Assembly (NCBI GenBank): GCA_040757475.1
Contig: JBFLWW010000002.1
Coordinates: 23,818 to 87,817, forward strand
DNA length: 64,000 nt
Source: Nitrospirota bacterium
Lineage (GTDB): Bacteria > Nitrospirota > Thermodesulfovibrionia > Thermodesulfovibrionales > SM23-35
Direction: 5' to 3'
Positions 1-64,000 of this stretch are shown here, one piece after another. Below the pieces are notes generated by a model. It saw only the letters and a list, made by a program, of their open reading frames with translations, had not been told where the DNA came from and did no database searches. Made by a program: the position numbers and the translations under genes. How positions within the stretch are numbered: the stretch's first letter is position 1; every line of letters starts with the position of its first letter.

Positions 1-24
1 TATAAACCCAAATGTTGCAGAAAG

Positions 25-807
25 ATGAGGGCACGGGTGCTGAGGATATTTCTAATAATCGCCTTTTTATCTATCTCTGCAAGTGCCTACTCCTTTATAT
101 CAGATGCTGAGATTGCAGCTTTTCAGAGGGAACTTGAAGGAAGGCCTGTTGGTGAACGAATTGCCTTCTGGGCAGAGAAGTTTATTGGCACTCCTTACGA
201 CCCTGACTCGCTCGGAGAATATGTGACTAAAAATGTGATTGTTGCTGACGAGCAGGTTGACTGCATGTATCTGAGCTTCAGAACGCTTGAGCTCAGCCTC
301 AGCAGAACCCCTTCTGAGGCTGTGCTGATTGCACTGGATAAACGCTTTATTGATAAAGGCAGGGTCGTAGATGGCAGGGTAATTAATTATGAGAACAGGT
401 TTCAATATGGCGAGGACATGCTCGATAGCGGAAAGTGGGGGAGGGAGATTACAGCACAGATAGGGGTATCTATAGTAGAGATAAAGGGTTCAAGGGGAAG
501 AGAAAAGATAAAGATTATTTCTAAAGAGACTATGCAGACCCTGCTGGATACCGTGATGTCTCCTCCTTTTAAGTGTGCACCCTACCTCCAGAGTGGTGAT
601 TTTATCTTTTTCATCAAAAGCCCTGACAAAAGGCTTGCTGGAGAAATAGTCGGGCATATAGGGATAGTTAAAAAAGAGGGAGATATTTTTTATCTGATCC
701 ATGCCAGCGGACTTAAGAACAGAGAAGGGGTAGTTAAAAAAGTTTTACTTTCTGATTATATAAAATCAATGCCTTTCATAGGGGTAAGGGTAAGCAGGTT
801 CGATTAG
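25..807 (+). CDS. Secreted DUF1460-like (NlpC/P60-fold, amidase-like) protein
   Basis: 260-aa ORF with an N-terminal signal peptide (MRARVLRIFLIIAFLSISASA). Motifs FIGTPYDPDSLGE, VDCMYL and GHIGIV..LIHAS match my recollection of DUF1460. No search was possible. Confidence 0.4.
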   Translation: MRARVLRIFLIIAFLSISASAYSFISDAEIAAFQRELEGRPVGERIAFWAEKFIGTPYDPDSLGEYVTKNVIVADEQVDCMYLSFRTLELSLSRTPSEAVLIALDKRFIDKGRVVDGRVINYENRFQYGEDMLDSGKWGREITAQIGVSIVEIKGSRGREKIKIISKETMQTLLDTVMSPPFKCAPYLQSGDFIFFIKSPDKRLAGEIVGHIGIVKKEGDIFYLIHASGLKNREGVVKKVLLSDYIKSMPFIGVRVSRFD

Positions 808-816
808 GCTCGCCCT

Positions 817-912
817 CTATTTATTCCGCCTCTGGAATTTTGTCTTCTTTCTCAGTTTTTTATGTTTATGCTTGCTCATCTTTTTCTTACGCCATTTTAC
901 AACACTTCCCAC
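817..912 (-). CDS. 31-aa highly basic peptide, bS22 / AURKAIP1-COX24-like (below the ORF-track cutoff)
   Basis: GTG at 912 lies 7 nt after GGAGGTGA. It translates MGSVVKWRKKKMSKHKHKKLRKKTKFQRRNK, with the stop at 817-819. It resembles actinobacterial bS22 as I remember it ([33 protein letters not shown]). Confidence 0.55.
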   Translation of the reverse strand: MGSVVKWRKKKMSKHKHKKLRKKTKFQRRNK

Positions 913-943
913 ATACTCACCTCCTTCTTTAAATGCCTCACCC

Positions 944-3900
944 TTAATCCGCTCGGCTCAAATCCCAAATGAAACTTTCAAGTAGATCCTTCTCTAAAGG
1001 GTCTCCATTGAAAGACAAGGTTAAAACTGGCAAGCCAGTATGCTGAGAGATAAGACTTAGCTGGGTTTCAGCAATTCTGGTCGGCATACACTCAAATGGA
1101 CCCACTATCACCGCTCCAGCAATCTCTCTTTTTTGCCAGAGCAACAAGGGCAAACCAATGGTCAGGGCCGCCTCACCAAGGGGTCTGAGTCTTCGGAGAT
1201 AGGGTTTAGCAGTCTTAAGAATCTCTTCAATTTTATGGTCCTCCGGCCAATCCAGTGACTTAGCAAATATCTTGTATAGCCTCTTTTCGATCATCCTCTG
1301 GAGGAACCAAGTTAAATAGACTTTCCGACGCCTGGTTTTGACAAGGGTCAATCTTTTTAAGCGTTGCCAAGTAGTATAATTTATCCATTCTCTAAAGGGA
1401 GCAAGCTTCACCTTAACATTCAGATCTTCCAATTCTCTAATTATATTATTATTAGAGAAATCGTCCAATCTGACATAAATCTCGCCTGTTAAGAGAACCT
1501 TCGGCTTTCCCTGTTTTGTCCTGTCTCTGGCAATCTTTTGGAAATCAGAAGCTGCTTGAAACGCCAAGGATTTCATTCCCCACAAATCATCCAAGCCAGA
1601 CCAATCGTTGGGGGTCTTTGAGATCATCTCTTCGGATTTTTTTAGATAATGATCAAAAACCTCCTGAGTTGAGCCAGAAATTTCCTCTTCTGGTCGAAGA
1701 TCAAATAGGGCATCCTTAAGGAGATCGGTAAAAACAACGGCTGACCAAAATTTGGCCATTATTGCCCCACCAGCTTCTTCCCCAAGTCGGTAACCAGTTT
1801 CTGAAGTCGGGGAGAGAACCTTGATTCTTTCAGCCAGCCCTAATTTTTCCAGAATTATTTTGGTCAATAATTGGTATTGACCAAATCGGCAAGGCCCCCC
1901 TGCTCGTGGCATAAAATAGTAAAAATCCTCTTGGTGAATTTTTGAATACTTAAGAAGAGAACCTAAAGTCACAATCATTGGTAGGCATTCTTTACCCGAA
2001 GTGTAAAGCCGTCCTATTTTCAAGCATTCCTCATCAGCCATTGGCAGAACCTCGCTATCGACTCCCAGAGCTCGGATACAGGCAGGAGCAATTCTTGTTC
2101 CTTCCCCCATCCAGGGAAACAGAATCTTGCTTTTGGTCCCTTTGACCTCAGTCAGCGAATCGCCTCTAATTTCAAAATGGTTGATATCAAAAAGTTGCTC
2201 TCTTTGCGGCTGCTGATAATTTCTGATGCCATATAAAAATGCCTCCACCCGGGTTTTAAAACCAGCCTGGCCAGTATAGGCATCGGTCTCTAAAACCGCA
2301 TAGGGCTTACCCTGGCTTAGATACTGGAAGAAATGAATCAGAAAACTGTCAGGCCCGCAGGAATAAACCGAAAGCCAAAGGGGATAGATCCCCGGTTGTT
2401 TTCTTATCTCATATGCTACTTTTAATAGTCTATGGCCATAGCCCCAGTAGATATCTCCGAGGACCGGACTTTGGCCAGCCAGAGGGTAACAATCAGCAGG
2501 CAAGGCTATCGCTCCCTTTTCCTGAATAGTCTCGGGAATACCAGCAGCCAATAAAGAGGAATGGACGATATAGGGATGTCCTAGAACGACAACTACTGGT
2601 AACAGGTGTTCTTTAGCAAACCTTATGCTTTCTTCTCCAATCCTGGCAAGATGTTCTTCAAACTCTCTCTGGGCCTTTACTGCCTTTTTAAAGGCAGAAA
2701 GGCTCTTGAGGGGGGAACTGCCGAGCCGAAGACCCAATTTTAAAAATTCCCACCGAGTCTTTTCATATCCCTCCTTAAAATTCAAGAGGGGTTGAAGGAC
2801 TCGAGTAGAGATTTTTGGAGAAAAGAGATCTGGCATTGCCTGAGATAGGGAGCAGACATAACACCGTTTTTCCTCTCGACCGGTAATTTCAATAACCTTG
2901 GGCAGGAAGACAAAATCTTTATCTTCAAGAAATTTTGCTTCGCCGGCCAGAAGCTGAAGGGGTGCACAAAATGCTGACTGGCAGAGTTTTGCTCCTTGTT
3001 CAAGGGATTGCAAACCGGCCGCTTCTGCCCTTTCAACTTTAAACCCTAGCTCTTGGAAAAAGGTAATAACCAGAGGTAAAATTTCTTCTGTTTCCAGACC
3101 GCGAGGAATACCGATAGTCTTGCCCTGCTGGATAGTAAACATCCTACGGGGCTTGGCTGATTTCTTAGAATCAACGATTAATCTCAAAATCAGCCTTTCT
3201 CTTTCCAGGAAGGGCCGTGGAGCCTGGGCTAAAATTGGACTCTTGCCAGTTTTCTCATATTTATCACAAGCCCCGCCCCAGAAAAACTTTCTCTCTTCCT
3301 TAACAGTTCTTACCGTTATCATTTGGATGGAACAGAGATTGCCTTCAAGACAGCCTTCTCTGGAGCGGCAACGAAATTCTTTTTTCTCTAAGACATAACT
3401 CTCCAGAAATCTCCTCAGATCTAAAGGAGGTTTATAAACCAGATCTTCACCAAATTCCTTTTTAGTTAGTATCGCAATCCCCAGAGCTCCCATACTGCCC
3501 GGCGATGGAGGGACAATAATTCTCCTGCCTGTTACCTTAGCCAGGGCACAAGCAAGAGATAGGTTTTCGGCCGGTTTGCCCTGAAGGAATATCTTTTGAC
3601 CATAATCCCTGAGGCCTTTTACCCGATTATTATAATTAAGAATAATCGAGTAATAGAGTCCAGCGGTAATCTCCTCCAGGGTCGCTCCTTTTCTTTTAAC
3701 ATCATCAATCTGTTCGGAAATAAAGACGGCGCAGTATTGTCCAAGCTCAACTAAACGGGGAGATTCCAAGGCCATCTGACCAAGCTGCCTTACATCGTTA
3801 ATACCCAGAAGTTGAAGTTGTTCGGCCAGAAAAGAACCGGTCCCAGCTGAACAAACAGTGTTCATACAAGAATCAATTACCCGGCCAGCTTCTAAACGGA

Positions 3901-5140
3901 TAAATTTGGCATCCTGCCCTCCGATGTCTACCACTGTATCAACCTCGTTATCATAATAGAAGGCACCTTGAGCATGGGCGGCAATTTCATTAAGAACGAA
4001 GATCTGCTCCTGGTTTCCCTCAGGCAGGGAACTCTTTAAGAGATTGCCTACAATCTCCCGACCGGAACCAGTACAGCCAATTGCCTTAATCACTCTTAAA
4101 TATCTGGCCGGAATCTGCTGGACCAGATCTTTTGCAGCCTGAACTGGTTGGCCTTTGGTCTCTGTGTAGGCCTCAAAAACCGGCCCCTTATGGCTGAGGA
4201 TAACCAGCTTTGAACCTGTCGACCCAATATCTAAACCCATGATTAGACTCTCCAACGAATCTTCTTTAAATTCGGGAGGTCTAATTTTATTCACCAGGTT
4301 CAGGTAATTCTTAAGGCCGGGCAGGTATACGAGAGGTGAGACCTGAGCTTTGTTTTGGGGCAAAGAAAAATCTTTGTCTTTTGACATCCTTGCCCCAACT
4401 AAGGCTGCACCTAGGGCCTCAAAATACAAGGCCTGAGGCGGCGCTTCCACCCTGACTCTTGGAGAAAGACCCTCAAAGATTCCTTGAATGGTTCTGATAA
4501 TTCGCTTGGAGGCTGAAAGCCCTCCGATGACTATGACCTGAGGAGATATCTCGGTTTTCAAAGCCAAAGCCACAGCATTTTTAGCCGAAGAATCCAGCAA
4601 CCCGGCGACTACTTCTTTAATCTTATGACCCTGATTTAAAAGATGGGTAAAGTCGGTCTTCATCGTTACCCCACAACGCGAGGTAATTTCCAAACCTTTG
4701 ACTCCTTCCGCTTTTTGATCAGCCTTAGGGAGATCTAAACCAACCCTGGCAAAAATCTGATCTAAGAAGCTACCTACCCCAGCAGCACAGCGAGGATTTC
4801 GTCTAAATTCGCTCGCCCCGGAGGTTTTAACCTTAAGTACGGAAAAACCTCCACCGCCTAATTTAACAACTGATATATCCTGGTCAGGGTAGAGAAATCG
4901 CGTTGCTTCTTCTTGTGCCACTTTTTCAACGACCTGAGGAAAATCCAGGATCTGACGCAGGCGACCGGTGACGATTATCAGGTCTTTTCCTGTGATCTGC
5001 CATTCGGTTTTAAGTCTCTGCCAGATTTTTTCGAATTCCTGCTGATGGACTTGCCAGAAAGTCTCTTTAATCCGTTGACCGTTATCCAACCAAACTGCCT
5101 TAAAACTTACTTTACCTATATCGACCCCGATTACCCTCAT
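944..5140 (-). CDS. Giant acyl-CoA dehydratase activase-type fusion protein (2x BadF/BadG/BcrA/BcrD-type ATPase plus 2x DUF2229/dehydratase-like modules)
   Basis: 1398-aa ORF. It has two ASKHA-fold ATPase starts (MRVIGVDIGK..., LIMGLDIGSTGSKLV...). The size and architecture are typical of proteins annotated as 'CoA-substrate-specific enzyme activase'. Confidence 0.7.
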   Translation of the reverse strand: MRVIGVDIGKVSFKAVWLDNGQRIKETFWQVHQQEFEKIWQRLKTEWQITGKDLIIVTGRLRQILDFPQVVEKVAQEEATRFLYPDQDISVVKLGGGGFSVLKVKTSGASEFRRNPRCAAGVGSFLDQIFARVGLDLPKADQKAEGVKGLEITSRCGVTMKTDFTHLLNQGHKIKEVVAGLLDSSAKNAVALALKTEISPQVIVIGGLSASKRIIRTIQGIFEGLSPRVRVEAPPQALYFEALGAALVGARMSKDKDFSLPQNKAQVSPLVYLPGLKNYLNLVNKIRPPEFKEDSLESLIMGLDIGSTGSKLVILSHKGPVFEAYTETKGQPVQAAKDLVQQIPARYLRVIKAIGCTGSGREIVGNLLKSSLPEGNQEQIFVLNEIAAHAQGAFYYDNEVDTVVDIGGQDAKFIRLEAGRVIDSCMNTVCSAGTGSFLAEQLQLLGINDVRQLGQMALESPRLVELGQYCAVFISEQIDDVKRKGATLEEITAGLYYSIILNYNNRVKGLRDYGQKIFLQGKPAENLSLACALAKVTGRRIIVPPSPGSMGALGIAILTKKEFGEDLVYKPPLDLRRFLESYVLEKKEFRCRSREGCLEGNLCSIQMITVRTVKEERKFFWGGACDKYEKTGKSPILAQAPRPFLERERLILRLIVDSKKSAKPRRMFTIQQGKTIGIPRGLETEEILPLVITFFQELGFKVERAEAAGLQSLEQGAKLCQSAFCAPLQLLAGEAKFLEDKDFVFLPKVIEITGREEKRCYVCSLSQAMPDLFSPKISTRVLQPLLNFKEGYEKTRWEFLKLGLRLGSSPLKSLSAFKKAVKAQREFEEHLARIGEESIRFAKEHLLPVVVVLGHPYIVHSSLLAAGIPETIQEKGAIALPADCYPLAGQSPVLGDIYWGYGHRLLKVAYEIRKQPGIYPLWLSVYSCGPDSFLIHFFQYLSQGKPYAVLETDAYTGQAGFKTRVEAFLYGIRNYQQPQREQLFDINHFEIRGDSLTEVKGTKSKILFPWMGEGTRIAPACIRALGVDSEVLPMADEECLKIGRLYTSGKECLPMIVTLGSLLKYSKIHQEDFYYFMPRAGGPCRFGQYQLLTKIILEKLGLAERIKVLSPTSETGYRLGEEAGGAIMAKFWSAVVFTDLLKDALFDLRPEEEISGSTQEVFDHYLKKSEEMISKTPNDWSGLDDLWGMKSLAFQAASDFQKIARDRTKQGKPKVLLTGEIYVRLDDFSNNNIIRELEDLNVKVKLAPFREWINYTTWQRLKRLTLVKTRRRKVYLTWFLQRMIEKRLYKIFAKSLDWPEDHKIEEILKTAKPYLRRLRPLGEAALTIGLPLLLWQKREIAGAVIVGPFECMPTRIAETQLSLISQHTGLPVLTLSFNGDPLEKDLLESFIWDLSRAD

Positions 5141-5151
5141 CCTTATTAAAA

Positions 5152-5250
5152 TTAAGCAAGTCCGGTGCAGCTGTAGAGCCTGTTTCTCTTTTCATCAAAG
5201 ACAACAAGCTTTACGCTGACAGACCCTGCATCAAGCCCGATGAATTTCAT
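5152..5250 (-). pseudogene. 32-codon N-terminal remnant of a second BadF/BcrA-type activase ATPase
   Basis: It translates MKFIGLDAGSVSVKLVVFDEKRNRLYSCTGLA*. This is a canonical phosphate-1 start of the same ATPase family as the adjacent gene, cut off after 32 aa. Confidence 0.5.
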
Positions 5251-5387
5251 AATAGAGCCCAACAGAATATTTTAGACATTATACCATCAAATAGATGTGA
5301 TTATGAGAAATTAGTTGAAACTTGAGAGTTAGGGTTCAACTGACTATTATAAATGGCGGGGCGAGAAGTTTAGGAACTTCCGGACTG

Positions 5388-5789
5388 CTAAGGAATTTTA
5401 GTAAATCCATATTGCGTAAAGTGTACATCAAAAGAAAATGCAGTTCTAATCTTTAATCGTTCCATCAGAGCAAAACTTGTGCAGTCAGTGAAGGAAAATT
5501 CCTTATCGTCGTATTTCTCAAGAATTTTCCAACCTCTATCCCAGTCACTTTTTGTAATAGGCTCGATTTTGAGAAAAGAGATTGAGTTTAAAATATTTCC
5601 GAACCTTACCGTAGCTTTGGCACCTACAGTCTGTGAAAGAAGGTTATAGGTTTCAACCAGAATCAAGTCAGATGTGATTAGCTCCTCTTTTTTTAGAATA
5701 AGACCTGTATATTGTTTGCTTGCTTCTTCTGCATACTGGTCGTTTTTGTCAGCAATTGCAACCCATGCACCCGTATCAACAAATATCAT
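5388..5789 (-). CDS. vapC: PIN-domain toxin (VapC-like)
   Basis: 133 aa. The N-terminus [17 protein letters not shown] carries the PIN acidic residue and there is a C-terminal FTDCTSF motif. It overlaps the upstream antitoxin ORF by 4 nt. Confidence 0.75.
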
Positions 5790-6028
5790 CGTTTTATTTT
5801 CTTTAACAGTTGGCGTCTTTTTCCATAAAGATATTCATCATGCCTTAGTGCAGTATCTTTGAAACTGCTTCCCCCTATTCCTATGATGCTCAGAGCTTTC
5901 TTAGTCGCATCATCCATCTCGGCTTTTCTCAAGATGGTTAGTTCAACTTTCTCGTGTTCGCCCAGACGTACCTTTTTAATTGGCTTAAAAACCCCGTTTT
6001 CATATATAGCCTCTACGGTTTTTGGCAC
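5786..6028 (-). CDS. Antitoxin (DUF104/AF2212-like N-terminus) paired with VapC
   Basis: 80 aa. [16 protein letters not shown]...VELTI is the DUF104-type antitoxin motif. GGAGG lies upstream of the GTG start. It is translationally coupled to the PIN gene. Confidence 0.6.
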
Positions 6029-6102
6029 CTGTATTCCGCCTCCTTTCTTAAAAATTAGTTTATTTTATCATAAATACCTGCTGTGAGTTATACAGAAAAA
6101 AT

Positions 6103-6423
6103 CTATCTGACAACAGCCCTGAGAACCTTCAGTCCAAGGCGAAGTTTGTCGGGGTCAGCTTCTTTGAGCAGTACATTTATGTTTTCCTTAAGTTCCTTGG
6201 GGCTTTTTGCCTGATGTGCAAACTCAAAGAAGTCTTTTAGTTCAACGTTTAATGCCACAGCGATTCTTTCTAATACATCAAGAGAAGGATAGCTTCTACC
6301 GACTTCTATCCTGCTTAGATGTTTAGAGTCAATATCTACCATTTCAGAAAGTTGGTCTTGCGTTAGTCCTCTTGTTTTCCGTAATTCCTTTATCCTTGCC
6401 CCGAGCAATTCTTTGGTTCTCAT
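6103..6423 (-). CDS. XRE-family helix-turn-helix transcriptional regulator
   Basis: 106 aa. LGARIKELRKTRGLTQDQLSEMVDIDSKHLSRIEVGRSYPSLDVLERIAVAL is a classic HTH_3/Cro-C1 motif. Confidence 0.8.
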   Translation of the reverse strand: MRTKELLGARIKELRKTRGLTQDQLSEMVDIDSKHLSRIEVGRSYPSLDVLERIAVALNVELKDFFEFAHQAKSPKELKENINVLLKEADPDKLRLGLKVLRAVVR

Positions 6424-6495
6424 AAAACCTCCCTAATTATACAAATCATCAACTTTTCAGAGAGGCTTTAGAACAACATAAAATGACGAATAATA

Positions 6496-6526
6496 TTGAC
6501 ATTTTCTACATTTAATGTAGTATAAT
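6496..6526 (+). promoter_or_regulatory. Sigma70-like promoter with an embedded operator palindrome
   Basis: TTGACA (6496-6501), a 19-nt spacer, then TATAAT (6521-6526). The spacer holds the perfect palindrome CTACATT-T-AATGTAG (6506-6520). The site lies in the divergent region next to the XRE gene. Confidence 0.45.
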
Positions 6527-6645
6527 CTGCTTTAAAGATGGGGTTTATTTAGATTATTCGACTTTTAAAAGGGGGTGAGATATCCAAGAAAGTTAAGAAA
6601 TGGGATTAAAAAAATATCGATATTGAAAAAGGCTCACCTGTAGGT

Positions 6646-7599
6646 TTGATCTTTGTTGGGGCAACCAACAATTATCTGGGATACCTCACTTTAGGAAGTG
6701 GCATAGACTCATTACCCCTCACTAAGCTTAGTTCTGGTGTTAACACTATTGATTTACAAACCCTCTCTTCTTCTGGCTTAATTGTGGAGCCTTCTCACAA
6801 TCCTATAGGCCCTGAGTTACTACCGTTAACTCCTGAGGAGCAAACTGCTATAGCTCAAAGTGATGACTTCTTTGCCTCTATTATAAAAAATCCTGATGTG
6901 GACGGTAATGGAACATTAGATTTCCTCGAAGGAAAGTTTTTCAATCTCCAGATTCTCTATTACATAACTGGGGGCAATTTCGCAGGCAATCTTATTCCAA
7001 CAGTCACCACGCCTGCATATATTACCGGTTATAAATTTGCCTTTGGTGCTAAAGATACCGATCGTCCTGATGCCGTATATTTTACAGGCCCCACAGGTTC
7101 TGGACTCTCAAGCTCTCTATCTGAACAGCCTAATGTGTATACTGATAGCACCACATACTTTTCGCCCTATGTAACTAACCCAGTGATTCCACCAGCAGGA
7201 CAATATACTGTATCTTACAAAACCAGTACATTAGCATTTAGCATTTCTGACCAGTCGTCTGCGCCATCTAACGTTGTAATGGCTGTGCCAACTGTAACCT
7301 TGAACGGGGATGGAACTATTCAGAAGATTAGTTGGGTTTATAAGCTTGGAAGCGGAGCTTCAGCAACATTGGATCCTCAAGCTGTTATTAGCGATATTGA
7401 ATTACAGATAGAGGGGAGTGGAACACCGTGCAGTAATTATCCACAGCAAGGAAGAATATATAATTCTGGAAGTCTTTCTGCAACCACAACAGAACATGTG
7501 CTCACTTGTCAGAATCTGAGCTGGTTAAATGTCATTCGGATAGGTATGGCATACAATGATGTCTATGGTAATCACAATGTTGTTACTTATAGCAGATAA
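6646..7599 (+). CDS. Hypothetical protein (no signal peptide; possible Ca-binding DVDGNGTLD loop)
   Basis: 317-aa ORF opening with TTG. No convincing RBS or N-terminal targeting signal. It may be 5'-truncated. Confidence 0.4.
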   Translation: MIFVGATNNYLGYLTLGSGIDSLPLTKLSSGVNTIDLQTLSSSGLIVEPSHNPIGPELLPLTPEEQTAIAQSDDFFASIIKNPDVDGNGTLDFLEGKFFNLQILYYITGGNFAGNLIPTVTTPAYITGYKFAFGAKDTDRPDAVYFTGPTGSGLSSSLSEQPNVYTDSTTYFSPYVTNPVIPPAGQYTVSYKTSTLAFSISDQSSAPSNVVMAVPTVTLNGDGTIQKISWVYKLGSGASATLDPQAVISDIELQIEGSGTPCSNYPQQGRIYNSGSLSATTTEHVLTCQNLSWLNVIRIGMAYNDVYGNHNVVTYSR

Positions 7600-7632
7600 C
7601 AAAACGGTGGAGTCAATGCGTGAATAGGTTAT

Positions 7633-7678
7633 GGTCAGGTCTTGTTTCTTGCAAAAAAGCAAAATGCAAGACCTGACC
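7633..7678. terminator. Hairpin (12-bp stem) after the orphan ORF
   Basis: GGTCAGGTCTTG (7633-7644) pairs with CAAGACCTGACC (7667-7678). There is no clear U-tract. Confidence 0.35.
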
Positions 7679-7741
7679 CCTCGTTGCAGTTAACTTTTGG
7701 ATTTTGACATCTTTTATCCCTTATTGCTATTCTTTCATAAA

Positions 7742-8629
7742 ATGAGAATGTATAAGGTGAATTTCAGCCTGAGAGAGCCGAAGGTGATATTCCTGATTAA
7801 TACATGTATGGGGATACTTCTGATTTTTGCAATTCTCTTTTTTGTCAGAGACATTATTTCAATCTCAATAAGCCATGATAGAAAAACTCCGATGCATGCG
7901 GAGAAATTCAGTCCTACAAGGACAAGTGCCGTGTCCCTGCAGGATTATGCACCTATACTTAAAAATAACCCTTTTGGTTTTCCCGGAGGCGAATTGAAAC
8001 CCATTATTGTCTCATCAGGAGAGGCATCAATCTCAAGGACAGATATATCCCTTATAGGAACTGTTTCAGGGCCAGAAAGTCTGAGCTATGCAATCTTTGC
8101 TGATAAGACAGGCTTTCAGGATGTTTTCAGGGTAGGTAATCCTGTTTTTGGTCTCGGAACCCTAAAAAAGGTTGAAAAGGATAGGGTATTTATAAGTAGC
8201 AGTGGCAGGGATATAGAGATTCCAATAGCAGAGATAACAACAATAAGAGAGATTAAAAGACCACCTACAGGTGAGACAGCTTCTGCTGGTTTTGCGCGGA
8301 AGACGGGTGAGGGAGTCTATACAGTTGACCAGAGAAGGGTTCAACAGGCAATAGAAAACCCCAACCAGATTATGACTGATGCCAGGCTCCTACCAAATAT
8401 TGTTGAAGGCAAACAGGAGGGATTTGTATTAAGGGAGGTGAGGCCTAATGGAATATATCAGAGCCTCGGTCTTCAGAATGGTGATGTCCTTTTAAGGATA
8501 AATGAGTATAATATCTCTAATCCTGAAGCTGCACTTCAGGCATTCACAGCACTTAAGGGGATGGACAGGGTTCAACTTGATATTGTAAGAGTCGGGGCAA
8601 AGATGACTATGACATATCAAATAAGGTAG
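7742..8629 (+). CDS. gspC: Type II secretion system protein C (N-terminal TM, HR region, C-terminal PDZ)
   Basis: The TM segment is VIFLINTCMGILLIFAILFFV. The C-terminal PDZ-like block is GFVLREVRPNGIYQSLGLQNGDVLLRINEYNIS. The start is uncertain (TTG 7697 or ATG 7742). Confidence 0.7.
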   Translation: MRMYKVNFSLREPKVIFLINTCMGILLIFAILFFVRDIISISISHDRKTPMHAEKFSPTRTSAVSLQDYAPILKNNPFGFPGGELKPIIVSSGEASISRTDISLIGTVSGPESLSYAIFADKTGFQDVFRVGNPVFGLGTLKKVEKDRVFISSSGRDIEIPIAEITTIREIKRPPTGETASAGFARKTGEGVYTVDQRRVQQAIENPNQIMTDARLLPNIVEGKQEGFVLREVRPNGIYQSLGLQNGDVLLRINEYNISNPEAALQAFTALKGMDRVQLDIVRVGAKMTMTYQIR

Positions 8630-8753
8630 AAGGGAAAAGGCGGGTATTTTTACCTTGACATGTAGTAGAATATTACCATGAAATTTCATCAAGAAAGCAA
8701 TAAAGAAAAATTCTTCTTGTAAAAAATAAATCTAAGAGGAAGGAGGTGTGAGC

Positions 8754-8873
8754 ATGAAGAGGATGATTCTGACGATAATTATAATTATAATGACCACCTT
8801 TGCAGTAGTTTCATTGAGTGGCTGCGGTGATGGTGGTGGTGCAGGCTCAGGGGTATCTGGGAGTGGAACCTAA
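8754..8873 (+). CDS. Tiny lipoprotein (39 aa; mature part is 16 Gly/Ser-rich residues)
   Basis: AGGAGG precedes the ATG. It translates MKRMILTIIIIIMTTFAVVSLSGC-GDGGGAGSGVSGSGT* and has an LSGC lipobox. It is not in the ORF track. Confidence 0.5.
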   Translation: MKRMILTIIIIIMTTFAVVSLSGCGDGGGAGSGVSGSGT

Positions 8874-8906
8874 ACTTAAAGACAGTAACGAGTGAAAGGA
8901 GGAAAA

Positions 8907-10649
8907 ATGAGAAAAATATTTTATTTTATAGCCATTAGTTTTTTGGGGCTTGTCCTGTTTGTCTCAAATGGCTATGCCCTAACAGCAGGCACTACATACA
9001 CTGTTGAGGTAGATGCCATTGGTTCAAATGGGGTAGTTGTTGACCTTGCAGGGCTTTCAACCACTGCCACAGCAGATGCGAATGGTAAGATTTCATTCGC
9101 CATAACAGGCGTTCCCGACAGGACTGCATATAATTTCCTTGTTATCACCATCAAAAACTCTGACGGCTCAGTTGCAAGGCGTTCCATTGCACCAACGCCA
9201 ACAGCAGGCGGAACAACCACCCTCGGTGTTTCACCTGTTACAGAGGACCAGACAGAGGCTTTCCTTTCTGCAATGCAAACTGCCGGCAGTGATAATCCAA
9301 TACTGGTTGCACTCGGGATGGTAATACTCCGCACAGCAGCCCTTACTCCTACAGAGCTTGGATATGTTGCTACTGGAGGAAGGGCCGCTGCAGCTGGATT
9401 TGAAAATGAACTTACTAATTTAGGTGTTACTGCATCCCAGCTTTCAACATTTAAAAGCGGGATTGTGGACAGGCTCGGCCAGTTTACAGCCTTATATAAG
9501 GATGCAGTTGACTCTACAACTACTATAGCAGCAGCAGAAAATAGGGGAAAGGCAGCAGGACTTTTATTACAAATCCTTATCAGTTCTGCTACGGATGCAG
9601 GCTTCCCTGAAGACTATGTAGAGCTTGCCCTGATGGCTGCAGGGGATGCTGTAGATAATGACCCATCATGGAATAACCTGCCGCTTGAATTTGGAAATGC
9701 AGTTGATGCTGAGATGAGCAGTGCATTCCTAAAGATAAGGGCAGAGAAGGCACTGAAGAAATATACAGAGGCACTTACACTTCTTGGTGCATCAACATCA
9801 CAGGTAAGCAAGTTTACCACAGCGGCGAATAACCTCTTTACAGCAATGGAGAATGCCTTTAAAAAATTTGAACAACTCTTTGCAGATGAAAGTACTATGC
9901 CTGCACCTGCGGAGATAAATGCTGTACAGACCGCTATAGATACTGCGATGCAAACCGCCTTCGATCAGTTCATAACTGATTCTGCATCTACAGGTACTGA
10001 AATAGACACTATGGCAACTGCTATGAAGAACGGATTCTGCGGCGGGGATGATGTATGTAAAGCTATGATTGACACTATGAGAGGGACAAGCGAAAATGAC
10101 AGCATGTTCACATTCAGAAAACAGGATGGGACTGCTGTTTATTGGCCCATAATGATGGCTGTTCCTATGACCTGGATATCAAATATTGTTGCTGCAGGTG
10201 GAAGCCTTACCTATACAAGGGATAACCTTCCTGTGCCTGCTATGTTAGACTGGCTTGACAGCAATGATAATCCCACAGATGCAGATGGTATAAACAACAC
10301 AAGGCATGACTGGGGGGATGTTGGTCCTGCTGGGCCTAACAATGATGCTGGTAATGAAGCTGGTGCCAATAATGTGGCTGGAGACGATGAAGCAATCCCA
10401 GCATCCCTGGCAGCCCTTTTTGGCCTAAGAGAAGATATAATGATAATAGAGTTCACAAAGTATTCTGATTTTAATGCTATAGGAGGACAGCCAACAGCGG
10501 ACCAGATGAAGACAATAATGAATAATTTCACTACAAGATTAGTAGGAAGGGAAACAGCTATTGGAGGGACAACTGACGGCACAACCGCTATCAGCACAGC
10601 GCAGAAAAAGGCGCTTATAACAACCGCACTCTCACCTGATTTTGATTAA
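8907..10649 (+). CDS. Secreted Ala/Thr/Gly-rich protein of unknown function (candidate T2SS-associated)
   Basis: AAAGGAGG precedes the ATG. The signal peptide is MRKIFYFIAISFLGLVLFVSNGYA. I recognise no family. Confidence 0.55.
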   Translation: MRKIFYFIAISFLGLVLFVSNGYALTAGTTYTVEVDAIGSNGVVVDLAGLSTTATADANGKISFAITGVPDRTAYNFLVITIKNSDGSVARRSIAPTPTAGGTTTLGVSPVTEDQTEAFLSAMQTAGSDNPILVALGMVILRTAALTPTELGYVATGGRAAAAGFENELTNLGVTASQLSTFKSGIVDRLGQFTALYKDAVDSTTTIAAAENRGKAAGLLLQILISSATDAGFPEDYVELALMAAGDAVDNDPSWNNLPLEFGNAVDAEMSSAFLKIRAEKALKKYTEALTLLGASTSQVSKFTTAANNLFTAMENAFKKFEQLFADESTMPAPAEINAVQTAIDTAMQTAFDQFITDSASTGTEIDTMATAMKNGFCGGDDVCKAMIDTMRGTSENDSMFTFRKQDGTAVYWPIMMAVPMTWISNIVAAGGSLTYTRDNLPVPAMLDWLDSNDNPTDADGINNTRHDWGDVGPAGPNNDAGNEAGANNVAGDDEAIPASLAALFGLREDIMIIEFTKYSDFNAIGGQPTADQMKTIMNNFTTRLVGRETAIGGTTDGTTAISTAQKKALITTALSPDFD

Positions 10650-10657
10650 GGCATATA

Positions 10658-10685
10658 TAGGGGGCGGGATTTATCCCACCCCCTA
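10658..10685 (+). terminator. GC-rich hairpin terminator
   Basis: TAGGGGGCGGGA-TTTA-TCCCACCCCCTA, a 12-bp stem with one mismatch, lies 9 nt after the stop codon. Confidence 0.55.
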
Positions 10686-10734
10686 TACTACATCATTCTT
10701 ATTACAACTCCTGTATATGCTACTATGATATTAT

Positions 10735-11382
10735 ATGTATGTGAATATCAAAATCTCATTTTTCTATTCCTTTTTCATTCATTTTATTGCTGTTTCACTT
10801 TTTATTTCAGTCTCCAGACCTGACGCAGAGATACCAATTAAATATGTGGATTACTGGGTTGTAGATATTGTTGCAGTTGGGAATGCAAAATCACATGAAT
10901 CATCAGGAGAAACTTCCCAAGAGGTTCAAATGTTAGATGTCGTGCCTCCTTCTTCTGACCCTTCACAGGAGGCAAAGAATATCCTTAAAACAATGGGTGA
11001 TGAGACACAGGTTCAGCGTTGGCAATACCGCTTTATGATGAATATAAATGACCAGATGACTGGCATTAAGATGAGGTATTTCTATAAAAATGTAAGAAAC
11101 TCTGTGGAAGGACTTCTTTATGCTACAATTCCAGAGAAAATAATTGAGGCACTCAATGGAAAATCGGCATCTGTGGAAATTAGCTACTACGAGGATGGAA
11201 GGATTGAAAATGTATCTGTCTCCTCTGATTCGGATAATGAATTTGCAGATATCCTCAAACATAAGATTCAGTGGGACTCTGTGCCCTCACCTGCAAGGTA
11301 TGCCCTCCTCAATAAGGGCATGAAACTCAGAATTTATGTTAACAGCAGAGGAAAGGTTAATGTAGATTTAGAGCTTCTGTAA
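10735..11382 (+). CDS. TonB-like membrane protein (N-terminal anchor, TonB-C-like C-terminal domain)
   Basis: The N-terminus SFFYSFFIHFIAVSLFI is TonB-like. The C-terminus ASVEISYYEDGRIENVSVSSDSDNEFADILKHKIQWDSVPSP fits the TonB_C pattern. Confidence 0.4.
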   Translation: MYVNIKISFFYSFFIHFIAVSLFISVSRPDAEIPIKYVDYWVVDIVAVGNAKSHESSGETSQEVQMLDVVPPSSDPSQEAKNILKTMGDETQVQRWQYRFMMNINDQMTGIKMRYFYKNVRNSVEGLLYATIPEKIIEALNGKSASVEISYYEDGRIENVSVSSDSDNEFADILKHKIQWDSVPSPARYALLNKGMKLRIYVNSRGKVNVDLELL

Positions 11383-11406
11383 AGGTATAAAATTGTCTGT
11401 CAAATC

Positions 11407-11435
11407 TTGACCTGATGTAGTATTCTTACTATACT
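11407..11435 (+). promoter_or_regulatory. Sigma70-like promoter directly upstream of gspD
   Basis: TTGACC, a 17-nt spacer, then TATACT. The -10 ends 1 nt before ATG 11437 and 7 nt before ATG 11443, so the transcript may be leaderless from the second ATG. Confidence 0.4.
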
Positions 11436-11436
11436 T

Positions 11437-13638
11437 ATGACTATGAAAGCGTTTAAAAAGCGTGTTATCTATTATCTGTTATCTGTTATTTTAATTTCAC
11501 TGTTCACTGTTCACTGTTCACTGTTCACTGTTTATGCTGAGACAAAAAAGGCTGATGAGAAGGTTACATTCAATTTCGTGGATGTTGACCTCGCCACTAT
11601 AACAAAATTTATAAGTGATATTACAGGGAAGAATTTTATCTTTGATGAGAGGGTGAAAGGCAAGATAACAATAATAGCCCCTTCTAAATTAAGTGTTGAC
11701 GATGCATACAATCTTTTCACATCCGTGCTTGAGCTTAAAGGCTTCACAGTTGTCCCATCAGGTGTTGACGCATATAAGATTATCCCTGCTATAGAGGCAA
11801 AACAGCGTGGGATACAGCTTGGTGCTGAGAGAGTGCCTGTTAATGAAAGCTACATAGCAAGACTTCTACCTTTAAAACATATATCCTCGGATGATGCCCT
11901 GAGATTTCTCCAACCCCTTATCTCAAAGGATGGTCATATATCCACATTCGGCCCTGGCAACCTTCTCCTTGTTGTTGACTCTGGACTGAATATTGAAAAG
12001 ATTCTTTCAATTATTGAGGCTATAGACCAGCCGTCAGCAAGAGAAGAACCTGAAATTGTCTTTCTCAAACATTCAAGCGCAGATGCCGTTGCAAAGATTC
12101 TCAATGAGGGTTTTGGAAAGGAAAGGACAAGGGCTGTTCCAGGCCAGCCACCACATATTGAGGAAGGCAGGGCAGTGGCTGACCAGAGGCTCAATGCTAT
12201 TGTCCTCTTTGGAGACAAAGGTGTCAGGGAATTCATGAAGGGACTGATAGCCCTGTTAGATGTGCCTTCGCCTGAGGCCCAGGGAAGGATAAATGTCTAT
12301 TTCCTTGAAAATGCTGATGCAACCGAGCTTGCAAAGGTCCTTGAGGGTATGCTGAAGGGTGCACAACCTGCAAGACAGGTCGCCCCTCCTGCACCGGGTG
12401 CTCCGCCAGTCACTCCCTTTGAGGCAGTTGGCGGCATAACCATAACACCTGATAAGGCCACAAATTCCTTTGTGATAGTTGCCTCACCAGCAGACTATCA
12501 GAACCTCTCACAGATTATAAAACAGCTTGATAAAAGGAGAAGACAGGTATTTGTTGAGGCAATGATTGTTGAGGCATCAATTGATAAGCTGAGGGAGTTG
12601 GGTGCAAAATGGAGAGCAACAGGAAGACATGAGGGAGAGCCTATAGTAATAGGCGGTTTCGGAACCATGAACCAGTCAGCACTTCAGTCTGTGATTTATG
12701 GGCTGACAGGTCTTACAGCTGGAGGAATGGGAAATTTCCTTGATATAAAGCTTACCACGCTTGATCCAACTACTGGTAAAGTTACAGAAGGCACTGTCAC
12801 AGTGCCTGGTTTTGCAGCCATCTTTAGCCTCAGTGAGTTTAAGGATGCTGTAAATGTCCTTTCAACCCCCCAGATTCTCACATCTGATAACAAAGAGGCA
12901 GAGATTGTGGTCGGTGAGAATGTTCCATTCATATCAAAAAGGGAAGCTGACCCTGCAAGAACCCTGTCTATGTTCACCACTATTGAAAGAAAGGATGTCG
13001 GAATCACGCTTAAAATAACCCCACAGATAACTGAAGGAGACTATGTCAAGCTTGATATATATCAGGAGATATCAGCGCTGGTATCTCCACCTGCTGGGCT
13101 TGAAGAGGCCATTCTTACAGGCGTGGGACCTACTACAACAAAACGCTCAACAAAGACATCGGTTGTGGTAAAGGACAGGCAGACTGTTGTTATCGGAGGC
13201 CTCATGCAGGAAAGGGATGCGGAGAACCTGACAAAGGTTCCGCTTCTTGGAGATATACCACTTCTTGGATGGCTTTTCAAATATAAGAGTGTCTCAAAGA
13301 AAAAGACAAACCTGCTTGTATTTCTTACACCTCATGTTGTTAAAAAGGCAGAAAATCTTGCGCAGATTACAAGAGATAAAGAGAAGGAGTTTGCAAGGGT
13401 GGAAAAGCAGTATAAAGAAGGAGAGCTTTTAATAAAGTTCAAAGAAGGGGTTTCAGAGGAGAGAGCACTATCAATAATCTCTGAAAAGGGTGCATCAGTT
13501 ATAACATTTATCGAGAACATTAAGGTCTATCATATAAAACTCAGAAAGAGGCAGGATGTAGAAGATGCCCTGAAGGAATTTTCTGAGATGCCAGAGATTC
13601 AATATGCAGAGCCGAATTATGTAATTAAAATAAAGTGA
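11437..13638 (+). CDS. gspD: Type II secretion secretin GspD with an extra C-terminal subtilase-propeptide (I9)-like domain
   Basis: 733 aa with N0-N3 domains and a secretin core (VPLLGDIPLLGWLFKYKS). The C-terminal 72 aa are not typical of secretins. The signal peptide is encoded by a heptamer array. Confidence 0.85.
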   Translation: MTMKAFKKRVIYYLLSVILISLFTVHCSLFTVYAETKKADEKVTFNFVDVDLATITKFISDITGKNFIFDERVKGKITIIAPSKLSVDDAYNLFTSVLELKGFTVVPSGVDAYKIIPAIEAKQRGIQLGAERVPVNESYIARLLPLKHISSDDALRFLQPLISKDGHISTFGPGNLLLVVDSGLNIEKILSIIEAIDQPSAREEPEIVFLKHSSADAVAKILNEGFGKERTRAVPGQPPHIEEGRAVADQRLNAIVLFGDKGVREFMKGLIALLDVPSPEAQGRINVYFLENADATELAKVLEGMLKGAQPARQVAPPAPGAPPVTPFEAVGGITITPDKATNSFVIVASPADYQNLSQIIKQLDKRRRQVFVEAMIVEASIDKLRELGAKWRATGRHEGEPIVIGGFGTMNQSALQSVIYGLTGLTAGGMGNFLDIKLTTLDPTTGKVTEGTVTVPGFAAIFSLSEFKDAVNVLSTPQILTSDNKEAEIVVGENVPFISKREADPARTLSMFTTIERKDVGITLKITPQITEGDYVKLDIYQEISALVSPPAGLEEAILTGVGPTTTKRSTKTSVVVKDRQTVVIGGLMQERDAENLTKVPLLGDIPLLGWLFKYKSVSKKKTNLLVFLTPHVVKKAENLAQITRDKEKEFARVEKQYKEGELLIKFKEGVSEERALSIISEKGASVITFIENIKVYHIKLRKRQDVEDALKEFSEMPEIQYAEPNYVIKIK
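11464..11533 (+). repeat. Heptamer lattice, 10 units (4x GTTATCT-type, 1 transitional unit, 5x ACTGTTC), encoding the gspD signal peptide
   Basis: Read directly from the sequence. It is in register over 70 nt and translates VIYYLLSVILISLFTVHCSLFTV. Confidence 0.9.
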
Positions 13639-15176
13639 AGAATGCAGAAGCCATGAAAACCATCAACAGCATAAAAGACGATGATGTAGAGCCTTCACTT
13701 GTTAAAGAAGTTCCACTCTCTTTTGCAAAAGGCAATCTGATAATGCCTCTTAGAAGGGAAGATGGAGCCCTTCTGGCTGCTGTTGCAGATGAAAAGGGAA
13801 TCCTTGCTTTATTTGAACTGTCTAAACGCTTTGGCCTTAAACCATTACCTCTGAATGCACAATCAGGAGTGGTTATTGATGCTATTAACAGGTTCTATGG
13901 CCAGCTCGGCTCTGCAGAGGAGGTGATGGATAATATAACAGGCGAAGACCTTTCATCTGTTGCCACAGAGTTTGAAAGACCAAAGGACCTTCTTGAGCTT
14001 ACAGAAGAGGCTCCAATAATCAGGCTCTTTAATGCCCTCCTTCAGCAGGCGGTCAAAGAGAGGGCTTCTGATATACATATAGAGCCTTATGAGAAGGAAC
14101 TCGATGTGAGGATTAGGGTAGATGGGATTTTACACAGGGTTTTAAGTCCACCAAAGATAATTCAGGATGCATTGATAAGCAGGGTAAAGATTATGGCAAA
14201 CCTTGATATAGCCGAGAAGAGACTACCTCAGGATGGAAGGATAAGACTTCTTATTGGTGGAAGGGATATAGATGTAAGAGTCTCTATAATCCCAACATCT
14301 TATGGTGAGAGGGCAGTGTTGAGGCTACTTGACAGGAGACAGGGACTTATAGGGCTATGGGAGGTAGGTCTTAACAAGGAGGATGAGAAGCGACTCGAAG
14401 GACTCCTTCAGAGAACAAACGGGATACTGCTTGTTACAGGTCCCACAGGTAGTGGCAAGACAACCACACTCTATGCTGCACTGAACAGGATTCATACAGA
14501 AGAAAAAAATATCATAACTGTTGAAGACCCTGTGGAATACCAGCTTAAAGGTATCGGTCAGATACAGGTTAATCCAAAAATAGGTTTAACCTTTGCGTCA
14601 GGGTTGAGGTCAATCTTAAGGCAGGACCCTGATGTGATAATGGTTGGCGAGATTAGAGACATCGAGACAGCCGAGATAGCAATCCAGGCATCTCTCACAG
14701 GCCATCTCGTCTTGAGCACACTTCATACAAACGACGCCTCATCAGCCATTACAAGGCTTTTAGATATGGGAGTTGAGCCATTTCTTGTGGCATCATCCCT
14801 TGTAGGTGTCCTTGCACAGAGGCTTGTGAGGATTATATGTCCCAATTGTAAAGAATCATACGAACCCTCAGATGCTGAGAAATCATATTTTCTTGACTCG
14901 TCACTTGTCATTCTATACAGAGGCAGGGGCTGTGAGAGATGCAAAGGTAAGGGCTATATTGGAAGGACAGGGATATTTGAACTCCTAATCATAGACAACG
15001 AAATACGCCCTATGATTACAGATAGAGTAGATGCACAGAGTATAAAGAACTTCGCTATATCAAAGGGGGTTAAGAGTCTGAGGATGGACGGGATTAGTAA
15101 AGCCTGTGCTGGCATTACTACATTAGAGGAAGTGCTGAGGGTTACTCAGAAGGATTATGCCAATTTTTTCGTATAG
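13635..15176 (+). CDS. gspE: Type II secretion ATPase GspE
   Basis: Walker A GPTGSGKTT, Asp/His boxes, and a tetracysteine motif CPNC...CERC. Confidence 0.9.
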   Translation: MKNAEAMKTINSIKDDDVEPSLVKEVPLSFAKGNLIMPLRREDGALLAAVADEKGILALFELSKRFGLKPLPLNAQSGVVIDAINRFYGQLGSAEEVMDNITGEDLSSVATEFERPKDLLELTEEAPIIRLFNALLQQAVKERASDIHIEPYEKELDVRIRVDGILHRVLSPPKIIQDALISRVKIMANLDIAEKRLPQDGRIRLLIGGRDIDVRVSIIPTSYGERAVLRLLDRRQGLIGLWEVGLNKEDEKRLEGLLQRTNGILLVTGPTGSGKTTTLYAALNRIHTEEKNIITVEDPVEYQLKGIGQIQVNPKIGLTFASGLRSILRQDPDVIMVGEIRDIETAEIAIQASLTGHLVLSTLHTNDASSAITRLLDMGVEPFLVASSLVGVLAQRLVRIICPNCKESYEPSDAEKSYFLDSSLVILYRGRGCERCKGKGYIGRTGIFELLIIDNEIRPMITDRVDAQSIKNFAISKGVKSLRMDGISKACAGITTLEEVLRVTQKDYANFFV

Positions 15177-16332
15177 AGGTTACAGGATAGATGGCAGTGA
15201 GGCGACAGGCACCCTTGAGGCTGATGGCCTGAATGATGCTGCCTCAAAGGTCAGGAACCTCGGTCTTTTCCCGAAAGAAATCAGAGAATATATTCACAGA
15301 GAAAAGACAGGTTTTTTCCACAAACCTGATACTGCACTTCTTCCTGCAATAACAAGGCAGCTATCGTTGCTTCTTTCCTCAGGGGTACCTCTGATGGAGG
15401 CACTCAGGGCACTTTCTGAAGAGAACAGGGGATTCTGGAAAAGGCGTCTTATTAGTGTAAGAGAACAAGTTGCTAGTGGTACAAGTTTTTCTCGTGCATT
15501 GGAAGAACATAAAAAAATCTTCCCTGAATTCTATATAAATATGGTGGCTGCTGGAGAACATAGCGGGACATTAGATAAGGTCCTTGTGAGGCTTGCCGAC
15601 TTTCTTGAAAAACAGAATGCCATCAGAGCAAAGATAAAGGTATCCATGATGTATCCCATGTTTATGATATGTGTGGGGTTTATTGTGATGTCGTTTCTTT
15701 TTATCTTTGTAATACCAAAAATAGTAAAGATATTTGAAGATACTAAAAGTGCCCTGCCGTTAATAACAATTATTCTTATAAACATAAGCAACTTTTTTCG
15801 TTATTACTGGTGGATACCTCTAATAGCAGTTATTTCAGGAGTTCTTGGTATAAGGAAATTACTGAGAGAACATAGGCTCTTAGTTGATAAAACAATATTG
15901 AGATTGCCAGGTAGCCTTCTACAGGCTTTATATCTTGCCCGATTTTCCCGGAGCCTGAGTTTCCTTTTAGAAGGTGGATTGCCTATGCTTAAGGCCCTTG
16001 AACTTTCAGCAAAATCTACAGGCAACAGAGCACTTGAACTCAAGGTCTTGGCAGCAGGGGAAAAGGTGGCTGAGGGAGGAAGACTTTCTGCATCATTAGA
16101 GGGATTCCCGCCTGTCATGCTCCAGCTCATCTCCGTAGGTGAACGAAGCGGAACCTTGATAGAGGTTTTAAATAAGGCAGCAGACTCTTACGAAGAAGAG
16201 TTCCATAGAAGGGTTCAGAGGGCCCTCTCCTTGCTCGAACCTTCTATGATTTTATTAATGGGTATTGTGGTAGGCTTTATTGTGCTTGCAGTCCTGCTCC
16301 CGATGTTCCAGTTAAACCAGCTGGTGAGGTAA
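15157..16332 (+). CDS. gspF: Type II secretion inner-membrane platform protein GspF
   Basis: 391 aa with duplicated GspF domains. The N-terminus MPIFSYRGYRIDGSEATG is typical. Confidence 0.85.
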   Translation: MPIFSYRGYRIDGSEATGTLEADGLNDAASKVRNLGLFPKEIREYIHREKTGFFHKPDTALLPAITRQLSLLLSSGVPLMEALRALSEENRGFWKRRLISVREQVASGTSFSRALEEHKKIFPEFYINMVAAGEHSGTLDKVLVRLADFLEKQNAIRAKIKVSMMYPMFMICVGFIVMSFLFIFVIPKIVKIFEDTKSALPLITIILINISNFFRYYWWIPLIAVISGVLGIRKLLREHRLLVDKTILRLPGSLLQALYLARFSRSLSFLLEGGLPMLKALELSAKSTGNRALELKVLAAGEKVAEGGRLSASLEGFPPVMLQLISVGERSGTLIEVLNKAADSYEEEFHRRVQRALSLLEPSMILLMGIVVGFIVLAVLLPMFQLNQLVR

Positions 16333-16334
16333 AA

Positions 16335-16769
16335 ATGAGAAAATATGAGAAAGGCTTTACACTTATCGAAATAATAGTTGTAGTTTTCATACTAAGCCTC
16401 CTCGCTGCTATTGTTGCCCCAAGGATTATAGGCAGGACAGAGGATGCCCGCATTGCAGAAGCGAAGGTACAGATAAGAAATTTTGAGACAGCTATAAAAC
16501 TTTTCAAGATGGACAATGGTTTCTATCCTGACACCCAGCAGGGGCTTGCTGCCCTCATTGAAAAACCAACCATCGGCAGAATCCCGAACAACTATAGAGA
16601 AGGGGGCTATCTCGAACAGAGAAAGATACCTATGGATCCGTGGGGCAATCCGTATATTTATGTCGCTCCTGGCCTCCATGGAGATTTTGATATCCTGAGT
16701 CTGGGTGCTGATGGAAAGGAAGGCGGGGAAGGGAAAGATGCAGACATTAAGAACTGGGAGTTACAGTAA
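16335..16769 (+). CDS. gspG: Major pseudopilin GspG
   Basis: The prepilin leader is MRKYEKG/FTLIEIIVV. It also carries the GspG signature DPWGNPY. Confidence 0.9.
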   Translation: MRKYEKGFTLIEIIVVVFILSLLAAIVAPRIIGRTEDARIAEAKVQIRNFETAIKLFKMDNGFYPDTQQGLAALIEKPTIGRIPNNYREGGYLEQRKIPMDPWGNPYIYVAPGLHGDFDILSLGADGKEGGEGKDADIKNWELQ

Positions 16770-17205
16770 AGCGGGATTCACGCTCCTTGAGCTGATAATT
16801 GTTATATTTATACTCTCACTTGTAATGGCTGTGGTCTTTCCATCTTTTTATGGAATTGTAGATGGAAGGCTTAAATCAGAGTCAGGTAAGATTGCGTCTT
16901 TATTAAGGTATCTGAATGATAGCGCAATCTCCAGAAAAGAAACATTTATACTTAAGATTAACCTTGATAGTAATACCTTCTTATGGGAAGGTCCTGATGG
17001 TAAAAGGTCAGAAAGTTTCAATGGTCTTTTAGATATTTTTACAACCTCAACAGGAAGTGTCTCAAGGGGTGAGGTGATACTTTCTTTCGGTCCCCTCGGC
17101 ATTCAGGAGAATCTCAGAATCCACCTGAGGGATAAAGATAAGGAAATGGCGGTTACGCTTAACCCGATGAGTGGAAGGGTAAAAATAATTCAAAGTTCAA
17201 AATGA
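16738..17205 (+). CDS. gspH: Minor pseudopilin GspH
   Basis: The leader is MQTLRTGSYSKAG/FTLLELIIV. It overlaps the gspG 3' end. Its C-terminal IQSSK* and its stop codon lie inside a repeat element. Confidence 0.6.
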   Translation: MQTLRTGSYSKAGFTLLELIIVIFILSLVMAVVFPSFYGIVDGRLKSESGKIASLLRYLNDSAISRKETFILKINLDSNTFLWEGPDGKRSESFNGLLDIFTTSTGSVSRGEVILSFGPLGIQENLRIHLRDKDKEMAVTLNPMSGRVKIIQSSK

Positions 17206-17265
17206 AAAATTCAAAATTAAGGAATTCCAAAATTTTTAATTTTAAATTTTTAATTTTAAATTCCC
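17189..17265 (+). repeat. 77-nt AT-rich inverted heptamer element (11 units, core TTAAGGAATTCC), copy 1
   Basis: TTCAAAG TTCAAAA TGAAAAA TTCAAAA TTAAGGA ATTCCAA AATTTTT AATTTTA AATTTTT AATTTTA AATTCCC. It spans the gspH stop and gspI start. Confidence 0.9.
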
Positions 17266-17609
17266 GCCCACATCAGGTGAGCGGGTTCGCCCTCCTCGAG
17301 GTTATGATTGCAGTTGGCATTGTTGGGGCCCTCCTTGTTACCCTCATATATACATTGAATTATAATCTTGGCATTGCTGAAAGACACGAGACTATTACTG
17401 TTGCAGCTATACTTGCAAGAGATAAAATTTCCGAGATAGAGAAAATGCCTGTTGATTCCAGAGGAGAATTCCCTGAACCTTATTCTGATTATCAATATGA
17501 GACCACAGTCAAAGAATCCGTATATCCTAACATATCAGAAATATCAGTTGTTGTTAGAAAAGGGAAAGAAGAGGTTAAACTCAGCGAATTAATTCAAAGT
17601 GCAAAATGA
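17202..17609 (+). CDS. gspI: Minor pseudopilin GspI (repeat-encoded long leader)
   Basis: ATGA overlap with the gspH stop. The cleavage motif is QVSG/FALLEVMIAVGIV. The first ~22 codons lie in the 77-nt repeat element. Confidence 0.6.
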   Translation: MKNSKLRNSKIFNFKFLILNSRPHQVSGFALLEVMIAVGIVGALLVTLIYTLNYNLGIAERHETITVAAILARDKISEIEKMPVDSRGEFPEPYSDYQYETTVKESVYPNISEISVVVRKGKEEVKLSELIQSAK

Positions 17610-17669
17610 AAAATGCAAAATTAAGGAATTTCAGAATTTTTAATTTTGAATTTTCAATTTTAAATTTCC
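17593..17669 (+). repeat. 77-nt AT-rich inverted heptamer element, copy 2 (about 88% identical to copy 1)
   Basis: TTCAAAG TGCAAAA TGAAAAA TGCAAAA TTAAGGA ATTTCAG AATTTTT AATTTTG AATTTTC AATTTTA AATTTCC. It spans the gspI stop and gspJ start. Confidence 0.9.
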
Positions 17670-18244
17670 GCCTGCCTAAGGCGGGGGGCTTCACCCTCAT
17701 CGAGTTATTGCTCGCATTTGCAATATTATCCGTAATACTTGCAACACTGTATAGCACGTTTTTCCTTTCGCATAAGGCACTGGATGGGATTGACAGCTCA
17801 TTGTTGAAACTCCAAGAATGTCGTGCAACTCTTGATGTCATGAGAAGGGAAGTAGACTCCATTCATTCCCTTTTAAAGGTTGATGACAGGGACATATATG
17901 GCAGGCAGACATCAAGACTTGTCTTTACCGCCTTTTCGTCTTTAAGACCGGGTCTTTCCATGATATCTTATTTTATTGAAGAAAAAGATGGTAAGTTAAT
18001 ACTCCTTAAAGAAATAAATTCTGCCTATATGTCTGATAATAAGGCTGAAAGTGTAGAGATAATAGAAGATGTTGAGGCTTTTATGGTAGAAGTTAAATAT
18101 AATGATAAATGGGTTAAAACATGGGATAGTTTTATAACCCATAGTATTCCTCAAGAGATCAGGATTACATTAACAACAAAGCTAAAAAATAAGACAGTTT
18201 CATTATTTGAAACTGTCAGGCCAAAAATTGGAAGGAGTATATGA
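17606..18244 (+). CDS. gspJ: Minor pseudopilin GspJ (repeat-encoded long leader)
   Basis: ATGA overlap with the gspI stop. The cleavage motif is KAGG/FTLIELLLAFAIL. The first ~22 codons lie in the 77-nt repeat element. Confidence 0.6.
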   Translation: MKNAKLRNFRIFNFEFSILNFRLPKAGGFTLIELLLAFAILSVILATLYSTFFLSHKALDGIDSSLLKLQECRATLDVMRREVDSIHSLLKVDDRDIYGRQTSRLVFTAFSSLRPGLSMISYFIEEKDGKLILLKEINSAYMSDNKAESVEIIEDVEAFMVEVKYNDKWVKTWDSFITHSIPQEIRITLTTKLKNKTVSLFETVRPKIGRSI

Positions 18245-19128
18245 GAGATAATAGAGGGATGGCCCTCGTATTGGTGCTTATGGTGCTTGTCATTATTACT
18301 GCCATGATTATAGAGTTTTCGTATGGTGTTTATACAGGTACAGGTGCACTTTATAACTGGCAGAGCTCTCAAAGACTCTCACTGATGGCAAAATCTGGAA
18401 TTCAAGTATCTCTCGAGAGTATCTCTGATATGAATGCTTCATATCCCTACACATACCCAGGTGTTATAGAGATGCCTGTTAGCCATACGCCCCTGCAGGA
18501 AGATTCTGATGGAACAATTCATGTAAGGATAGAGGATGAGAATTCAAAATTCAATATCAATTCTATTGTATACCCCAACGGCACATTAAATGAAAATGCA
18601 TTTAATTCTTTTAAGAGGCTTCTCTCATATCTTGCTGTGGATTCTGAGGTTGCCAACAGGGTTGCGGACTGGATAGATAAAGACAGCGAGCCGCGCCTTA
18701 TTTATTCTGAAGACAATGCTAAAAATGCGGCTCTCGATAGCCTTGATGAGCTGCTTTTAATAAATGGGGTAGACAGGCATACCTATGATAAGATCTCACC
18801 CTATCTGACTGTGTATGGCAATGGGCTTATAAATATTAACAGCGCAGAAATTCCTGTTCTTGTATGTCTTTCTGATACTATTACAGAGGAGCTTGCAGAG
18901 AGGATAATTCGCTACAGAGATATTATACCTTTTGAGGATACAAGCAAGATTGTAAAGGTTGCTGGCCTTGAGACTGTGGGACAATCCCTTATTGGACGAA
19001 TAACTGTTAAGGGTACAAGTTTTCGTATTATATCAACTGCGGAAGCAGGGGGTGTAAAAAGGATTGTAGACAGCGTTCTTGAAATATCAGGTGGCACTCC
19101 AACTGTCAAATACTGGAAGGAGATATGA
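18241..19128 (+). CDS. gspK: Minor pseudopilin GspK
   Basis: 295 aa. The N-terminus is RG-MALVLVLMVLVIITA. Position and size fit GspK. Confidence 0.65.
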   Translation: MRDNRGMALVLVLMVLVIITAMIIEFSYGVYTGTGALYNWQSSQRLSLMAKSGIQVSLESISDMNASYPYTYPGVIEMPVSHTPLQEDSDGTIHVRIEDENSKFNINSIVYPNGTLNENAFNSFKRLLSYLAVDSEVANRVADWIDKDSEPRLIYSEDNAKNAALDSLDELLLINGVDRHTYDKISPYLTVYGNGLININSAEIPVLVCLSDTITEELAERIIRYRDIIPFEDTSKIVKVAGLETVGQSLIGRITVKGTSFRIISTAEAGGVKRIVDSVLEISGGTPTVKYWKEI

Positions 19129-20210
19129 TGGGGAAGATAGCCTTTTTTGATATGAAGGGAGAAGAAATTACTCTCTATATGTTTGAAAAGAAGGCAGGCA
19201 ACTATGAATTGAAACTAACAACTACCTTTCCGGTCAGGGGATACAGTCCTATTATTATAATAAAAGATTTGCCTGAAGGTATAGAGGAGTCATATCTGAG
19301 TTTACCGTTAAGTTATCTAAATTTCAGGACTGTAGAACTTCCATTTTCTGACAGAAGAAGGATAAGAGAGGTTCTTCCATTCGAGCTAAATAATTTAATC
19401 CTGAATGGCTCTGGTAGTGTGGTTTTTGATAATATTACATTAGGGAATATTAATGGAAAATATAAGGTCCTTGCTGTATACATCGAGAAAATTATCCTCA
19501 GGGAGATTCTGGGAAGGTTCAAGGCATTCAATATATACCCAAAGGTTATAACATCAATAGAGCTTAAACCGCTTGTTGATAACTTCGATATAGAGCATCT
19601 TCTTAATCCAGTAGAGTTGGATAACAAAAAACGAATAGATATAGCTATAAGTGAGATCAAAGGTCACATTATTAACCTGAGGAGAGATGAATTTTCCTAT
19701 ACAAAAGATACCGAAAAAATAAAGAAGTCACTCAGATTGAGTGCAATACTTGCTGCCTTATTGATATTAGTGTTTGCTTCTGACCTGAGTTTAAGAATTT
19801 TCTCAATAAAGAGAGAAGCATCTAATATTAGAGAAGAGATCAGGAAGACATATTCAAGTATGTTTCCACATGAAAGGTCTACAGAGGCGTATGGCCCTGC
19901 GGCTTTAATATATCAGCTCAAATCACATATTAAAGAATTAAAGACTAAGGAAGAGTCTCTCACAGGTGTTTCTCCACTGCGGCTTTTGCTTGATCTGTCT
20001 CGTGTCAGCAGACCAGATATAGCATTTGCTGAGATAACAATAGATAGGGAGCGGGTAATACTGAGAGGTGAGGCTTCATCTCTAAGTGATGTCCAGCAGA
20101 TAAAGGGCAGGCTCGCAGAGTTCCTCACTGATGTCGATATCTCTGACACAAAATCCTCTTTACAGGGCCGGACAGTGTTTACTATTACAGCGAAGGAGAA
20201 GAGGTCTTGA
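19125..20210 (+). CDS. gspL: GspL-like assembly protein
   Basis: 361 aa with a cytoplasmic N-domain, a central TM (LSAILAALLILVFASDL) and a periplasmic C-domain. It is coupled to its neighbours. Confidence 0.55.
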   Translation: MMGKIAFFDMKGEEITLYMFEKKAGNYELKLTTTFPVRGYSPIIIIKDLPEGIEESYLSLPLSYLNFRTVELPFSDRRRIREVLPFELNNLILNGSGSVVFDNITLGNINGKYKVLAVYIEKIILREILGRFKAFNIYPKVITSIELKPLVDNFDIEHLLNPVELDNKKRIDIAISEIKGHIINLRRDEFSYTKDTEKIKKSLRLSAILAALLILVFASDLSLRIFSIKREASNIREEIRKTYSSMFPHERSTEAYGPAALIYQLKSHIKELKTKEESLTGVSPLRLLLDLSRVSRPDIAFAEITIDRERVILRGEASSLSDVQQIKGRLAEFLTDVDISDTKSSLQGRTVFTITAKEKRS

Positions 20211-20710
20211 GAGTAGGGCGATTGTTTTCACGTAATTCGCTGCTGATATGTGGAATCGGAGTGCTTATTGTGCTCGGCATTTTATTGGTTAATGTCCTTT
20301 TATCTGCAAAAACCGAACTCGCACAACTAAGAGTTCAACAGAAAGAGATGTCTTTGCTCAAAGATGAATTTGCGTCGCTCAAAAACAGGGTGGATTCTCT
20401 AAAAGGCAGAAGGTCTCTTACCAAGGTAGGAGGTATTGTTCAGGCGACTGATGAGGTTTTTGCGACTTCAGGCTTGAAAGATAAGATTAAATCTCTAAAG
20501 CCTGTTGGCAGGAGAGAGATAAAGGATGCCCTGGAGGAAGAGGCCGAAGTTCATATAGAAAAGGTAAACATGAATGAGATGATAAACATCTTTTATAAGA
20601 TTGAAAATGCACCTATGATTCTGTCTATAAAAAAGGCAACAATCAAGACATCATTTGAGAACCCTGAGTTACTGAATATCACAATGACCCTCGCATTCGT
20701 TAAAATCTAA
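20207..20710 (+). CDS. gspM: GspM-like protein
   Basis: 167 aa with a single N-terminal TM. It follows gspL. The assignment rests mainly on position. Confidence 0.45.
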   Translation: MRVGRLFSRNSLLICGIGVLIVLGILLVNVLLSAKTELAQLRVQQKEMSLLKDEFASLKNRVDSLKGRRSLTKVGGIVQATDEVFATSGLKDKIKSLKPVGRREIKDALEEEAEVHIEKVNMNEMINIFYKIENAPMILSIKKATIKTSFENPELLNITMTLAFVKI

Positions 20711-20712
20711 GA

Positions 20713-20768
20713 TTCAAAGTGAAAAATAGAAGATTAAAGATTTTCCTTATTTTTACATTTTCGATTTT
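20713..20768 (+). repeat. Degenerate copy of the AT-rich element at the gspM/gspN junction
   Basis: TTCAAAG TGAAAAA TAGAAGA TTAAAGA TTTTCCT TATTTTT ACATTTT CGATTTT. Confidence 0.7.
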
Positions 20769-21516
20769 GGGTTTTATATTTCTTTTCTGGTTAATAGTAA
20801 TCCCGGAGAGTTTAATTACAGATATGATCGAGAGCTCTATCAAAGGTGAAAATGTTCGGATAGGGATTGAGGGTTTCAAAAAAGGTTTATTCTATAATTT
20901 CAGGATTGGGAAAATTTTATTGAATAGCTCTAACGACACGCTGGTGTCTATTGAAGATATTTCTGGTCGTATTAACCTCCTGTTTTTTTTCATAATGAGA
21001 CTAAACATCTCTTTCCATGGAAATATAGGTAACGGTGTAATTCTGGGTAATATAAATCTGTCCGGGAATAAAAATCACATCAGTCTGAACATCAACTCTG
21101 TGAATATAGACAATGTCCCTCTTCTAAGAGTCATAGGTATCGAGGGGAAGGGTGTCCTGTCAGGAGAGTTCAGGTTAAAAAATAGTCAGGGTGACCTTAA
21201 ATTTTTCATAAGGGATGTACAACTAAAAGATACATCTTTTTCTGGTTTCCCAATTCCATTCAGTTTTTTTAATAGCATAAAAGGTGGTATGGTTATAAAA
21301 GGTGACCTGATTGAAGTTAATTCTATTTCATTTGAAGGTAAAGATATTTACGCGAGGGCTAAGGGAAGTGTACAAGGAAATAATCTGGACATAAAATTAG
21401 AATTGATGCCAGAAGCCTCTTTTACCGGTGAATCATACATTTTTACTCTTCTAAGCAATTACAAGATATCTCCTAAATATTATGTAATCCCTATAAAGAC
21501 GCGTATCAGCATATAA
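20719..21516 (+). CDS. gspN: GspN-like protein
   Basis: 265 aa with an N-terminal anchor, last gene of the cluster. The start codon and anchor lie within a degenerate repeat element. Confidence 0.4.
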   Translation: MKNRRLKIFLIFTFSILGFIFLFWLIVIPESLITDMIESSIKGENVRIGIEGFKKGLFYNFRIGKILLNSSNDTLVSIEDISGRINLLFFFIMRLNISFHGNIGNGVILGNINLSGNKNHISLNINSVNIDNVPLLRVIGIEGKGVLSGEFRLKNSQGDLKFFIRDVQLKDTSFSGFPIPFSFFNSIKGGMVIKGDLIEVNSISFEGKDIYARAKGSVQGNNLDIKLELMPEASFTGESYIFTLLSNYKISPKYYVIPIKTRISI

Positions 21517-21637
21517 TCTTAAATTCCAAATAACCAGACATCAATAACCAGATAAGTTCCATCATATCAATATATAGTAGTCTCTCTGTAATCTGGCACC
21601 CCAAATATAGGAACTGTTATTTCTTATTAATTTTTTC

Positions 21638-21666
21638 TTGACAACAGGTTTCTTCTCATCTATATT
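21638..21666 (+). promoter_or_regulatory. dcw (Pmra-like) promoter
   Basis: TTGACA (21638-43), a 17-nt spacer, then TATATT (21661-66). Confidence 0.6.
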
Positions 21667-21667
21667 G

Positions 21668-21692
21668 GTGGTAAAAAGTGGTAGAAAGTGGA
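21668..21692 (+). promoter_or_regulatory. Putative MraZ operator: three GTGG[TA] boxes at 10-bp spacing
   Basis: GTGGTaaaaaGTGGTagaaaGTGGA lies immediately downstream of the -10. This matches the known MraZ-box architecture of direct GTGGG-like repeats with a 10-bp period. Confidence 0.55.
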
Positions 21693-21699
21693 GGGAAGA

Positions 21700-22152
21700 G
21701 TGCCAGCTTTCTCCGGGAAATACTACTACACTGTTGACCCAAAGGGCAGAATTATTATTCCTGCTCTTTTCAGAGAAATCATTTCGACCAATTATAGCCC
21801 AAAGCTATACATTGCTAATGCCCTTTTTGATCGCTGTCTCTACGTATATCCCTTAGAAGAGTGGAATAGACTTCAGGAGCAGGTGCGGACAAAGCCAAGA
21901 TCAGACGAGGCGATTAGGTTCTTTATGAGAAGGGTTATTGCCTCTGCTGTTGAGGTGGAGATGGATAAACAGGGTAGGATTCTGATACCAGTAGCCCACA
22001 GGGAAGATGCAAACATAAATAGTGATGTTGTTATAGTCGGTCAGATAGAAAGGATTGAGCTCTGGGACAGAAATGAATGGGATGCTATGTTTGACCCTAC
22101 AAGGATAGATAAGAAGTCTGTTGAAGAAAGACTTGCGGGTTACGGTCTTTAA
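21700..22152 (+). CDS. mraZ: Transcriptional regulator MraZ
   Basis: Contains YYYTVDPKGRIIIP and a second DKQGRILIP motif. GTG 21700 lies 5 nt after GGAGG. The track start at 21688 is an alternative. Confidence 0.85.
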   Translation: MPAFSGKYYYTVDPKGRIIIPALFREIISTNYSPKLYIANALFDRCLYVYPLEEWNRLQEQVRTKPRSDEAIRFFMRRVIASAVEVEMDKQGRILIPVAHREDANINSDVVIVGQIERIELWDRNEWDAMFDPTRIDKKSVEERLAGYGL

Positions 22153-23028
22153 ATGAAAAAAATGCATCTCCCGGTTCTTCTCAGGGAGGTGATTGAGGCG
22201 CTCAGCCCGAGGTCAGGTGGAATATATATTGATGCAACAATTGGTCTCGGGGGACATTCAGAGGAGATATTAAGGTTGATTGGTCATGGGGGGAAGCTTA
22301 TCGGTATTGACAGGGATGAAGAGGCCCTGAAAATAGTGAGGAAAAGACTTTCAGATAGGAGGGTCATACTGAAGAGTGGAAATTTTTCAGAAATGGAGAG
22401 ATTGCTACATCCACATGGAATCTCTGATGTTGACGGCATCTTGTTTGATCTTGGTGTCTCGATGTTGCAGCTAAAGAATCCAGAAAGGGGATTTAGTTTT
22501 ATTTCTGATGAACATCTGGATATGAGGATGGATAGAAGGCAGGAAGTATCTGCATGGGATGTCGTGAACAGATATTCAGAAAAAGAGCTTGAGCGTATTC
22601 TAAAAGAATTTGGCGAAGAGCGCCTCGCAAGAAGGATAGTAAAGGCAATAGCCAGCTACAGAAGTAAAAAGACGATTGATACCTGTTCTGAACTATCAAA
22701 GATTGTGGAGGGTGTATACGGCAGGAGAGGAAAACTTCATCCAGCAACAAAGACATTCCAGGCATTAAGAATAGAGGTGAATAGGGAGCTTGATGAGCTC
22801 AGGGCAGGGCTCGATTCTTCGTTGAGACTTCTAAAAAGAGGCGGAAGGTTATGCGTTATCTCCTACCACTCACTCGAAGACAGGATAGTGAAAAATTTTA
22901 TAAGAGATAGCGTAAGACAGGGATTTCTCATGGTCATTACAAAGAAGCCTGTCACGCCTATCCCTGAAGAACTTATGGTAAATCCCTCTTCAAGGAGTGC
23001 AAAACTCAGGGCGGCGGAGAGGATATGA
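22153..23028 (+). CDS. rsmH: 16S rRNA (cytosine1402-N4)-methyltransferase RsmH
   Basis: Contains HLPVLLREV and DATIGLGGHS, in the expected dcw position. Confidence 0.9.
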   Translation: MKKMHLPVLLREVIEALSPRSGGIYIDATIGLGGHSEEILRLIGHGGKLIGIDRDEEALKIVRKRLSDRRVILKSGNFSEMERLLHPHGISDVDGILFDLGVSMLQLKNPERGFSFISDEHLDMRMDRRQEVSAWDVVNRYSEKELERILKEFGEERLARRIVKAIASYRSKKTIDTCSELSKIVEGVYGRRGKLHPATKTFQALRIEVNRELDELRAGLDSSLRLLKRGGRLCVISYHSLEDRIVKNFIRDSVRQGFLMVITKKPVTPIPEELMVNPSSRSAKLRAAERI

Positions 23029-23351
23029 TACGCACAGGCAGCAATAAAAATATGTTATCATTTATTGTAAAGTTTTTGTGTGTAGCCCTCCTGCTTTTTG
23101 GTGTGTTCGGTCTTGTATGGCTCAGGTCCAGCATTATAAATTTAGAGTACAATCTCGGTGACCTTGAAAAAAAGAGGATGGAGCATCTTAAAGAGAGGAC
23201 GCTGCTACTTGCTGAAAGGGCAAGTCTTTTGTCTCCGCTCCACCTTACCCATGGCTTTGTCTTTCCTGACAGAGTCAGGGTGATACATGTGAAGAAGCAG
23301 AGAGGACCTGCACCGTACAAGGTTGCTCTTCAGCGCAAGGGAAATGAATAA
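23025..23351 (+). CDS. ftsL: FtsL-like cell division protein
   Basis: 108 aa with a single TM followed by a coiled-coil-like region. It sits between rsmH and ftsI. Confidence 0.55.
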   Translation: MIRTGSNKNMLSFIVKFLCVALLLFGVFGLVWLRSSIINLEYNLGDLEKKRMEHLKERTLLLAERASLLSPLHLTHGFVFPDRVRVIHVKKQRGPAPYKVALQRKGNE

Positions 23352-25044
23352 AAAAAGGGCAATTATTCTGAATACTGTAATTATTTTCAGTTTCTTTGCG
23401 GTATCTTTGCGTCTGACAGACCTGATGATACTAAACCACAAGCGCCTATCTGAGAGGGCAAGAGCACAACATATAAAGGTTGAAGACATCCAGGTGAGAA
23501 GGGGAACTATATCTGACCGGAGAGAAAGAGAAATGGCGGTAAACCTTGAGCTTGAGTCGCTTTACTGTGACCCTGAAAGCCTTATTATTGATGATGTTGA
23601 TGTAAAGAAACTTTCAATGACTATCGGCAGGAAGGCAGAAGTGATTCTATCTAAGATACCCCCGGAGGGAAGGTTTGCATGGATCGAAAGGAAGCTCGAC
23701 TCTGATGTTGCTGGTAAGGTAAGGAGGCTTGATATCAAGGGTCTGGGTTTTCTGCCAGAGGCAAAAAGATTTTATCCAAAAGGAAAGCTTGCCGCTCATA
23801 TCCTCGGTTTTGTTGGTGTGGACAACCAGGCACTTGAAGGAATCGAACTTGAATATGACGAATATCTAAAGACAACCGGGGGGAAAATATTATTCTCAAG
23901 GGATGCAAGTGGCAAAGTTCTATCATCTGGAGTGGATATAAAGGCAAAAGGGAATAATATCGTGCTTACAATAGATGAAGGGCTTCAGTATCTTGTCGAA
24001 AGCGAACTTGAAAAGGCGATGTTGAAATGGAGGTCTTCTGCAGCATCGGCTATCATGATAGACCCATTTACAGGAGAGATACTGGCCCTTGCCAATATAC
24101 CTGCATACGACCCGAACAGTCCCATGAGGGTAAGCGGTTTTGAAAGGAGAAACAGGGCTATTACTGATTGCTATGAACCAGGTTCTGCATTCAAAATAAT
24201 TGTCGGGACCGCTGCACTTGAGGAGAAGATAGTTGACCTCAACACAAAATTTGATTGTAGCAGAGGAGGCGTTGAGGTTGGTGGTAAAGTAATACACGAT
24301 GCCCACAGACATGGTGTACTTACATTCAAGGAGGTTATTCAGAAATCCTCCAATGTTGGTTCTGTCATGATTGGTATGAAACTCGGGAAGGAAAGGGTTT
24401 ATAAATATGCGAAGCTTTTCGGGTTTGGTGAAAAGACAGAGATAGACTTACCAGGTGAGGTTTCAGGATGGATATATCCGCCAGAAAAATGGTCAGGTAC
24501 CTCTATTGGTGCTATATCAATCGGCCAGGAGGTTGCTGTAACACCACTCCAGATACTCAGGGCATATTCCGCAATTGCGAATGGAGGTTTTCTTGTCAGG
24601 CCACATGTTGTCTCTGAGATAAGGTCACCTGAAGGTCAGGTGCTTGTTTCCTTCAGGGGGTATGAAAAGAAGCGTGCAATTTCCACAGAGACAGCCGAGA
24701 CATTCAAAGATATACTGAAGACTGTTGTTGAAGAAGGCGGGACAGGGTGTAGTGCTTCAGTTGAGGGTAATCAGGTAGCAGGCAAGACAGGGACAGCGCA
24801 GGTTATAGACCCAAAGACAGGGAGATATTCAAAAGAAAAATATGTGAGTTCGTTTGTAGGATTTGTGCCGGCTGACAATCCTAAGATGGCTCTTATTATC
24901 GTCATTTATGAGCCTAAAGGCCAGATTTACGGAGGTGTTGTAGCCGCACCTGTTTTCAAGGAAATAGCGAATCAGGCATTGTCATATCTTAATGTGCCGA
25001 GGGAAGACACCCCTAACAAAAATTTTATGCTGGTATCAAGATGA
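23344..25044 (+). CDS. ftsI: Peptidoglycan D,D-transpeptidase FtsI (PBP3)
   Basis: Contains SxxK (SAFK), SxN (SSN) and KTG (GKTGTA). ATG 23344 overlaps the ftsL stop. Confidence 0.85.
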   Translation: MNKKRAIILNTVIIFSFFAVSLRLTDLMILNHKRLSERARAQHIKVEDIQVRRGTISDRREREMAVNLELESLYCDPESLIIDDVDVKKLSMTIGRKAEVILSKIPPEGRFAWIERKLDSDVAGKVRRLDIKGLGFLPEAKRFYPKGKLAAHILGFVGVDNQALEGIELEYDEYLKTTGGKILFSRDASGKVLSSGVDIKAKGNNIVLTIDEGLQYLVESELEKAMLKWRSSAASAIMIDPFTGEILALANIPAYDPNSPMRVSGFERRNRAITDCYEPGSAFKIIVGTAALEEKIVDLNTKFDCSRGGVEVGGKVIHDAHRHGVLTFKEVIQKSSNVGSVMIGMKLGKERVYKYAKLFGFGEKTEIDLPGEVSGWIYPPEKWSGTSIGAISIGQEVAVTPLQILRAYSAIANGGFLVRPHVVSEIRSPEGQVLVSFRGYEKKRAISTETAETFKDILKTVVEEGGTGCSASVEGNQVAGKTGTAQVIDPKTGRYSKEKYVSSFVGFVPADNPKMALIIVIYEPKGQIYGGVVAAPVFKEIANQALSYLNVPREDTPNKNFMLVSR

Positions 25045-26705
25045 AACTTAGAGAACTTCTTCACGGTTGTGATTATATTGACTCCTCACTTGTCACTTGT
25101 CACTTGTCACTCGATACGGACATCTCAGGTGTAGCTTATGATTCGAGAAAGGTGAAAGAAGGTTACCTGTTTGTGGCGATAAAAGGTGAGAAGCACGATG
25201 GCCATGATTTCATCGGTGATGCAATTAAGCGAGGAGCAGTGGCAATAGTGCATGAAAAAACAGTAACGAGTTACGAGTTACGAGTTACGAGTAAAGAAAA
25301 AGACTTGTCACTTGTCACTCGTCACTTGTCACTTATTCAGGTCAAAAACAGCAGAAAGGCACTTGCCTGTATCGCAAATAATTTTTACGGGAGGCCCTCT
25401 GAGAGGCTCACAGTTATAGGTATAACCGGTACAAACGGGAAGACAACGACAACATATCTCCTTAAATCTATACTCGAATCGTGGGGAAAAGAAATCGGTC
25501 TTATTGGAACAATACAATACATGATAAAGGACAAAAGTTACTCTGCATTATATACAACACCCGAGGCATTAGAGTTCCATGGACTTTTAAGAGATATGCT
25601 CTTATCAGGGTGCACGCATATCATATCAGAGGTCTCATCACACGCCCTTGCTCAGAGCAGAGTGGATGGGACTGTTTTTAAGACTGTAGCGTTTACAAAT
25701 CTCACAAGGGAACATCTGGACTTCCATAAAACTTTGGAGGATTACTTCAGGGCAAAGGAGAGACTGTTTAGAGAGCTTCTCGATAAGGATGGGACCTCTG
25801 TAATAAATCTCGATGACCTATATGGAAAAAGACTGATCTCTTCACTCAGCAGCGGGGTCCCCAGAAAGTCGCAAGACTTTCTGGGGCGTATATTAACATA
25901 CGGCCTTGAGACAGGAGCAGACATTATGGCGAGGGATATCAATAGTTCATTCAAAGGGTTGAGGTTCAAAATAGCATTCCGTGGCAGGAATTATAATATC
26001 TCATCTGCTCTGATGGGTCTACCAAATGTATACAATATTATGTCTGCAGCTGGGGCATCAATCTCGATAGGAGTTCCATGGGATATAATTCTTGAGGGTA
26101 TAAAAAATTTAGGCACTGTTACAGGCAGATTCGAAAAGGTTAATCTTGATCAGAATTTTCTGTGTATCGTTGATTATGCCCATACAGAGGATGCCCTCGA
26201 GAGGCTGATATATACAGCGAGGGAACTTATAAATAAGCCTTTAGTCAATAGTCATCAGTCATTAGTGAAAGACAGTAACAAGTTACGAGTTACGAGTAAC
26301 AAGTATGAAGATAAGAACTTGTCACTTGTTACTTGTCACTCGTCACCCCGTATTATTACTGTCTTTGGGTGTGGAGGAGATAGAGATCGCAGTAAGAGAC
26401 CGGGGATGGGTACAGTAGCAACAAGGCTTAGCGATTTTGTGATTATCACCTCTGACAATCCGAGGTCTGAAGACCCGAACAAAATAATTAGAGAGATTGA
26501 AGCAGGAGCTATAAGGAGAAACTATATAATCGAACCTGACAGAGCAGAGGCAATCAAAAGAGCTATTATGCTGGCAGGCGAGGGAGATATTGTCCTTGTT
26601 GCAGGCAAGGGACATGAGGATTATCAGGAAATTAAAGGTGTAAGGTATAGATTTAATGACAGGGAAATATTAGAAAAGGCGATCAAACAAAGAATAAAGT
26701 CGTAA
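25041..26705 (+). CDS. murE: UDP-MurNAc-tripeptide synthetase MurE, carrying three in-frame repeat insertions
   Basis: Contains DSRKV, GITGTNGKTTT, DYAHTEDAL and GCGGDRD. The ORF is 554 aa versus roughly 490-500 aa typical. Confidence 0.9.
   Translation: MKLRELLHGCDYIDSSLVTCHLSLDTDISGVAYDSRKVKEGYLFVAIKGEKHDGHDFIGDAIKRGAVAIVHEKTVTSYELRVTSKEKDLSLVTRHLSLIQVKNSRKALACIANNFYGRPSERLTVIGITGTNGKTTTTYLLKSILESWGKEIGLIGTIQYMIKDKSYSALYTTPEALEFHGLLRDMLLSGCTHIISEVSSHALAQSRVDGTVFKTVAFTNLTREHLDFHKTLEDYFRAKERLFRELLDKDGTSVINLDDLYGKRLISSLSSGVPRKSQDFLGRILTYGLETGADIMARDINSSFKGLRFKIAFRGRNYNISSALMGLPNVYNIMSAAGASISIGVPWDIILEGIKNLGTVTGRFEKVNLDQNFLCIVDYAHTEDALERLIYTARELINKPLVNSHQSLVKDSNKLRVTSNKYEDKNLSLVTCHSSPRIITVFGCGGDRDRSKRPGMGTVATRLSDFVIITSDNPRSEDPNKIIREIEAGAIRRNYIIEPDRAEAIKRAIMLAGEGDIVLVAGKGHEDYQEIKGVRYRFNDREILEKAIKQRIKS
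25080..25114 (+). repeat. Heptamer array (GACTCCT, 3x CACTTGT, CACTCGA) in the murE N-terminus
   Basis: Read directly from the sequence. It translates DSSLVTCHLSLD. Confidence 0.9.
25262..25338 (+). repeat. Composite inverted heptamer element (5x AGTTACG-type, spacer unit, 5x CTTGTCA-type) in murE
   Basis: 11 units on one lattice. It translates VTSYELRVTSKEKDLSLVTRHLSL. Confidence 0.9.
26241..26345 (+). repeat. Composite element of 15 heptamers = 35 codons in murE
   Basis: 4x TAGTCA-type, 5x AGT[TA]AC[AG]-type, a spacer, then 4x CTTGT[CT]A-type units. It translates LVNSHQSLVKDSNKLRVTSNKYEDKNLSLVTCHSS. Confidence 0.9.
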
Positions 26706-26714
26706 TATCTATTA

Positions 26715-27512
26715 TTGGACATAGTGATGGTTATAGAATTAGAAGGGCTAAAGGTCTTCTATGATTTTGCTGGTGAAGGATATACCGTTATCTTGATGCA
26801 TGGGTGGGGAGGAGAAGCAGCAAGTTTCAAGCCAGTTTTTGACTATCTGTCAAAAAGCTATAAGGTATACGCTTTCGATTTTCCAGGATTCGGTAAGAGT
26901 GAACTTCCTATAGAGCCATGGGGAACTGAAAACTATGGGAAATTTGTTACAAAATTCTTTAATGCAATGAATATAAAAAAGGCAAATATAATAGCCCATT
27001 CTTTTGGAGGAAGGGTAGCTATATGGCTGGCTGCGAATTTTCCAGAGACGGTGAATAAACTGGTACTTGTTGACAGTGCTGGTATTAAGCCAAAGAGGAC
27101 ATTAAAGTACCATATTAAAGTGGCAGTTGCAAAGGCTAGCAAGAGAATTTTATCCCGCTCTATCTTTGGCAAATATGGTGAACGCTTACTTAATGGTTTA
27201 TATCGTTTAATTGGCTCTAAAGATTATCAACAGCAAATTGGTATTATGAGGGCTACTCTTGTTAAGGTTGTCAATGAAGACCTAAGATGGCTCTTGTCAA
27301 AGATTATAGCACCTACATTACTTATATGGGGAGAAGATGATAAAGATGTGCCCTTATCTTATGCAAGGATAATGGAAAAAGAGATAAGGGATGCTGGTCT
27401 GGTTGTTCTTAAAGGTGCAGGCCATTTTTCATACCTGGATAGATTTTCAGATTTCTGTTTAATTGTTTCAAAATTTTTTGGTGATATAAAAGGTGTTAAG
27501 AATTATGGCTGA
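26715..27512 (+). CDS. Alpha/beta-fold hydrolase inserted in the dcw cluster
   Basis: Contains HGWGG, the nucleophile elbow AHSFGG, an acid residue in GEDDKDVP and a His in GAGHFS. The start is uncertain (TTG 26715 or ATG 26727). Confidence 0.75.
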   Translation: MDIVMVIELEGLKVFYDFAGEGYTVILMHGWGGEAASFKPVFDYLSKSYKVYAFDFPGFGKSELPIEPWGTENYGKFVTKFFNAMNIKKANIIAHSFGGRVAIWLAANFPETVNKLVLVDSAGIKPKRTLKYHIKVAVAKASKRILSRSIFGKYGERLLNGLYRLIGSKDYQQQIGIMRATLVKVVNEDLRWLLSKIIAPTLLIWGEDDKDVPLSYARIMEKEIRDAGLVVLKGAGHFSYLDRFSDFCLIVSKFFGDIKGVKNYG

Positions 27513-28992
27513 TATTCTATTACCTATAATCGGTGTCATTACTATTGGAGCACTGCTGTTAATTACCATTTTAAGGCTTATTATGTTTCTACACATGCTT
27601 CAACTTGAAGGATATAGGAGTAAAAGATTTATAAAGTGGCTTATCAATAATCCTAATAAAATGTTGGCAGTTAGGACTATTAAAGAACCTAAAAAAAAGT
27701 TAGTTTTCACTGCAAGGGCTACAAGGCTTTTTATCTTGATGCTGATGTTGTTAAGCTCTGTGATATACAATCTCTCAAGGCTTTCTCTAATTATCTTTAT
27801 ATCAGGGATATTCTTAACTAGTTTCTTTGCTCCGTTTTTACTTATATTGTCTAATATCCTGATTTATCCCTTGGAGACAGTAATCAACAATCTATATCTT
27901 AGATCAGCAAAGAAAAAGATCAAAAAGCTGAAGCCTAAGGTAATTGCAATTACGGGGAGTTATGGGAAAACAAGCACAAAAGACTTTCTGGCACATATTC
28001 TCTCAACAAAATATAAGGTTTTGAAAGTCCCGGGGAGTTTCAACACCCCGATGGGTATTTGCAAGATAATAAGGGGTGAGTTAAGACCAGAGCATGAGAT
28101 ATTTATTGTTGAAATGGGAGCGAGAGAGAAGGGTGATATAAAAGAGTTGTGCGAACTACTTAAACCAGAGGTCGGTACAATTACGGCCATAGGTCCACAG
28201 CATCTCGAAATGTTTAAAACCATCGAGAACATAATAGATACAAAGTATGAACTAGTAGAATCATTGCCTGCTAATGGGATAGCAGTATTTAATAATGACG
28301 ATGAAAATTGCAGGCACCTCGCTAATAGGACATATGATAAAAAGGTTCTACGTTATGGAATTAATAAAAATAACAAGAAACTACATCTTATGGCAATGGA
28401 TATTTCTACGAGTAATCAGGGAATTTATTTCTTAGCACAGAATAGTAGGGGAGACGCCGTGCCTTTTCATTGCAAACTTCTGGGTAAGCATAGTGTTTAT
28501 AATATATTAGCAGCAGCTACAGTTGCTTTAGAATTTGGAATGTCCCTCAATGAAATTGCAGAAGCTATAAAGATATTAGAACCTACACCTCATAGGTTAC
28601 AGTTGATTCGCGGGGCAGGAGGGGTAACTGTAATAGATGATGCCTTTAATGCAAATCCAGTAGGTGCAAAGATGGCATTGGAAGTGCTGGGTGAGTTTAA
28701 AGGTGGAAGAAAGGTCTTAGTGACCCCAGGGCTTGTAGAGCTTGGTGAGAGGGAGTATGAGGAGAATAAACAGATAGGAATTACAGCAGCTAAGATATGT
28801 GATTTTGTATTTTTGATTGGGCCTAAGAGGACAAAGCCTATTTTTGAGGGCTTGAAAGAAGCTGGGTTCCCCGAGACAAATATATTTGTCGAAAAAAGTC
28901 TAAATGCTGTAACTGGGAAATTTAAGAGTATATTAAAGGCTGGCGATGTCGTCTTGTTTGAGAACGACCTGCCGGATACATACAATGAGTAA
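27493..28992 (+). CDS. murF: MurF-like Mur ligase with an N-terminal multi-TM extension replacing the usual N-domain
   Basis: About 140 N-terminal residues form hydrophobic helices plus an LQLEGY motif. These are followed by ITGSYGKTSTKD (P-loop), EMGAR and DDAFNANP. Confidence 0.7.
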   Translation: MLRIMADILLPIIGVITIGALLLITILRLIMFLHMLQLEGYRSKRFIKWLINNPNKMLAVRTIKEPKKKLVFTARATRLFILMLMLLSSVIYNLSRLSLIIFISGIFLTSFFAPFLLILSNILIYPLETVINNLYLRSAKKKIKKLKPKVIAITGSYGKTSTKDFLAHILSTKYKVLKVPGSFNTPMGICKIIRGELRPEHEIFIVEMGAREKGDIKELCELLKPEVGTITAIGPQHLEMFKTIENIIDTKYELVESLPANGIAVFNNDDENCRHLANRTYDKKVLRYGINKNNKKLHLMAMDISTSNQGIYFLAQNSRGDAVPFHCKLLGKHSVYNILAAATVALEFGMSLNEIAEAIKILEPTPHRLQLIRGAGGVTVIDDAFNANPVGAKMALEVLGEFKGGRKVLVTPGLVELGEREYEENKQIGITAAKICDFVFLIGPKRTKPIFEGLKEAGFPETNIFVEKSLNAVTGKFKSILKAGDVVLFENDLPDTYNE

Positions 28993-30181
28993 ATTAAAAA
29001 TAGGCGTTATATTTGGTTCCCGTTCCGTTGAACATGAGGTTTCAATCATTACTGCTCATCAGGTTATGCAGGCTATTGATAAGGATAAGTATGAAATTGT
29101 GCCAATTTACATTACAAAAGGGGGATATTGGGTTACTGGCAAAAAACTATTTAATCTTGAAAACTTTAAAGATTTGCCATCATTAATTTCTGATTTAAAG
29201 AAAGTTTATATTGCACCTGACCCCTCTGTTAAATCATTGGTCATGACATCTAAAAGGTGGTTTAAAGGGGCGTCGTTAAAAATAGATGTAGCCTTTCCCC
29301 TCGTTCATGGGACATGTGGTGAAGATGGCACATTACAGGGGCTTCTGGAGTTAGCCAACATACCTTATGTTGGTGCAGGTGTCCTTGGCTCGGCTCTTGG
29401 AATGGATAAAATTGCTATGAAAGCAGTTTTTAAAGAAAACCATTTGCCTGTAGCGAACTATGTCTGGTTTTTAAGGAATGAATGGGAAGATAAGCAAGAA
29501 AAAATAATTGCTAAAATAGAGACAAATCTTAAATACCCTCTTTTTGTAAAACCTGCAAATCTGGGTTCAAGCATAGGCATTTCAAAGGCTAAAAACAGAG
29601 AAGATTTGATGTACTCCGTGGAAGTTGCCAGCCATTATGACAGACGTTTGATAGTAGAGGAGTCGTTAGAGGATGCTATAGAAATAAATTGTTCTGTACT
29701 TGGCAACGAAGACCTAATTCCATCGGTGTGCGAACAACCTGTTTCATGGGAAGAATTCTTAAATTATGATGAAAAATATTTGAGGGGCGGTAAGACCTCA
29801 GGTTTGAAAGGTGCGGATCGCCGAATACCTGCTCCAATTTCTCAAGAGCTTACAGAAAAGATTCAGAAATTAGCTATTGATACATTCAGGGCTGTTGATT
29901 GTCGTGGTATTGCCAGAGTAGATTTTCTTGTTAATACAGAGAAGAGCAAGATATTTATAAACGAAATAAACACCATACCCGGTTCTATCTCTTTTTATTT
30001 ATGGGAGGCTACTGGCATCAAATTCTCAGAACTGGTTGATAGGCTTGTTGATTTAGCTATAGATGCATATAAAGAAAAAAGTAAGACAACTTATTCCTAT
30101 GATTCAAAATTACTGAAACACATTAGTAGCCCTTCCCCAAAGTTAGGTATTAGGGGTATGAAAAAGGTTCTGGAGGCGTAA
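28985..30181 (+). CDS. ddl: D-alanine--D-alanine ligase (long form, 398 aa)
   Basis: Starts MSKLKIGVIFGSRSVEHEVS. Contains HGTCGEDGTLQGLLE, an ATP-grasp fold and NEINTIPG. The ATG overlaps the murF stop. Confidence 0.85.
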   Translation: MSKLKIGVIFGSRSVEHEVSIITAHQVMQAIDKDKYEIVPIYITKGGYWVTGKKLFNLENFKDLPSLISDLKKVYIAPDPSVKSLVMTSKRWFKGASLKIDVAFPLVHGTCGEDGTLQGLLELANIPYVGAGVLGSALGMDKIAMKAVFKENHLPVANYVWFLRNEWEDKQEKIIAKIETNLKYPLFVKPANLGSSIGISKAKNREDLMYSVEVASHYDRRLIVEESLEDAIEINCSVLGNEDLIPSVCEQPVSWEEFLNYDEKYLRGGKTSGLKGADRRIPAPISQELTEKIQKLAIDTFRAVDCRGIARVDFLVNTEKSKIFINEINTIPGSISFYLWEATGIKFSELVDRLVDLAIDAYKEKSKTTYSYDSKLLKHISSPSPKLGIRGMKKVLEA

Positions 30182-30182
30182 C

Positions 30183-31265
30183 ATGCTATATAGCCTTCTT
30201 TACAGCATGCATGACTTGTTTTCACCCCTGAATGTGTTCAGGTATATCACATTCAGAACGTCGCTCGCTGTGTTTACAGCGCTGATGCTTGCATTGATAT
30301 TAGGTCCATCAATTATAGGCAGGCTCAAACAGTTAAATGTAACACAGCAGATAAGAGACGATGGTCCACAGATACATATGGGCAAAGCAGGCACTCCTAC
30401 AATGGGGGGGATCCTGATTATAATCTCTATCCTTCTATCTATCTTGCTATGGGGTGACCTGAGGAATATGTATATATGGGTTATGATTATTTCCCTCGCA
30501 GGGTTTGGTGGTATTGGTCTACTTGATGACTATTTGAAGATTGTAAAGAAAAACTCGAAAGGTCTGCGTGCATGTTATAAGTTTGGTGCACAGATAGCAC
30601 TTGCACTTTTAATTGGTATCTTTCTTTACATGAACCCTAAGGACCCTTACAGCGATGTTCTCAGCGTACCATTCTTCAAAAAATGGCTTTTTGATCTTGG
30701 GTGGTTTTATATACCGTTCTCGATTATTGTGATTGTGGGCTCATCAAATGCAGTTAATCTGACAGATGGTATTGATGGCCTTGCCATAGGGCTTGTGGGT
30801 ATAGCGGTCATGGCAAATGGGGTACTGGTTTATATATCAGGGCATAAGGGGCTTGCCCAGTACCTGCAGGTTCTCTATCTGCCAGGCACTGGAGAGCTTA
30901 CAGTTTTCTGTGGCGCTATGTTAGGTGCTTCTTTAGGTTTTCTCTGGTATAACTCATATCCTGCAGAGGTATTCATGGGAGATGTTGGTTCACTTGGACT
31001 TGGTGGTTCGCTCGGTGCGCTTGCAGTAATTACAAAGCACGAGATTGTTCTTGCAGTTGTAGGTGGGATATTTGTAATAGAGACCCTTTCTGTTGTCTTT
31101 CAGGTGGCATCATTCAGGCTGACCGGCAAGAGGATATTCAAAATGGCACCTATCCACCACCACTTTGAGTTAAAGGGATGGCCAGAATCAAAAGTTATTG
31201 TAAGGTTCTGGATAGTTGGAATTATACTGGCTCTGTTGAGCTTAGCAACATTAAAGGTGAGGTGA
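30183..31265 (+). CDS. mraY: Phospho-N-acetylmuramoyl-pentapeptide transferase MraY
   Basis: Contains GTPTMGG, NAVNLTDGIDGLA and HHHFE. Confidence 0.9.
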   Translation: MLYSLLYSMHDLFSPLNVFRYITFRTSLAVFTALMLALILGPSIIGRLKQLNVTQQIRDDGPQIHMGKAGTPTMGGILIIISILLSILLWGDLRNMYIWVMIISLAGFGGIGLLDDYLKIVKKNSKGLRACYKFGAQIALALLIGIFLYMNPKDPYSDVLSVPFFKKWLFDLGWFYIPFSIIVIVGSSNAVNLTDGIDGLAIGLVGIAVMANGVLVYISGHKGLAQYLQVLYLPGTGELTVFCGAMLGASLGFLWYNSYPAEVFMGDVGSLGLGGSLGALAVITKHEIVLAVVGGIFVIETLSVVFQVASFRLTGKRIFKMAPIHHHFELKGWPESKVIVRFWIVGIILALLSLATLKVR

Positions 31266-31267
31266 TT

Positions 31268-32281
31268 ATGAGAAAGTCATTAGTCATTAGTCATCAGTCA
31301 TCAGTCATAATAAGGAAAAGATTATTATTTATTGTAGTCTTTTTACTTCTCACTTCTCACTTTTCACTTTCAACTTTGTTTGCTGATGAGATCCATTCCC
31401 GTGCCGCCCTTGTTATGGATGCGTCAACAGGAAAGGTGCTTTATGCAAAAAATCTAAACCTTAAGCTTCCTCCTGCGAGTACAGCAAAGCTGATGACTGC
31501 TATTGTGGCAATTGAAAAGGCAGACCTCAATGATGTTATTACGATAAGCAAAAGAGCAGTCAGTGTTGCTCCAACAAAGGCTGGATTTAAGGCAGGAGAA
31601 AAGGTGACAATTGAGACGCTTCTTTATGCAGCGCTTCTCAGGTCTGCAAATGATGCTGCTACAGCCCTTGCAGAAGCTGTAGCTGGTTCAGAAGCTAAGT
31701 TTGTCCAGCTTATGAATAGAAAGGCGATTGCTATTGGAGCAAAGGATACAAAATTCATAAACCCACATGGACTTCCTGGCCCTGACCAGTATATTACAGC
31801 CCATGACCTTTCAAAGATAATGAGACATGCGCTCAAATATCCCAGACTAAAAGAGATCATCGGGACTCGTGTTGCAGAGGTCTCAATAAAAAGGGGGAAG
31901 TCCATATCTCTTGAAAACACAAACAGACTTTTGTGGGTTGACGAATACCTTGTGGGTGGTAAGACAGGATATACCCGTAAAGCAAGGCATTGTTTTGCAT
32001 GTGCCTGTAAACGCAAAAAGAATACAGTTGTAGTTGCCCTCCTCGGCAGTCCAAGCAGGGAAAACCTATGGAAAGAAGCAGAATTACTGATTGATAAGGG
32101 ATTCCAGATAATGGCAAATAAAGAAGAACCTGTCATCTATTTTACAAAGGCAGATTATGATGCACTTAATGTGAAGAAGGCATCCTATAAGAAAAGTTCA
32201 AAGTTCAAAAGTTCAAAGTTAAAGGCTTCATCACTTAAGTATAGGGTTGCAAAGAAAGGTGAGGATGGGAATAAAGGATAA
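31268..32281 (+). CDS. dacA: D-alanyl-D-alanine carboxypeptidase (S11, PBP5/6-like) with repeat-encoded signal peptide and tail
   Basis: Contains SxxK (ASTAK), SxN (SAND) and KTG (GKTGYT). ATG 31268 follows AAGGTGAGGTGA. Confidence 0.8.
   Translation: MRKSLVISHQSSVIIRKRLLFIVVFLLLTSHFSLSTLFADEIHSRAALVMDASTGKVLYAKNLNLKLPPASTAKLMTAIVAIEKADLNDVITISKRAVSVAPTKAGFKAGEKVTIETLLYAALLRSANDAATALAEAVAGSEAKFVQLMNRKAIAIGAKDTKFINPHGLPGPDQYITAHDLSKIMRHALKYPRLKEIIGTRVAEVSIKRGKSISLENTNRLLWVDEYLVGGKTGYTRKARHCFACACKRKKNTVVVALLGSPSRENLWKEAELLIDKGFQIMANKEEPVIYFTKADYDALNVKKASYKKSSKFKSSKLKASSLKYRVAKKGEDGNKG
31274..31308 (+). repeat. Heptamer array (3x AGTCATT, 2x AGTCATC register) at the dacA N-terminus
   Basis: aagtcat tagtcat tagtcat cagtcat cagtcat, which translates KSLVISHQSSVI. 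Confidence 0.9.
31340..31374 (+). repeat. Heptamer array (TTCTCAC/TTTTCAC) forming the dacA signal-peptide h-region
   Basis: tttttac ttctcac ttctcac ttttcac tttcaac, which translates FLLLTSHFSLST. Confidence 0.9.
32193..32221 (+). repeat. AAAGTTC array in the dacA C-terminal tail
   Basis: aaagttc aaagttc aaaagttc aaagtta, which translates SSKFKSSKLK. Confidence 0.85.
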
Positions 32282-33674
32282 AAAAGTAACCGTAGTAGGC
32301 CTTGCCAGGAGCGGCGTAGGCGCAGCAAACCTTTTATCAGAACTCGGAGCTGATGTAACAGTAACAGACAAAAAAACAGAATATGAATTAAAGGATTTTG
32401 TAAAAAAGCTTAATCCTTCTATAAAACGTGCATTAGGAGGACACCCGGAAGATATATTCACATCAGCTGATATGATAGTCGTCAGCCCTGGTGTTCAGCT
32501 TGACACTCCACCCATTACTAATGCAAAAGCAAAAGACATCCTAATAATTGGCGAGCTTGAACTTGCATATCAGATAATAAGTTCAAAGTTCAAAATTCAA
32601 AGTTCAAAGTTTCCAAAATTTTTAGCAGTAACAGGTACAAATGGGAAGTCTACTACTACAACATTACTCGATCTTATGCTAAAGAAATGTGGGTTCGAGA
32701 CCCTTTTAGGAGGGAATATAGGGAATGCCCTGACCTCGTCACTTCTCACTTCTCACTTCTCACCTGATTACATTGTTGCTGAGGTATCGAGCTTTCAGCT
32801 TGAGTCAATAAAGGATTTCAGGCCAAAGGGTGCTGCTATCCTTAACATTACTCCTGATCACCTTGACCGATACTACTCACTCGAAGAATACAGAGATGCA
32901 AAGGCAAAGATATTTGAAAACCAGCAGGAGGACGATTTTCTGGTAATTAATGCAGATGACCCTGAAACAATGAAAGTTCAAAGTTCAAAGTTCAAAGTTC
33001 AAAGTGAAAAACCAAAAGTCTTTTACTTTAGCCGTAAGAAAGAGGTCAAGGGTATTTATTTCAAAGATGGACGAATCTATTGTAATTTCCCTGACTCCTC
33101 ACTCCTCACTCCTCACTTCCCACTTATAAAGGCTGATGAGATAAAGATAAAGGGTGTCCATAACCTGGAGAATGCCATGGCTGCTTCGGCCATGGCTCTC
33201 CTTGCAGACTGCCCCCTAAAGGCAGTGATAGATTCCTTGAGAGAATTTCCTGGTCTTGAGCACAGGCTTGAATTTGTCAGGGAGATAAATGGCATCCGAT
33301 ACATCAATGATTCAAAAGGGACTAATGTAGGTGCAGTCATCAAGTCACTTGAAAGCTTTACGAAGCCGATTGTTTTAATCGCGGGTGGAAGAGATAAGGC
33401 AGGAGATTTTTCGTTATTGGGACATTTAGTGAGAGAAAGGGTGAAGGCAATTATATTAATTGGTGAGGCAAGTGAAAAGATAAAAAAAGCCCTCGGTGAC
33501 CTTACAGAGACAGTGATGGCAAAAGACTTAAGAGATGCTGTAATAATATCACATAACAAGGCAGTGAATGGCGATGTAGTCCTGCTTTCGCCGGCATGTG
33601 CAAGTTTTGACATGTTTATGGACTTCGAGGACAGAGGAAGACAGTTTAAAGATATTGTATGGAGTTTGAAATGA
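32265..33674 (+). CDS. murD: UDP-MurNAc-L-Ala--D-Glu ligase MurD with four in-frame repeat arrays
   Basis: Contains VVGLARSG, VTGTNGKSTT, EVSSFQLE and DSKGTN. The start is probably ATG 32265, overlapping the dacA end. Confidence 0.9.
   Translation: MGIKDKKVTVVGLARSGVGAANLLSELGADVTVTDKKTEYELKDFVKKLNPSIKRALGGHPEDIFTSADMIVVSPGVQLDTPPITNAKAKDILIIGELELAYQIISSKFKIQSSKFPKFLAVTGTNGKSTTTTLLDLMLKKCGFETLLGGNIGNALTSSLLTSHFSPDYIVAEVSSFQLESIKDFRPKGAAILNITPDHLDRYYSLEEYRDAKAKIFENQQEDDFLVINADDPETMKVQSSKFKVQSEKPKVFYFSRKKEVKGIYFKDGRIYCNFPDSSLLTPHFPLIKADEIKIKGVHNLENAMAASAMALLADCPLKAVIDSLREFPGLEHRLEFVREINGIRYINDSKGTNVGAVIKSLESFTKPIVLIAGGRDKAGDFSLLGHLVRERVKAIILIGEASEKIKKALGDLTETVMAKDLRDAVIISHNKAVNGDVVLLSPACASFDMFMDFEDRGRQFKDIVWSLK
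32581..32611 (+). repeat. GTTCAAA array in murD (before the P-loop)
   Basis: gttcaaa gttcaaa attcaaa gttcaaa, which translates SSKFKIQSSKF. Confidence 0.9.
32739..32766 (+). repeat. TCACTTC array in murD (after GNIGNAL)
   Basis: 3x tcacttc plus tcacctg, which translates SLLTSHFSP. Confidence 0.9.
32973..33007 (+). repeat. AAAGTTC array in murD
   Basis: 4x aaagttc plus aaagtga, which translates KVQSSKFKVQSE. Confidence 0.9.
33093..33125 (+). repeat. CACTCCT array in murD
   Basis: gactcct cactcct cactcct cacttcc cactt, which translates DSSLLTPHFPL. Confidence 0.9.
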
Positions 33675-34864
33675 AATATGATAAGTGGATGCTTTTTGTC
33701 ACAATTCTCCTTATAGGTTTTGGTGCACTTATGATATACAGCTCCACATCTGTTATCACACCTGTGCTTGCAAAGAAAAATGTCACAGAATTTTATTATT
33801 TCAAAAGGCATATGTTTACGATGCTTATCGGTTTTGGGATTATGTTTTTTGCCTACAGGCTAAAACTTTCTACAATTAAGAAGATGGCCGTGCCCCTCCT
33901 GATTTTTTCTTTTGTATTACTAATATTAGTTTTTGTGCCTGGCATAGGTGTCTCTGCCAATAATGCAAGGAGGTGGATAAGACTCTGGCCCTCTACATTC
34001 CAGCCATCAGAGCTTGTTAAGCTCTCCATGGTCATATTTCTTGCAAAGTATATGTCAATGTTAGAGTATAGAACAGACAGCCTTGTCTCTTTTATAAAAC
34101 CTGTTCTTGTAATGGCGGTATTTCAGGTGGTTTTTCTCAAACAGCCTGATTTTGGGTCTGTGATAAGCCTTATGCTTCTGACATTTATAATGTTATTTCT
34201 TTCAGGCATAAGGCTCAGATATCTTGCATATCTGTCAGTGCTTGCCCTGCCTATAATATACAAACTTATCATGGAGCCTTACCGCCTCAAAAGGGTTATG
34301 GCATTTCTCGATCCGTGGAAAGACCCTCAGGGAAGCGGATTCCAGCTTGTACAATCTTTTATAGCCCTCGGCAGCGGAGGGCTAACAGGCGTTGGACTTG
34401 GAAAGTCCAGACAGAAATTAGCCTTCCTACCCGAATCCCATACGGATTTCATATTCTCTCTAATCGGGGAGGAACTCGGCTTTATAGGTGTGCTGGTCGT
34501 TATAACGCTTTTCTTGTTCTTGTTTATCAAGGGGATATCCATTGCAAACAGGTCAAGGGACAAGTTTGTCTATTATCTTGCATTCGGACTTTCACTGATG
34601 ATCTCTTTGCAGGCGCTAATTAATTTTGCAGTTGCAACAGGCATGGTACCAACAAAAGGTTTGCCACTGCCGTTTATTAGCTATGGGGGTTCATCTCTCT
34701 TTGTGAATATGGCTGCTATAGGGATACTGCTTAATATATCGAAGGGAGAGGAGAACAGAAAGATTGCAGATATAGACCCAAAAATGATTGTGAGGAGGAA
34801 GGCCCGATTAAAAATTCAAAATGCAAAATTCAAAAATCAAAATTACGGAATTCCTTTATTTTGA
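33659..34864 (+). CDS. ftsW: Peptidoglycan glycosyltransferase FtsW (SEDS) with repeat-encoded C-terminal tail
   Basis: SEDS motifs are present (RWIRLWPSTFQPSE, LPESHTDFIF, PLPFISYGGSS). Confidence 0.9.
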   Translation: MEFEMKYDKWMLFVTILLIGFGALMIYSSTSVITPVLAKKNVTEFYYFKRHMFTMLIGFGIMFFAYRLKLSTIKKMAVPLLIFSFVLLILVFVPGIGVSANNARRWIRLWPSTFQPSELVKLSMVIFLAKYMSMLEYRTDSLVSFIKPVLVMAVFQVVFLKQPDFGSVISLMLLTFIMLFLSGIRLRYLAYLSVLALPIIYKLIMEPYRLKRVMAFLDPWKDPQGSGFQLVQSFIALGSGGLTGVGLGKSRQKLAFLPESHTDFIFSLIGEELGFIGVLVVITLFLFLFIKGISIANRSRDKFVYYLAFGLSLMISLQALINFAVATGMVPTKGLPLPFISYGGSSLFVNMAAIGILLNISKGEENRKIADIDPKMIVRRKARLKIQNAKFKNQNYGIPLF

Positions 34865-34888
34865 ATTTTTAATTTTAAATTTTAAATT
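34808..34888 (+). repeat. AT-rich inverted heptamer element (core TTACGGAATTCC) at the ftsW 3' end
   Basis: About 12 units in register. The ftsW stop (34862-64) lies inside the element. The left arm translates RLKIQNAKFKNQNYGIPLF*. Confidence 0.9.
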
Positions 34889-34894
34889 GAAAGT

Positions 34895-36025
34895 ATGAGG
34901 GTAATAATAGCAGGAGGAGGTACAGGTGGACATCTTTTCCCAGGCTTGGCAATAGCTGAGGAGTTTAAGAGAAGGGATGAAAAAACAGAGGTTATATTTG
35001 TCGGGACAGAGCACGGTATAGAGGCGAAGGTAATCCCGAGAGAAGGATACCCGATAAGACTTTTAAGGGCAGAGGGCATCGTGGGCGTATCTGTAATCAA
35101 AAAGGTAAGGGCGGCCGTCAAGATGTTCCTTTCTGTGATTGATTCCTACAGGATCCTCAGGGCAGTGAAGCCTGCTATAGTTATAGGGGTCGGAGGATAT
35201 GCATCAGGGGTATTTGTATTTACTGCATATCTCATGTCAATACCAACAATGATACACGAGCAAAATTCTGTTCCCGGCCTTGCAAATAGAATCCTCGGAA
35301 AATTCGTGAGGGCAATATGCACAACATATCAGGAGAGTCTCTCATTCTTTCCAAGGGCCAGGAGTTTTCTTACAGGAAACCCTGTAAGGATGCAAATACT
35401 AAAGGGCAGCAGGGATTCTGCATACAGACTCTTCTACCTCGACAGTGATCTATTTACAGTATTTATCTTCGGAGGGAGTTTGGGTGCATCGAGTATAAAC
35501 AGGGCTATGGTAGATGCCCTCAATTATCTATATGACCTGAGAGACAAGATCCAATTTCTCCACCAGACAGGAGAAAAAGATTACGAAAATATTCGTGAGG
35601 TATACCGAAGGCTGGGGTTTAAAGGGATGGTCGCTTCGTTTATATATCAGATGGCTGAGGCATATGCAGTTGCAGATATAGTTATTTCAAGGGCGGGTGC
35701 AACAGCCCTGTCAGAACTGACTGCTATCGGAAAGCCTGCAATATTAATCCCTTATCCATATGCAGCAGGACAACATCAGGAATTGAATGCAGGTAAGCTC
35801 GTTGAGATGGGTGCAGCTAAGATGATACTTGACAGTGAGCTTAGAGGCGAATCTCTTGCCAGTTATATAAGAGAATTGTATATGAATAAGGCACTGAGAG
35901 AGGAGATGCAGAAACAGAGCCGCTCGCTTGGAAGGCCTGAGGCATGCAGTAAGGTGGTTGATATAGCAATGAGCTTCATAAGACAGTCAATAGTCAGTAG
36001 TCATCAGCCAAAAGGAGAGGGATAG
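34895..36025 (+). CDS. murG: UDP-GlcNAc--lipid I transferase MurG
   Basis: Contains GGTGGHLFPGLA and QHQELNA. Confidence 0.9.
   Translation: MRVIIAGGGTGGHLFPGLAIAEEFKRRDEKTEVIFVGTEHGIEAKVIPREGYPIRLLRAEGIVGVSVIKKVRAAVKMFLSVIDSYRILRAVKPAIVIGVGGYASGVFVFTAYLMSIPTMIHEQNSVPGLANRILGKFVRAICTTYQESLSFFPRARSFLTGNPVRMQILKGSRDSAYRLFYLDSDLFTVFIFGGSLGASSINRAMVDALNYLYDLRDKIQFLHQTGEKDYENIREVYRRLGFKGMVASFIYQMAEAYAVADIVISRAGATALSELTAIGKPAILIPYPYAAGQHQELNAGKLVEMGAAKMILDSELRGESLASYIRELYMNKALREEMQKQSRSLGRPEACSKVVDIAMSFIRQSIVSSHQPKGEG
35984..36011 (+). repeat. AGTCA-type heptamer array forming the murG C-terminal tail
   Basis: cagtcaa tagtcag tagtcat cagccaa, which translates QSIVSSHQP. Confidence 0.8.
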
Positions 36026-37437
36026 TGTTTGAGAGATACAGAGTAATACATTTTGTTGGAGTAGGTGGCATAGGGATGTCAGGTATTGCAGAACTCCTTC
36101 ACAACCTCGGCTATGAGGTTACAGGCTCAGATTTAAGGGATTCAGAGACAACAAGGAGATTGAGAGAATTAGGCATGAAAGTCTATATAGGCCATAAGGC
36201 AGAGAATATAGACAATGCCCATGTGGTGGTTGTATCCTCAGCAGTCCTGGGTAATAATCCTGAAGTGCTTGAGGCAGAGAGAAGATCTATACCTGTAATT
36301 CCGCGTGCAGAAATGCTCGCAGAGCTGGCAAGACTGAAATACGGGATACTTATTGCAGGTGCACATGGCAAGACGACTACAACCTCATTAATATCCACTA
36401 TCCTTGCACATGGAGGCTTTGACCCTACAGTTGTTATTGGTGGAAAACTTAAGGGATTAGGTAGTAATGCAAGGCTTGGTGAGGGAAAATTTCTTGTTGC
36501 AGAGGCTGATGAGAGTGACGGTTCATTCCTGAAACTCTCTCCAACTATTGCGGTTGTCACAAATATAGACAGGGAACACATGGATTTCTTCAAGACAATG
36601 GATTCATTGAAAGAGGCATTTCTATCCTTTATGAATAAGGTCCCATTTTATGGTGTATCAATAGTGTGCATTGAGAACGAACATCTCCGTGAACTTTTAC
36701 CATCTATCCACAGGAGATACATCACTTATGGACTCTCTCAAGATGCGGAGCTTTGTGCAACAAATATAAAAAGGGGCTTTATGTCAATGAGTTTTGATGT
36801 GTTGCATAAAGGAGAAAACATTGGGAATTTTACTATCCCTGTCATAGGGATACATGATGTCCTTAATAGTCTTGCGAGTATCGGGACAGCATTAGAACTC
36901 CAGATGGATGTATCGAAGATAAAGGATGCATTGAAGGGTTTCAGCGGTATACAGAGGAGGTTTGAGTTCAAAGGGGAAGCTGGAGGCATAAGGGTATTCG
37001 ATGATTACGGTCACCACCCCACAGAGGTAGAGGCAACCTTGAAGGCAGGGAAGGAAGGACTCTTAAATACTCAGAAGTCAAAAGTCGAGGGTCGAGAGTC
37101 AGGAAGATTATTTGTCATTTTCCAGCCTCATAGGTATACGAGGACAAGAGACCTGATGCAGGAGTTTTCTCTTTCATTTAAGGATGCAGATTCTCTCGTC
37201 CTTCTGGATATTTATTCTGCAGGAGAGAAACCTATAGAAGGCGTAAGCTCAGCAACATTGTGTGAAAGTATTAAAAAAGCAGGTCATAAAAGTGTTGTGT
37301 ATATGAAAGATAGGAAAGATGCGATAGGACATATTATCTCAAATATACGTGGGGGCGATGTACTGCTTACGCTTGGTGCTGGAGATATATGGAAAGTGGG
37401 GGAAGAGATACTCAATAAGTTAAAAATGAAGGGTTAA
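36025..37437 (+). CDS. murC: UDP-N-acetylmuramate--L-alanine ligase MurC
   Basis: Contains HFVGVGGIGMSG, GAHGKTTTTS and FQPHRYTRT. Confidence 0.9.
   Translation: MFERYRVIHFVGVGGIGMSGIAELLHNLGYEVTGSDLRDSETTRRLRELGMKVYIGHKAENIDNAHVVVVSSAVLGNNPEVLEAERRSIPVIPRAEMLAELARLKYGILIAGAHGKTTTTSLISTILAHGGFDPTVVIGGKLKGLGSNARLGEGKFLVAEADESDGSFLKLSPTIAVVTNIDREHMDFFKTMDSLKEAFLSFMNKVPFYGVSIVCIENEHLRELLPSIHRRYITYGLSQDAELCATNIKRGFMSMSFDVLHKGENIGNFTIPVIGIHDVLNSLASIGTALELQMDVSKIKDALKGFSGIQRRFEFKGEAGGIRVFDDYGHHPTEVEATLKAGKEGLLNTQKSKVEGRESGRLFVIFQPHRYTRTRDLMQEFSLSFKDADSLVLLDIYSAGEKPIEGVSSATLCESIKKAGHKSVVYMKDRKDAIGHIISNIRGGDVLLTLGAGDIWKVGEEILNKLKMKG
37073..37100 (+). repeat. Degenerate period-7 array (NNNNGTC x4) inside murC
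   Basis: agaagtc aaaagtc gagggtc gagagtc, which translates QKSKVEGRES. Confidence 0.65.
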
Positions 37438-37461
37438 AAGTGAAAAGTGAAAAGTTAAAAG
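37434..37461 (+). repeat. TGAAAAG array (reverse orientation of TCACTTT) at the murC/murB junction
   Basis: ttaaaag tgaaaag tgaaaag ttaaaag. It contains the murB GTG start and translates VKSEKLKE. Confidence 0.85.
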
Positions 37462-38366
37462 AAATATTTTCTAAGTGCTCCTTTGAAGGCGAGGTTAAAA
37501 TTATGGAGCTGATGAAGAATCATACCTCGTTAAGGATTGGAGGCCCTGCTGATGTCTTTACTATACCTCAGAACATGGCATCAATCAGGGATGTGATAGG
37601 CATTTTAAAAGAAAGGCATATACCATTTTCCCCTCTCGGCGGAGGAACAAATATCCTGGTGAAAGATGGAGGCATAGAAGGGGTTGTTATATCATTCAGG
37701 TCTTTTAAACGGATTGAGGCTATAAGAGAAGAGGACAAGTATGTGGATTTATCTGTCGAGGCAGGAACACCACTTCAGGGGCTTGTGAACTTTTCAAAAT
37801 GGAATGGTTATTCAGGGATTGAAGGCCTTGCAGGTATACCTGGCTCTGTTGGTGGAGCAGTATGTGGGAATGCAGGTTCTTTCGGATATGAGATAAAAGA
37901 TGTGCTTGTATCTGTTGCAATAATGGATGCTGAAGGGAAACTTAATATACGTAGGGTAGAGGACCTCGGATTCGGGTACAGGAAGTCTAATATTTCCCAG
38001 AATGAGATGATTATGAGTGCAAACATCAGGCTGCGAAAGGGTAAGAAGGAGGAGGTGTTGGCTACGATAGAAGATTTCTTGAAAGAGAGGCGTAAGAGGC
38101 AGCCAATTTTAGAACCATCTGCTGGATGTGTATTTAAAAACCCTGACGGTTTATCTGCAGGTAGGTTGATAGATGAAGCAGGCTGCAAAGGTATGAGGAT
38201 TGGTGATGTTGAGGTGAGCAACCTTCATGCAAATTTTTTCATAAATAAAGGGAAGGCAAAGGCATCAGATTTCATTAGGCTGATGGAGGAGGTTGCTTAC
38301 AGGGTCAAGGAGAAATTTGGGATTGTGCTTGAGCATGAGATAAGGATAATAGGAAGAGATGCGTAG
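37440..38366 (+). CDS. murB: UDP-N-acetylenolpyruvoylglucosamine reductase MurB
   Basis: Contains HTSLRIGGPADVF, GGGTNILV and SAGCVFKNP. Confidence 0.9.
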   Translation: MKSEKLKEIFSKCSFEGEVKIMELMKNHTSLRIGGPADVFTIPQNMASIRDVIGILKERHIPFSPLGGGTNILVKDGGIEGVVISFRSFKRIEAIREEDKYVDLSVEAGTPLQGLVNFSKWNGYSGIEGLAGIPGSVGGAVCGNAGSFGYEIKDVLVSVAIMDAEGKLNIRRVEDLGFGYRKSNISQNEMIMSANIRLRKGKKEEVLATIEDFLKERRKRQPILEPSAGCVFKNPDGLSAGRLIDEAGCKGMRIGDVEVSNLHANFFINKGKAKASDFIRLMEEVAYRVKEKFGIVLEHEIRIIGRDA

Positions 38367-39063
38367 GGTCGTTATTTTTCTAATTATCTCTGCACTTGTA
38401 ATAAGCGTATCTGTTTATATTTCAGGCACAATAAAATCAGTATTCCCAATTAAACATTTTATATTTAGTGGGAACAAACATCTAACAGATGATGAACTCA
38501 AGATACTCGCGGGTCTTTACGGAGGTGAAGGACTGATTACGATTTCAAGCAAAGAGGTAAGTCAAAGGTTGCTCAAATCCCCATGGATAAGATCTGTGAG
38601 CCTGAGAAAAGAATTTCCTGAGACACTATCAGTAGTGATAGAGGAGGCGGTGCCACTTGCGCTTCTTGACATGAATGGCCATCTCTTCCTGATAGACGAC
38701 AATGGCAAACTTCTTGAAGAGCTTAAGGATGGGTCTGTGCCTTTTATCCCGATAATTACAGGGAATCCGTTTAAAGAAAGGGAGGCTTTTTCTGAGGCAC
38801 TCAATCTTGTAAACGTGATGAAGTCTAAAGGGCTTTCATCAGGGAAAGACCACATTGAGGTAATTGCACAGAGGCCGCAGGAACTCGCAGTAAACATTGA
38901 TGGAATTATTGTGAAGATAGGAACTGGTGGATATCAGGAAAAACTTGAAAGGCTGATTGAGCTGGAGGATGAGATAAAGAGGAGGAATATCGCTGTTGAT
39001 TACATAGATCTAAGATTTACAAACAAGGTGATATTGAAACCGATAAAAGAGGTTGTTAAGTGA
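38359..39063 (+). CDS. ftsQ: Cell division protein FtsQ (TM + POTRA)
   Basis: N-terminal TM, then the POTRA-like block IKHFIFSGNKHLTDDEL, in the expected dcw position. Confidence 0.75.
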   Translation: MRRVVIFLIISALVISVSVYISGTIKSVFPIKHFIFSGNKHLTDDELKILAGLYGGEGLITISSKEVSQRLLKSPWIRSVSLRKEFPETLSVVIEEAVPLALLDMNGHLFLIDDNGKLLEELKDGSVPFIPIITGNPFKEREAFSEALNLVNVMKSKGLSSGKDHIEVIAQRPQELAVNIDGIIVKIGTGGYQEKLERLIELEDEIKRRNIAVDYIDLRFTNKVILKPIKEVVK

Positions 39064-40265
39064 ACAGTGGAAGTATAGTCGTTGGCCTTGATGTTGGAAC
39101 TACAAAGATATGCGCTGTTGTTGGAGAAGTGACCGAGGACAGTATAGATATACTTGCAGTCGGCACATCCCCATCAATAGGCCTGAGGAAGGGCATGGTC
39201 ATAAGTATAGAATCCACTGCGGAGTCCATAAAGAAAGCAGTGCAAGAGGCTGAATCACGCGTAGGGGTTGAAATAAGGGCTGTATATGTTGGCATTACAG
39301 GTGGACACATTAAAGTGTTTAAAAGTTACGGTGCTGTAGGCATAAAAGGTAAAGAGGTCACACCTCTGGATATTGAGCGTGTAATAGATTCAGCAAAGGC
39401 TGTGTATGTGCCCCTCGACAGGGAAGTTCTCCATATAATCCCAACAGAATTTATACTGGACGGACAGGACGGAATCAAGAACCCTGTTGGAATGATAGGG
39501 AGAAGGCTTGAGGCAAAGGTTCATATAATCACAGGTGCAGTGACATCTGTTCATAACCTTCTTAAATGCTGCGAAAAGGCAGGTCTTGAAGTCATTGACA
39601 TAGTCTTCGAACCCCTCGCATCAGCAGAGGCAACTCTAACGCATAATGAGAAAGAACTCGGAGTTGCACTTATAGATATGGGGGGCGGTACTACAGATAT
39701 AGTCCTGTATAAAGATGGATGGCTACGGCACACATCAATCCTTACGATTGGAGGGAATCATTTAACAAATGATGTGGCAGTTGGCCTCAGGATTCCTGTG
39801 TCCGAGGCTGAGAGGATTAAAAAGAGCTTTGGCTTTGCTACAGCAAGTATGGTAGGTGATTCCGAAGAGATAGATATATCTCAGGGAGGACAGTTGAGAA
39901 GGATACCGCGCAGATATTTATCAGAGATTATACAGCCGAGGTGTGAGGAACTATTAGAATTAATAAAAGGAGAATTGAATGCCTGCTCAGGATACGATAT
40001 CGCAGCATCTGGTGTTGTACTTACAGGAGGCGCCTCTCTGCTTAATGGCCTTGACAGAATGACTGAGACAATACTTGGCCTTCCTGTCAGGATGGGGATT
40101 CCTGAAAACGGAGGGGCCAATATAAACAGTCCAATATACGCAACAGGTGTGGGTCTTGTACTTTATGGCTTAGAGACAGAATATAGGTCCTATATGACCT
40201 ATGGGGATAATTTTACAGGGATATTTGGAAGGATGAAAGGTTGGGTAATGGAAATATTTAGATAA
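39060..40265 (+). CDS. ftsA: Cell division protein FtsA
   Basis: Actin-like motifs VGLDVGTTKICAVVGE and DMGGGTTD. Confidence 0.9.
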   Translation: MNSGSIVVGLDVGTTKICAVVGEVTEDSIDILAVGTSPSIGLRKGMVISIESTAESIKKAVQEAESRVGVEIRAVYVGITGGHIKVFKSYGAVGIKGKEVTPLDIERVIDSAKAVYVPLDREVLHIIPTEFILDGQDGIKNPVGMIGRRLEAKVHIITGAVTSVHNLLKCCEKAGLEVIDIVFEPLASAEATLTHNEKELGVALIDMGGGTTDIVLYKDGWLRHTSILTIGGNHLTNDVAVGLRIPVSEAERIKKSFGFATASMVGDSEEIDISQGGQLRRIPRRYLSEIIQPRCEELLELIKGELNACSGYDIAASGVVLTGGASLLNGLDRMTETILGLPVRMGIPENGGANINSPIYATGVGLVLYGLETEYRSYMTYGDNFTGIFGRMKGWVMEIFR

Positions 40266-40279
40266 AGGAGGTATTTATT

Positions 40280-41437
40280 ATGTTCGAGATTGAAGAGGTA
40301 AAAGGACAGACAGCAAAAATAAGAGTTATAGGTGTAGGAGGTGGGGGGGGGAATGCGGTCAATAACATGATAGCATCTAACCTCCAGGGAGTTGATTTTA
40401 TAGCTGTTAATACAGACATGCAGGTTCTCGAAACCTCTCTTGCGCCTACTAAGGTACAAATAGGTGCCACCCTTACAAAAGGGTTAGGGGCAGGCTCAAA
40501 CCCTGAGATCGGAAGAACTGCAGCCCTTGAAGACAGAGCAGCAATCATTGAATGCCTTGAGGGCTCTGATATGGTTTTCATAACTGCTGGTATGGGTGGA
40601 GGTACAGGTACAGGTGCAGCACCTGTAATTGCAGGTATCGCAAGAGAACTTGGGGCCCTTACAGTTGCAGTTATCACAAAGCCATTTTTCTATGAAGGGA
40701 AAAAGAGGTCAATTAATGCAGAGGAGGGCATTAAGGAACTGAAGAAATATATTGACACCCTTATCGTCATCCCGAATGATAGAATCAGCCTTGTTGTTGA
40801 AAAGGGGACCCCTATGCTCAAATCCTTTGCTGTGGCTAATAATGTCCTGAGACAGGCAGTACAGGGGATATCTGACATCATCCTGATCCCGGGCCTGATC
40901 AATGTTGACTTCGCAGACATTAAGACAATTATGGAGAATATGGGACGTGCTCTCATGGGCTCCGGATCAGGCAAAGGAGAAGGAGGAGCACTCGAGGCAG
41001 CCAGAAAGGCTATATCAAATCCCCTTCTCGAGGATTCCTCAATTGAAGGGGCAAAAGGTATCCTCATCAATATTACAGGTGGCCTTGAACTCTCATTGAG
41101 CGATGTGGAGAATGCGACCTCTCTTATCCATGATTCCGCACACGAGGATGTAAATATAATATTCGGTGCAGTGATAAACCCTGATATAACTGATGAGGTA
41201 AGCGTTACTGTGATTGCAACAGGCTTTGATGAACATAAAGAGAAGGTAGAACTACCACGGATAAAGAAGTGGACACCTTTCAGGGAGCCGGCAAGCTTTA
41301 AAGGAGCGGACAGGGTTCTTGCAAAAACTCTGAGAACAGATTATGAAATAGATGTAATGTCAACAGACCTTATGCCATATGAAGACCCTATTGATATACC
41401 AACGTTTTTGAGGAAGTCACACCAAAGAGAAATTTAA
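40280..41437 (+). CDS. ftsZ: Cell division GTPase FtsZ
   Basis: Contains GVGGGGGNAVNNM and GMGGGTGTGAAPVIA. AAAGGAGG lies upstream. Confidence 0.95.
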   Translation: MFEIEEVKGQTAKIRVIGVGGGGGNAVNNMIASNLQGVDFIAVNTDMQVLETSLAPTKVQIGATLTKGLGAGSNPEIGRTAALEDRAAIIECLEGSDMVFITAGMGGGTGTGAAPVIAGIARELGALTVAVITKPFFYEGKKRSINAEEGIKELKKYIDTLIVIPNDRISLVVEKGTPMLKSFAVANNVLRQAVQGISDIILIPGLINVDFADIKTIMENMGRALMGSGSGKGEGGALEAARKAISNPLLEDSSIEGAKGILINITGGLELSLSDVENATSLIHDSAHEDVNIIFGAVINPDITDEVSVTVIATGFDEHKEKVELPRIKKWTPFREPASFKGADRVLAKTLRTDYEIDVMSTDLMPYEDPIDIPTFLRKSHQREI

Positions 41438-41488
41438 TCATAAGGGAATGCTAACACCATTATTGGGGTTTTAAGCTTCCCTCCACCG

Positions 41489-41509
41489 GGGGCTTCCAAA
41501 GGAAGCCCC
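41489..41509. terminator. Bidirectional hairpin between ftsZ and the 5S rRNA
   Basis: GGGGCTTCC-AAA-GGAAGCCCC, a 9-bp GC-rich stem. Confidence 0.5.
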
Positions 41510-41538
41510 TCCCCCCTTCTGTTATCTATTAATCTTAA

Positions 41539-41657
<119 letters not shown>

Positions 41658-41685
41658 TTTTTTATAGAAATAACATCAGAATATT

Positions 41686-41736
41686 AAAAATTGCAAATTG
41701 AAAATTTTAAATTTCAAATTTAAAATCTAAAAATTC
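41686..41736. repeat. AAATTNN heptamer array between 5S rRNA and tRNA-Ala
   Basis: aaattgc aaattga aaatttt aaatttc aaattta aaatcta aaaattc. Confidence 0.8.
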
Positions 41737-41812
41737 TGGTGGAGGTGAACGGGATCGAACCGATGACCTCCTGCTTGCAAAGCAGGCGCTCTCCCATCTG
41801 AGCTACACCCCC
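41737..41812 (-). tRNA. tRNA-Ala (anticodon UGC), CCA encoded
   Basis: Reads GGGGGTGTAGCTCAGATGGGAGAGCGCCTGCTTTGCAAGCAGGAGGTCATCGGTTCGATCCCGTTCACCTCCACCA. The G3:U70 Ala identity pair is present. Confidence 0.95.
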
Positions 41813-41849
41813 ACTCAAAAATTTGCAAAGCAAATTTTTGAGTTTAAAA

Positions 41850-41926
<77 letters not shown>

Positions 41927-41957
41927 CAGAAAAGTAGGTTTTCAAAGAACACTTAAC

Positions 41958-41987
41958 AATATAACTAATATTATTCAACTTTGTCAA
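41958..41987 (-). promoter_or_regulatory. Sigma70-like promoter for the tRNA-Ile/tRNA-Ala/5S unit
   Basis: On the minus strand: TTGACA (41987-41982), an 18-nt spacer, then TATATT (41963-41958). It lies about 30 nt upstream of tRNA-Ile. Confidence 0.5.
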
Positions 41988-42059
41988 ACACTCGAATTGC
42001 CTCATCAAAAATAAATCTACACGAAATAAATCGGTTTGTTGCCTCAATATTTGTCGAAC

Positions 42060-42848
42060 CTATCGTCGAAAGTTCCAATGAGGTGAAAGATACTTTTTAG
42101 CCTCAAGCTCCTGTGCAAAAGATACCTCCTCCTGAGAAGGAGATGAAGGTGTAAACCTTATATCAAAGGCTTCTTCAAAAGAAATCCTGATAGCATTTTT
42201 TAGTTCATCAGGGTTTAAATTAGGTAATACCTCTTTTAATCCAGTAATTGCCTCTCTTATCCCATGAGTGGACTCGAGTTTGAATATCTTAATCATCTCA
42301 TCCTTATCGAGGATATATGGGATGGACCCCTGCTGAAGCAGGCCATCAGGCCAGCGTTTCTGTGCAGAGCCTATAACCTTCTTATTGTTTATAGTAATCT
42401 CTCCGTATGATGTGGATTGAAAACACAAAGGACTTTTGGAGTAACGAGTTTTTCTGAGCAATTTTAACTCTGGCGAGAGACCAATTTTTGATAGTGCAAG
42501 ACTCAGGGCAGTGCTAATCTTTTTATAGCTGTCGAGTAATCCCTTTGAGAATAGCCCCCATGTTGTTTTCACAGAAAAACTGTATGTGATATCATGGCTA
42601 TGCAGAATTGCACGGCCTCCAGTAAGCCTTCTGACAATTGGAATCTGTTTCTCAATGCAGTAATCAATGTCAATATCACTGATCTTCTGAAAGCATCCGA
42701 GGCTCACTGATAGTATATTCCATCCATAGAGCCTCAATGTTGGAGGTACATTATCCTTTCTGACAGCAGTTGTAATCGCCTCATCCAGAGCCATATTGCA
42801 GGCTGCGCTGCGTGACCCAGTATCAATAAAACGCCAGACATCAGTCAT
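42060..42848 (-). CDS. Lipoate-protein ligase / octanoyltransferase family protein (BPL/LPL catalytic domain only)
   Basis: 262 aa. Contains RRLTGGRAILH and the catalytic Lys block KKVIGSAQKR. Confidence 0.75.
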   Translation of the reverse strand: MTDVWRFIDTGSRSAACNMALDEAITTAVRKDNVPPTLRLYGWNILSVSLGCFQKISDIDIDYCIEKQIPIVRRLTGGRAILHSHDITYSFSVKTTWGLFSKGLLDSYKKISTALSLALSKIGLSPELKLLRKTRYSKSPLCFQSTSYGEITINNKKVIGSAQKRWPDGLLQQGSIPYILDKDEMIKIFKLESTHGIREAITGLKEVLPNLNPDELKNAIRISFEEAFDIRFTPSSPSQEEVSFAQELEAKKYLSPHWNFRR

Positions 42849-42918
42849 GAAAAACTATAAACTACATGTCCACAAGATGTAAACCCCCTGATATTGTCAA
42901 GGAAATTTTCTATGTGGT

Positions 42919-43569
42919 ATGCTTATTCGTATGCCTTTTACAGTTTGGTTTTTTTCACTTCTCACTTTTCACTTTTCACTTTTTGCTGTCTCTTTTGCTG
43001 CCTCATCCGTTGAGGAGGACATCGCAAGAATCCAGAAGGCTTATGATAGCATTAAAGACATTAAGGGAAGTTTTGTACAAAAGAGCCATATAAAGGACCT
43101 GAAGCGAACAGATACTTATAAAGGAGAATTCTTTATAAAGAGGCCACAGAAGATGAGGTGGGAATATAAAGGCGATAAAGCTCAGGAGGTAATCATCAAC
43201 AACAAGGATATCATAATATACCAGAAGGAAGAAAGGCAGGCGTTTAGAGGTAAATTTGATAGAGATACATATGGTCAGGCACCCATAGCCCTCCTCAGCG
43301 GATTCAGAGACATACAGAAGGAGTTTGTTGTATCAAAGAAAAATAGCACTCTTCTGCTTAAACCAATAAGGCCGATGGGAAATATCCTGTCTATTAAGAT
43401 AGAGCTTTCTGATAATAAATTCCCTATCAACTCATTTACCATAAACGACACGCACTCAAATTTGATAAAGATTATGCTGAAGGGCGTGAAGATAAATACA
43501 GGCTTGAAGGATTCTATTTTCGAGATTTCATTACCAGAAGACACGAAAATAGTGGATGAATTTCTTTAG
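42919..43569 (+). CDS. lolA: LolA-like periplasmic lipoprotein carrier
   Basis: Signal peptide, then IKGSFVQKSHIKDLKRTDTYKGEFFIKRPQKMRWEY, a LolA-type pattern. The signal-peptide h-region is a heptamer array. Confidence 0.6.
   Translation: MLIRMPFTVWFFSLLTFHFSLFAVSFAASSVEEDIARIQKAYDSIKDIKGSFVQKSHIKDLKRTDTYKGEFFIKRPQKMRWEYKGDKAQEVIINNKDIIIYQKEERQAFRGKFDRDTYGQAPIALLSGFRDIQKEFVVSKKNSTLLLKPIRPMGNILSIKIELSDNKFPINSFTINDTHSNLIKIMLKGVKINTGLKDSIFEISLPEDTKIVDEFL
42951..42985 (+). repeat. C(T)TTTCA heptamer array forming the LolA-like signal-peptide h-region
   Basis: tttttca cttctca cttttca cttttca ctttttg, which translates FFSLLTFHFSLF. Confidence 0.9.
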
Positions 43570-43595
43570 GAAATTGTTGGAATTATAGAATTTAC

Positions 43596-43624
43596 TTGAA
43601 TTTTTTAAATAAATTTTATATAGT
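43596..43624 (+). promoter_or_regulatory. Sigma70-like promoter of the sensor-kinase operon
   Basis: TTGAAT, a 17-nt spacer, then TATAGT. Confidence 0.5.
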
Positions 43625-43653
43625 TTAAAATAAAGGCAGATAACCAATGATAA

Positions 43654-45123
43654 GTGTTGATAAAGACAGCATTGAATAAGAAAAGCTTGGCCTATTCCCT
43701 TTCTGCCGGGCTTCTGACAGGGCTCTTTATTGTCCTTGTTCTTACCCTGACCAGATTCCTTTCTGACTTTGCCGGCATTTCATCTTTTAAAATCTCTATC
43801 ATTTCTGCACTCATCATTGCCCTTTTATTTAGCCCCCTCAAAAACAGGATTCAGACCCTTGTAGATAAAGTATTTTACAAGACAACATACGATTATTACG
43901 CCACCATACAGAAAGTAAGCCATAAGCTTGCTGCAACAATTGATGTAAAGAACATATATAGCTTTATTGCTGATACTGTTTTCACAACACTGAAGCCAAA
44001 AAGTGCTTATCTGTTATCAGCCGATGTTAAAGGCTATAAGGTAGTACATTTCAGGTTACCAAAAGATAGACTACCTGATGAAGGCACAGTCCAATACCAT
44101 ATATTAGATAAAAACTCTGAACTGGTTAAATTTCTAAAAAACAGGAATGATATTATCATTATTAAGGAAGAGCTACCGGGTATTGTAAACCAGGATAGAG
44201 CAGATATTATTGCAGAAGAACTAAGCCCTTTTAAAGGCGAAGTTGTAGTACCGATATTTATAGATAGCAGATTAGCCCTTTTATTAATCCTCGGAGAAAA
44301 ATTATCAGGCGACATTTTCTCTGACGAAGACATCAACCTGCTCAACACCATAGCGAATCAGTCTGCCATTGCTATAAAGAATGCCGCCCTTTATGAAGAG
44401 AAAATCCATTCAGAAAGGCTTGCGTCAACAGGCATGATGGCAGCCACCCTTGCCCATGAAATTAAAAATCCCCTTGCCTCAATAAAGGTATTCACCCAGC
44501 TCATCCCTGAGAAATATTACGACAAAGAGTTCAGAGAGACATTCTCAAAAATTGTTTCGGGTGAAATCCAGAGGATAGATAAGCTTGTTACCGAACTGCT
44601 GGATTTTTCCAAGCAACCTCCGATAGCGATAAGCAATATTACTGCCTCAAACCTGCTTGACGATACACTGGAGTTGTTCAAGGGGCAGTTTGAAGAAAAT
44701 AGCATAAAGATAATCAAAGATTACAGAGACAATTGCGATATAGCTGGAGACCCACAGAGGCTGAAGCAGGCATTAATCAACATAATAATAAACAGCTACC
44801 AGGCCATGAACTATGGAGGAGTATTAAATGTTACAATAGCCCACGAAGGTGATTATGTTAATATATCTGTCAATGATAATGGTGTCGGCATACCAGAGGA
44901 TGATCTTGAGAGGATATTTGACCCGTTCTTTACAACAAAACAGAGGGGAGCTGGTCTTGGCCTTGCCATAAGTAAAAAGATAGTGGAAGACCATGGAGGA
45001 AAAATAATGGTAACAAGCAGGAGGTCTGAGGGTACAACATTTGTCCTGTCTTTGCCCTCATTTAAGGAGATAAACTCTGGAGTGATTGATGGAGCTTATA
45101 GCGCTTCTGAGCGACAGAGATGA
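43654..45123 (+). CDS. Membrane sensor histidine kinase (TM - GAF - HisKA - HATPase_c)
   Basis: The H-box is LAHEIKNPLASI. The N, G1 and G2 boxes are intact (NSYQAM, DNGVGI, GAGLGLAI). Confidence 0.85.
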   Translation: MLIKTALNKKSLAYSLSAGLLTGLFIVLVLTLTRFLSDFAGISSFKISIISALIIALLFSPLKNRIQTLVDKVFYKTTYDYYATIQKVSHKLAATIDVKNIYSFIADTVFTTLKPKSAYLLSADVKGYKVVHFRLPKDRLPDEGTVQYHILDKNSELVKFLKNRNDIIIIKEELPGIVNQDRADIIAEELSPFKGEVVVPIFIDSRLALLLILGEKLSGDIFSDEDINLLNTIANQSAIAIKNAALYEEKIHSERLASTGMMAATLAHEIKNPLASIKVFTQLIPEKYYDKEFRETFSKIVSGEIQRIDKLVTELLDFSKQPPIAISNITASNLLDDTLELFKGQFEENSIKIIKDYRDNCDIAGDPQRLKQALINIIINSYQAMNYGGVLNVTIAHEGDYVNISVNDNGVGIPEDDLERIFDPFFTTKQRGAGLGLAISKKIVEDHGGKIMVTSRRSEGTTFVLSLPSFKEINSGVIDGAYSASERQR

Positions 45124-47050
45124 AATAATCGCCGGGGTAAAAAGGAGTCTCAGAGGTTATGCCGTATACCCGCTGAGGTCACGAGGAGAGCTCGAGGACT
45201 TACTCATAAATATGCCCATAAACCTCCTGATAGTGGATACTCTTTCCTTCAGACCTTCGCAGGCAGAAGAAATCATTCAATATTTTGACCGCGATGCAGT
45301 TATATTGATTACACATGAAAATTTCAATAAGGAAAGATTATCATGGATTTCGAATATAGTTAATATCAAATCAATCCCCGAAGAACTCTTAGGGGTTGTT
45401 GAGAGAATGATAGAAAAAAAGAGGTATCAAGATAAAATAGACATACTAAGCACTATCAGTCGTAAGCATCCTGCCGGACCATCATTCCATGATGTCACTG
45501 AAATAATAGAATCCCCTGGTGGGAGGCTCCTGCACGAGCAGGTACTGATAAATTTTGCAAAGACCCTTACAGCAAGCTTTGACATAAAAAAGCTTTTTAT
45601 ACATTTCATGGACTCTGTCATGGAAATCACACGTGTCAGTAAGATGTCCATTATACTTAAGGAAAAGAATGTTTTCACTATTAGGGCATACCGGGGAATA
45701 GACCCTTATATTGCAGAAAACATAAGGCTAACCAACGATAGTGCCTTAATCAAATGGCTTGCGAGACACGGCAGGATAATGCACAAATCCCTTAGCATTG
45801 ATGATAAATTACAAATGGATATCCTCAGGGAGATGGAGCTACTACAGTGCGTAATCTCCTTTCCCATAATATACAAAGGCAAACTTATAGGGATTTTCAA
45901 CATTAACAATAAAATTACAGGCGAACCATTCAATAAGGGTGAGCTTGAGGTTATTTATATGCTTTGTAATTACCTTGCTACAGCAGTAAAGGACATTGAC
46001 CTTTACCATCAGATACAGTACCAGAAGGAATTCACAAAAAATATCCTCTCCAACATGCAGAGCGGAGTCATCACGATAAACAGGGATAAGCACATCAGCC
46101 TATTCAACCAGAGGGCATCTGAGATTTTAAATATAAATCCTGCGGAGATGATAGGGAGTGACCTGAGAAAACTTCCGTCACCACTGTGTGACATACTCTA
46201 CGAAACTATGACTGAAGGCACCTCTTACAAACGGCATGAAATAGTAATACAACCCAGCAAACTTCCCCTTGGTATAAACAGCTACAGGCTCACAGATGAA
46301 GACAAAAATCCAATCGGTGCGGCCATTGTATTCGCAGACCTTTCTGACCTGAAAAGGCTTGAGGAAGAGAGGAGGAAGGCAGAAAGACTTGAGGCCATCA
46401 ACATCCTCACAGGTAAAATAGCACACGAAATAAAAAACCCCCTTACCGCAATACAGACATTTGCGCAGCTTTTCAATGAAAGGTATGGCGATGAAGAATT
46501 CAAAAACTTTTTTACTACAAGCATTATGCGGTCAATACATCAGATTGACAACCTTGTTGATAAATTAGTTATCTTCTCAAGCCCTCTGGACTACAGATTC
46601 GAGAAGATAGATATTAATGAAATAATTGATGATGCTATAACCCAGGCATGGAAAGATATACCACCGGGGGTAAGCTTGGGGAGGTTGATTAAAGAAAACA
46701 TCAAGAGGTCAGTATTTGTGTCAGCAGACAGAAGGCTTTTGACCAAGGCACTTTATTACCTTATACTTACAGGTGCTGAGAGATCACCAAAAGACGAGTC
46801 TGTCTTAATAGGTGTAAGGTCACCTGAAGATAAAAATTCAGGTATTGAAATATCAATAAGGTTTTCTGGCATGGCATTTACTGACGAAGAGAAAAACCGC
46901 ATATCAAGGCCATTGCTCGATATGGATACCTTCGGTATAGAACTCAATGTGCCTATCAGCCAAAAGATTATAGAAGAGCATGGCGGCAATATTCAGATCA
47001 GGAGTGGAGATGAAGGTAATACCTTTGTTATCACCCTTCCTATTCATTGA
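45089..47050 (+). CDS. Cytoplasmic histidine-kinase-like protein (pseudo-receiver - GAF - PAS - HisKA - degenerate HATPase)
   Basis: The H-box IAHEIKNPLTAI is present. The ATP-lid G1/G2 motifs are not recognisable (RFSGMAFTDEE in place of DxGxG). It overlaps the upstream kinase by about 35 nt. Confidence 0.7.
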   Translation: MELIALLSDRDEIIAGVKRSLRGYAVYPLRSRGELEDLLINMPINLLIVDTLSFRPSQAEEIIQYFDRDAVILITHENFNKERLSWISNIVNIKSIPEELLGVVERMIEKKRYQDKIDILSTISRKHPAGPSFHDVTEIIESPGGRLLHEQVLINFAKTLTASFDIKKLFIHFMDSVMEITRVSKMSIILKEKNVFTIRAYRGIDPYIAENIRLTNDSALIKWLARHGRIMHKSLSIDDKLQMDILREMELLQCVISFPIIYKGKLIGIFNINNKITGEPFNKGELEVIYMLCNYLATAVKDIDLYHQIQYQKEFTKNILSNMQSGVITINRDKHISLFNQRASEILNINPAEMIGSDLRKLPSPLCDILYETMTEGTSYKRHEIVIQPSKLPLGINSYRLTDEDKNPIGAAIVFADLSDLKRLEEERRKAERLEAINILTGKIAHEIKNPLTAIQTFAQLFNERYGDEEFKNFFTTSIMRSIHQIDNLVDKLVIFSSPLDYRFEKIDINEIIDDAITQAWKDIPPGVSLGRLIKENIKRSVFVSADRRLLTKALYYLILTGAERSPKDESVLIGVRSPEDKNSGIEISIRFSGMAFTDEEKNRISRPLLDMDTFGIELNVPISQKIIEEHGGNIQIRSGDEGNTFVITLPIH

Positions 47051-47086
47051 ACCAACAGGCATTTCGTATAGAAAGGAAAAGCACGG

Positions 47087-48109
47087 ATGAATAATGAAGG
47101 AAAGATTCTTATCGTAGACGATGAACTCGGGCCGAGAGAAGCCATAAGGATGATACTGAAGGACAGGTATGATGTGACAACTGCATCAGGGGCAAGAGAA
47201 GGGTTCAGCCATCTAGCAAAAAACAGATTCGACCTGATAGTCCTCGATATCAAGATGCCGGACATGGATGGCATTACTGCTTTAAAAGAGATAAAAAGGA
47301 TGTATCCTGATACCGAGGTCATCATGATAACAGCCTATGCCAGTATCGAAACAGCAAGGAGTGCTATTCGTTTCGGCGCCCTTGATTATCTGATAAAACC
47401 CTTCGATAAGGACGATGTGATAAATGTGATCGAACGCGGACTGCTAAAAAGACGCAATCTGAAAAAATCTATATCAGAGTATGAGAATCTATTACATACT
47501 AAAAAATATCTTGAAGACCAAATAGAAACTGCCAGACAGAATTTTATAATATGTTATGAAGGGACCATAAAGGCTTTGATACGTGCAATAGATGCTAAAG
47601 ACCACTACACCTTTGACCACTCTGAACATGTAGCAAAACTATCCTCAGCAATAGCAGATGAACTCGGATTTTCAAAAATTATGAGAGATAAACTCGAACA
47701 GGCAGCCATCATACACGACATAGGGAAGATAGGGGTAAACGAGCAGATATTAAGAAAAGAAGGGTTACTCACTACAAGTGAATTTGCTGAGATAAAGAAA
47801 CACCCTGAGATTGGCGTCAGGATTGTCAATGCAGTCCCTTTCCTTGAAGATACAGTCCAGGTAATCCTCTACCACCACGAGAGATTTGACGGCACAGGAT
47901 TTCCTGAAGGACTTAAAAGAAATGAGATACCATTGCAGGTGAGGATTGTTACAATCGCAGATGCTATAGACGCTATGATGCATGACAGACCGTACAGAAA
48001 GGCCCTCTCTCATAGCCAGCTCATTGACGAGCTCAAGAAAGGTGCTGGCATCCAGTTTGACCCTGAGATTGTAAGCCTGATAACAGACAAAAAAATTAAC
48101 CTGTTTTAA
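47087..48109 (+). CDS. Response regulator with HD-GYP phosphodiesterase domain (RpfG-like)
   Basis: The REC domain has ILIVDDE and DLIVLDIKMPDMDG. The HD-GYP domain has HDIGKIGV and HHERFDGTGFP. Confidence 0.85.
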   Translation: MNNEGKILIVDDELGPREAIRMILKDRYDVTTASGAREGFSHLAKNRFDLIVLDIKMPDMDGITALKEIKRMYPDTEVIMITAYASIETARSAIRFGALDYLIKPFDKDDVINVIERGLLKRRNLKKSISEYENLLHTKKYLEDQIETARQNFIICYEGTIKALIRAIDAKDHYTFDHSEHVAKLSSAIADELGFSKIMRDKLEQAAIIHDIGKIGVNEQILRKEGLLTTSEFAEIKKHPEIGVRIVNAVPFLEDTVQVILYHHERFDGTGFPEGLKRNEIPLQVRIVTIADAIDAMMHDRPYRKALSHSQLIDELKKGAGIQFDPEIVSLITDKKINLF

Positions 48110-48122
48110 CACAAGCAATACG

Positions 48123-49214
48123 GTGATGTTAATCCTTGGAATAGATACCTCCTGTGATGATACATGTGCGTCAGTCGTCGAAGACGGGGTCAGAATAATC
48201 TCCAATATCGTCTCGACCCAGACAGAGATACATAAGAAATACGGTGGCATTGTGCCTGAGCTTGCATCAAGAAGACACATAGAGATGATATGGCCTGTTG
48301 TTGATGAGGCAGTGAAAGGCGCAGGGATTGAACCTGAAGACCTGTCTGCTATAGCAGTATGCCATGGTCCAGGACTGATAGGTTCCCTCCTCATAGGCTG
48401 TTCCTTTGCAAAGGCGATATGCTATTCAAAAAATGTCCCTCTTGTTACTGTAAACCACCTTGAGGGTCATATATTCTCTTGTTTTTTAAGGGAAGGGGGT
48501 TTCATGGAGGAAACTCCGTTTCCCCCATGCACTCCTGAATTTCCATTCCTATCCCTCATCGTCTCAGGAGGCCACACATGCCTCTACAGGGTTGATGGCT
48601 TTGGTAGATATAGAGAACTCGGCAGAACACGGGATGATGCTGCAGGTGAGGCATATGACAAGGTCTCAAAACTCCTTGGTCTCGGATACCCTGGCGGCCC
48701 TGTTATAGATAAACTCGCACAGGATGGAAACCCTGATGCAGCAGATTTCCCGAGGCCGTATCTGCCTGAATCCTTTGATTTCAGCTTCAGCGGACTTAAA
48801 ACCGCAGTGCTGAATTTCGTAAAAACAACAGTCATTAGTCAACAGTCATTAGTCAGTAGTCAAAAAACCAGTGACCAATGTCCAATGACCAATGACCAAT
48901 CCCACTTGTCACTGGCGGATATTGCTGCATCATTTCAGGCATCTGTAGTAGATGTACTTGTAAAGAAAACAGAATGGGCAGTAAAAAAAGAACGGATAAA
49001 AAGGGTTGCCCTCTCAGGTGGAGTCTCTGCAAACAGTGAATTGAGAAAAGGGATGAAGGGAATGGGTGATGCGATAGGAGTGGAGATATTTATACCTCCT
49101 GTATCATTGTGCACAGATAATGCTGCCATGATTGCTGGAGCTGGATATCATCATTTCAATGCCGGCAATATTGCAGGGCTTGATCTCAATCCACAGGCGT
49201 ATCTGCCGCTATAA
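48123..49214 (+). CDS. tsaD: tRNA N6-adenosine threonylcarbamoyltransferase TsaD with an 84-nt in-frame repeat insertion
   Basis: Contains ILGIDTSCDDT, HLEGH, SGGHT and FSFSGLKT. The ORF is 363 aa versus about 335-340 aa typical. Confidence 0.9.
   Translation: MMLILGIDTSCDDTCASVVEDGVRIISNIVSTQTEIHKKYGGIVPELASRRHIEMIWPVVDEAVKGAGIEPEDLSAIAVCHGPGLIGSLLIGCSFAKAICYSKNVPLVTVNHLEGHIFSCFLREGGFMEETPFPPCTPEFPFLSLIVSGGHTCLYRVDGFGRYRELGRTRDDAAGEAYDKVSKLLGLGYPGGPVIDKLAQDGNPDAADFPRPYLPESFDFSFSGLKTAVLNFVKTTVISQQSLVSSQKTSDQCPMTNDQSHLSLADIAASFQASVVDVLVKKTEWAVKKERIKRVALSGGVSANSELRKGMKGMGDAIGVEIFIPPVSLCTDNAAMIAGAGYHHFNAGNIAGLDLNPQAYLPL
48827..48910 (+). repeat. 12-unit (84 nt = 28 codons) composite inverted heptamer element inside tsaD
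   Basis: aacagtc attagtc aacagtc attagtc agtagtc aaaaaac cagtgac caatgtc caatgac caatgac caatccc acttgtc. Confidence 0.9.
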
Positions 49215-49216
49215 AT

Positions 49217-49244
49217 AGTTTCTTGAGTTACAAACCAAGAAACT
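49217..49244 (+). terminator. Hairpin after tsaD
   Basis: AGTTTCTTG (49217-25) pairs with CAAGAAACT (49236-44) around a 10-nt loop. There is no U-tract. Confidence 0.3.
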
Positions 49245-49271
49245 CAATGAACTCAACAAACTCAATAAACT
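49241..49271 (+). repeat. 9-nt tandem repeat (AACTCAATG / AACTCAACA / AACTCAATA / AACT)
   Basis: Read directly from the sequence. It lies just upstream of a TTGTAA-18-TATAAT promoter (49271-49300) for thiD. Confidence 0.6.
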
Positions 49272-49308
49272 TGTAAATCCCTTTCCTGCAAGGGTATAAT
49301 GCCTTAAG

Positions 49309-50073
49309 ATGAAAATTGCTCTATCAATAGCCGGTTCTGACCCAACAGGGGGTGCTGGACTACAGGCAGATTTAAAAGTCTTCAGAGCCTTTGAGGTACA
49401 CGGGCTTTCTGTGGTATCTGCCATTACTGCACAAAATACAGAAGGTGTAGATTCCATCTTGCCTGTTGACAAAAATTTCTTTGAAAAACAGCTTGATATA
49501 CTTCTATCCGATATCAGGCCGGATGCAATAAAAATAGGGATGCTCTATAGCAGGTGGGCTGTTGAACTTGTTGCTAAGATGTTAAATAGTTATTCATTGA
49601 GCAACCTTGTTATTGACCCTGTTGGTGTCTCATCATCAGGCACAAGCCTTGTTGACAATGAAACCTTAGATGCGATAAGGGAAAGACTCTTCCCTTATTC
49701 GAGGGTTATAACACCAAATATCTATGAAGCATCAGTGCTTACCTGTATTAACATAGAAGATAAGGATGATATGGGGAAAGCCGCCAGGGTCTTGAAAGAT
49801 ATGGGGCCTGAGGTTGTTGTCATTACAGGAGAACATCTGGATAGAGTTGTTTTAGACCTTTATTACAACGGGGACTTTCGCCATCTCGAGAGTGAAAAAA
49901 TAGAGGGCGAATATCATGGGACAGGCTGTGTATTTTCTGCAGCCATCACTGCATTGCTCGCCCTCGGCAATAATAGCCCTCTCGAATCTGTCAGAAGGGC
50001 AAAGGAATTCATGAATAATGCAATAAAGAAGGCTTACCATCCCGGCAGAGGGATGGGATTACTCTATATATAA
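49309..50073 (+). CDS. thiD: Hydroxymethylpyrimidine/phosphomethylpyrimidine kinase ThiD
   Basis: Contains IAGSDPTGGAGLQADLKVF and GTGCVFSAAI. Confidence 0.9.
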   Translation: MKIALSIAGSDPTGGAGLQADLKVFRAFEVHGLSVVSAITAQNTEGVDSILPVDKNFFEKQLDILLSDIRPDAIKIGMLYSRWAVELVAKMLNSYSLSNLVIDPVGVSSSGTSLVDNETLDAIRERLFPYSRVITPNIYEASVLTCINIEDKDDMGKAARVLKDMGPEVVVITGEHLDRVVLDLYYNGDFRHLESEKIEGEYHGTGCVFSAAITALLALGNNSPLESVRRAKEFMNNAIKKAYHPGRGMGLLYI

Positions 50074-50082
50074 TAAGGTAAC

Positions 50083-51426
50083 ATGCCGAAGGTAAAGACC
50101 TTTTATCAATGCCAGTCCTGTGGCTATACAAGCCCTAAGTGGCTCGGTAAGTGCCCTGACTGTGGGACATGGAATAGCCTTGTTGAAGAAAGGAAAGAGG
50201 CGGTTAGGAGTCTCGGCAAATCCGAACCAATATCCCTGAGTTCAATCACAGGTGAATACAAACAGAGAACATCCACAGGGATAAAAGAGCTCGACAGGGT
50301 TTTAGGAGGTGGGGTCGTCGCTGGTTCTGTTGTTCTCGTTGGAGGTGACCCTGGCATAGGAAAGTCCACACTGCTAATACAGGCAATCTCAGGCCTTTCA
50401 AAAAAATGCGGAAAGGTTCTTTATGTATCAGGTGAAGAATCTCCCGAGCAGATAAAGCTCAGGGCAGATAGACTCTCGATTAATTCATCCGAGATAATCC
50501 TGCTTTCAGAGACTTCACTCGAAGGCATTGTTGATACTGCCTCAAAAATCTCTCCAAAGGTAATGGTCGTGGATTCTATCCAGACTGTCTATACACAGGA
50601 ACTCGTCTCTGCCCCGGGCTCTGTAGGCCAGGTAAGGGACTGTGCAACAAAATTAATGCTCTTTGCAAAAAGGTCAGAAGTCCCTGTGTTCCTGGTCGGC
50701 CATGTCACAAAGGAGGGGGCAATCGCTGGTCCACGTGTACTTGAACATATTGTTGACACAGTCCTTTATTTCGAAGGCGACAGGGGATATTCATATCGAA
50801 TACTTCGGACCGTAAAAAACCGCTTCGGCTCAACAAACGAGATAGGGGTCTTTGAGATGTCTGATTCCGGTCTTCGAGAAGTGGAAAACCCGTCAGAGTT
50901 ATTCATTTCAGAAAGACCATTGAATGTTTCAGGTTCAATAGTTGTTGCCAGCCTTGAAGGCACAAGACCTATTATGGTGGAGATGCAGGCACTTGTCTCA
51001 CCGACTAACTTCGGTATACCTCGTAGAACAACCATAGGTGTTGACTTTAACAGGGTAAACCTCCTCGTTGCTGTGCTTGAAAAAAGGGCAGGATTCCACT
51101 TAGGAGGTATGGATATATTTGTAAATGTTGTTGGTGGACTCAGGATAATCGAGCCTGCTGTTGACCTCGGTATTGCTACAACAATAGCCTCATCTCTCAG
51201 AGAAGTATCTGCAGACCCCAGAACCTTTGTCTTTGGCGAGATTGGCCTTTCAGGGGAGATCAGGGCAGTTACTCAGGCAGAACAAAGACTGAAGGAGGCA
51301 TCAAAGGTAGGGTTTAAGCAGGCTGTTATACCTCTGGCTAACCTTGAAAAAATAAAAAACAATTTCGGATTAAAAATAACAGGAGTAAAAGATATTGAAG
51401 ACGGTCTCACAGCTCTCCTCCATTAA
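50083..51426 (+). CDS. radA: DNA repair protein RadA
   Basis: Zinc finger CQSCGYTSPKWLGKCPDCGTWNS, Walker A GDPGIGKST, the KNRFG motif and a Lon-like C-terminal domain. Confidence 0.9.
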   Translation: MPKVKTFYQCQSCGYTSPKWLGKCPDCGTWNSLVEERKEAVRSLGKSEPISLSSITGEYKQRTSTGIKELDRVLGGGVVAGSVVLVGGDPGIGKSTLLIQAISGLSKKCGKVLYVSGEESPEQIKLRADRLSINSSEIILLSETSLEGIVDTASKISPKVMVVDSIQTVYTQELVSAPGSVGQVRDCATKLMLFAKRSEVPVFLVGHVTKEGAIAGPRVLEHIVDTVLYFEGDRGYSYRILRTVKNRFGSTNEIGVFEMSDSGLREVENPSELFISERPLNVSGSIVVASLEGTRPIMVEMQALVSPTNFGIPRRTTIGVDFNRVNLLVAVLEKRAGFHLGGMDIFVNVVGGLRIIEPAVDLGIATTIASSLREVSADPRTFVFGEIGLSGEIRAVTQAEQRLKEASKVGFKQAVIPLANLEKIKNNFGLKITGVKDIEDGLTALLH

Positions 51427-51434
51427 AACTAAAT

Positions 51435-51525
51435 TAGAAATGAGAAATGGGAAATGGGAAGTAGGAAATGGGCGGTTAAGATTTTACTTCTTACTTCTCA
51501 CTTCTTACTTCTTACTTCTCACTTT
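51435..51525 (+). repeat. 13-unit composite inverted heptamer element (GGAAATG-type arm / TTACTTC-type arm) downstream of radA
   Basis: tagaaat gagaaat gggaaat gggaagt aggaaat gggcggt taagatt ttacttc ttacttc tcacttc ttacttc ttacttc tcacttt. Confidence 0.9.
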
Positions 51526-52099
51526 ATTCTCCTGTGCAGCACCACGGGTGGAGATACCCGTATATGAAGGAGTTGATGTAAAGGATGTCCTTTCTTCGAA
51601 AAACCGTATTTCAGCCATAGAGACCACATTTTCCATCATCTTTGAAAAAAATGATACTGAGATAAGAGGAGATGCAACACTGAATATCTCCCGTAATGGA
51701 AACCTGAGCCTGCGTGTCTATTCCCTTGGATTTCTTGCACTTGAACTCACATCTGATAATGGCATTATAAAAAGCAATCCGAGTCTTGACAGGAACAAAA
51801 ACGCAATCCTTACATCCGGCCTGAAAGACTGCCTTTTCTGGTGGGATATAAAAGACTTTGAGATTGATGAAAGAGATGATACCTACATCCTTAAAAATCT
51901 TTCGAGAAAGATATGGATAGACAGAAAAACAATGCTTCCCCGGAAACAGATAATCTCCCTTGAAGATGGCAGAGAATTAAAGGTGTATTATGAAGGTTCT
52001 GAGAAGGAAGGTGATATCTGGTATCCTGCAAAAATGAGGATAGAACTCTCTAAATATTCTGTGACATTGAGGATTAAGGGTATATCATTCACTATTTAA
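51440..52099 (+). CDS. Outer-membrane lipoprotein, LolB/DUF4292-like (putative); signal peptide wholly repeat-encoded
   Basis: Starts MRNGKWEVGNGRLRFYFLLLTSYFLLLTLFSC with an LFSC lipobox. The family call is weak. Confidence 0.45.
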   Translation: MRNGKWEVGNGRLRFYFLLLTSYFLLLTLFSCAAPRVEIPVYEGVDVKDVLSSKNRISAIETTFSIIFEKNDTEIRGDATLNISRNGNLSLRVYSLGFLALELTSDNGIIKSNPSLDRNKNAILTSGLKDCLFWWDIKDFEIDERDDTYILKNLSRKIWIDRKTMLPRKQIISLEDGRELKVYYEGSEKEGDIWYPAKMRIELSKYSVTLRIKGISFTI

Positions 52100-52903
52100 A
52101 CCGAGGTCTACTGCTACAGTCTTTATTATCGAACCGTTTATAACCTCTGTTTTAAACAGATAACCCTCAAGTAGTGCATTATCACAGATAGTGTTTATCA
52201 GCCTCGGCACACCTTTTGAGTAGTTGTAAATAAGCATTATAGCCTCATCCGAGAATATATCTCTATTGCATCCCGCAATTCTAAGTCTGTGTTTTATGTA
52301 ATCCCTTGTATTATCCTCAGAGAATGACTTCAGTTTTACTCTAACAGCCACCCTCTGTTTAAGAGGTTCATCTAAAGAGAGGACATCTTCAAGCTCTGTC
52401 AGGCCAAAAAATACAAAATTTATCATCTTTCCTTCAGAGATCTCCATATTCAGAAGCCCCCTGAATTCCTCCATAAGCTCCCTCGAGCTCAGCATCTGGA
52501 CCTCATCAATAAGCACAACTGCTGTTTTCCCATGTTCATTTATCTCGTGTAGCCTTTTATACATCTGACTGAGAAGTTCAATCTTATTTTCCTTCAGGTC
52601 CTTTACACCAAGCTGTATCGCAAATTTTCTGAGCAGCCACTCTGCGCTGACAGACGAGTGAATTACTACAAGGAGTGCTGCCTCATATATTTCCTCATTC
52701 AACTCCTCAAGGAGCCTCCTTGCAAGTGTCGTCTTTCCGGTCCCTGCATCCCCTATAACAACAGCAAGGCCTTTTTTGGTATCTATGGCATATCTCAACC
52801 TTATAAGGGCCTCTGAGTGCTGGATACTGTTATAATAAAACCTGCTGTTAACCACATTCGAGAATGGGTGTTCTTTAAGGTTATAGTATTCTAAATAGTC
52901 CAT
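52085..52903 (-). CDS. ExeA/GspA/MshM-like AAA ATPase
   Basis: Starts YYNLKEHPFSNV. Walker A is GDAGTGKTT and Walker B is VVLIDEVQ. 272 aa. Confidence 0.75.
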   Translation of the reverse strand: MDYLEYYNLKEHPFSNVVNSRFYYNSIQHSEALIRLRYAIDTKKGLAVVIGDAGTGKTTLARRLLEELNEEIYEAALLVVIHSSVSAEWLLRKFAIQLGVKDLKENKIELLSQMYKRLHEINEHGKTAVVLIDEVQMLSSRELMEEFRGLLNMEISEGKMINFVFFGLTELEDVLSLDEPLKQRVAVRVKLKSFSEDNTRDYIKHRLRIAGCNRDIFSDEAIMLIYNYSKGVPRLINTICDNALLEGYLFKTEVINGSIIKTVAVDLGLNSE

Positions 52904-52909
52904 ATCTTC

Positions 52910-54814
52910 TTATAGATAGGAGATCCTCTCCTTCTTGCCTTTTACCTTTTCCTGCTGTGGCACCTTTATCACTGCCCTAATCTTATTTATTTTATCAGAT
53001 ACAGCTCTGAATCCTCTATTCCACTCATATATCTCGGTGTATGAATCAAGTGCCTCCTTAAGGTTTCCGTTCCTCTCATAGGCTTCAGCAAGATTATATC
53101 TCATTGCCCAGTAAAACTCATCCTTCTTTTCCATGTTCTTAATGGCATTGTTCAGGGCGTCGATAGCAAGGGAATAAAGACCCTTTTCCATATAACAGAT
53201 GCCGAGCATACTGGATGCCCGTATAAACATGTCTGGGTCAGTCAGCGATAGCTGGAATTCCCTTATTGCATCATCTATAAGCCCTGTTTCCTTGTATGCC
53301 ATACCGAGATTGTAATGTGTCTTATCAGCGAGCCTCGGGTCCTCAGGATATATCTCAAAGGCCTCTTTAATTATATGCTCACTTTTTTCAACATCACCTA
53401 TCCTCCTGTAGAGCTCATACAGGATAAGGCATTCTGTTACCGCCATCTCTTTATCAGCTATATTCACATAAAGAGACTTAAGTTTTAAGTGGACATCAAT
53501 GTTTTCAGGGTCTTTCAGCCTGAGGTCATCAAGAATAACCCTTGCCTTTTCATAAAGACCATAGCTAAGAAATATCTCTGCCTCTTCAAGTATCTCATTA
53601 AATGTTTTTTCGCCTGTTATCGAAATACGCTCCACACCGCTCTCTTTTTCGAGTTCATTCACTCTGGCACTGAGGGAATCATCAAATCTTATCTGCAGGG
53701 CATCCTTATAACAGTTGAGGGCCTCCTTTTGCATGCCCTTTGCTACGAGCACATCACCGAGGGCAACCAGTTCGTTATATGCCTGGATGTTTTCACCGAG
53801 CTGTCTATAAAGAGACGCCAGTCTCTTGCATGTCTCCACTGGGTCTATATCTTTGAAGGATGTCAGGAGTTTTATAGCATCATCGTATTTTCCGCCAAGT
53901 ATCATTTCATCAAGCACAGGGAGATACTCTGCCCATGCCTTTTCTCTCTCACCTTCCCTGATATAGATTTCTCCGAGAAATCTCTTCACATTGATATTAG
54001 ATGGTTCTATCTCAGTGACCTTTCTGAGACATTCCTTTGCCTTATCAAACCTCCCGTCCACCATATAAATCTCAGTACACCTCAGAAGTATGTCTGCATC
54101 ATGGGGTAAAAGTGTAGCAGCATCTTCCATATGTTTAGTAGCTCGTTTGATATCACCGGCCTTCTCGTATAAATAACTGAGACCCATGAGTGCCTCTTTG
54201 TTTAAAGGATGGACATCAAGGACTTTTCTGAAATATCCCTCTGCCTTTCCTATATCACCCTTTTCATCATAAAGCCATGCAACATTAAGATATTCCTTTA
54301 CTGCCTCTGATTTCAGGCCTTCATCTATAAATATCTCCGCTACCTTTTCTTTAAGAGGTATATCGGTTGGAGAAAGGTTAAGTATTCTATTATATACGTC
54401 AAGGAGTTTTTCCTTCCTGTCCTCCGCTGACAGACCATTAACCACTGCCAAATAATACTTTATGGCATCTTTATAATACTTAATAGCATCTGTTGTGATA
54501 CCCTTTTCCACGCTGAGTTCTCCCAGTGCAAAGAGGGCATCAGCATCCGAGGGATTTATATTCAGTATCTTTTTATAAAGTGCAACAGACTTCAGGGAAA
54601 AACCCTCTTCCCTGAAGTATTTTGCAGCCCTGTGAAAAGAATCTACCGCATTCTTCCTGTCACCCCTTTTAAGATAGAGGTCGCCGACGGTATTATAGAC
54701 ATTACCATCAGGGGACTCATTTATAAGTTTTTCCCACTCTGCAATAGCCTTATCTACCTGACCCCTCGCAAGATACTTCTGGGCCTCTTTTATTATGGCT
54801 GCTTTATCTGGCAT
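52910..54814 (-). CDS. Multi-TPR repeat protein (MshN-like partner of the ExeA-like ATPase)
   Basis: About 635 aa of TPR units. It lies 6 nt upstream of the ATPase gene on the same strand. The start is probably MPDKAAII at 54814. Confidence 0.65.
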   Translation of the reverse strand: MPDKAAIIKEAQKYLARGQVDKAIAEWEKLINESPDGNVYNTVGDLYLKRGDRKNAVDSFHRAAKYFREEGFSLKSVALYKKILNINPSDADALFALGELSVEKGITTDAIKYYKDAIKYYLAVVNGLSAEDRKEKLLDVYNRILNLSPTDIPLKEKVAEIFIDEGLKSEAVKEYLNVAWLYDEKGDIGKAEGYFRKVLDVHPLNKEALMGLSYLYEKAGDIKRATKHMEDAATLLPHDADILLRCTEIYMVDGRFDKAKECLRKVTEIEPSNINVKRFLGEIYIREGEREKAWAEYLPVLDEMILGGKYDDAIKLLTSFKDIDPVETCKRLASLYRQLGENIQAYNELVALGDVLVAKGMQKEALNCYKDALQIRFDDSLSARVNELEKESGVERISITGEKTFNEILEEAEIFLSYGLYEKARVILDDLRLKDPENIDVHLKLKSLYVNIADKEMAVTECLILYELYRRIGDVEKSEHIIKEAFEIYPEDPRLADKTHYNLGMAYKETGLIDDAIREFQLSLTDPDMFIRASSMLGICYMEKGLYSLAIDALNNAIKNMEKKDEFYWAMRYNLAEAYERNGNLKEALDSYTEIYEWNRGFRAVSDKINKIRAVIKVPQQEKVKGKKERISYL

Positions 54815-54877
54815 CTGTATATTATTGAAAGGTATCACAATCAGCAACAAGTGTCAATAATCAGCTCTTAACTATTC

Positions 54878-54907
54878 TTGACTTCTAAATAATCTCTCGG
54901 ATAAGAT
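54878..54907 (+). promoter_or_regulatory. Sigma70-like promoter upstream of rpiB
   Basis: TTGACT, an 18-nt spacer, then TAAGAT. Confidence 0.4.
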
Positions 54908-54925
54908 ACTAAAATTGAGGTTAAA

Positions 54926-55384
54926 ATGACGATTGCGATTGGTTGTGACCACGCAGGGATTGAACTTAAAAATGAAGTTATCTCCCTCCTCGGTAGTCTT
55001 GGAGTTGAGTGTATTGATTATGGCACAAATGTCTCTGAATCAGTAGATTATCCTGATTTTGGTGAAAAGGTTTCTGAGGCAGTCTCTTCGGGGAAAATAG
55101 ATAGAGGGATACTCATCTGCGGCACAGGGATAGGCATGTCTATAGTCGCCAATAAATTTCCCCGTATAAGGGCATCCCTGTGCAATGACCTTTTCACTGC
55201 AAAAATGAGCAGATTGCACAATGATGCCAATATCCTCGTCCTCGGTGGAAGGATAGTAGGAAAAGACCTTGCAAAAGAGATTGTAAGGATATGGATCAGC
55301 ACTCCCTTTGAAGGGGAAAGACATTGCATAAGGCTTAAAAAGATATTACAGATAGAGGAACGTTTAACTAAACATGGATCTTGA
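54926..55384 (+). CDS. rpiB: Ribose-5-phosphate isomerase B
   Basis: Contains [13 protein letters not shown] and [17 protein letters not shown]. Confidence 0.9.
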
Positions 55385-56612
55385 AAATCTCAAACGCTCC
55401 GACCCACAGGTTTTTGAGGCAATACAGAAGGAAATAGAAAGGGAAAGGGGTAAGATAGTACTCATCGCCTCTGAGAATTATGCAAGCATTTCTGTACTTG
55501 AAACACAGGGCTCGGTCTTTACAAACAAATACGCAGAGGGCTATCCCGGGAAAAGGTATTATGGAGGATGTGAATATGCTGATATTGTCGAAAACCTTGC
55601 AATAGAAAGGGCAAAGGAGCTATTCGGTGCAGAGCATGTGAATGTCCAGCCTCATTCAGGTACCCAGGCTAATATGGCAGTTTATTTTTCTGTTCTTAAA
55701 CCAGGAGACACGATATTGGGCATGGATCTGAGTCATGGTGGACACCTCTCCCACGGTGCACCTGTAAATTTCTCAGGCATATTTTACAGAACTCTCCCTT
55801 ATGGTGTTAACAGGGAAAGCGGCTACATAGACTATGATGACATAAGACGCCTTGCTCTGGAGAATAAACCAAAGATGATTCTCGTAGGTGCGAGCGCATA
55901 CTCAAGGATCCTTGATTTCAAGGCCTTCTCCGAGATAGCAAAGGAGGTTGGTGCATACCTGATGGCAGATATCGCTCATATTGCAGGCCTCATTGCAGCA
56001 GGTTTACACCCCTCTCCTGTGCCATATGCAGATTTTGTTACCACAACAACACACAAGACCTTCAGAGGGCCAAGAGGCGGCATGATAATGTGCAAAGCAG
56101 AATATGCAAAGGCAGTGGATAGAATGATATTCCCAGGGATACAGGGGGGGCCACTTGTGCATGTCATTGCCGCAAAGGCAGTTGCCCTGAAAGAGGCATT
56201 GAGCCAGGAATTTAAAGACTATCAGGCCACGGTTGTTAAGAACGCAAAAAAACTTGCAGAAGAGTTAATAAAAAAGGGCTTCAAGATTATATCCGGCGGC
56301 ACAGACACACATCTGATGCTTGTCGACCTGACCAATAAAGACATTACAGGAAAGGAAGCTGAAGAGTCTCTCGACATGGCAGGTATAACCGTAAACAAGA
56401 ATGTAATCCCGTATGATGAAAGGCCACCCACAATAACAAGTGGTATCCGACTTGGCACACCCTGCGTTACAACAAGGGGTATGGGTGAGGTAGAGATGAC
56501 AGAAATAGCAGAGATACTCTCGTTAGTAATACAAAATAAAGATAATACCGAGACAATTAGGGCTCTCTTAGAAAGGGTAAAAATTCTTTGTGATAAGTTC
56601 CCTATATACTAA
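55374..56612 (+). CDS. glyA: Serine hydroxymethyltransferase
   Basis: Contains [16 protein letters not shown] and [13 protein letters not shown]. Confidence 0.95.
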
Positions 56613-56622
56613 ATATACTAAA

Positions 56623-56709
56623 TGCAAAATTCAAAAAGCAAAATTCAAAAATCCAATTCAAGATTTAAAATTTCCTTAATTTTGCATTTTTCATTTTTAA
56701 TTTAAAATT
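56623..56709. repeat. AT-rich inverted heptamer element in the glyA-nrdR spacer
   Basis: Positions 56673-56696 are the exact reverse complement of 17604-17627 (24 nt). Confidence 0.9.
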
Positions 56710-56713
56710 TACT

Positions 56714-57169
56714 ATGAAGTGTCCTTTCTGTGGAAATATAGAAGATAAGGTCATTGACTCGAGGACGAGTAAAGAGGGCGATGCAATACGCCGTAGGCGT
56801 GAGTGTCTGAAATGCAGGAAGCGATTTACATCTTACGAACGCGTAGACGATGTTATGCCGATGGTAGTCAAAAAGGATGGAAGACGTGAACCATTTGATA
56901 CAACTAAAATTCTGAATGGCCTGAAAAAGGCGTGTGAGAAAAGGCCGATAGGTGTCGGTACACTTGAAGGTATCGTGGACTCAATCGAGAAAAAGCTAAT
57001 CGGTCTCGGTGTGAAGGAGATTCCAAGCACATGGATTGGTGAAGAGGTGATGTCTGCACTTAGAGAACTTGATAAGGTTGCGTATGTGCGGTTTGCATCT
57101 GTTTATAGACAGTTCAAGGATATAAATGAACTGATGAATGAAGTAAAGACCCTGTTTGAGCATAAATAG
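56714..57169 (+). CDS. nrdR: Transcriptional repressor NrdR
   Basis: Starts MKCPFCGNIEDKVIDSR, with a CxxC...CxxC zinc ribbon and an ATP-cone. Confidence 0.9.
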   Translation: MKCPFCGNIEDKVIDSRTSKEGDAIRRRRECLKCRKRFTSYERVDDVMPMVVKKDGRREPFDTTKILNGLKKACEKRPIGVGTLEGIVDSIEKKLIGLGVKEIPSTWIGEEVMSALRELDKVAYVRFASVYRQFKDINELMNEVKTLFEHK

Positions 57170-57175
57170 ACACTT

Positions 57176-57249
57176 TGGGGAGTCGTTCAGTGGTAGGACG
57201 GCAGACTCTGGATCTGCTTACAGGGGTTCGAATCCTCTCTCCCCAGCCA
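57176..57249 (+). tRNA. tRNA-Gln (anticodon CUG), CCA encoded
   Basis: Reads TGGGGAGTCGTTCAGTGGTAGGACGGCAGACTCTGGATCTGCTTACAGGGGTTCGAATCCTCTCTCCCCAGCCA. The cloverleaf folds by hand. Confidence 0.9.
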
Positions 57250-57252
57250 GTC

Positions 57253-57328
57253 GGTCCTATCGTCTAGAGGCCAAGGACATAGCCCTCTCAAGGCTAAAAC
57301 ACGGGTTCGAATCCCGTTGGGACCGCCA
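57253..57328 (+). tRNA. tRNA-Glu (anticodon CUC), CCA encoded
   Basis: Reads GGTCCTATCGTCTAGAGGCCAAGGACATAGCCCTCTCAAGGCTAAAACACGGGTTCGAATCCCGTTGGGACCGCCA. Confidence 0.9.
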
Positions 57329-57334
57329 GATAAA

Positions 57335-57982
57335 TCAAGGTAGATATCGCTCCAATGGATTACATATCCTGCATGGACGATAACCTTCATCTAATGCCTC
57401 ATCAATAGATTTAAAGACCGCTTTATTTCTATTGGCTATCCGTTCAGCATGGGGGCATTCTATACGATGAAATTTTTTGATCCTACCTTCACTCTCTCTT
57501 TTAGAGGCAATATATTCTTTACTCGGATTCTTTAGTGGCAGTGCCCATATTCCAAGTTTATTCTTCCTTGCCTCATTCTCATATTGAAATAAAAGGGCAT
57601 CTTTAGACCTATTTGGGCCGAAGGGACTGTATAATGCAAAGCCCCTCCTTACAAGTTCTCCGTTGATAAAGGTTTCACCAACATACACATACGCAAGCAG
57701 CCTGTTATCATGTTTTACCTGTTTATCATATTCGAGCCTTACAGTCTTCCCTTCTACAAGTCTCCGGTTAGCCTCTGTCGCCTCTTTATAGAATGCCTCT
57801 GCTCCCCTCTTAGAATATCTGGTCTCGGGTGCATCAATTCCGATATACCTGACAAGTTCTCCACTCTTGAGCTCTATAGTATCACCGTCAATAATCTTCT
57901 TGACAACTCCCTGAGATGGGTAATCCTCCCCATAAAGAACAACAGGTATCAAAAGAAATACTAATATTATCAGCCTTTTCAT
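57335..57982 (-). CDS. Secreted thermonuclease (SNase)-family nuclease with a C-terminal Ada-type Cys-rich tail
   Basis: Signal peptide, then DGDTIELKSGELVRYIGIDAPE (SNase). The C-terminus is HRIECPHAERI...YRPCRICNP. Confidence 0.7.
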   Translation of the reverse strand: MKRLIILVFLLIPVVLYGEDYPSQGVVKKIIDGDTIELKSGELVRYIGIDAPETRYSKRGAEAFYKEATEANRRLVEGKTVRLEYDKQVKHDNRLLAYVYVGETFINGELVRRGFALYSPFGPNRSKDALLFQYENEARKNKLGIWALPLKNPSKEYIASKRESEGRIKKFHRIECPHAERIANRNKAVFKSIDEALDEGYRPCRICNPLERYLP

Positions 57983-58067
57983 GATCCCTCCTTAATAAGC
58001 TATCAGATTTCTAAGAATACATCAAATTATTTTGACTGTTAAGAGATGAACAATTATAATTACACCG

Positions 58068-58667
58068 ATGAAAGACATCATAAAAGCAATCCCCAATACC
58101 TTTATACCACTCTTTGTTGCGATTGATGTGTTTGTTGTTCTACCCATCTTTATCTCCCTGACTGAGGAGATGTCAAAGTCAAAGAGACAGACAGTCATCA
58201 GAGAGTCAATACTCACAGCCCTGATTGTAAGCCTTTTATTTATAGCACTTGGAGAGGCAATATTTAAGATATTAGGGATTACCACAGATGATTTCAAGAT
58301 TGCCGGGGGGCTTGTCCTCCTCATCATTGCAATCCTCGACCTTATAAAGCATGGGGAGGAACGGAGAAAACCTATGGGTAAGATGGGTGTGGTGCCTATC
58401 GGAGTTCCTTTAATCGTAGGACCCGCAGTGCTCACAACTATCCTGGTACTCGTAGACCATTACGGTATCATTCCAACAATCATTTCCCTCATGCTGAATC
58501 TATTTATCGTCTGGGCCTCATTCATCAATGCCCAGCGGATTATAAATCTATTTGGAAAAGGTGGAATCGCTGCAATCTCAAAGGTTATGGCACTCCTCCT
58601 CGCATCAATCGCAATAATGATGATACGTATTGGCATTGAGAACATCCTTCGGCGCTATATAAGTTGA
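58068..58667 (+). CDS. marC: MarC-family (UPF0056) integral membrane protein
   Basis: 199 aa with 6 predicted TM helices. The N-terminus FIPLFVAIDVFVVLPIF is typical of the family. Confidence 0.75.
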   Translation: MKDIIKAIPNTFIPLFVAIDVFVVLPIFISLTEEMSKSKRQTVIRESILTALIVSLLFIALGEAIFKILGITTDDFKIAGGLVLLIIAILDLIKHGEERRKPMGKMGVVPIGVPLIVGPAVLTTILVLVDHYGIIPTIISLMLNLFIVWASFINAQRIINLFGKGGIAAISKVMALLLASIAIMMIRIGIENILRRYIS

Positions 58668-58700
58668 TACACTCGCTGACAAGAGATTATAGAGCTTTAG

Positions 58701-59633
58701 TTACACTGTTATCCCATCTATCCTCGTAAGCCCGGCATCTATCGCCATCCTTATTGCTTCTCTGTATTCTTTCTCGGTAATCCTTCTGTTTATAGGAGGA
58801 TTATCGAATGCCTTAAAGCATGGATGGTATTGGTCCATAATATTGATATAGGTATTCTTAGAGATCTCCTCAGCAATGAATCTAACAACACCTGCAGTAC
58901 CTGCAATCCCCTCCGGGAGCACAAGATGCCTCACGAGAAGTCCTCTCAGGGCAATCCCCCTCTCATCAAGGATAAGGTCGCCAACCTGCCTGTGCATCTC
59001 CTTTATAGCAGCCATTGCAACCTCAGGATAATCTCTGGCATCTGAGTATCTGGAAGCCATCTCAGGGTCTGAGTATTTAAAATCAGGCATGTATATATCA
59101 ACAACACCCTCAAGAAGCTCTATAGAATGAAGGGATTCATATCCACCGCAGTTATAAACAACAGGGATGTTCAGTCCCCTCTCTGAAGCAATCTGTATAG
59201 CCCTAAGTATCATCGGCATCTGATGTGTTGGTGTAACAAGGTTTATGTTGTGACATCCTCCACGCTGTAATGCAAGCATAATCTCTGCAAGTTTTTCAAA
59301 AGATATCTCACTGCCCTCTCTGAGATGGCTTATCGAGTAGTTCTGACAGAAGATACAGCCGAGGTTACAGCTACCGAAGAAGATGGTGCCAGAACCAAAC
59401 CTTCCAACGAGTGGCCTCTCCTCACCAAAATGGGGCCCCCAGCTCGATATGAATGGCTTATCTCCGGTCTCACAGAAGCCTCTCTCCCCTGAAGTCCTGT
59501 CAACACCACAACTCCTCGGACATAATGTGCAGCTTTTGAGTATCTCCTCTGCCTCCCTGACCTTACCAGAAAATACCCCGGGAGGTAGAAGGAGATAAGA
59601 TGGAGTAAATTTATCTTGTAAGCCTTTCAGCAA
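58701..59633 (-). CDS. Radical SAM protein (PflX/pyruvate formate-lyase-activase-like)
   Basis: Contains the CNLGCIFCQN CxxxCxxC motif and an upstream CTLCPRSCGVDR cluster. Confidence 0.75.
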   Translation of the reverse strand: MLKGLQDKFTPSYLLLPPGVFSGKVREAEEILKSCTLCPRSCGVDRTSGERGFCETGDKPFISSWGPHFGEERPLVGRFGSGTIFFGSCNLGCIFCQNYSISHLREGSEISFEKLAEIMLALQRGGCHNINLVTPTHQMPMILRAIQIASERGLNIPVVYNCGGYESLHSIELLEGVVDIYMPDFKYSDPEMASRYSDARDYPEVAMAAIKEMHRQVGDLILDERGIALRGLLVRHLVLPEGIAGTAGVVRFIAEEISKNTYINIMDQYHPCFKAFDNPPINRRITEKEYREAIRMAIDAGLTRIDGITV

Positions 59634-59661
59634 TTTCCTTTGGAATCACCTACCCGTCCGT

Positions 59662-59690
59662 TTGACTTAACTCAGGTTTAACATTATAGT
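59662..59690 (+). promoter_or_regulatory. Sigma70-like promoter about 170 nt upstream of lysS
   Basis: TTGACT, a 17-nt spacer, then TATAGT. Confidence 0.5.
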
Positions 59691-59753
59691 ATAATTTAAA
59701 AATTTTGGTTTTTTCGTATAAAAGTTGAAAAGTATATTTATTATAAAAGCAGT

Positions 59754-59831
59754 CTGGATTCCTGCTTCCGCAGGAATGACACTTCGAAAATTGCCCTTCC
59801 TTATGTCATTCCCGTGAAAACGGGAATCCAG
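59754..59831. repeat. Inverted pair of 28-nt 'GGAATCCAG / GTCATTCC' palindromic repeat units
   Basis: CTGGATTCCTGCTTCCGCAGGAATGACA (59754-81) and TGTCATTCCCGTGAAAACGGGAATCCAG (59804-31). This is the same family as the widespread repeat that yields spurious 'LDSRFRGND / IPAFAGMT' ORFs. Confidence 0.7.
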
Positions 59832-59862
59832 AGTTAACAAACTTTAAAAGAGGTATTTTCAG

Positions 59863-61344
59863 TTGAAAGAAATTAGAGAAATCAGTGAGCTGATAGCACA
59901 GCGAATCAAAAAACTTGAGGAATTACGGCAGTCAGGAATTGAACCATTCAGTAGCTCGTTTTATGCAGAAAACCATGCATCAGAACTCCTGAATAAATTC
60001 GAAACTACAACAAGAGAAACCCTCGAAGCCAATCCTGCTTTATGCTCCTTAGCAGGTAGGATTATTTCTATGAGGGACTTTGGCAAGGCTGCCTTTGCCC
60101 ATATCCGGGATGCTACAGGGAAGATACAGGTCTATTTCAAAAAAAATATCCTTGGCGAAAAACAGGGTATCGTTAAGAAGCTCGACATTGGTGATATAAT
60201 CGGCCTGAAAGGCAGACTATTCAGAACTAAAACTAATGAACTCACTGTTGAGGTTAATGATTTTGTTTTCCTGACAAAATCTCTGAGACCCCTTCCTGAG
60301 AAGTGGCATGGCCTTAAGGATACAGAGACGAGATACAGACAGAGGTATGTTGACCTGATCGTAAACCCTGAAGTCAGAGAGACTTTTGCAAAAAGGAGTG
60401 TGATAATTAAGGCAGTCAGAGACTTCCTCGAGTCAAAAGGTTTCATTGAGGTCGAGACACCTATGATGCAGCAAATCCCTGGAGGGGCAACTGCAAAGCC
60501 ATTTAAGACCCGCCATAGCGCCCTCGGTATAGACTTATATCTCAGGATTGCTCCAGAGCTTTATCTAAAAAGGCTCCTTGTTGGTGGCTACGAACGGGTA
60601 TACGAGCTCAACAGGAATTTCAGAAATGAGGGTATATCAACAAAACACAACCCTGAATTCTCAATGCTCGAATTTTATATAGCATACAGGGACTATCACT
60701 TCCTTATGTCATTTACCGAGGAACTAATCACCTATGTTGCAGACACAATCATCGGGACATTAAAAATACCGTATGGAGATACAATTATAGACCTTACCCC
60801 TCCCTGGCCGAGAATTCCAATGCTCAATGCATTAATGCAGAAGGGGGTGCCACCAGAGATATTTAATGATAGAGAAAAGGCAAAAGCATGGGCAGAGGAA
60901 AATAATATAGAAATAAAAGAAGGTGCACCTCTTGGAAAGGTCCTTGATGAGATTTTTAAAAAAATAGTAGAACCAGAACTCGTACAGCCAACCTTTATAA
61001 TAGACTACCCTGTTGAACTTTCACCTCTTGCTAAGAAGAAACCAGACAATCCGGCGCTTGCCGAGAGATTTGAACTCTTCATTACATCCAGGGAGATTGC
61101 TAATGCATTCTCCGAACTCAATGACCCTATGGAACAGAGACAGAGGTTCCTCGCACAGTTAGAGGCAAAGGCAGAAGGTGATGAAGAGGCAGGCTGGATG
61201 GATGAGGATTTTATCAGGGCACTCGAATATGGTATGCCTCCTGCAGCAGGGGAAGGCATCGGGATAGATAGGCTTGTGATGCTACTGACCAATTCACAAT
61301 CAATAAGGGATGTTATACTATTCCCACAGCTTAAACCAGAGTAG
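59863..61344 (+). CDS. lysS: Lysine--tRNA ligase (class II)
   Basis: OB-fold N-domain plus class II motifs (FRNEGIS, GIGIDRLVMLL). TTG start. Confidence 0.9.
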   Translation: MKEIREISELIAQRIKKLEELRQSGIEPFSSSFYAENHASELLNKFETTTRETLEANPALCSLAGRIISMRDFGKAAFAHIRDATGKIQVYFKKNILGEKQGIVKKLDIGDIIGLKGRLFRTKTNELTVEVNDFVFLTKSLRPLPEKWHGLKDTETRYRQRYVDLIVNPEVRETFAKRSVIIKAVRDFLESKGFIEVETPMMQQIPGGATAKPFKTRHSALGIDLYLRIAPELYLKRLLVGGYERVYELNRNFRNEGISTKHNPEFSMLEFYIAYRDYHFLMSFTEELITYVADTIIGTLKIPYGDTIIDLTPPWPRIPMLNALMQKGVPPEIFNDREKAKAWAEENNIEIKEGAPLGKVLDEIFKKIVEPELVQPTFIIDYPVELSPLAKKKPDNPALAERFELFITSREIANAFSELNDPMEQRQRFLAQLEAKAEGDEEAGWMDEDFIRALEYGMPPAAGEGIGIDRLVMLLTNSQSIRDVILFPQLKPE

Positions 61345-61357
61345 TAATGAAACATCA

Positions 61358-61484
61358 ATTCAAAATGCAAAATGCAAAATTAAAAATTTCAGAGCAAAAT
61401 TCAAAATTAACCACAATCTTAACTATGCATGTTCTTTTAATTTTGAATTTAAATTTTGCATTTTTAATTTTAAATTTTAAATTT
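61358..61484. repeat. Largest AT-rich inverted heptamer element (127 nt) in the lysS-lolC spacer
   Basis: The left arm is caaaatg/caaaatt units (61358-61409). The loop is 61410-61435. The right arm is aattttg/aatttta units (61436-61484). Confidence 0.85.
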
Positions 61485-61489
61485 GTTAG

Positions 61490-62719
61490 ATGAACCTCCC
61501 ATATCATTTATTCATAGCTCTCAGGTACCTTAAAGCCAAGAAAAGACATAGAGGCATTTCTGTGAACACAATTATTTCCACAGGAGGTGTTGCAGTTGGT
61601 GTCATGGCACTCCTCGTTGTCCTGTCTGTAATGAGCGGATTCCATGAAGATCTTCAGAAAAAGATACTCGGAGTAAGGGCACATGTGATCATACTCACAC
61701 ATAAAGGCATGATGTCTGGATATAAAGATGTAATCGAAAAAATAAAGGAGGAAGAGAATATCATATCATCTGCCCCATTTGTCCATGGTCAGGTGATGGC
61801 ATCATTCGGCAGAAGGGCTCATGGCGTCTTTCTGAGAGGCATAATGCCTGAAATGGAGATAAAGACAACAGAGATATTAAGATACATCAAGGAAGGCAAT
61901 CTCGAAGACCTTACGACAAAAGATGGAATCCCTGGTATTATACTCGGAAGGGAGCTCACAAATATCCTCGGTGTATTTAAAGGAGATATCATTAATATTG
62001 TATCACCTGCTGGAGAGATAGGCCCACTCGGAATGCTTCCGAAGGTCAAACAGTTCAGGGTTGCTGCAATATTTGAGGTCGGAATGTTTGAATATGATTC
62101 GAACCTCGTCCTGACAGACATTAGGCCCGCTCAGGAATTCTTCGGCATAAAGGAAGATATAACAGGCATTGAACTCAGGCTTAATGATATATATAAGGCA
62201 CCTATTGTCAGGGAGAGAATACAGAAAAAACTGGAGTTTCCTTTCTATGCAATAGACTGGATGCAGATGAATAAGAACCTGTTTTCAGCCCTGAAATTAG
62301 AGAAATTCGCCATGTTCATAATACTAATCCTCATAATCCTCGTGGCATCATTTAATATAGTAAGCACACTTATAATGAATGTGATAGAAAAAAGCAGAGA
62401 GATAGCAATCTTAAAGGCAATGGGTGCAACAAACAAAGGCATCATGGCCATCTTCATGCTTCAGGGTTTATTCATCGGGCTCTTTGGTACGATTATAGGA
62501 GTGAGCGGTGGATATTTACTGAGTTATATTTTAAACACATATCAAGTTATCAAACTGCCTCCTGATATTTACTATCTGAGCCATCTTCCTGTAAAGATGA
62601 AGCTATTTGACTTCATAACAGTATCCCTTTCTGCAATCATGATAAGTTTTCTTGCGACTATTTACCCTGCATGGCAGGCAGCAAGGATCAATCCCGTAGA
62701 GCCATTGAGATATGAGTAA
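61490..62719 (+). CDS. lolC: Lipoprotein-releasing ABC transporter permease LolC/E
   Basis: 409 aa with a MacB-like periplasmic domain and an FtsX-type C-terminal 4-TM bundle. Confidence 0.8.
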   Translation: MNLPYHLFIALRYLKAKKRHRGISVNTIISTGGVAVGVMALLVVLSVMSGFHEDLQKKILGVRAHVIILTHKGMMSGYKDVIEKIKEEENIISSAPFVHGQVMASFGRRAHGVFLRGIMPEMEIKTTEILRYIKEGNLEDLTTKDGIPGIILGRELTNILGVFKGDIINIVSPAGEIGPLGMLPKVKQFRVAAIFEVGMFEYDSNLVLTDIRPAQEFFGIKEDITGIELRLNDIYKAPIVRERIQKKLEFPFYAIDWMQMNKNLFSALKLEKFAMFIILILIILVASFNIVSTLIMNVIEKSREIAILKAMGATNKGIMAIFMLQGLFIGLFGTIIGVSGGYLLSYILNTYQVIKLPPDIYYLSHLPVKMKLFDFITVSLSAIMISFLATIYPAWQAARINPVEPLRYE

Positions 62720-62724
62720 GAAAG

Positions 62725-63021
62725 ATGTTTAAGCTCATAAAAAGAGTTATATGTCTTCTGCTAATTATTGGAGTTCTCTTCATTACCCTTTCATTATGGC
62801 AGGGCGGAAAGCCTTTCAGGTGGGTCGGCAAAAAATCAGAAAAGGCAGGAGAAGTTATTAAAGAGAAAAGTGAAGCAATAAGCAAAGAGGCAGACAGAAT
62901 AAAAGAAAAGACAGAACAGATTAAGGATGCAACAAAAAAGGTGACTAAAGGCATTGAGAAAACAGGTGAAAAGATAAAAGGTATCAGAGGGAAAAAGGAT
63001 GAAAATGAAGCAAAGAAGTGA
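62725..63021 (+). CDS. Small membrane-anchored Lys/Glu-rich protein
   Basis: 98 aa. An N-terminal TM (VICLLLIIGVLFITLSL) is followed by about 65 residues of K/E-rich low-complexity helix. It is coupled to lolC and lolD. Confidence 0.5.
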   Translation: MFKLIKRVICLLLIIGVLFITLSLWQGGKPFRWVGKKSEKAGEVIKEKSEAISKEADRIKEKTEQIKDATKKVTKGIEKTGEKIKGIRGKKDENEAKK

Positions 63022-63734
63022 AAGGGGCAAAGGTGATTGAGATAAAGGATTTAAAAAAATCCTTTATTACAGATGCTGGTGAGCTTCAGGTACTGAAGGG
63101 CATTGATCTTTCAATAAAGGAAGGAGAAATAGTTGGGATAGTCGGTGCATCAGGTGTAGGGAAAAGTACGCTTCTGCATATCTTAGGTGCACTGGATAGG
63201 CCGACCTTCGGCAAGGTCTTCTATAATAGCACTGATATTTTCTCCCTTGATGAAGATTCACTCGCCTCCTTCAGAAACAATACTATCGGCTTTGTCTTTC
63301 AATTCCATCATCTACTCCCTGAATTTACAGCCATTGAGAATGTTATGATGCCAGGACTTATCAATGTAAGTTCAAAAGTTCAAAAGTTCAAAAGTTCAAA
63401 GTATAAAGAAATCCTTGAAAGGGCAGGAAGACTTCTCGATGAGCTGGGTTTATCCGAAAGAAAAAGACACAGGCCAGGAGAACTATCCGGAGGTGAACAG
63501 CAGAGGGTTGCGGTTGCAAGGGCACTTGTCCTTGAACCAAAGGTTGTCCTTGCAGACGAGCCCACAGGTAATCTTGACACAGCAACAGGTGAGGAATTAT
63601 TTAACCTCCTTATCAACCTTAATAAAGAAAAAAGGATTACATTCGTCATTGTCACACATAATGAGACCCTTTCAAATCACTGCCACAGGGTTCTCAAAAT
63701 GGTGGATGGGAGAATAGTTGCAGGTTTGGGGTAA
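63018..63734 (+). CDS. lolD: Lipoprotein-releasing ABC transporter ATP-binding protein LolD with an in-frame repeat insertion
   Basis: Walker A GASGVGKST, signature LSGGEQQRVAVARAL, Walker B VLADEPTGNLD. Confidence 0.9.
   Translation: MKGAKVIEIKDLKKSFITDAGELQVLKGIDLSIKEGEIVGIVGASGVGKSTLLHILGALDRPTFGKVFYNSTDIFSLDEDSLASFRNNTIGFVFQFHHLLPEFTAIENVMMPGLINVSSKVQKFKSSKYKEILERAGRLLDELGLSERKRHRPGELSGGEQQRVAVARALVLEPKVVLADEPTGNLDTATGEELFNLLINLNKEKRITFVIVTHNETLSNHCHRVLKMVDGRIVAGLG
63371..63401 (+). repeat. TTCAAAAG octamer array (3x 8 nt plus one 7-nt unit) inside lolD
   Basis: ttcaaaag ttcaaaag ttcaaaag ttcaaag, which translates SSKVQKFKSSK. Confidence 0.9.
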
Positions 63735-63776
63735 ATTTGACTAAATTGGCCGGGTGTTTTATAGTCTACAAATAAT

Positions 63777-64000
63777 ATGGTACAGGGTATGACAGGCTTT
63801 GGCAGTGCAGAAAAGAATGGCTTCAGGGTTGAAATCCGTTCTCTGAACCACAGGTTTATTGACATAGCGATAAAGATACCCCCTTATCTGAACTACCATG
63901 ACATACCTTTAAGAAACATCCTTAAAGAGAGATTTCATAGAGGTAGGTTTGATGTCTCTGTCTTGATAACCGGTCATGAGCCAACACAGCTAAGTATAAA
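63777..64000 (+). CDS. yicC: YicC-family protein (5' part, runs off the window)
   Basis: Starts MVQGMTGFGSAEKNGFRVEIRSLNHRFIDIAIKIP, a typical YicC N-terminus. Confidence 0.75.
   Translation, partial: MVQGMTGFGSAEKNGFRVEIRSLNHRFIDIAIKIPPYLNYHDIPLRNILKERFHRGRFDVSVLITGHEPTQLSI

Follow-up and report, generated by a model that had tools for sequence, protein, structure and literature searches.

Dispersed heptanucleotide arrays in and between housekeeping genes of a groundwater Nitrospirota genome

A 64,000-nucleotide stretch (the window; contig JBFLWW010000002.1, positions 23,818 to 87,817) of a metagenome-assembled genome (MAG) from a groundwater Nitrospirota bacterium (Thermodesulfovibrionia) carries short tandem arrays with a period of seven nucleotides, lying both within genes and at gene junctions. 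They are a DNA-level repeat class common to one clade of Thermodesulfovibrionia, with a restricted, TCA/AGT-rich set of units. Repeats of this kind are already known from bacteria, though little understood; the present case is extreme but does not amount to a new coding system. These are probably STRR-like dispersed heptanucleotide arrays, which change by slippage and recombination and are filtered by selection; their nearest precedents come from Geobacter, Beggiatoaceae and cyanobacteria.

Detection and distribution of the arrays

TRF identified 34 distinct period-7 arrays at 11463–61484 of the window, and one further array, of period 8, at 63368–63400. A custom scan found 29 period-7 arrays against 0–1 for each other period from 4 to 12, and 20 Markov shuffles gave 0–1 period-7 arrays (mean ~0.1); as in STRR-like repeats, tandem arrays of period 7 are thus significantly more frequent than those of other periods or those expected by chance. 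The heptamer lattice proposed in the first-pass annotation of this sequence is therefore real, but copy numbers run from 2.7 to 7.7 and not from 4 to 18, and the lolD array does not share the period of 7 given to all of those listed.

It is scarcely conceivable that assembly or sequencing artefact created the arrays. Contigs of independent assemblies do tend to end at arrays (Logan contig L114 breaks at the murD site 3 array, 32973–33005, and the L004/L029 break lies inside murD). However, an independent Logan assembly of SRR29635772 is 100% identical to window 32976–41622, and the same arrays recur in a second MAG and in two more Logan assemblies, which are 98–99% identical to the window, the window arrays being reproduced by three independent assemblies. 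Arrays also occur clade-wide, across many studies, and reading frames are unbroken across every genic array; the independent assemblies and second MAG rule artefact out.

Across the window and 20 related loci, 134 arrays were found in 328 kb (~1 per 2.4 kb), dispersed in many copies and common to related genomes. Dissulfurispiraceae L012, L013 and most outgroups examined had no arrays; the repeat system is lineage-specific. Array length is narrowly distributed, with a median of 31 nt (10th–90th percentile 25–37 nt; ~4.4 units); 64% of arrays fall at 4.x units, and those of 2–3 units are scarce. TCA is present in 53% of units (13% expected) and TCACT in 19% (0.7% expected), a strong unit-sequence bias missed at first pass. 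Whole elements, built of heptamer arrays, measure 25–130 nt and match no Rfam family. The window sites, all found by TRF, are listed below with strand and, for some, the z-score of folding against shuffles.

11463–11532 (+): gspD, (TGTTATC)x3.9 then (TTCACTG)x5.3; non-hairpin pair (z = +2.1), coding the GspD signal-peptide h-region (VIYYLLSV..ISLFTVHCSLFTV)
17187–17262 (+): type A AT-rich composite of (AATTCAA-like)n, GGAATTCC loop and (AATTTTN)n, repeat family D1; spans the stop of gene 16705–17205 together with the start of pseudopilin gene 17202–17609 and its long leader
17595–17667 (+): second type A copy (families D1 and D6; 92% identical to 17188–17262), at the junction of pseudopilin genes 17202–17609 and 17606–18244
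25086–25111 (+): murE site 1, (TCACTTG)x3.7, aa 16–23 (SLVTCHLS); GC-rich hairpin there in the 91% relative
25262–25334 (+): type B hairpin (TRF and folding), (AGTTACG)x4.4, 10-nt loop, (ACTTGTC)x4.6, murE aa 74–98; -29.7 kcal/mol, z = -4.4, 0/200 shuffles as good; 36-nt 5' arm missing from related locus L004
26241–26346 (+): (TTAGTCA)x3.7 then second type B hairpin, (AGTWACR)x4.6 and (ACTTGTC)x4.3, murE aa 401–435; z = -5.8; family D9, 89%; replaced by GC-rich elements in L004
31275–31377 (+): (AGTCATY)x4.9 and (CTTYTCA)x4.6–5.5, n- and h-regions of the DacA-like signal peptide, directly after the mraY stop; z = -1.7; both arms differ in every relative
32193–32224 (+): (AAAGTTC)x4.6 with one 8-nt unit, DacA-like C-terminal tail (SSKFKSSKLK); against L004, one unit lost and one base gained (net 6 nt)
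32579–32611 (+): murD site 1, (AAGTTCA)x4.7, linker before the P-loop; 30-nt array missing in L004, present in L002
32739–32763 (+): murD site 2, (TCACTTC)x3.6, loop; in L004, (GGCGTAA-like)n and (TCACGCC)n
32973–33005 (+): murD site 3, (AAAGTTC)x4.7
33090–33125 (+): murD site 4, (CCTCACT)x4–5; in L004, a 30-nt GC-rich hairpin nested within (CGTCACT)n
34807–34888 (+): type A hairpin (D1, 84%; loop CGGAATTCC), ftsW C-terminal tail, stop and ftsW–murG spacer; (CACTGTT)n hairpin instead in L029; strain 2, +2 nt
35985–36003 (+): (AGTCAAT)x2.7, murG C-terminal tail
37417–37461 (+): (AAGTGAA/AAGTTAA)x6.4, holding the murC stop and murB start
41683–41732 (no strand): (ATTTAAA)x7.1, 5S rRNA/tRNA-Ala spacer
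42952–42983 (+): (TTTTCAC)x4.6, LolA signal-peptide h-region (FSLLTFHFSL)
48826–48900 (+): hairpin (CAACAGT/CATTAGT)x5.4 and (ACCAATG)x4.9, tsaD aa 236–259; z = -6.2; ~25-aa insert relative to PDB homologues
51431–51524 (+): hairpin (AAATGRG)x4.3 and (TTACTTC)x5.9, radA stop and lipoprotein start/signal peptide; z = -6.0
56620–56711 (no strand): type A-like pair filling the glyA–nrdR spacer
61357–61484 (no strand): type A-like long hairpin filling the lysS–lolC/E spacer
63368–63400 (+): (AAGTTCAA)x4.1, period 8, lolD aa 117–127; unchanged in strain 2

Position in genes, reading frame and stop codons

The host genes assigned by NCBIfam are those first named (murE, murD, murC, murG, murB, ftsW, dacA-like, tsaD, lolD and lolA), with gspD in addition. 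That most arrays lie inside ORFs holds in a formal sense only: 24 of the 34 are wholly within an ORF, but 13 of the 22 element sites are at most 60 nt from a gene start or stop, where 4.6 were expected (P = 2e-4). The first-pass annotation had not remarked on this enrichment at gene boundaries.

Every in-ORF array is free of stops in its reading frame, and the encoded peptides (SSKFKIQSSK, SLLTSHFS, SLVTCHLS and others) match those quoted when in-frame read-through was first noted. The consensus units of in-ORF arrays contain a stop triplet in 26% of cases on the sense strand and 76% on the antisense strand (expected ~35–43%), and in each of the 21 sense-strand cases a variant unit at every third position removes the stop. 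Genic indels relative to the 91%-identical relative (27, 18, 36, 15, 6, 9, 12, 3, 48, 30, 51 and 30 nt) are without exception divisible by 3 and in no case by 7 or 21. Insert lengths are multiples of 3 and not, as stated at first pass, of 21; the tsaD element measures 75 nt and not 84. Frame is kept by a total insert length that is a multiple of 3, and stops are avoided by unit choice and every-third-unit variants. The frame independence attributed to the arrays is true as arithmetic, but is not a property that the sequence exploits; since the arrays have only ~4.4 units (~10 aa), the 7-aa repeat is run through scarcely 1.5 times. This ‘frame-independent’ peptide follows simply from 7 and 3 having no common factor and is no purpose-built way of coding.

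Coding copies are confined to signal peptides, the tails of proteins, linkers and loops modelled with low confidence. The h-regions of four signal peptides (GspD, DacA, LolA and a lipoprotein) consist of arrays, PDB alignments place the inserts in loops and linkers, and the AF2 model of MurE drops below a pLDDT of 50 at precisely aa 16–19 and aa 401–432. Orthologues outside the clade lack the array segments, which are, as had been supposed, insertions relative to other phyla. Judging from the intact reading frames, the arrays are presumably translated as part of their host proteins.

Pairing of the arrays and their change among relatives

About half of the arrays are solo and about half occur in adjacent pairs with near-complementary units, a hairpin-forming arrangement in pairs that went unseen at first pass. 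Mean unit complementarity in 27 adjacent pairs is 4.96/7, compared to 3.71 for random pairs, and reaches at least 5/7 in 19 of the 27 versus 18% of controls, with 7/7 in none. Several pairs fold into long imperfect hairpins with ~6 paired bases and one mismatch per heptad; four intragenic pairs fold far better than shuffles (z = -4.4 to -6.2) and AT-rich junction hairpins marginally so (z = -1 to -2.6), and the adjacent pairs of gspD and dacA are neither complementary nor significant hairpins (z = +2.1 and -1.7). Because folding energies are similar on the plus and minus strands, there is no consistent G–U signature of RNA structure. The near-complementary arms co-vary between lineages while their sequences change. 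Composite elements at unrelated loci have non-periodic loops in common (for example GGAATTCC at 17188, 17592 and 34814), and murE contains the type B element at two sites, which points to copying as a unit. A separate small hairpin element at 59753–59832 is clearly dispersed between genomes.

Comparison with strain 2, which is 98–99% identical to the window, revealed array indels of 14, 14, 21 and 2 nt and an indel density ~30 times higher in arrays than elsewhere. The first three are whole-unit changes, as in STRR-like repeats: a 14-nt (2-unit) deletion at 17230 in the 17187–17262 element, a 21-nt (3-unit) deletion with 11 substitutions at 51431–51524, and a 14-nt (2-unit) deletion in the glyA–nrdR element (56620–56711). 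The deletion at 17230 throws the T2SS pseudopilin ORF out of frame, so that the frameshift hazard predicted for the arrays is real. The lysS 3' element (61357–61484) is wholly replaced in strain 2 by a hairpin with hexamer arms, with elevated SNP density on one flank; a separate 11%-divergent tract is a sign of homologous import from one of these strains to the other, which could explain the replacement. Concerted change and replacement of arrays at orthologous sites were seen among relatives.

Unit-sized indels, one of them frameshifting a pseudopilin leader, would be expected of contingency loci that switch genes by gain and loss of units, but phase variation is a most improbable explanation here. 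Such loci typically concern surface or restriction-modification genes, whose frame is switched on and off frequently within populations. The hosts are essential single-copy housekeeping genes, the arrays are short (~4.4 units), those in murE, murD, tsaD, lolA and lolD are unchanged in length between strains differing at ~1% of sites, and the sole frameshifted case belongs to a T2SS locus in the course of loss from strain 2.

That the elements are mobile is an unlikely but more substantial alternative. In this account, non-autonomous MITE-, REP- or SDR-like elements with heptamer-lattice arms would be copied as whole hairpins, by a trans-acting enzyme with its gene elsewhere in the genome, into preferred targets, including existing arrays. 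Its attraction lies in the dispersal of composite families D1 and D9 with common non-periodic loops and ends, in the recurrence of the same unit pairings at non-orthologous genes (type B twice in window murE, in L003 murD and in L011 dacA), in the 30-nt and 36-nt presence/absence cases against the 91% relative, and in the lysS 3' exchange, the GC-rich hairpin nested in a heptamer array and the dispersed element at 59753–59832. Yet the clean insertion cases have neither target-site duplications nor terminal inverted repeats that are distinct from the arrays, features which, with a cognate transposase in the genome, mark REP/REPIN–RAYT or MITE elements; none of the genes in the window, or in the annotated loci orthologous to it, resembles a transposase; solo arrays make up about half of the total; units grade continuously between sites; and homologous import, given the raised SNP density at the lysS flank and the 11%-divergent tract, could account for the replacement. 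We also think it rather improbable that the arrays are retained for an RNA- or DNA-level function, as intercistronic mRNA hairpins, modulators of downstream translation initiation or sites for a heptad-reading regulator. Boundary enrichment could stem from a role in the processing or stability of mRNA and not just from tolerance, elements occupy the entire spacer between some co-directional genes (glyA–nrdR, lysS–lolC/E, ftsW–murG) and cover start codons, arms stay near-complementary despite sequence change, array length is narrowly distributed, and like readings were offered for Geobacter and Beggiatoaceae (PMC2700814, PMC4679880). Against this stand the many solo arrays, the non-complementary gspD and dacA pairs, the marginal folding of AT-rich junction hairpins, the strand-symmetric folding energies, the loss, replacement or resizing of elements among close relatives with visibly unchanged surroundings, and the internal murD, murE and tsaD sites, which follow no obvious regulatory logic.

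Relation to known repeats and proposed origin of the arrays

Strict cyanobacterial STRRs have the units CCCCAGT, TTGGTCA and CAACAGT and are mainly intergenic in heterocystous cyanobacteria; the unit sequences were reportedly given by Mazel et al. in 1990. The tsaD units, which we take to be STRR3 (CAACAGT) and TGACCAA, the reverse complement of STRR2 (TTGGTCA), are the only ones of this kind here; the host is a Nitrospirota and most arrays overlap ORFs, so the likeness is to STRRs in the broad sense. Rickettsia palindromic elements (RPEs) are 100–150 nt long, fall into recognisable sequence families and have no internal tandem lattice. The elements at murE sites 2 and 3, in tsaD and in the lipoprotein gene resemble them as in-frame hairpin repeats at permissive surface positions, whereas solo arrays do not. 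The present elements differ in that they match no Rfam family and in that their arms are ~31-nt heptamer micro-arrays, which also occur solo and change by unit slippage. To this extent both analogies drawn at first pass fit. Other in-frame coding palindromes or MITEs include the QMITEs of Coxiella (PMC5896051) and the coding palindromes of Nematomorpha mitochondria (PMC6649704).

The first-pass statement that no such case was described was too strong, as heptamer elements within genes have been reported. In Geobacter metallireducens, Aklujkar et al. (2009; PMC2700814) identified 49 elements of four tandem GGACCGG heptamers, within genes (sometimes several per gene) and between them, along with a class of five tandem MTYCTGA heptamers and paired opposite-strand sites of tandem 7–9-nt repeats. 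The MTYCTGA class matches the CTTCTGA unit of related locus L010, and the preference for ~4–5 units is the same; however, the main Geobacter family is GC-rich and was read by its authors as regulator-binding or RNA elements, its density is tens per genome versus ~1 per 2.4 kb here, the phylum is different, and the paper contains no reading-frame, hairpin or strain analysis. In Beggiatoaceae, MacGregor (2015; PMC4679880) described TAACTGA arrays at gene boundaries, mostly intergenic and upstream of start codons, with 24 of 169 sets touching ORFs; in reverse orientation inside ORFs they encode LSVISYQ, mostly at protein ends including that of MurG. Since forward TAACTGA has stops in all frames, only the reverse orientation survives inside ORFs. 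The reverse unit, TCAGTTA, occurs here only in relative L002, as (AGTTATC)x4.4 encoding LSVISYQLSV in the DacA signal peptide, and the window units AGTTACG and TTATCTG are one-base variants of it. Boundary enrichment is common to both systems, but Beggiatoaceae have one dominant unit, whereas here there are many unit types, a majority overlapping ORFs, and many inverted pairs. The GGGNATC arrays of Xanthomonas and Nostoc (Rehm et al. 2015; PMC4692102) are, like the STRRs of heterocystous cyanobacteria, dispersed tandem heptamers of other phyla; they have a clear ~four-unit preference and are over-represented in non-coding DNA and under-represented in genes. That paper attributed the preference to G-quadruplex formation; because the units here are AT-, T- and C-rich, that explanation cannot apply.

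Under the STRR-like reading, whole units would be gained and lost by replication slippage, and recombination or templated copying, from one array or allele to another, would homogenise or swap the arrays. They would persist only where tolerated, i.e. at gene junctions and in signal or leader peptides, C-terminal tails, inter-domain linkers and surface loops; within genes, no version would survive selection unless its sense strand lacked stops and its total length was divisible by three, and the surviving versions would be translated into disordered or low-complexity segments. Slippage and recombination are the probable molecular causes, and the arrays appear to lack a dedicated function. Simple slippage does not account for the narrow length peak (64% at 4.x units), the TCA/TCACT bias or the near-complementary, co-varying adjacent arms.

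A more speculative suggestion, which we hold with little confidence, is that the 7-nt lattice may be the footprint not of ordinary microsatellite slippage but of a specific mechanism common to Thermodesulfovibrionia, Geobacter, Beggiatoaceae, cyanobacteria and Xanthomonas, writing or copying ~31-nt (4–5 unit) arrays with an AGT/TCA core, often as inverted pairs. In this lineage such arrays may have been selected stop-free so as to colonise essential genes, and their hairpins may later have been put to use as signals between cistrons, in RNA or DNA, and as material from which signal peptides arose.

Heptamer arrays in the window and in related loci

Tandem Repeats Finder resolves 34 distinct period-7 arrays in the window, from position 11463 to 61484. 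A simple self-match scan returned 29 arrays of period 7 and none or one for each of the other periods from 4 to 12, and 20 Markov shuffles held none or one period-7 array each, an excess specific to period 7. The copy numbers are 2.7–7.7 rather than the 4–18 units stated there, and the array in lolD (63368–63400), taken for a heptamer, has a real unit of 8 nt and is the sole array of period 8. The host genes named were borne out by NCBIfam, the arrays within ORFs are all open, as had been claimed, and the encoded peptides match those quoted.

Genes of the host region (NCBIfam):
gspD, ftsI, murE, murF, ddl, mraY, a dacA-like carboxypeptidase, murD, ftsW, murG
murC, murB, lolA, tsaD, radA, glyA, lysS, lolD

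The window MurD and MurE proteins were assigned to Nitrospirota, class Thermodesulfovibrionia, with MurE identical to MEW6674573.1, which is encoded on a 104-kb MAG contig. Over 32976–41622 the window is matched at 100% identity by a Logan assembly of run SRR29635772, and the same arrays are present in a second MAG (GCA_049324155.1) and in two more Logan assemblies, all 98–99% identical; because these independent assemblies reproduce the arrays, an assembly artefact is effectively excluded. Contig breaks do tend to occur at arrays.

Together with 20 related loci the window carries 134 arrays in 328 kb, i.e. about one per 2.4 kb, and no arrays were seen in a Dissulfurispiraceae locus, in another Nitrospirota locus or in most outgroups. 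In these clade data array length has a median of 31 nt (10th–90th percentile 25–37 nt), with 4.x units in 64% of arrays, and the units are biased: TCA occurs in 53% versus 13% expected, TCACT in 19% versus 0.7%, and an AGTBA/TVACT core in 43% versus 4%. Four unrelated loci (L020, L055, L037 and L041), from a deltaproteobacterium, Cysteiniphilum and MAGs of Acidobacteriaceae and Victivallales, hold 2–4 period-7 arrays per ~20 kb, and comparable arrays may therefore occur in further phyla. A single metagenome scan with MurD gave a closest relative of 73% identity, and Rfam has no family covering any array element.

Paired arms and hairpins

Adjacent arrays are frequently complementary. Across the clade, 27 neighbouring pairs have a mean unit complementarity of 4.96 of 7 positions, compared with 3.71 for random pairs; it reaches at least 5/7 in 19 of the 27, versus 18% of controls, and 7/7 in none. 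Four pairs in the window fold like a zipper into long hairpins, each heptad holding about one mismatch (z from -4.4 to -6.2, equalled by 0 of 200 shuffles).

Folding hairpins:
murE, amino acids 74–98
murE, amino acids 412–435
tsaD, amino acids 236–259
radA/lipoprotein junction

The AT-rich elements at gene junctions fold more weakly (z = -1 to -2.6), and the gspD and dacA N-terminal pairs gave no hairpin when compared with shuffles. In the coding hairpins the 5′ arms read GTTA, GTAA or GTCA, where the perfect complement of TCAC would be GTGA and would create TGA; avoidance of this stop may lie behind much of the regular arm mismatch.

Two composites recur with their non-periodic parts conserved. 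The first, an AT-rich element of 75 nt with a GGAATTCC loop, lies at 17188, 17592 and 34814; the second, (AGTTACG)n–loop–(ACTTGTC)n, has two copies in murE and is also found in other genes of two related loci (L003 and L011). A degenerate copy of the 75-nt composite (65% identity) is located at 20705–20779, at the junction of the genes 20207–20710 and 20719–21516, which would fit a gradual decay of old elements where they stand. Upstream of lysS, at 59753–59832, there is an 80-nt compound hairpin, both of whose arms fold into small hairpins of their own. It recurs with 89% identity at a non-orthologous site of L003 (14138–14217), a genome only ~74% identical overall, and appears to represent a second, MITE-like dispersed family.

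Reading frame and position in host proteins

Comparison with a 91%-identical relative (loci L004/L029) places nearly every indel of at least 6 nt at an array site. The genic indels (27, 18, 36, 15, 6, 9, 12, 3, 48, 30, 51 and 30 nt) are all multiples of three; none is divisible by 7 or 21, contrary to the earlier claim that insert lengths are multiples of 21. At one site the loss of a unit (-7) is balanced by one added base, giving an 8-nt unit. For the 82 arrays within ORFs, a stop triplet is present in the consensus unit in 26% of cases on the sense strand and 76% on the antisense strand, where ~35–43% would be expected, and in all 21 sense-strand cases a variant in each third unit removes the stop exactly at the in-frame position, e.g. 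AGTCATT AGTCATT AGTCATC or AACTCTG AACTCTG AACTCCG. From these sequence patterns we infer that genic arrays are translated and filtered by selection. Ribosomal bypassing and RNA-level excision were considered and rejected because the genic inserts are all stop-free and a multiple of three in length. The arithmetic of a frame-independent seven-residue repeat, as proposed in the first-pass annotation, holds, but some 4.4 units barely realise it.

Element sites concentrate at gene ends: 13 of 22 are no more than 60 nt away from the start or stop of a gene, versus 4.6 expected (P = 2e-4), and several elements occupy the entire spacer between co-directional genes. In four signal peptides (those of GspD, the DacA-like protein, LolA and a lipoprotein) the h-region is array-encoded. 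Arrays also contribute to two prepilin leaders of unusual length, to C-terminal tails (DacA, FtsW, MurG and MurC), and to loops or linkers in MurE, MurD, TsaD and LolD. In the AlphaFold2 model of MurE, mean pLDDT is 83 and falls below 50 precisely at residues 16–19 and 401–432, with moderate values at 74–98. Across 120 MurE relatives the three insert sites hold 14–59, 17–50 and 10–55 residues, and whole proteins span 488–620; no seven-residue periodicity was found in 120 MurE homologues, since arrays of ~10 residues are too short for such a search. Tryptic peptides predicted from array-coded segments include TSDQCPMTNDQSHLSLADIAASFQASVVDVLVK of tsaD and, in murD, FLAVTGTNGK after IQSSKFPK.

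None of the 22 sites is in a minus-strand gene, though these make up 17% of genic bp in the window, and the corresponding test in the clade loci gives 2 arrays in 15 kb versus 121 in 281 kb, both comparisons being underpowered. Positions 1–11400 have no heptamer arrays except a 2.3-copy match at 7231. On these underpowered numbers, the orientation of strand or replication could account for this array-poor segment and the lack of minus-strand-gene sites, as could a different history of the segment. On the minus strand a 5S rRNA gene (41538–41654) directly follows tRNA-Ile and tRNA-Ala (41538–41926 for all three genes) in a window that has no 16S or 23S gene; the tRNA-Ala/5S spacer is a heptamer array, L029 is likewise arranged, and the locus resembles either what is left of an rRNA operon or a 5S gene that is unlinked.

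Turnover, known systems and explanation

Between the window and the 98–99%-identical strain represented by the second MAG, arrays differ by indels of 14 nt (two units, at 17230), 14 nt (two units, glyA spacer), 21 nt (three units, in the N-terminal part of the lipoprotein ORF) and 2 nt; with seven indels in the remaining ~44 kb, indel density is ~30 times higher in arrays. Array length is unchanged in murE, murD, tsaD, lolA and lolD. Point substitutions are not generally raised (5 of 133 fall in arrays of the dcw region, versus 5.3 expected), and the lipoprotein element is enriched in them. One 14-nt deletion puts the pseudopilin ORF 17202–17609 out of frame in the second strain. That strain also lacks window positions ~5319–7742 and 8436–16715 (gspD, gspE and gspF) and has a 1-nt frameshift at 18460, so that, barring MAG misassembly, type II secretion seems to be undergoing decay there. 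The frameshift hazard anticipated earlier thus does exist, though in this instance selection is relaxed.

Replacement also occurs. The 141-nt element of the lysS–lolC/E spacer is wholly replaced in the second strain by an unrelated hexamer-arm hairpin, with no second copy elsewhere in the compared DNA, and SNP density is raised on one flank. Separately, a tract at 58750–59250 in a minus-strand radical-SAM gene is ~11% divergent between strains versus ~1.3% elsewhere, a sequence signature of import by homologous recombination, and homologous import of a diverged allele is thus a sufficient explanation for the spacer replacement. At 91% identity and beyond, orthologous sites have differing units (e.g. 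TCACTCC, TCACTCG and TCACTCA), arms are gained or lost, and some sites carry wholly different elements, including GC-rich hairpins; the DacA signal peptide has an array pair in every genome, with units that differ and usually co-vary. The GC-rich hairpins (encoded ...PPIPPLLKGGKGG... or ...LTLPPEGGGQGWGG...) occupy the same permissive murD/murE hot spots in L003, L004 and L009, one 30-nt copy in L004 being nested within a heptamer array. The window TsaD has 12 residues more than its PDB homologues at positions 124–135 (48489–48530; GGFMEETPFPP), and this segment may be a copy that has decayed.

Among long simple repeats in bacteria, heptanucleotide arrays are the most over-represented. The tsaD element has the unit of cyanobacterial STRR3 together with that of STRR2 in reverse complement. 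A lineage-wide, STRR-like class of heptanucleotide micro-arrays is the simplest account. Slippage, and recombination or templated copying, would alter these arrays, which would build up where they are tolerated and, within genes, be filtered for stop-free, multiple-of-three forms translated as dispensable segments. Plain slippage leaves the narrow length peak, unit bias, arm complementarity and dispersed composites unaccounted for, and these four features keep two rivals in play: a hairpin element mobilised in trans, and junction hairpins that serve a function. Phase variation by gain or loss of units is effectively excluded.

The first-pass annotation knew of no described case of heptamer arrays woven through a dcw cluster in this way. 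We found no literature description in Nitrospirota, but arrays of this kind have been described elsewhere. In Geobacter metallireducens, 49 elements consist of four tandem GGACCGG heptamers and lie both inside genes and between them; there is also a five-unit MTYCTGA class, and some tandem-repeat sites are paired on opposite strands (PMC2700814). TAACTGA arrays mark gene boundaries in marine Beggiatoaceae, and their reverse copies in ORFs encode LSVISYQ, for instance at the MurG end (PMC4679880); the related locus L002 carries exactly this unit and peptide. GGGNATC arrays in Xanthomonas and Nostoc show a four-unit preference (PMC4692102). Rickettsia RPEs and elements like them provide known examples of in-frame coding hairpins. 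What is unusual is the density, the share overlapping essential coding sequence, the inverted pairs with regular mismatch and the three divergence levels exposing turnover.

Arrays are unusually dense in this lineage, at ~1 per 2.4 kb, and the case is well controlled because three divergence levels are available (99%, 91% and ~70% identity). Such arrays can occupy essential cell-wall and tRNA-modification enzymes, selection leaves its imprint in stop-free orientation, third-unit variants and net lengths that are multiples of three, and they change by both unit slippage and wholesale replacement. A preference for about four units that are not G-rich argues against the G-quadruplex account of Xanthomonas and Nostoc and in favour of some broader cause. 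In practice, the arrays break assemblies, inflate proteins (MurE, 488–620 residues in the clade) and mislead start-codon calling.

Follow-up and report, generated by a model that had tools for sequence, protein, structure and literature searches.

Copies of a dispersed heptamer-built palindrome at pseudopilin gene junctions of a Nitrospirota type II secretion operon, with a probable role as stop, start and leader

In a type II secretion system (T2SS) operon from a Thermodesulfovibrionales (Nitrospirota) MAG, a dispersed, MITE- or REP-like AT-rich palindrome composed of 7-nt units occupies both the gspH/gspI junction (copy A) and the gspI/gspJ junction (copy B). We consider it probable that this mobile palindrome persists at spacerless junctions by supplying a stop codon, a start codon and a cleavable leader. 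The ATG that each copy places in an ATGA overlap is most likely where translation starts, and the right arm would then encode a 28-residue prepilin leader removed at the G/F site (a slash within a peptide marks the predicted cleavage site). The stretch of DNA analyzed (64,000 nt, hereafter the window) carries the operon in the order gspC-D-E-F-G-H-I-J-K-L-M-N, and the features of the two junctions are as follows.

17187–17265, unstranded: element copy A, AT-rich palindrome of 11 heptamers with the core TTAAGGAATTCC, at gspH/gspI
17591–17669, unstranded: element copy B, the same palindrome with the core TTAAGGAATTTC, at gspI/gspJ
16738–17205, plus strand: gspH, minor pseudopilin (MQTLRTGSYSKAG/FTLLE), whose 3' end (the five final codons, IQSSK, with the stop; 17188–17205) falls in the left arm of copy A
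17202–17205, plus strand: ATGA stop/start overlap of gspH and gspI, inside the left-arm heptamer AAAATGA of copy A
17606–17609, plus strand: ATGA stop/start overlap of gspI and gspJ, in the left arm of copy B
17202–17609, plus strand: gspI long ORF, 135 aa, with a predicted 28-residue leader; G(-1) at 17283–17285, F(+1) at 17286–17288
17606–18244, plus strand: gspJ long ORF, 212 aa, with a predicted 28-residue leader; G(-1) at 17687–17689, F(+1) at 17690–17692
17263–17285, plus strand: short GC-rich hairpin CCCGCCCAC...GTGAGCGGG, coding the leader end RPHQVSG of gspI
17667–17689, plus strand: short GC-rich hairpin CCGCCT...AGGCGG, coding the leader end RLPKAGG of gspJ
17277–17279, plus strand: alternative GTG start of gspI, 3 codons before F, which would give the leader MSG/F
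17672–17674, plus strand: CTG in gspJ, 6 codons before F; no other near-cognate codon is present from copy B to the cleavage site

A preliminary description of this DNA had reported two copies of a palindrome composed of heptamers around a (C/T)C core. Both points were confirmed: 7-nt units around TTAAGGAATT(C/T)C make up copies A and B, which match at 70/77 positions as first delimited (90.9%, against the earlier figure of about 88%) and at 91% over 79 nt. The heptamer arrays within the copies are short (~4.7 units) and imperfect. Elements of this kind measure 72–79 nt and begin with (A)ATTCAAA, and the core pattern occurs seven times in the window versus 0.30 expected by chance. The 121-nt segments of copies A and B are predicted to fold as long hairpins (MFE of −23.4 and −29.0 kcal/mol; z-scores versus shuffles of −3.2 and −2.4, respectively). 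A single frame of three is stop-free in each copy: in copy A the one starting at 17187, which is the gspI frame, and in copy B the gspJ frame. The same gspH/gspI and gspI/gspJ junctions were found in independent assemblies, which indicates that the two copies are not an assembly artefact. The tail SRLPKAGG recurs in the GspI of another species (L124). Promoter-like (-35/-10) and terminator-like (GC stem plus U-run) sites were absent from copies A and B, with counts at shuffle expectation. A known Rfam RNA family was also rejected, as cmscan of 16000–21600 at E ≤ 1 returned nothing on the elements; the sole match in that interval, off the elements, was a sub-threshold hit to DapZ (25 bits versus a gathering score of 56 bits).

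The element is not peculiar to the two pseudopilin junctions, as the preliminary description would have it, and belongs to a dispersed and polymorphic family. The 64-kb window contains at least six copies (A, B and at least four more) plus a degenerate copy at gspM/gspN; the features outside the two junctions include the following.

20701–20779, unstranded: older, degenerate third operon copy at the gspM/gspN junction, with a GTG start (20719) in its left arm
34810–34888, unstranded: copy, 84% identical, between ftsW and murG; the ftsW ORF extends into the copy
56631–56709, unstranded: intergenic copy directly upstream of nrdR
61357–61484, unstranded: intergenic copy with an extra central segment, directly upstream of an FtsX/MacB-type permease gene
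41685–41735, unstranded: AT-rich heptamer array of like kind, adjoining tRNA-Ala

The right arm of the gspM/gspN copy codes IFLIFTFSILGFIF, which is part of the GspN membrane anchor. Unrelated metagenome contigs contain about 16 further distinct copies, most of them in ordinary spacers (for instance, where two genes converge or between rplN and rplX), and related heptamer palindromes form in-frame insertions inside MurE. The family presents the MITE trait of a small element with inverted-repeat arms and many dispersed copies. A tandem duplication of pseudopilin 5' ends as the source of copies A and B was rejected: their similarity drops at the left boundary TA/ATTCAAA, only protein-level conservation is seen after G/F, and copies exist at non-pilin sites.

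The identity of GspI and GspJ, as first proposed, is borne out by Pfam, by gsp synteny and by homologues that bear these names in their sources (the GspI naming is by JGI). The Pfam N_methyl model matches GspJ residues 25–49 above cut-off (30.7 bits) and GspI residues 27–48 below cut-off (16.8 bits), and GspJ has a T2SSJ domain (31.5 bits; cut-off 28). Both proteins carry a class III signal (G/FALLE in GspI and G/FTLIE in GspJ) with G(-1), a hydrophobic +1 residue, E(+5) and an N-terminal hydrophobic helix. The predicted N-termini are MKNSKLRNSKIFNFKFLILNSRPHQVSG/FALLE for GspI and MKNAKLRNFRIFNFEFSILNFRLPKAGG/FTLIE for GspJ, and the long form of gspI is the one that gene callers call. Precursor peptides predicted under a start at the element ATG include MKNSKLR... 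or IFNFKFLILNSR. Other details of the preliminary description were reproduced: gspH and gspI end in the left arms (TGA at 17203–17205 after ...IQSSK and at 17607–17609 after ...IQSAK), the downstream genes begin at ATGA overlaps (17202 and 17606), and the GTG and CTG codons lie where they had been placed.

We compared the operon with its relatives. A scan of a genome collection with a GspI profile, saturated by matches to Desulfuromonadales and others, yielded only about eight useful relatives. Among near-identical strains, the presence or absence of the element varies at four junctions of the gsp operon, as seen in strain L002, whose GspJ is 99% identical to that of the window. The gspG/gspH and gspJ/gspK junctions are filled in L002 only, the gspI/gspJ junction is filled in both, and gspH/gspI in L002 carries a different heptamer palindrome at the same site. 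The two junctions that are empty in the window are the following.

16766–16770, plus strand: empty site GTAAA at gspG/gspH; in L002 a 72-nt copy and a second GTAAA are inserted
18241–18258, plus strand: empty gspJ/gspK junction with the native short leader MRDNRG/M; filled by a copy in L002

The gspG/gspH comparison is the single clean filled/empty pair (72 nt between duplicated GTAAA, net +77 nt). The gspJ/gspK comparison is not a clean pair (net +72 nt with extra changes), and no empty allele of the H/I and I/J sites was found in the close relatives compared. In L002, the +77-nt insertion throws the old overlapping ATG of gspH out of frame and into a TAA, so the element ATG is the sole usable start there, and the native ATG of gspK reads ATA. 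The preliminary description had suggested comparing junctions in relatives that lack the element. These show leaders of 5–8 residues (MRNNRG/F, MGHKRNGG/F and V-RAKG/F) and ATGA overlaps, and their gspH ends with GR(A/T)KI plus 3–5 residues. The leader also diverges faster than the rest of the protein: the gspJ genes of the window and L002 present 5 differences over the 62 nt of the leader versus 10 over the 560 nt of the mature part (P = 0.011), which fits a cleaved and weakly constrained peptide.

The preliminary description had left two options, namely that the element replaced the native start codons or that unconventional starts downstream of it are used. Comparative evidence (reading frames, missing downstream starts and the disabled gspH start of L002) favors the former. 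Under the latter, the palindromes would be purely intergenic insertions forming an untranslated spacer, with starts at GTG (17277), CTG (17672) or other near-cognate codons and leaders of 3–6 residues. Several observations are consistent with such a spacer, which we nevertheless regard as unlikely. No Shine-Dalgarno-like sequence stands at a proper distance before the gspI or gspJ ATG (the closest stretch of purines, GGAAGGG, stops 21 nt short of the gspI ATG), and both ATGs lie inside the stem of the predicted hairpin, which could hinder initiation unless an upstream ribosome opens it. Family members elsewhere are mostly untranslated intergenic DNA, gspI does possess the GTG as an alternative canonical codon, and the NCBI pipeline (PGAP) annotates a GTG start (MGG/F) for the GspJ of L002 and a shortened start for the GspI of L118. 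Two further points tell against the explanation that we favor rather than for a spacer: the ORFs of the window that were scanned include no prepilin peptidase gene, and the long predicted leaders, whose processing by a T2SS prepilin peptidase is presumed, include an 11-residue hydrophobic patch. However, the junction copies are open and in frame with the downstream gene in all seven cases (five junctions), versus none of the 16 intergenic metagenome copies (Fisher test, P = 4e-6; P = 5e-5 when junctions are counted), and an untranslated spacer would not stay stop-free in this manner. This openness was rejected as a built-in property of the family, since none of those intergenic copies is open although 11 of the 16 possess the left-arm start. 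Moreover, no ATG, GTG or TTG lies between copy B and G(-1) in the gspJ of the window, and at least seven further orthologous or paralogous genes of relatives lack a canonical start after the element; it is absent from gspH of L002, gspI and gspJ of L118, gspI of L121, and gspI and gspJ of L122. The GTG of gspI is missing in the 86%-identical orthologue of L118, the GTG chosen by PGAP in L002 is a GCG in the window despite 99% identity, and a Shine-Dalgarno sequence is absent before the GTG and CTG as well. Two truncated gene calls, P0003 (L118) and P0206 (L120), were rejected as counter-examples: both have an in-frame upstream ATG that reads through the palindrome, and their truncations therefore represent annotation artefacts. 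A third call of this sort, P0192 (L119), was uninformative, as it lacks any canonical start.

Initiation at the element ATG would also be compatible with a second explanation, in which the hairpin cassette is a useful and selected regulatory module that enforces coupling (the start being exposed when an upstream ribosome melts the stem) or sets mRNA stability or processing, and thereby the stoichiometry of GspH-I-J-K. Such selection could account for palindromic elements recurring at identical junctions in species with only 55–65% identity in GspI, and for the start codon lying in the stem with the upstream stop in the same arm. Whole 89-nt cassettes at H/I and I/J are 100% identical in L122, which indicates from sequence identity that cassette copying between junctions does occur; likewise, copies at different junctions match each other as well (95%) as orthologous copies do (92%), suggesting active copying. 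The module nonetheless appears doubtful. Its presence varies at the four junctions among near-identical strains without other change, unrelated heptamer types replace each other at one site, many relatives manage with short native junctions, and the divergence of the element sequence is elevated. Furthermore, the I/J junction of L118 has lost the left arm and core, with the ATG and right arm remaining in frame: it is the coding part, and not the hairpin, that this half element retains. A third alternative is a phase-variation switch. Neither 7 nor 14 nt is divisible by three, and the arrays follow the start and precede the mature region, so that a change by a single unit of 7 nt (or 14 nt) might shift the frame and turn the minor pseudopilins on or off. 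The GspJ of L119 (P0192), which has no canonical in-frame start and adjoins an A10 run, could be read in this way. This phase variation is very improbable and was rejected: unit number does not vary among the closest GspJ leaders (the four closest sequences, 96–100% identical, all have leaders of exactly 28 residues), the arrays are short and imperfect, and like arrays occur within essential genes (murE, for example), in which slippage would be fatal.

We favor the explanation in which the palindrome persists by rebuilding the gene junction. The family elsewhere occupies ordinary intergenic spacers, of which the tightly overlapping T2SS operon has none, and only copies that rebuild a working junction would persist there. 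The upstream ORF would continue for a few codons within the A-rich left arm before stopping at the TGA of AAAATGA, and the ATG of the same heptamer would start the next gene, the ATGA overlap permitting termination-reinitiation coupling. The T-rich right arm, kept stop-free in one frame, would encode K/R-rich and then F/I/L/N-rich residues, giving a 28-residue class III leader before an intact G/F(T/A)L(I/L)E site. Prepilin peptidase would then remove the leader and leave the mature pseudopilin unchanged, so that the leader-coding region would be a low-cost harbor for the element.

Textbook T2SS prepilin leaders are 6–8 residues long, and the preliminary description had called leaders of about 28–30 residues highly atypical. 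This holds against the textbook T2SS but not within this clade: the called leaders reach at least 17 aa in about 64% of 236 Nitrospirota GspI/GspJ homologues, with a median of 18–20 aa. Start annotation of pseudopilins in the phylum is inconsistent, the same gene being called with 28-, 3- or minus-8-residue N-termini.

The element resembles several systems already described. The palindromic elements of Rickettsia (RPE; Ogata et al. 2000, as outlined in PMC10969869) are in-frame, translated palindromic repeats in protein genes; as here, these are small, many-copy palindromes translated in frame without destroying the host protein. RPE are about 100–150 bp, lie inside ORFs, encode a conserved peptide and have rickettsial hosts, whereas the present element is 72–79 nt, is built of 7-nt units, sits on gene junctions and gives a stop/start and a predicted cleaved leader. 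The likeness is thus one of behavior only; size, host phylum (Nitrospirota) and description set the two apart. Intragenic ERIC and MITE elements with ORFs are also dispersed inverted repeats, mostly intergenic and co-transcribed, with occasional in-frame fusions (PMC10969869). For the present element, the evidence for target-site duplication comes from a single 5-bp case, and no transposase is evident beside the copies that were examined. Correia/NEMIS-type repeats are dispersed, co-transcribed with flanking genes and form mRNA hairpins. We know of no ERIC, MITE or Correia element that repeatedly provides an ATGA overlap and a prepilin leader. REP/BIME sequences with RAYT transposases are extragenic palindromes of 20–40 bp with a GTAG or CGTC head (PMC3733652). 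They share with our element short, high-copy palindromes at gene ends within operons, but the latter is longer, AT-rich and heptamer-built, lacks the GTAG/CGTC head and overlaps coding sequence. The STRR of heterocystous cyanobacteria are genome-wide tandem 7-nt arrays of varied sequences, and the tandem 7-nt units, their many sequences and their scattering through the genome are common to both. To our knowledge, STRR do not occur as inverted pairs that make up palindromes, and they are not known to encode leaders. Type IVb pilins have leaders of 15–30 aa that are processed (PMC3927602). If the element ATG is used, the 28-aa leaders followed by a G/hydrophobic site would be similar. The differences are that the proteins concerned here are minor pseudopilins of a T2SS, which resemble the type IVa class with its short leaders, and that the extra length is repeat-derived and strain-polymorphic instead of being a conserved family trait. 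Literature searches on STRR, and on repeats of heptanucleotide or palindromic type from Nitrospirota or Thermodesulfovibrionia, returned nothing. These comparisons suggest a new form of in-frame palindromic element (RPE- or ERIC-like), whose translation and cleavage we infer from sequence.

A broader reading is possible, if only tentatively. Thermodesulfovibrionales may hold an undescribed superfamily of routinely translated heptamer palindromes that persist preferentially in expendable segments at the N-terminus (the leaders of prepilins, Sec signal peptides, membrane anchors). At pseudopilin junctions these would act as a portable stop-start-leader cassette, gene-converted between paralogous genes up to the G(-1) codon, and as a hairpin-gated coupler setting the expression ratios of the GspH-I-J-K tip complex. 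If so, leaders of 20–40 residues derived from selfish DNA would be used to make over half of the pseudopilins in the clade. The explanation favored above would already imply that T2SS prepilin peptidases tolerate leaders at three to five times the textbook length and that the leader sequence is almost free to vary, even from strain to strain. By donating a stop, a start and a cleavable peptide, a non-coding palindrome would have a concrete route to survive in a gene-dense operon, which would carry the RPE paradigm over from insertions in loops to insertions in leaders. The filled and empty alleles at four junctions of near-identical strains constitute a natural series in which the effect of the hairpin on translational coupling could be tested.

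The window carries a complete type II secretion (T2SS) operon at 7.7-21.5 kb, with the mraZ-rsmH-ftsL-ftsI-mur cluster next to it; the names of the operon homologues come from Nitrospirota/Thermodesulfovibrionales MAGs. The scan of window ORFs revealed no prepilin peptidase gene in those covered. Just 5' of the T2SS cluster, a gene for a PIN-domain protein (5388-5789, -) and a separate HTH_3 (Xre-type) gene (6103-6423, -) lie on the same strand about 300 nt apart, and these may form a toxin-antitoxin-like pair.

Genes of the type II secretion operon in the window
7697-8629, gspC
11437-13638, gspD
between gspD and gspG, gspE and gspF
16335-16769, gspG
16738-17205, gspH
17202-17609, gspI
17606-18244, gspJ
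18241-19128, gspK
between gspK and gspN, a GspL-like gene and a GspM-like gene
20719-21516, gspN

The two AT-rich palindromic sequences reported at gspH/gspI and gspI/gspJ are real: 70 of 77 positions are identical between 17189-17265 and 17593-17669, and identity is 91% over 79 nt. Both consist of 7-nt units around the core TTAAGGAATT(C/T)C and both are palindromic (hairpin z-scores of -3.2 and -2.4 relative to dinucleotide shuffles). The preliminary description was also right that the upstream genes end in IQSSK* (gspH) and IQSAK* (gspI) and that ATGA overlaps are found at both junctions. The predicted leaders of gspI and gspJ, that is, the part before the prepilin peptidase cleavage site G|F, were confirmed at 28 residues each, and the codons listed as possible unconventional starts, GTG at 17277 (gspI) and CTG at 17672 (gspJ), are present.

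The palindrome is a member of a repeat family and not a local oddity, with seven occurrences of the core motif in the window relative to 0.3 expected.

Further copies of the element in the window
34810-34888, ftsW/murG
56631-56709, upstream of nrdR
61357-61484, further copy
41685-41735, further copy
20701-20779, older degenerate copy at the gspM/gspN junction

The Pfam domain of FtsW ends at aa 364, and the ORF continues beyond it, running 19 codons into the copy at 34810-34888. This copy also holds a 25-codon ORF (MQNSKIKITEFLYFEFLILNFKLKV) whose TGA overlaps the murG ATG as ATGA, out of frame with murG. JGI metagenomes were scanned for exact matches to the element core, which yielded 36 loci; about 19 of these (16 distinct) are true elements, i.e., with A-rich left and T-rich right heptamer arms. 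The metagenome copies represent ordinary intergenic DNA: they separate convergent genes, occupy the rplN/rplX spacer or immediately precede start codons. Other heptamer arrays are abundant in the window (n = 27), and 23 of them lie at least partly inside long ORFs.

Four junctions of the operon differ between the window and its closest relative (L002, contig JBFMDQ010000008.1), whose GspJ is 99% identical. At G/H, the window has no copy (GTAAA at 16766-16770); L002 has 72 nt of element with a second GTAAA flanking it, for a net gain of 77 nt. At H/I, the window has the AT-rich element and L002 a different palindrome, (GTAACGA)n ... (CTCGTCAC), which starts at exactly the same point, after GTAAAAATA. 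I/J is filled in both. J/K lacks a copy in the window (native MRDNRG|M) but has one in L002, and there the native ATG has turned into ATA. In a second relative (L118, GCA_016212245.1), H/I is filled, I/J contains a half element that lost its left arm and core but retained the ATG and right arm in frame, and J/K harbors a (CTGGTCA)x4 array. In DNA of four further species (L121-L124), AT-rich heptamer palindromes likewise precede GspG, H, I, J and K and are in frame with them. More distant, element-free relatives possess native leaders of 5-8 residues (MRNNRG|F, MGHKRNGG|F, GTG-RAKG|F); their gspH contains an SD-like GGAAGG in its conserved SGR codons, and gspI and gspJ overlap by ATGA.

Four lines of evidence from these sequences indicate that the element is likely translated at the junctions. 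In each window copy, only one of the three forward frames is stop-free, namely that of the downstream gene. In all seven junction copies examined, covering G/H, H/I, I/J, J/K and M/N, an ATG or GTG in the left arm begins a frame that stays open across the right arm and matches that of the downstream gene. Of the 16 distinct intergenic copies, a start is present in the left arm of 11 and the open frame in none (P = 4e-6, Fisher test; 5e-5 with junctions counted once), keeping in mind that the seven junction copies are not fully independent (five junctions, some common by descent) and that the intergenic copies were chosen by exact core match. Since untranslated spacer has no reason to purge stops in exactly one frame, this pattern argues for translation. 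The alternative, initiation downstream of the element, is favored by the position of the element's start codon, within the stem and without an SD, and by the GTG available in gspI. This GTG is not conserved in L118, and no ATG, GTG or TTG was found between the element and the last leader residue, G(-1), in the window gspJ, L002 gspH, L118 gspI and gspJ, L121 gspI, or L122 gspI and gspJ. The GTG start given by PGAP to GspJ of L002 is GCG in the window. Moreover, owing to the 77-nt insertion in L002, the old gspH start, which overlaps gspG, is no longer in frame and runs into a TAA of the element. Finally, gspJ diverged about 4.5-fold faster between the window and L002 in its element-derived leader (5 substitutions in 62 nt) than in its mature part (10/560; P = 0.011), as expected for a peptide that is cut off.

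Translation of the element would most likely proceed as follows. Ribosomes completing gspH (or gspI) would run into the left arm, open the AU-rich hairpin and stop at the TGA within AAAATGA, then restart at the ATG that overlaps it. A suitably spaced SD is lacking (GGAAGGG ends 21 nt before the gspI ATG), which makes translational coupling the plausible route, as at native ATGA junctions. The right arm would be read as ...IFNFKFLILNS..., followed by a short GC-rich segment for the leader end (RPHQVSG, RLPKAGG), and prepilin peptidase would cut at G|F, releasing the mature pseudopilin unchanged. Initiation, coupling and cleavage are all predicted here from sequence comparison. Leaders of 15-30 residues are normal in type IVb pilins (PMC3927602), and a length of 28 residues is therefore not prohibitive in principle.

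The element also seems to have been copied between junctions. In L122 (GCA_023382235.1), the stop/start/leader cassettes of H/I (2491-2579) and I/J (2885-2973) show 100% identity across 89 nt, a stretch that runs from TA|ATTCAAAATGC up to and including base two of the codon for G(-1). The flanks are unrelated, and GspI and GspJ share the identical predicted leader MQNEKCKLNNSGIFNFQFSIFNSRRDG. The window H/I copy shares 95% identity with the L002 I/J copy, which is not its orthologue, whereas the orthologous I/J copies of the window and L002 are only 92% identical. These identities suggest that the whole stop-start-leader cassette was exchanged between paralogous junctions, probably by gene conversion, and this exchange seems to come on top of transposition-like insertion (one case, with a 5-bp duplication).

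Long leaders had been considered highly atypical, which holds for T2SS in general but not within this clade, where they are the majority state. Across 236 GspI and GspJ homologues of Nitrospirota type in which a cleavage motif could be recognised, the called leader has a median of 18-20 residues and reaches at least 17 residues in about 64%; a Met is found within the last 12 residues in only 12 of the 150 long leaders. Many leaders are visible translations of various repeat elements (MKNSKINNSKNYNFNFLILNS..., HPSSFILHPSSF..., FTVHCSLFT..., NTQHSTLNT..., PPLVKGGRGD...). A different, GC-rich palindrome (…CCCCCCTTGATGAGGGGGG…) is also found in pseudopilin leaders of relatives (L005 at ~1560-1625 and ~6370-6438, L124 at ~1540-1655, and many surveyed proteins), with translations resembling PPLMRGELKGG, PPLVKGGRGD or SPFSKGGLRGI and an ATG in the hairpin loop. 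Start-site annotation near the elements is unreliable: for the same pseudopilin genes, public pipelines variously predict a leader of 28 residues, a leader of 3 residues (MGG|F) or a product truncated within the mature helix, as seen in the relatives' proteins P0124, P0003, P0192 and P0206. In one metagenomic relative (L119, JGI Ga0494796_001049, ~2500-2560), the frame of GspJ lacks any ATG, GTG or TTG from its upstream in-frame stop to G|F. The gspI stop is followed by an A10 homopolymer, and slippage by 1 nt would connect an upstream ATG to gspJ; either a sequencing error or a slippery tract may be involved.

The element behaves like palindromic repeats translated in frame, namely RPEs of Rickettsia and ERIC/MITE ORFs located within genes (PMC10969869). 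These families have other hosts and no apparent sequence relation to it. The element also departs from the definition of REPs with respect to size, head tetranucleotide and the requirement for an extragenic location (PMC3733652). It is plausibly a MITE, the TSD evidence coming from a single clean filled/empty pair. Features that appear to be new are the organisation as paired inverted heptamer arrays, the position at gene junctions with the element donating both stop and start, and the recurrent use across the clade of a cleavable prepilin leader as harbour; our literature searches found no description of junction-located, leader-encoding heptamer palindromes.

Heptamer arrays were also observed inside other proteins. 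The murE ORF (25041-26705) contains paired inverted arrays, (GTTACGA)n ... (CTTGTCA)n, in frame.

Heptamer arrays inside the murE ORF
25081-25114, array
25256-25334, array
26268-26346, array

The array region at aa 74-99 of MurE includes a 13-residue insertion (~aa 79-91) relative to solved MurE structures, and aa ~397-435 fall within a segment without counterpart in these structures; an essential enzyme thus bears translated, RPE-like palindromic insertions. At gspM/gspN, 20701-20779 is a degenerate third copy of the element, and L002 gspM ends in ...IQDSK* at a GTGA overlap, like the other junctions. The right arm of this degenerate copy encodes IFLIFTFSILGFIF, part of the GspN membrane anchor; in GspN homologues with identities of up to 50%, the anchor is shorter and unrelated (e.g., MKKILIALTAIPVIF...), and it is possible that element sequence was exapted as a transmembrane segment. 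T-rich heptamer arrays (TTCACTG, CTTCTCA, TTTTCAC ...) are found near the N-termini of exported proteins, presumably in their signal peptides, and encode stretches such as SLFTVHCSLFTV.

N-terminal heptamer arrays in the window
11463-11535, gspD, aa 9-33
31273-31377, Peptidase_S11 protein, aa 32-67
42952-42987, LolA, aa 12-23
51431-51525, ORF 51395-52099, aa 13-44

Together, these arrays and the pseudopilin leaders suggest that N-terminal segments that are cleaved off are preferred. A MurD-like ligase gene (32247-33674) contains four heptamer arrays (AAGTTCA, TCACTTC, CCTCACT) at 32578-33125, and one array pair lies inside tsaD (48826-48903).

Follow-up and report, generated by a model that had tools for sequence, protein, structure and literature searches.

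A diverged copy of a 77-nt heptamer-hairpin element at the gspM/gspN junction of a Nitrospirota clade

Results

Profile comparison confirmed that the junction between gspM and gspN in a Nitrospirota type II secretion operon is, at the nucleotide level, a diverged member of a family of TTCAAAA-type hairpin elements. The junction lies within a 64,000-nt stretch of contig JBFLWW010000002.1 (GenBank assembly GCA_040757475.1, forward strand), hereafter the window, and all coordinates refer to that stretch. The copy is a derived state of the clade to which the window belongs, whereas the GspN membrane anchor and its start codon are ancestral. In the explanation that we favor, an element copy probably replaced ~53 nt of the ancestral 5' end of gspN and thereby overprinted a pre-existing anchor. 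A preliminary description of this region had proposed that the repeat was exapted into a functional anchor. Its element-derived junction and TM-competent peptide stand, but the anchor and start that it credited to the repeat pre-existed in outgroups.

The operon is encoded on the + strand of the window, which has a GC content of 41%, and is followed by mraZ, rsmH, ftsL, and ftsI. Its genes are positioned as follows.

7697-8629, + strand: gspC
11437-13638, + strand: gspD
13635-15176, + strand: gspE
15157-16332, + strand: gspF
16335-16769, + strand: gspG
16705-17205, + strand: gspH
17202-17609, + strand: gspI
17606-18244, + strand: gspJ
18241-19128, + strand: gspK
19125-20210, + strand: gspL
20207-20710, + strand: gspM, with stop TAA at 20708-20710 and C-terminus ..FVKI-stop
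20719-21516, + strand: gspN, with GTG start, encoding a Leptospira-type GspN of 265 aa

GspN matched NCBIfam family TIGR04411 over residues 6-259 with a score of 93.6 bits against a cutoff of 50. Searching Pfam with GspN and GspM returned no family at E ≤ 0.01, including T2SSN (PF01203), the proteobacterial GspN. By its score, GspN is a member of TIGR04411, and hydropathy predicts a single N-terminal anchor with a basic tail, an anchor architecture shared by all homologues. Two N-terminal segments are relevant here.

20719-20739, + strand: predicted basic cytoplasmic tail MKNRRLK (charge +4) with the GTG start, including a clade-specific 5-codon extension
20740-20802, + strand: TM helix IFLIFTFSILGFIFLFWLIVI, codons 8-28, predicted by hydropathy and containing the invariant W24

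Codons 8-21 of the helix fall within the element copy; codons 22-28, together with P29 and E30, are conserved with outgroups. The best hydrophobic 19-mer of the protein comprised residues 8-26, with a dGapp sum of -4.7 and a KD of 2.72 by hydropathy, as compared with +12 to +22 for element-encoded pseudopilin leaders, which are far from TM-competent. The earlier proposal that the GspN peptide is a plausible TM helix was thus well founded.

The element family at the junction is one of several in the window, which contains 32 tandem heptamer arrays (0.5 per kb), many paired with their own reverse complement to give hairpins. Elements of the TTCAAAA type have the layout (TTCAAAA/TGAAAAA)n, a center TTAAGGAATTCC, and (TTTTAAA)n, for a length of 77 nt, and the conserved center of the discrete 77-nt unit is GGAATTCC. 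Other heptamer units in the window include GTCACTT, AGTCATT, AGTTACG, and further ones. No Rfam family covers the TTCAAAA-type element. Its copies in the window are listed below.

17186-17266, + strand: bona fide copy at the gspH/gspI junction, 63.3 bits, source of the gspI ATG and of a long prepilin leader
17590-17670, + strand: bona fide copy at the gspI/gspJ junction, 66.9 bits, providing the gspJ ATG and leader
20705-20781, + strand: diverged 77-nt copy over the gspM/gspN junction, an nhmmer profile match with left arm ~20705-20740, center TTAAAGATTTTCCTTA, and right arm ~20745-20781
34813-34889, + strand: bona fide copy, 55.9 bits, ending 5 nt before a start codon at 34895
56627-56711, + strand: bona fide non-coding copy, 42.5 bits, ending 2 nt before a start codon at 56714
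61356-61484: composite TTCAAAA-type copy

The left arm of the copy at 34813-34889 overlaps the 3' end of an open reading frame at 33659-34864, and a heptamer copy overlaps the start at 61490. In all pseudopilin cases, the start codon was the element's own ATGAAAAAT, and a long element-encoded leader preceded the G↓F cleavage motif. The window has in-frame copies in gspI and gspJ, and sister strain L006 in gspH, gspI, gspJ, and gspK, with gspN as a further case; continuity of the reading frames indicates that these copies would be translated.

Comparison among strains established that the TTCAAAA-type element is a real discrete unit, as evidenced by clean differences in presence and absence. 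Strain L006 was 96.6% identical to the window over most of the secretion operon and 75-80% identical in the cell-division genes. It carried a clean 77-nt insertion at gspG/H, with GTAAA on both sides, and a ~72-nt insertion at gspJ/K, neither of which was present in the window. Elsewhere, element insertions displaced only about 10 nt of the target. The gspI start was found in three states: empty in L002 (MKNRG↓FTLLEV), occupied by a TTCAAAA-type copy in the window, and occupied by an AGTAACG-type hairpin in L006. The gspI/gspJ copy was present throughout the window's clade and missing from L009. More distantly, outgroups L016, L020, L034, and L017 carried the same element at their gspH/gspI junctions (25-49 bits), and the right arm of the L016 copy was identical to that of the window at 34/34 nt.

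A Y1 transposase gene adjoins gspN in L002-L005. On the evidence from the loci compared, we set this Y1 (RAYT) transposase aside as an unlikely mobilizer of the element: the window lacks it, and the repeat that borders it is another one, GGGTCAGGTCT. A tblastn search with the L002 Y1_Tnp protein found no match in the 64-kb window or in the other loci compared.

We characterized the junction copy with an nhmmer profile of 83 positions made from seven bona fide copies. As listed above, the match covered 20705-20781, which aligned to profile positions 5-80 with one 1-nt indel (25.3 bits, E 1.3e-6). The preliminary description had quoted a sequence at 20713-20768 as colinear with the 77-nt element, and the profile match supported this and extended it on both sides. 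It also aligned the gspN GTG at 20719 with the element ATG, in agreement with the position given in the preliminary description. A second profile made only from non-coding copies (four, two of them from distant genomes) matched the junction with 21.8 bits (E 1.7e-5). The corresponding junctions of the other clade members scored 27.0 bits (L006), 21.6 bits (L002), 20.8 bits (L012), and 17.6 bits (L001). The strongest background score outside heptamer repeats was 5.6 bits across both strands of 222 kb.

The junction copy was 74% identical (range 74-78%) to the family consensus, as compared with 77-97% for bona fide copies, the most diverged of which were at 77-78%. Its lag-7 autocorrelation of 0.57 approached that of bona fide copies (0.63-0.70) and was well above that of outgroup junctions (0.20-0.27). 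Lag-14 identity was 0.44; these values fall in the top 2% of all 77-nt windows, and, as in bona fide copies, there was no peak at lag 3. The lag-7 periodicity was shared by the clade and missing from outgroups. The profile also matched the minus strand of the junction at 19.8 bits. A strict 80% array detector did not call the region.

Composition is an obvious concern with a match of this kind. A Lys/Asn-rich N-terminus followed by a Phe/Ile/Leu-rich helix at 41% GC could mimic A-rich and then T-rich arms, and the nhmmer bias term was large at 19 bits. Separate profiles of the left and right arms gave weak matches (5-12 bits, E 0.03-3), with the right arm at ~5 bits. The full-model score exceeded the sum of the arm scores, implying that the 'A-rich then T-rich' architecture contributes to the match. 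Because each arm alone was weak, we used coding-aware null models instead of nhmmer E-values, each with 3000 trials. Shuffling residue order at the same amino-acid composition, with the codon usage of the genome, gave maxima of only 7.8-13.7 bits. Resampling synonymous codons while keeping the peptide gave a mean of 9.1 and a maximum of 22.8 bits, and 25.3 bits was reached in 0/3000 trials. The 31 outgroup junctions, which have the same architecture and similar GC content, contained no full-length match and a single partial one above 6 bits (L048, 10.1 bits, E 0.37). Moreover, no other gene start in 222 kb scored above 5.6 bits, and the periodicity was of 7 nt rather than 3 nt. Coincidence of composition is therefore a very improbable explanation.

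The two halves of the copy were not equally well supported. Lag-7 identity of the right arm was 0.58, a value reached by 0/330 T-rich windows, and its excess statistic had p = 0.03 in the window; right-arm periodicity in the relatives was weak (p = 0.13-0.22). Given the weakness of single arms and the modest periodicity of the right one, we consider the left arm and center strongly element-like and the TM-coding right arm moderately so, with the evidence for the right arm on its own being moderate.

To place the junction copy in an evolutionary context, we collected GspN homologues by a protein search (23 homologues) and a genome scan (41 loci from Nitrospirota/Thermodesulfovibrionia and a few Desulfobacterota). 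The closest public relative was the Nitrospirota MAG GCA_040753955.1, with a GspN 96% identical to that of the window. We aligned 36 proteins, comprising 5 clade members with 85-100% GspN identity and 31 outgroups with ≤ 50%. The junction copy was present in all five clade members (the window, L006, L012, L002, and L001). There was no indel at gspM/gspN across the clade, whereas neighboring copies varied between strains, which is consistent with fixation of the junction copy in the whole clade. Outgroup anchors scored about 0 bits against the element profile.

Lineages that might bridge the clade and its outgroups were sought in three ways. The protein search contained none with 50-85% GspN identity, passing from 85% (P0003) to 50% (P0005). 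No intermediate or empty allele appeared in the scan of genome contigs. A scan of metagenome contigs with the pattern TGGYTNATAGTNATYCCNGAR returned 73 stretches, one of which encodes GspN on a contig already in the set.

An N-terminal hydrophobic anchor preceded an invariant Trp in 31/31 outgroup GspN proteins, and this Trp, W24 in the window, was shared by 36/36 sequences. Exactly 18 residues preceded it in 27/31 outgroups (M-K-K/R plus 15 hydrophobic residues), as compared with 23 in the clade. Outgroup anchors were equally hydrophobic, with dGapp sums of -1.7 to -4.3 versus -4.7 in the window. Since all outgroups carry a comparably hydrophobic anchor before the Trp, the GspN anchor is ancestral. 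The preliminary description had named an identical N-terminal sequence in relatives as evidence against a repeat origin; what the relatives have is the same architecture in a different, 5-residue-shorter sequence. Compared with other Leptospira-type GspN proteins (TIGR04411), the window clade has an N-terminus 5 residues longer, with residues 1-21 coming from element-like DNA.

The start codon has a similar history. GTG was the start in 17/31 outgroups, typically in the context RAAGTGAAAA, and in 20/31 the gspN start overlapped the TGA stop of a gspM-length upstream reading frame; outgroup GspM proteins end in ..VKPK-stop or ..LKTK-stop. The clade retains the ancestral AAGTGAAA: GTG is the start in 5/5 members, and in the four sister genomes it shares nucleotides with the TGA stop. 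In those sister strains, gspM runs through the left arm of the element (..FVKIQDSK-stop) and overlaps the gspN start as GTGA. As outgroups share this GTG context, which is ancestral, the gspN start was not contributed by the element.

These observations refute the reading that GspN obtained its anchor and start codon de novo from the repeat, which would make the anchor an exapted novelty. The register of the gspN start with the element ATG fits that reading, as does the difference in hydropathy between the GspN N-terminus and element-encoded leaders. However, outgroup GspN proteins already have an anchor and a GTG or ATG start overlapping the gspM stop, and we give a de novo origin almost no credence.

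We next considered how the junction copy arose. Relative to outgroup junctions, the clade gained 9 nt upstream of AAGTGAAA, changing the GspM tail from ..VKPK-stop to ..VKIQDSK-stop by the addition of 3 codons, and 15 nt downstream, corresponding to 5 extra GspN codons. The net gain was only 24 nt, and the site does not look like a discrete ~77-nt insertion relative to an empty one. A copy of 77 nt with a net gain of 24 nt implies that it took the place of ~53 nt at the 5' end of the ancestral coding sequence.

A smaller event could also account for the gain. Some 24 nt of left-arm-like heptamer units may have been added around AAGTGAAA, lengthening the tails of GspM and GspN. The TM segment would then be ancestral, and its likeness to a right arm would be due to T-rich codons for hydrophobic residues together with pairing to the new A-rich left arm. 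The size of the gain, exactly 24 nt (9 + 15) on both sides of a retained ancestral start, is what such an event predicts, and the L006 extension contains a perfect tandem AAAGATT AAAGATT. The conserved Lys-to-Trp distance was unchanged in one MAFFT alignment, and the low score of the right arm alone and its weak periodicity in relatives point the same way. In addition, L017 and L018 have codons that agree with TTC CTT ATT and TTT ATA .. TTC TGG. TTC CTT ATT could indeed be ancestral, as it resembles ATC CTT ATT in L017 and TTT CTT ATC in L018.

Tests confined to the helix-coding region argued against this alternative. The score fell when synonymous codons were resampled within codons 9-28 alone (window, p = 0.005; L006, p = 0.004; L002, p = 0.03), and shuffling the residue order of codons 9-28 reached the observed score in 0/3000 trials in both the window and L006. 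For comparison, resampling codons 2-8 only gave p = 0.003, 0.001, and 0.002 in the same three genomes. A 13-nt stretch, TTCCTTATTTTTA, recurs without mismatch in the gspH copy of L006, where it makes up the loop and the beginning of the right arm, the profile alignment extended to position 80-81 of 83, and the right-arm lag-7 identity exceeded that of every T-rich window, as described above. We regard partial insertion as the less probable of the two explanations.

We favor replacement because the synonymous-site and residue-order tests on codons 9-28 hold, TTCCTTATTTTTA is identical to an element copy, an unusual abundance of Phe or Ser is confined to the element-covered part of the helix, as would fit an origin from T blocks (in the window, Phe accounts for 6 of 14 residues; L002 has 3 Ser), and N-terminal identity is lowest in the clade. 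Over the 16 residues before the Trp, the clade had the lowest identity to outgroups of any taxon (0.14 versus 0.23 for outgroup pairs at the same overall divergence), although this is not decisive because the anchor evolves fast in all lineages. Points against replacement are the weakness of each arm alone, the replacement of ~10 nt rather than ~53 nt at other insertion sites, and the failure to find an intermediate allele.

Under replacement, we infer the following sequence of events. A 77-nt copy would have become fixed at gspM/gspN in the ancestor of the clade, once this had diverged from relatives sharing ≤ 50% GspN identity. The element heptamer (A/G)TGAAAAAT would have been placed in register with the existing stop/start AAGTGAAA, presumably through microhomology or through selection for a retained start. 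The left arm would now encode the last residues of GspM (in the sister strains) and the GspN tail MKNRRLK, five residues longer than the ancestral tail, while the right arm would encode approximately the N-terminal 14 residues of the TM helix, or about two-thirds of it. Selection for the existing anchor may then have turned the A-centered codons for polar residues (Asn, Arg, Glu, Lys) in the right arm into T-centered hydrophobic ones, with the length of the helix up to the invariant Trp/Pro-Glu motif preserved.

Codon-level comparison with the gspJ copy is compatible with this direction of change. The preliminary description had named polar-to-hydrophobic substitutions in the repeat-encoded peptide, and with the gspJ copy as reference these are AAT>ATT, AGA>CTT, and AAT>ACA. 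It had also aligned the GspN N-terminus with the GspJ leader, which is valid for roughly the first 14 codons but not beyond, where a 1-nt register shift intervenes. Because of this shift, the downstream 'FSIL' match to the GspJ leader reflects repeat periodicity rather than aligned codons.

Finally, we examined the potential of the junction copy to form RNA structure. Both arms contribute to the following predicted feature.

20703-20774, + strand: predicted mRNA hairpin whose stem encloses the gspM stop and the gspN GUG start

The region 20703-20783 folded at -19.6 kcal/mol (z -3.6), and 0/200 shuffles were as good. Bona fide copies folded at -6.7 to -15 kcal/mol, making the junction copy of the window the strongest of all copies. 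Calling it 'degenerate', as had been done, is therefore misleading. Derived transitions in the window lineage are present at six sites (20707 T>C, 20708 C>T, 20729 A>G, 20756 T>C, 20763 A>G, 20769 A>G), every one of them at a base that pairs in the predicted fold, and 5/6 make the stem more stable. Among them, TCA>TCG and TTA>TTG are synonymous and lead to rare codons, and two others together gave gspM its earlier stop. When mutations of this spectrum were placed at random, -19.6 kcal/mol was reached in 1.4% of trials (p = 0.014). These results hint at selection on predicted RNA structure in the window lineage, perhaps for translational coupling.

The hairpin was weak in L006 (-9.0 kcal/mol, z -0.2), and L001 and L002 folded no better than shuffles (z > 0). 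We therefore rejected the hairpin as a conserved feature of the clade, and its lack of conservation leaves a conserved RNA function unsupported. As a secondary and weaker part of the replacement scenario, the window lineage may have kept and strengthened the hairpin, which might couple GspN translation to GspM termination. A functional role for the predicted structure in the window is a tentative suggestion on our part.

Discussion

Rickettsia palindromic elements, or RPEs, are dispersed palindromic repeats that insert in frame into protein-coding genes and are translated with them (Ogata et al. 2000, summarized in PMC10969869). Copies of the element described here likewise lie in frame in host reading frames, where they form pseudopilin leaders and the GspN N-terminus, and RPEs appear to be its closest functional analogue. 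The two are set apart by description: RPEs are ~150 bp, have no 7-nt tandem units, and are not concentrated on start codons, whereas the present element is 77 nt. Membership of the element in the described RPE family is unlikely given its different size and architecture. We know of no RPE reported as replacing a topogenic TM anchor.

In architecture, the element more closely recalls heptamer repeats. Direct repeats of the heptamer TAACTGA are known from marine Beggiatoaceae, Cyanobacteria, and Bacteroidetes, where they precede start codons by a few nucleotides and a Shine-Dalgarno sequence is usually lacking; a translational role has been proposed for them (MacGregor 2015, PMC4679880). They differ between strains in 7-nt increments and occasionally overlap the ends of reading frames; Nitrospirota are not mentioned (PMC4679880). 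Like these repeats, copies of our element end 2-5 nt before the start codons at 34895 and 56714. Unlike them, its units are TTCAAAA/TGAAAAA and several others, with arrays paired with their reverse complement into a hairpin, and it is a discrete 77-nt unit with conserved center GGAATTCC, one copy of which is fixed over a signal-anchor. Furthermore, TAACTGA repeats generate stop codons in forward orientation, whereas the present element is open in the frame used.

Cyanobacterial STRRs (short tandemly repeated repetitive sequences) are tandem heptamer families with varying units that are often intercistronic in operons, capable of forming hairpins, and described as mainly intergenic. The present element also consists of tandem heptamers and forms hairpins, although in a different phylum, and we are unaware of any STRR with a fixed, translated copy forming a membrane anchor. 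As a short dispersed hairpin repeat with polymorphism in presence and absence, the element resembles REP/REPIN (RAYT) sequences and MITEs as well. One clean insertion, at gspG/H in L006, is flanked by a GTAAA direct repeat, a candidate target-site duplication; at other sites ~10 nt are replaced instead. Unlike REP/REPINs and MITEs, no terminal inverted repeats distinct from the element arms were identified. A literature search for heptamer repeats in Nitrospirae or Thermodesulfovibrio returned nothing specific.

The gspN copy adds a variant to two phenomena that are already known, translated palindromic repeats and heptamer repeats associated with start codons. Its interest lies in a small hairpin repeat having probably overwritten a topogenic signal-anchor with function apparently preserved, rather than merely being tolerated in a gene. 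This would extend the concept of selfish DNA in coding genes from surface loops, as with RPEs, to membrane-targeting sequences. To our knowledge, heptamer repeats at start codons have so far been described in Beggiatoaceae, Cyanobacteria, and Bacteroidetes, and their occurrence in Nitrospirota, in hairpin form, widens this range of phyla.

The behavior of the element across the operon and the clade is more surprising than the gspN copy itself. On a bolder view, the elements of Thermodesulfovibrionia would be start-codon-seeking modules that home to A-rich, ATGAAAAA-like starts, typical of envelope proteins, and bring an in-frame start with them. They would repeatedly rewrite topogenic N-termini, namely the prepilin leaders of GspH, GspI, GspJ, and GspK, the GspN anchor, and, in GspD, the hydrophobic core of its signal peptide, with the gspN copy being the one case that was fixed, made hydrophobic, and kept as a hairpin gating gspM-gspN coupling. 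We offer this generalization as speculation and think it rather unlikely as a whole.

Strain-level gain, loss, and swapping of elements in pseudopilin leaders constitute a natural experiment on how much N-terminal change a type II secretion system tolerates. Annotation of these genomes calls for caution as well: a repeat may be the source of a start codon, of the length of a leader, or of a seemingly 'novel' N-terminus.

Insertion of heptamer elements in the secretion operon

The start codon region of gspI occurs in three states among close relatives (window 17184-17275; 6380-6475 in L006, the closest strain compared; 1560-1600 in L002, a locus of the same clade). It is either empty (MKNRG followed directly by FTLLEV), occupied by a TTCAAAA-type element, or occupied by a heptamer hairpin, AGTAACG/ACTCGTCAC, that is unrelated to this element. 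The region is therefore an apparent insertion hotspot. Within the window, the gspI and gspJ copies of the element share 91% identity across 79 nt, and their likeness extends past the element at 82% across 134 nt, which suggests gene conversion.

As listed below, the TTCAAAA-type element also codes for the GspI leader at the gspH/gspI junction of five loci outside the clade; GspN identity to the window is only 33-47% in these genomes.

TTCAAAA-type elements at the gspH/gspI junction of outgroup loci
6466-6544, L016
613-686, L020
6224-6304, L034
6241-6322, L017
5880-5947, L026

The right arm of the L016 element matches that of the window at 34/34 nt. Taken with the low GspN identity, this implies either horizontal spread of the element with site preference or strong constraint at the nucleotide level.

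The 77-nt element also differs in presence between the window and L006. At the gspG/H junction, L006 has a copy (5895-5971) where the window site is empty (16765), the difference being a clean 77-nt indel with GTAAA on both flanks. At the gspJ/K junction, L006 has a copy at 7442-7522 and the window site (18245-18254) is empty, a difference of ~72 nt. All four minor pseudopilin genes of L006 (H, I, J, and K) have their start inside a heptamer element. Across window 10838-31277, identity to L006 is mosaic: gspD-gspG reaches 96.6%, gspH-gspJ 94%, and gspK-ftsL 90%, whereas the ftsI-murE-murF region is at only 75-80%. This pattern suggests recombination between lineages.

Heptamer repeats at other start codons and within genes

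Outside the secretion operon, copies of the element stop 5 nt (34813-34889) and 2 nt (56627-56711) 5' of start codons 34895 and 56714, respectively, and a third (61356-61484) overlaps start codon 61490. The intervening nucleotides contain no Shine-Dalgarno sequence. Their placement resembles that of the start-codon-proximal heptamer repeats of Beggiatoaceae.

Further arrays lie within coding genes.

Heptamer repeats inside window genes
11461-11539, tandem TTATCTG and TTCACTG arrays in gspD, codons ~9-34
25078-25338, 26236-26349, 31261-31379, and 32573-33128, hairpins of GTCACTT, AGTTACG, AGTCATT, and TTCAAAG units in ORFs of the cell-wall (dcw) cluster

In the GspD signal peptide (..VIYYLLSVILISLFTVHCSLFTVYA, then ETKK), the two gspD arrays code for the hydrophobic core; L006, which is missing 27 nt of these arrays, has a signal peptide that is shorter (MMRDFKKLVTCHLLFILLVTASYA, then ETKK). 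L006 likewise lacks 42-nt (window 25292-25333) and 52-nt (window 26283-26334) pieces of the dcw hairpins.

Other repeats

In L002-L005, a transposase-family gene lies directly 3' of gspN, with GGGTCAGGTCT-type repeats on its flanks.

6548-7396 of L002, - strand, Y1_Tnp (PF01797) gene

An inverted repeat upstream of gspC (window 7633-7678) shares the core of these repeats (GGTCAGGTCT...AGACCTGACC), but the window has no Y1 gene. Another kind of inverted repeat, 29 nt and 83% complementary (TCTGGATTCCTGCTTCCGCAGGAATGACA / TGTCATTCCCGTGAAAACGGGAATCCAGA), lies at window 59753-59832. In L008, the nearest outgroup, the usual 4-nt overlap of gspM and gspN is replaced by a 120-nt spacer holding an A/T palindrome (AGAGATTTATTTTTTAAAAAATTCTCT; 537-616). 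Finally, the whole locus of Desulfobacterium sp. N47 (L047) has 13 AAGGTTC-type heptamer arrays within its 20.8 kb (0.63 per kb); thus, dense heptamer repeats occur beyond Nitrospirota as well.
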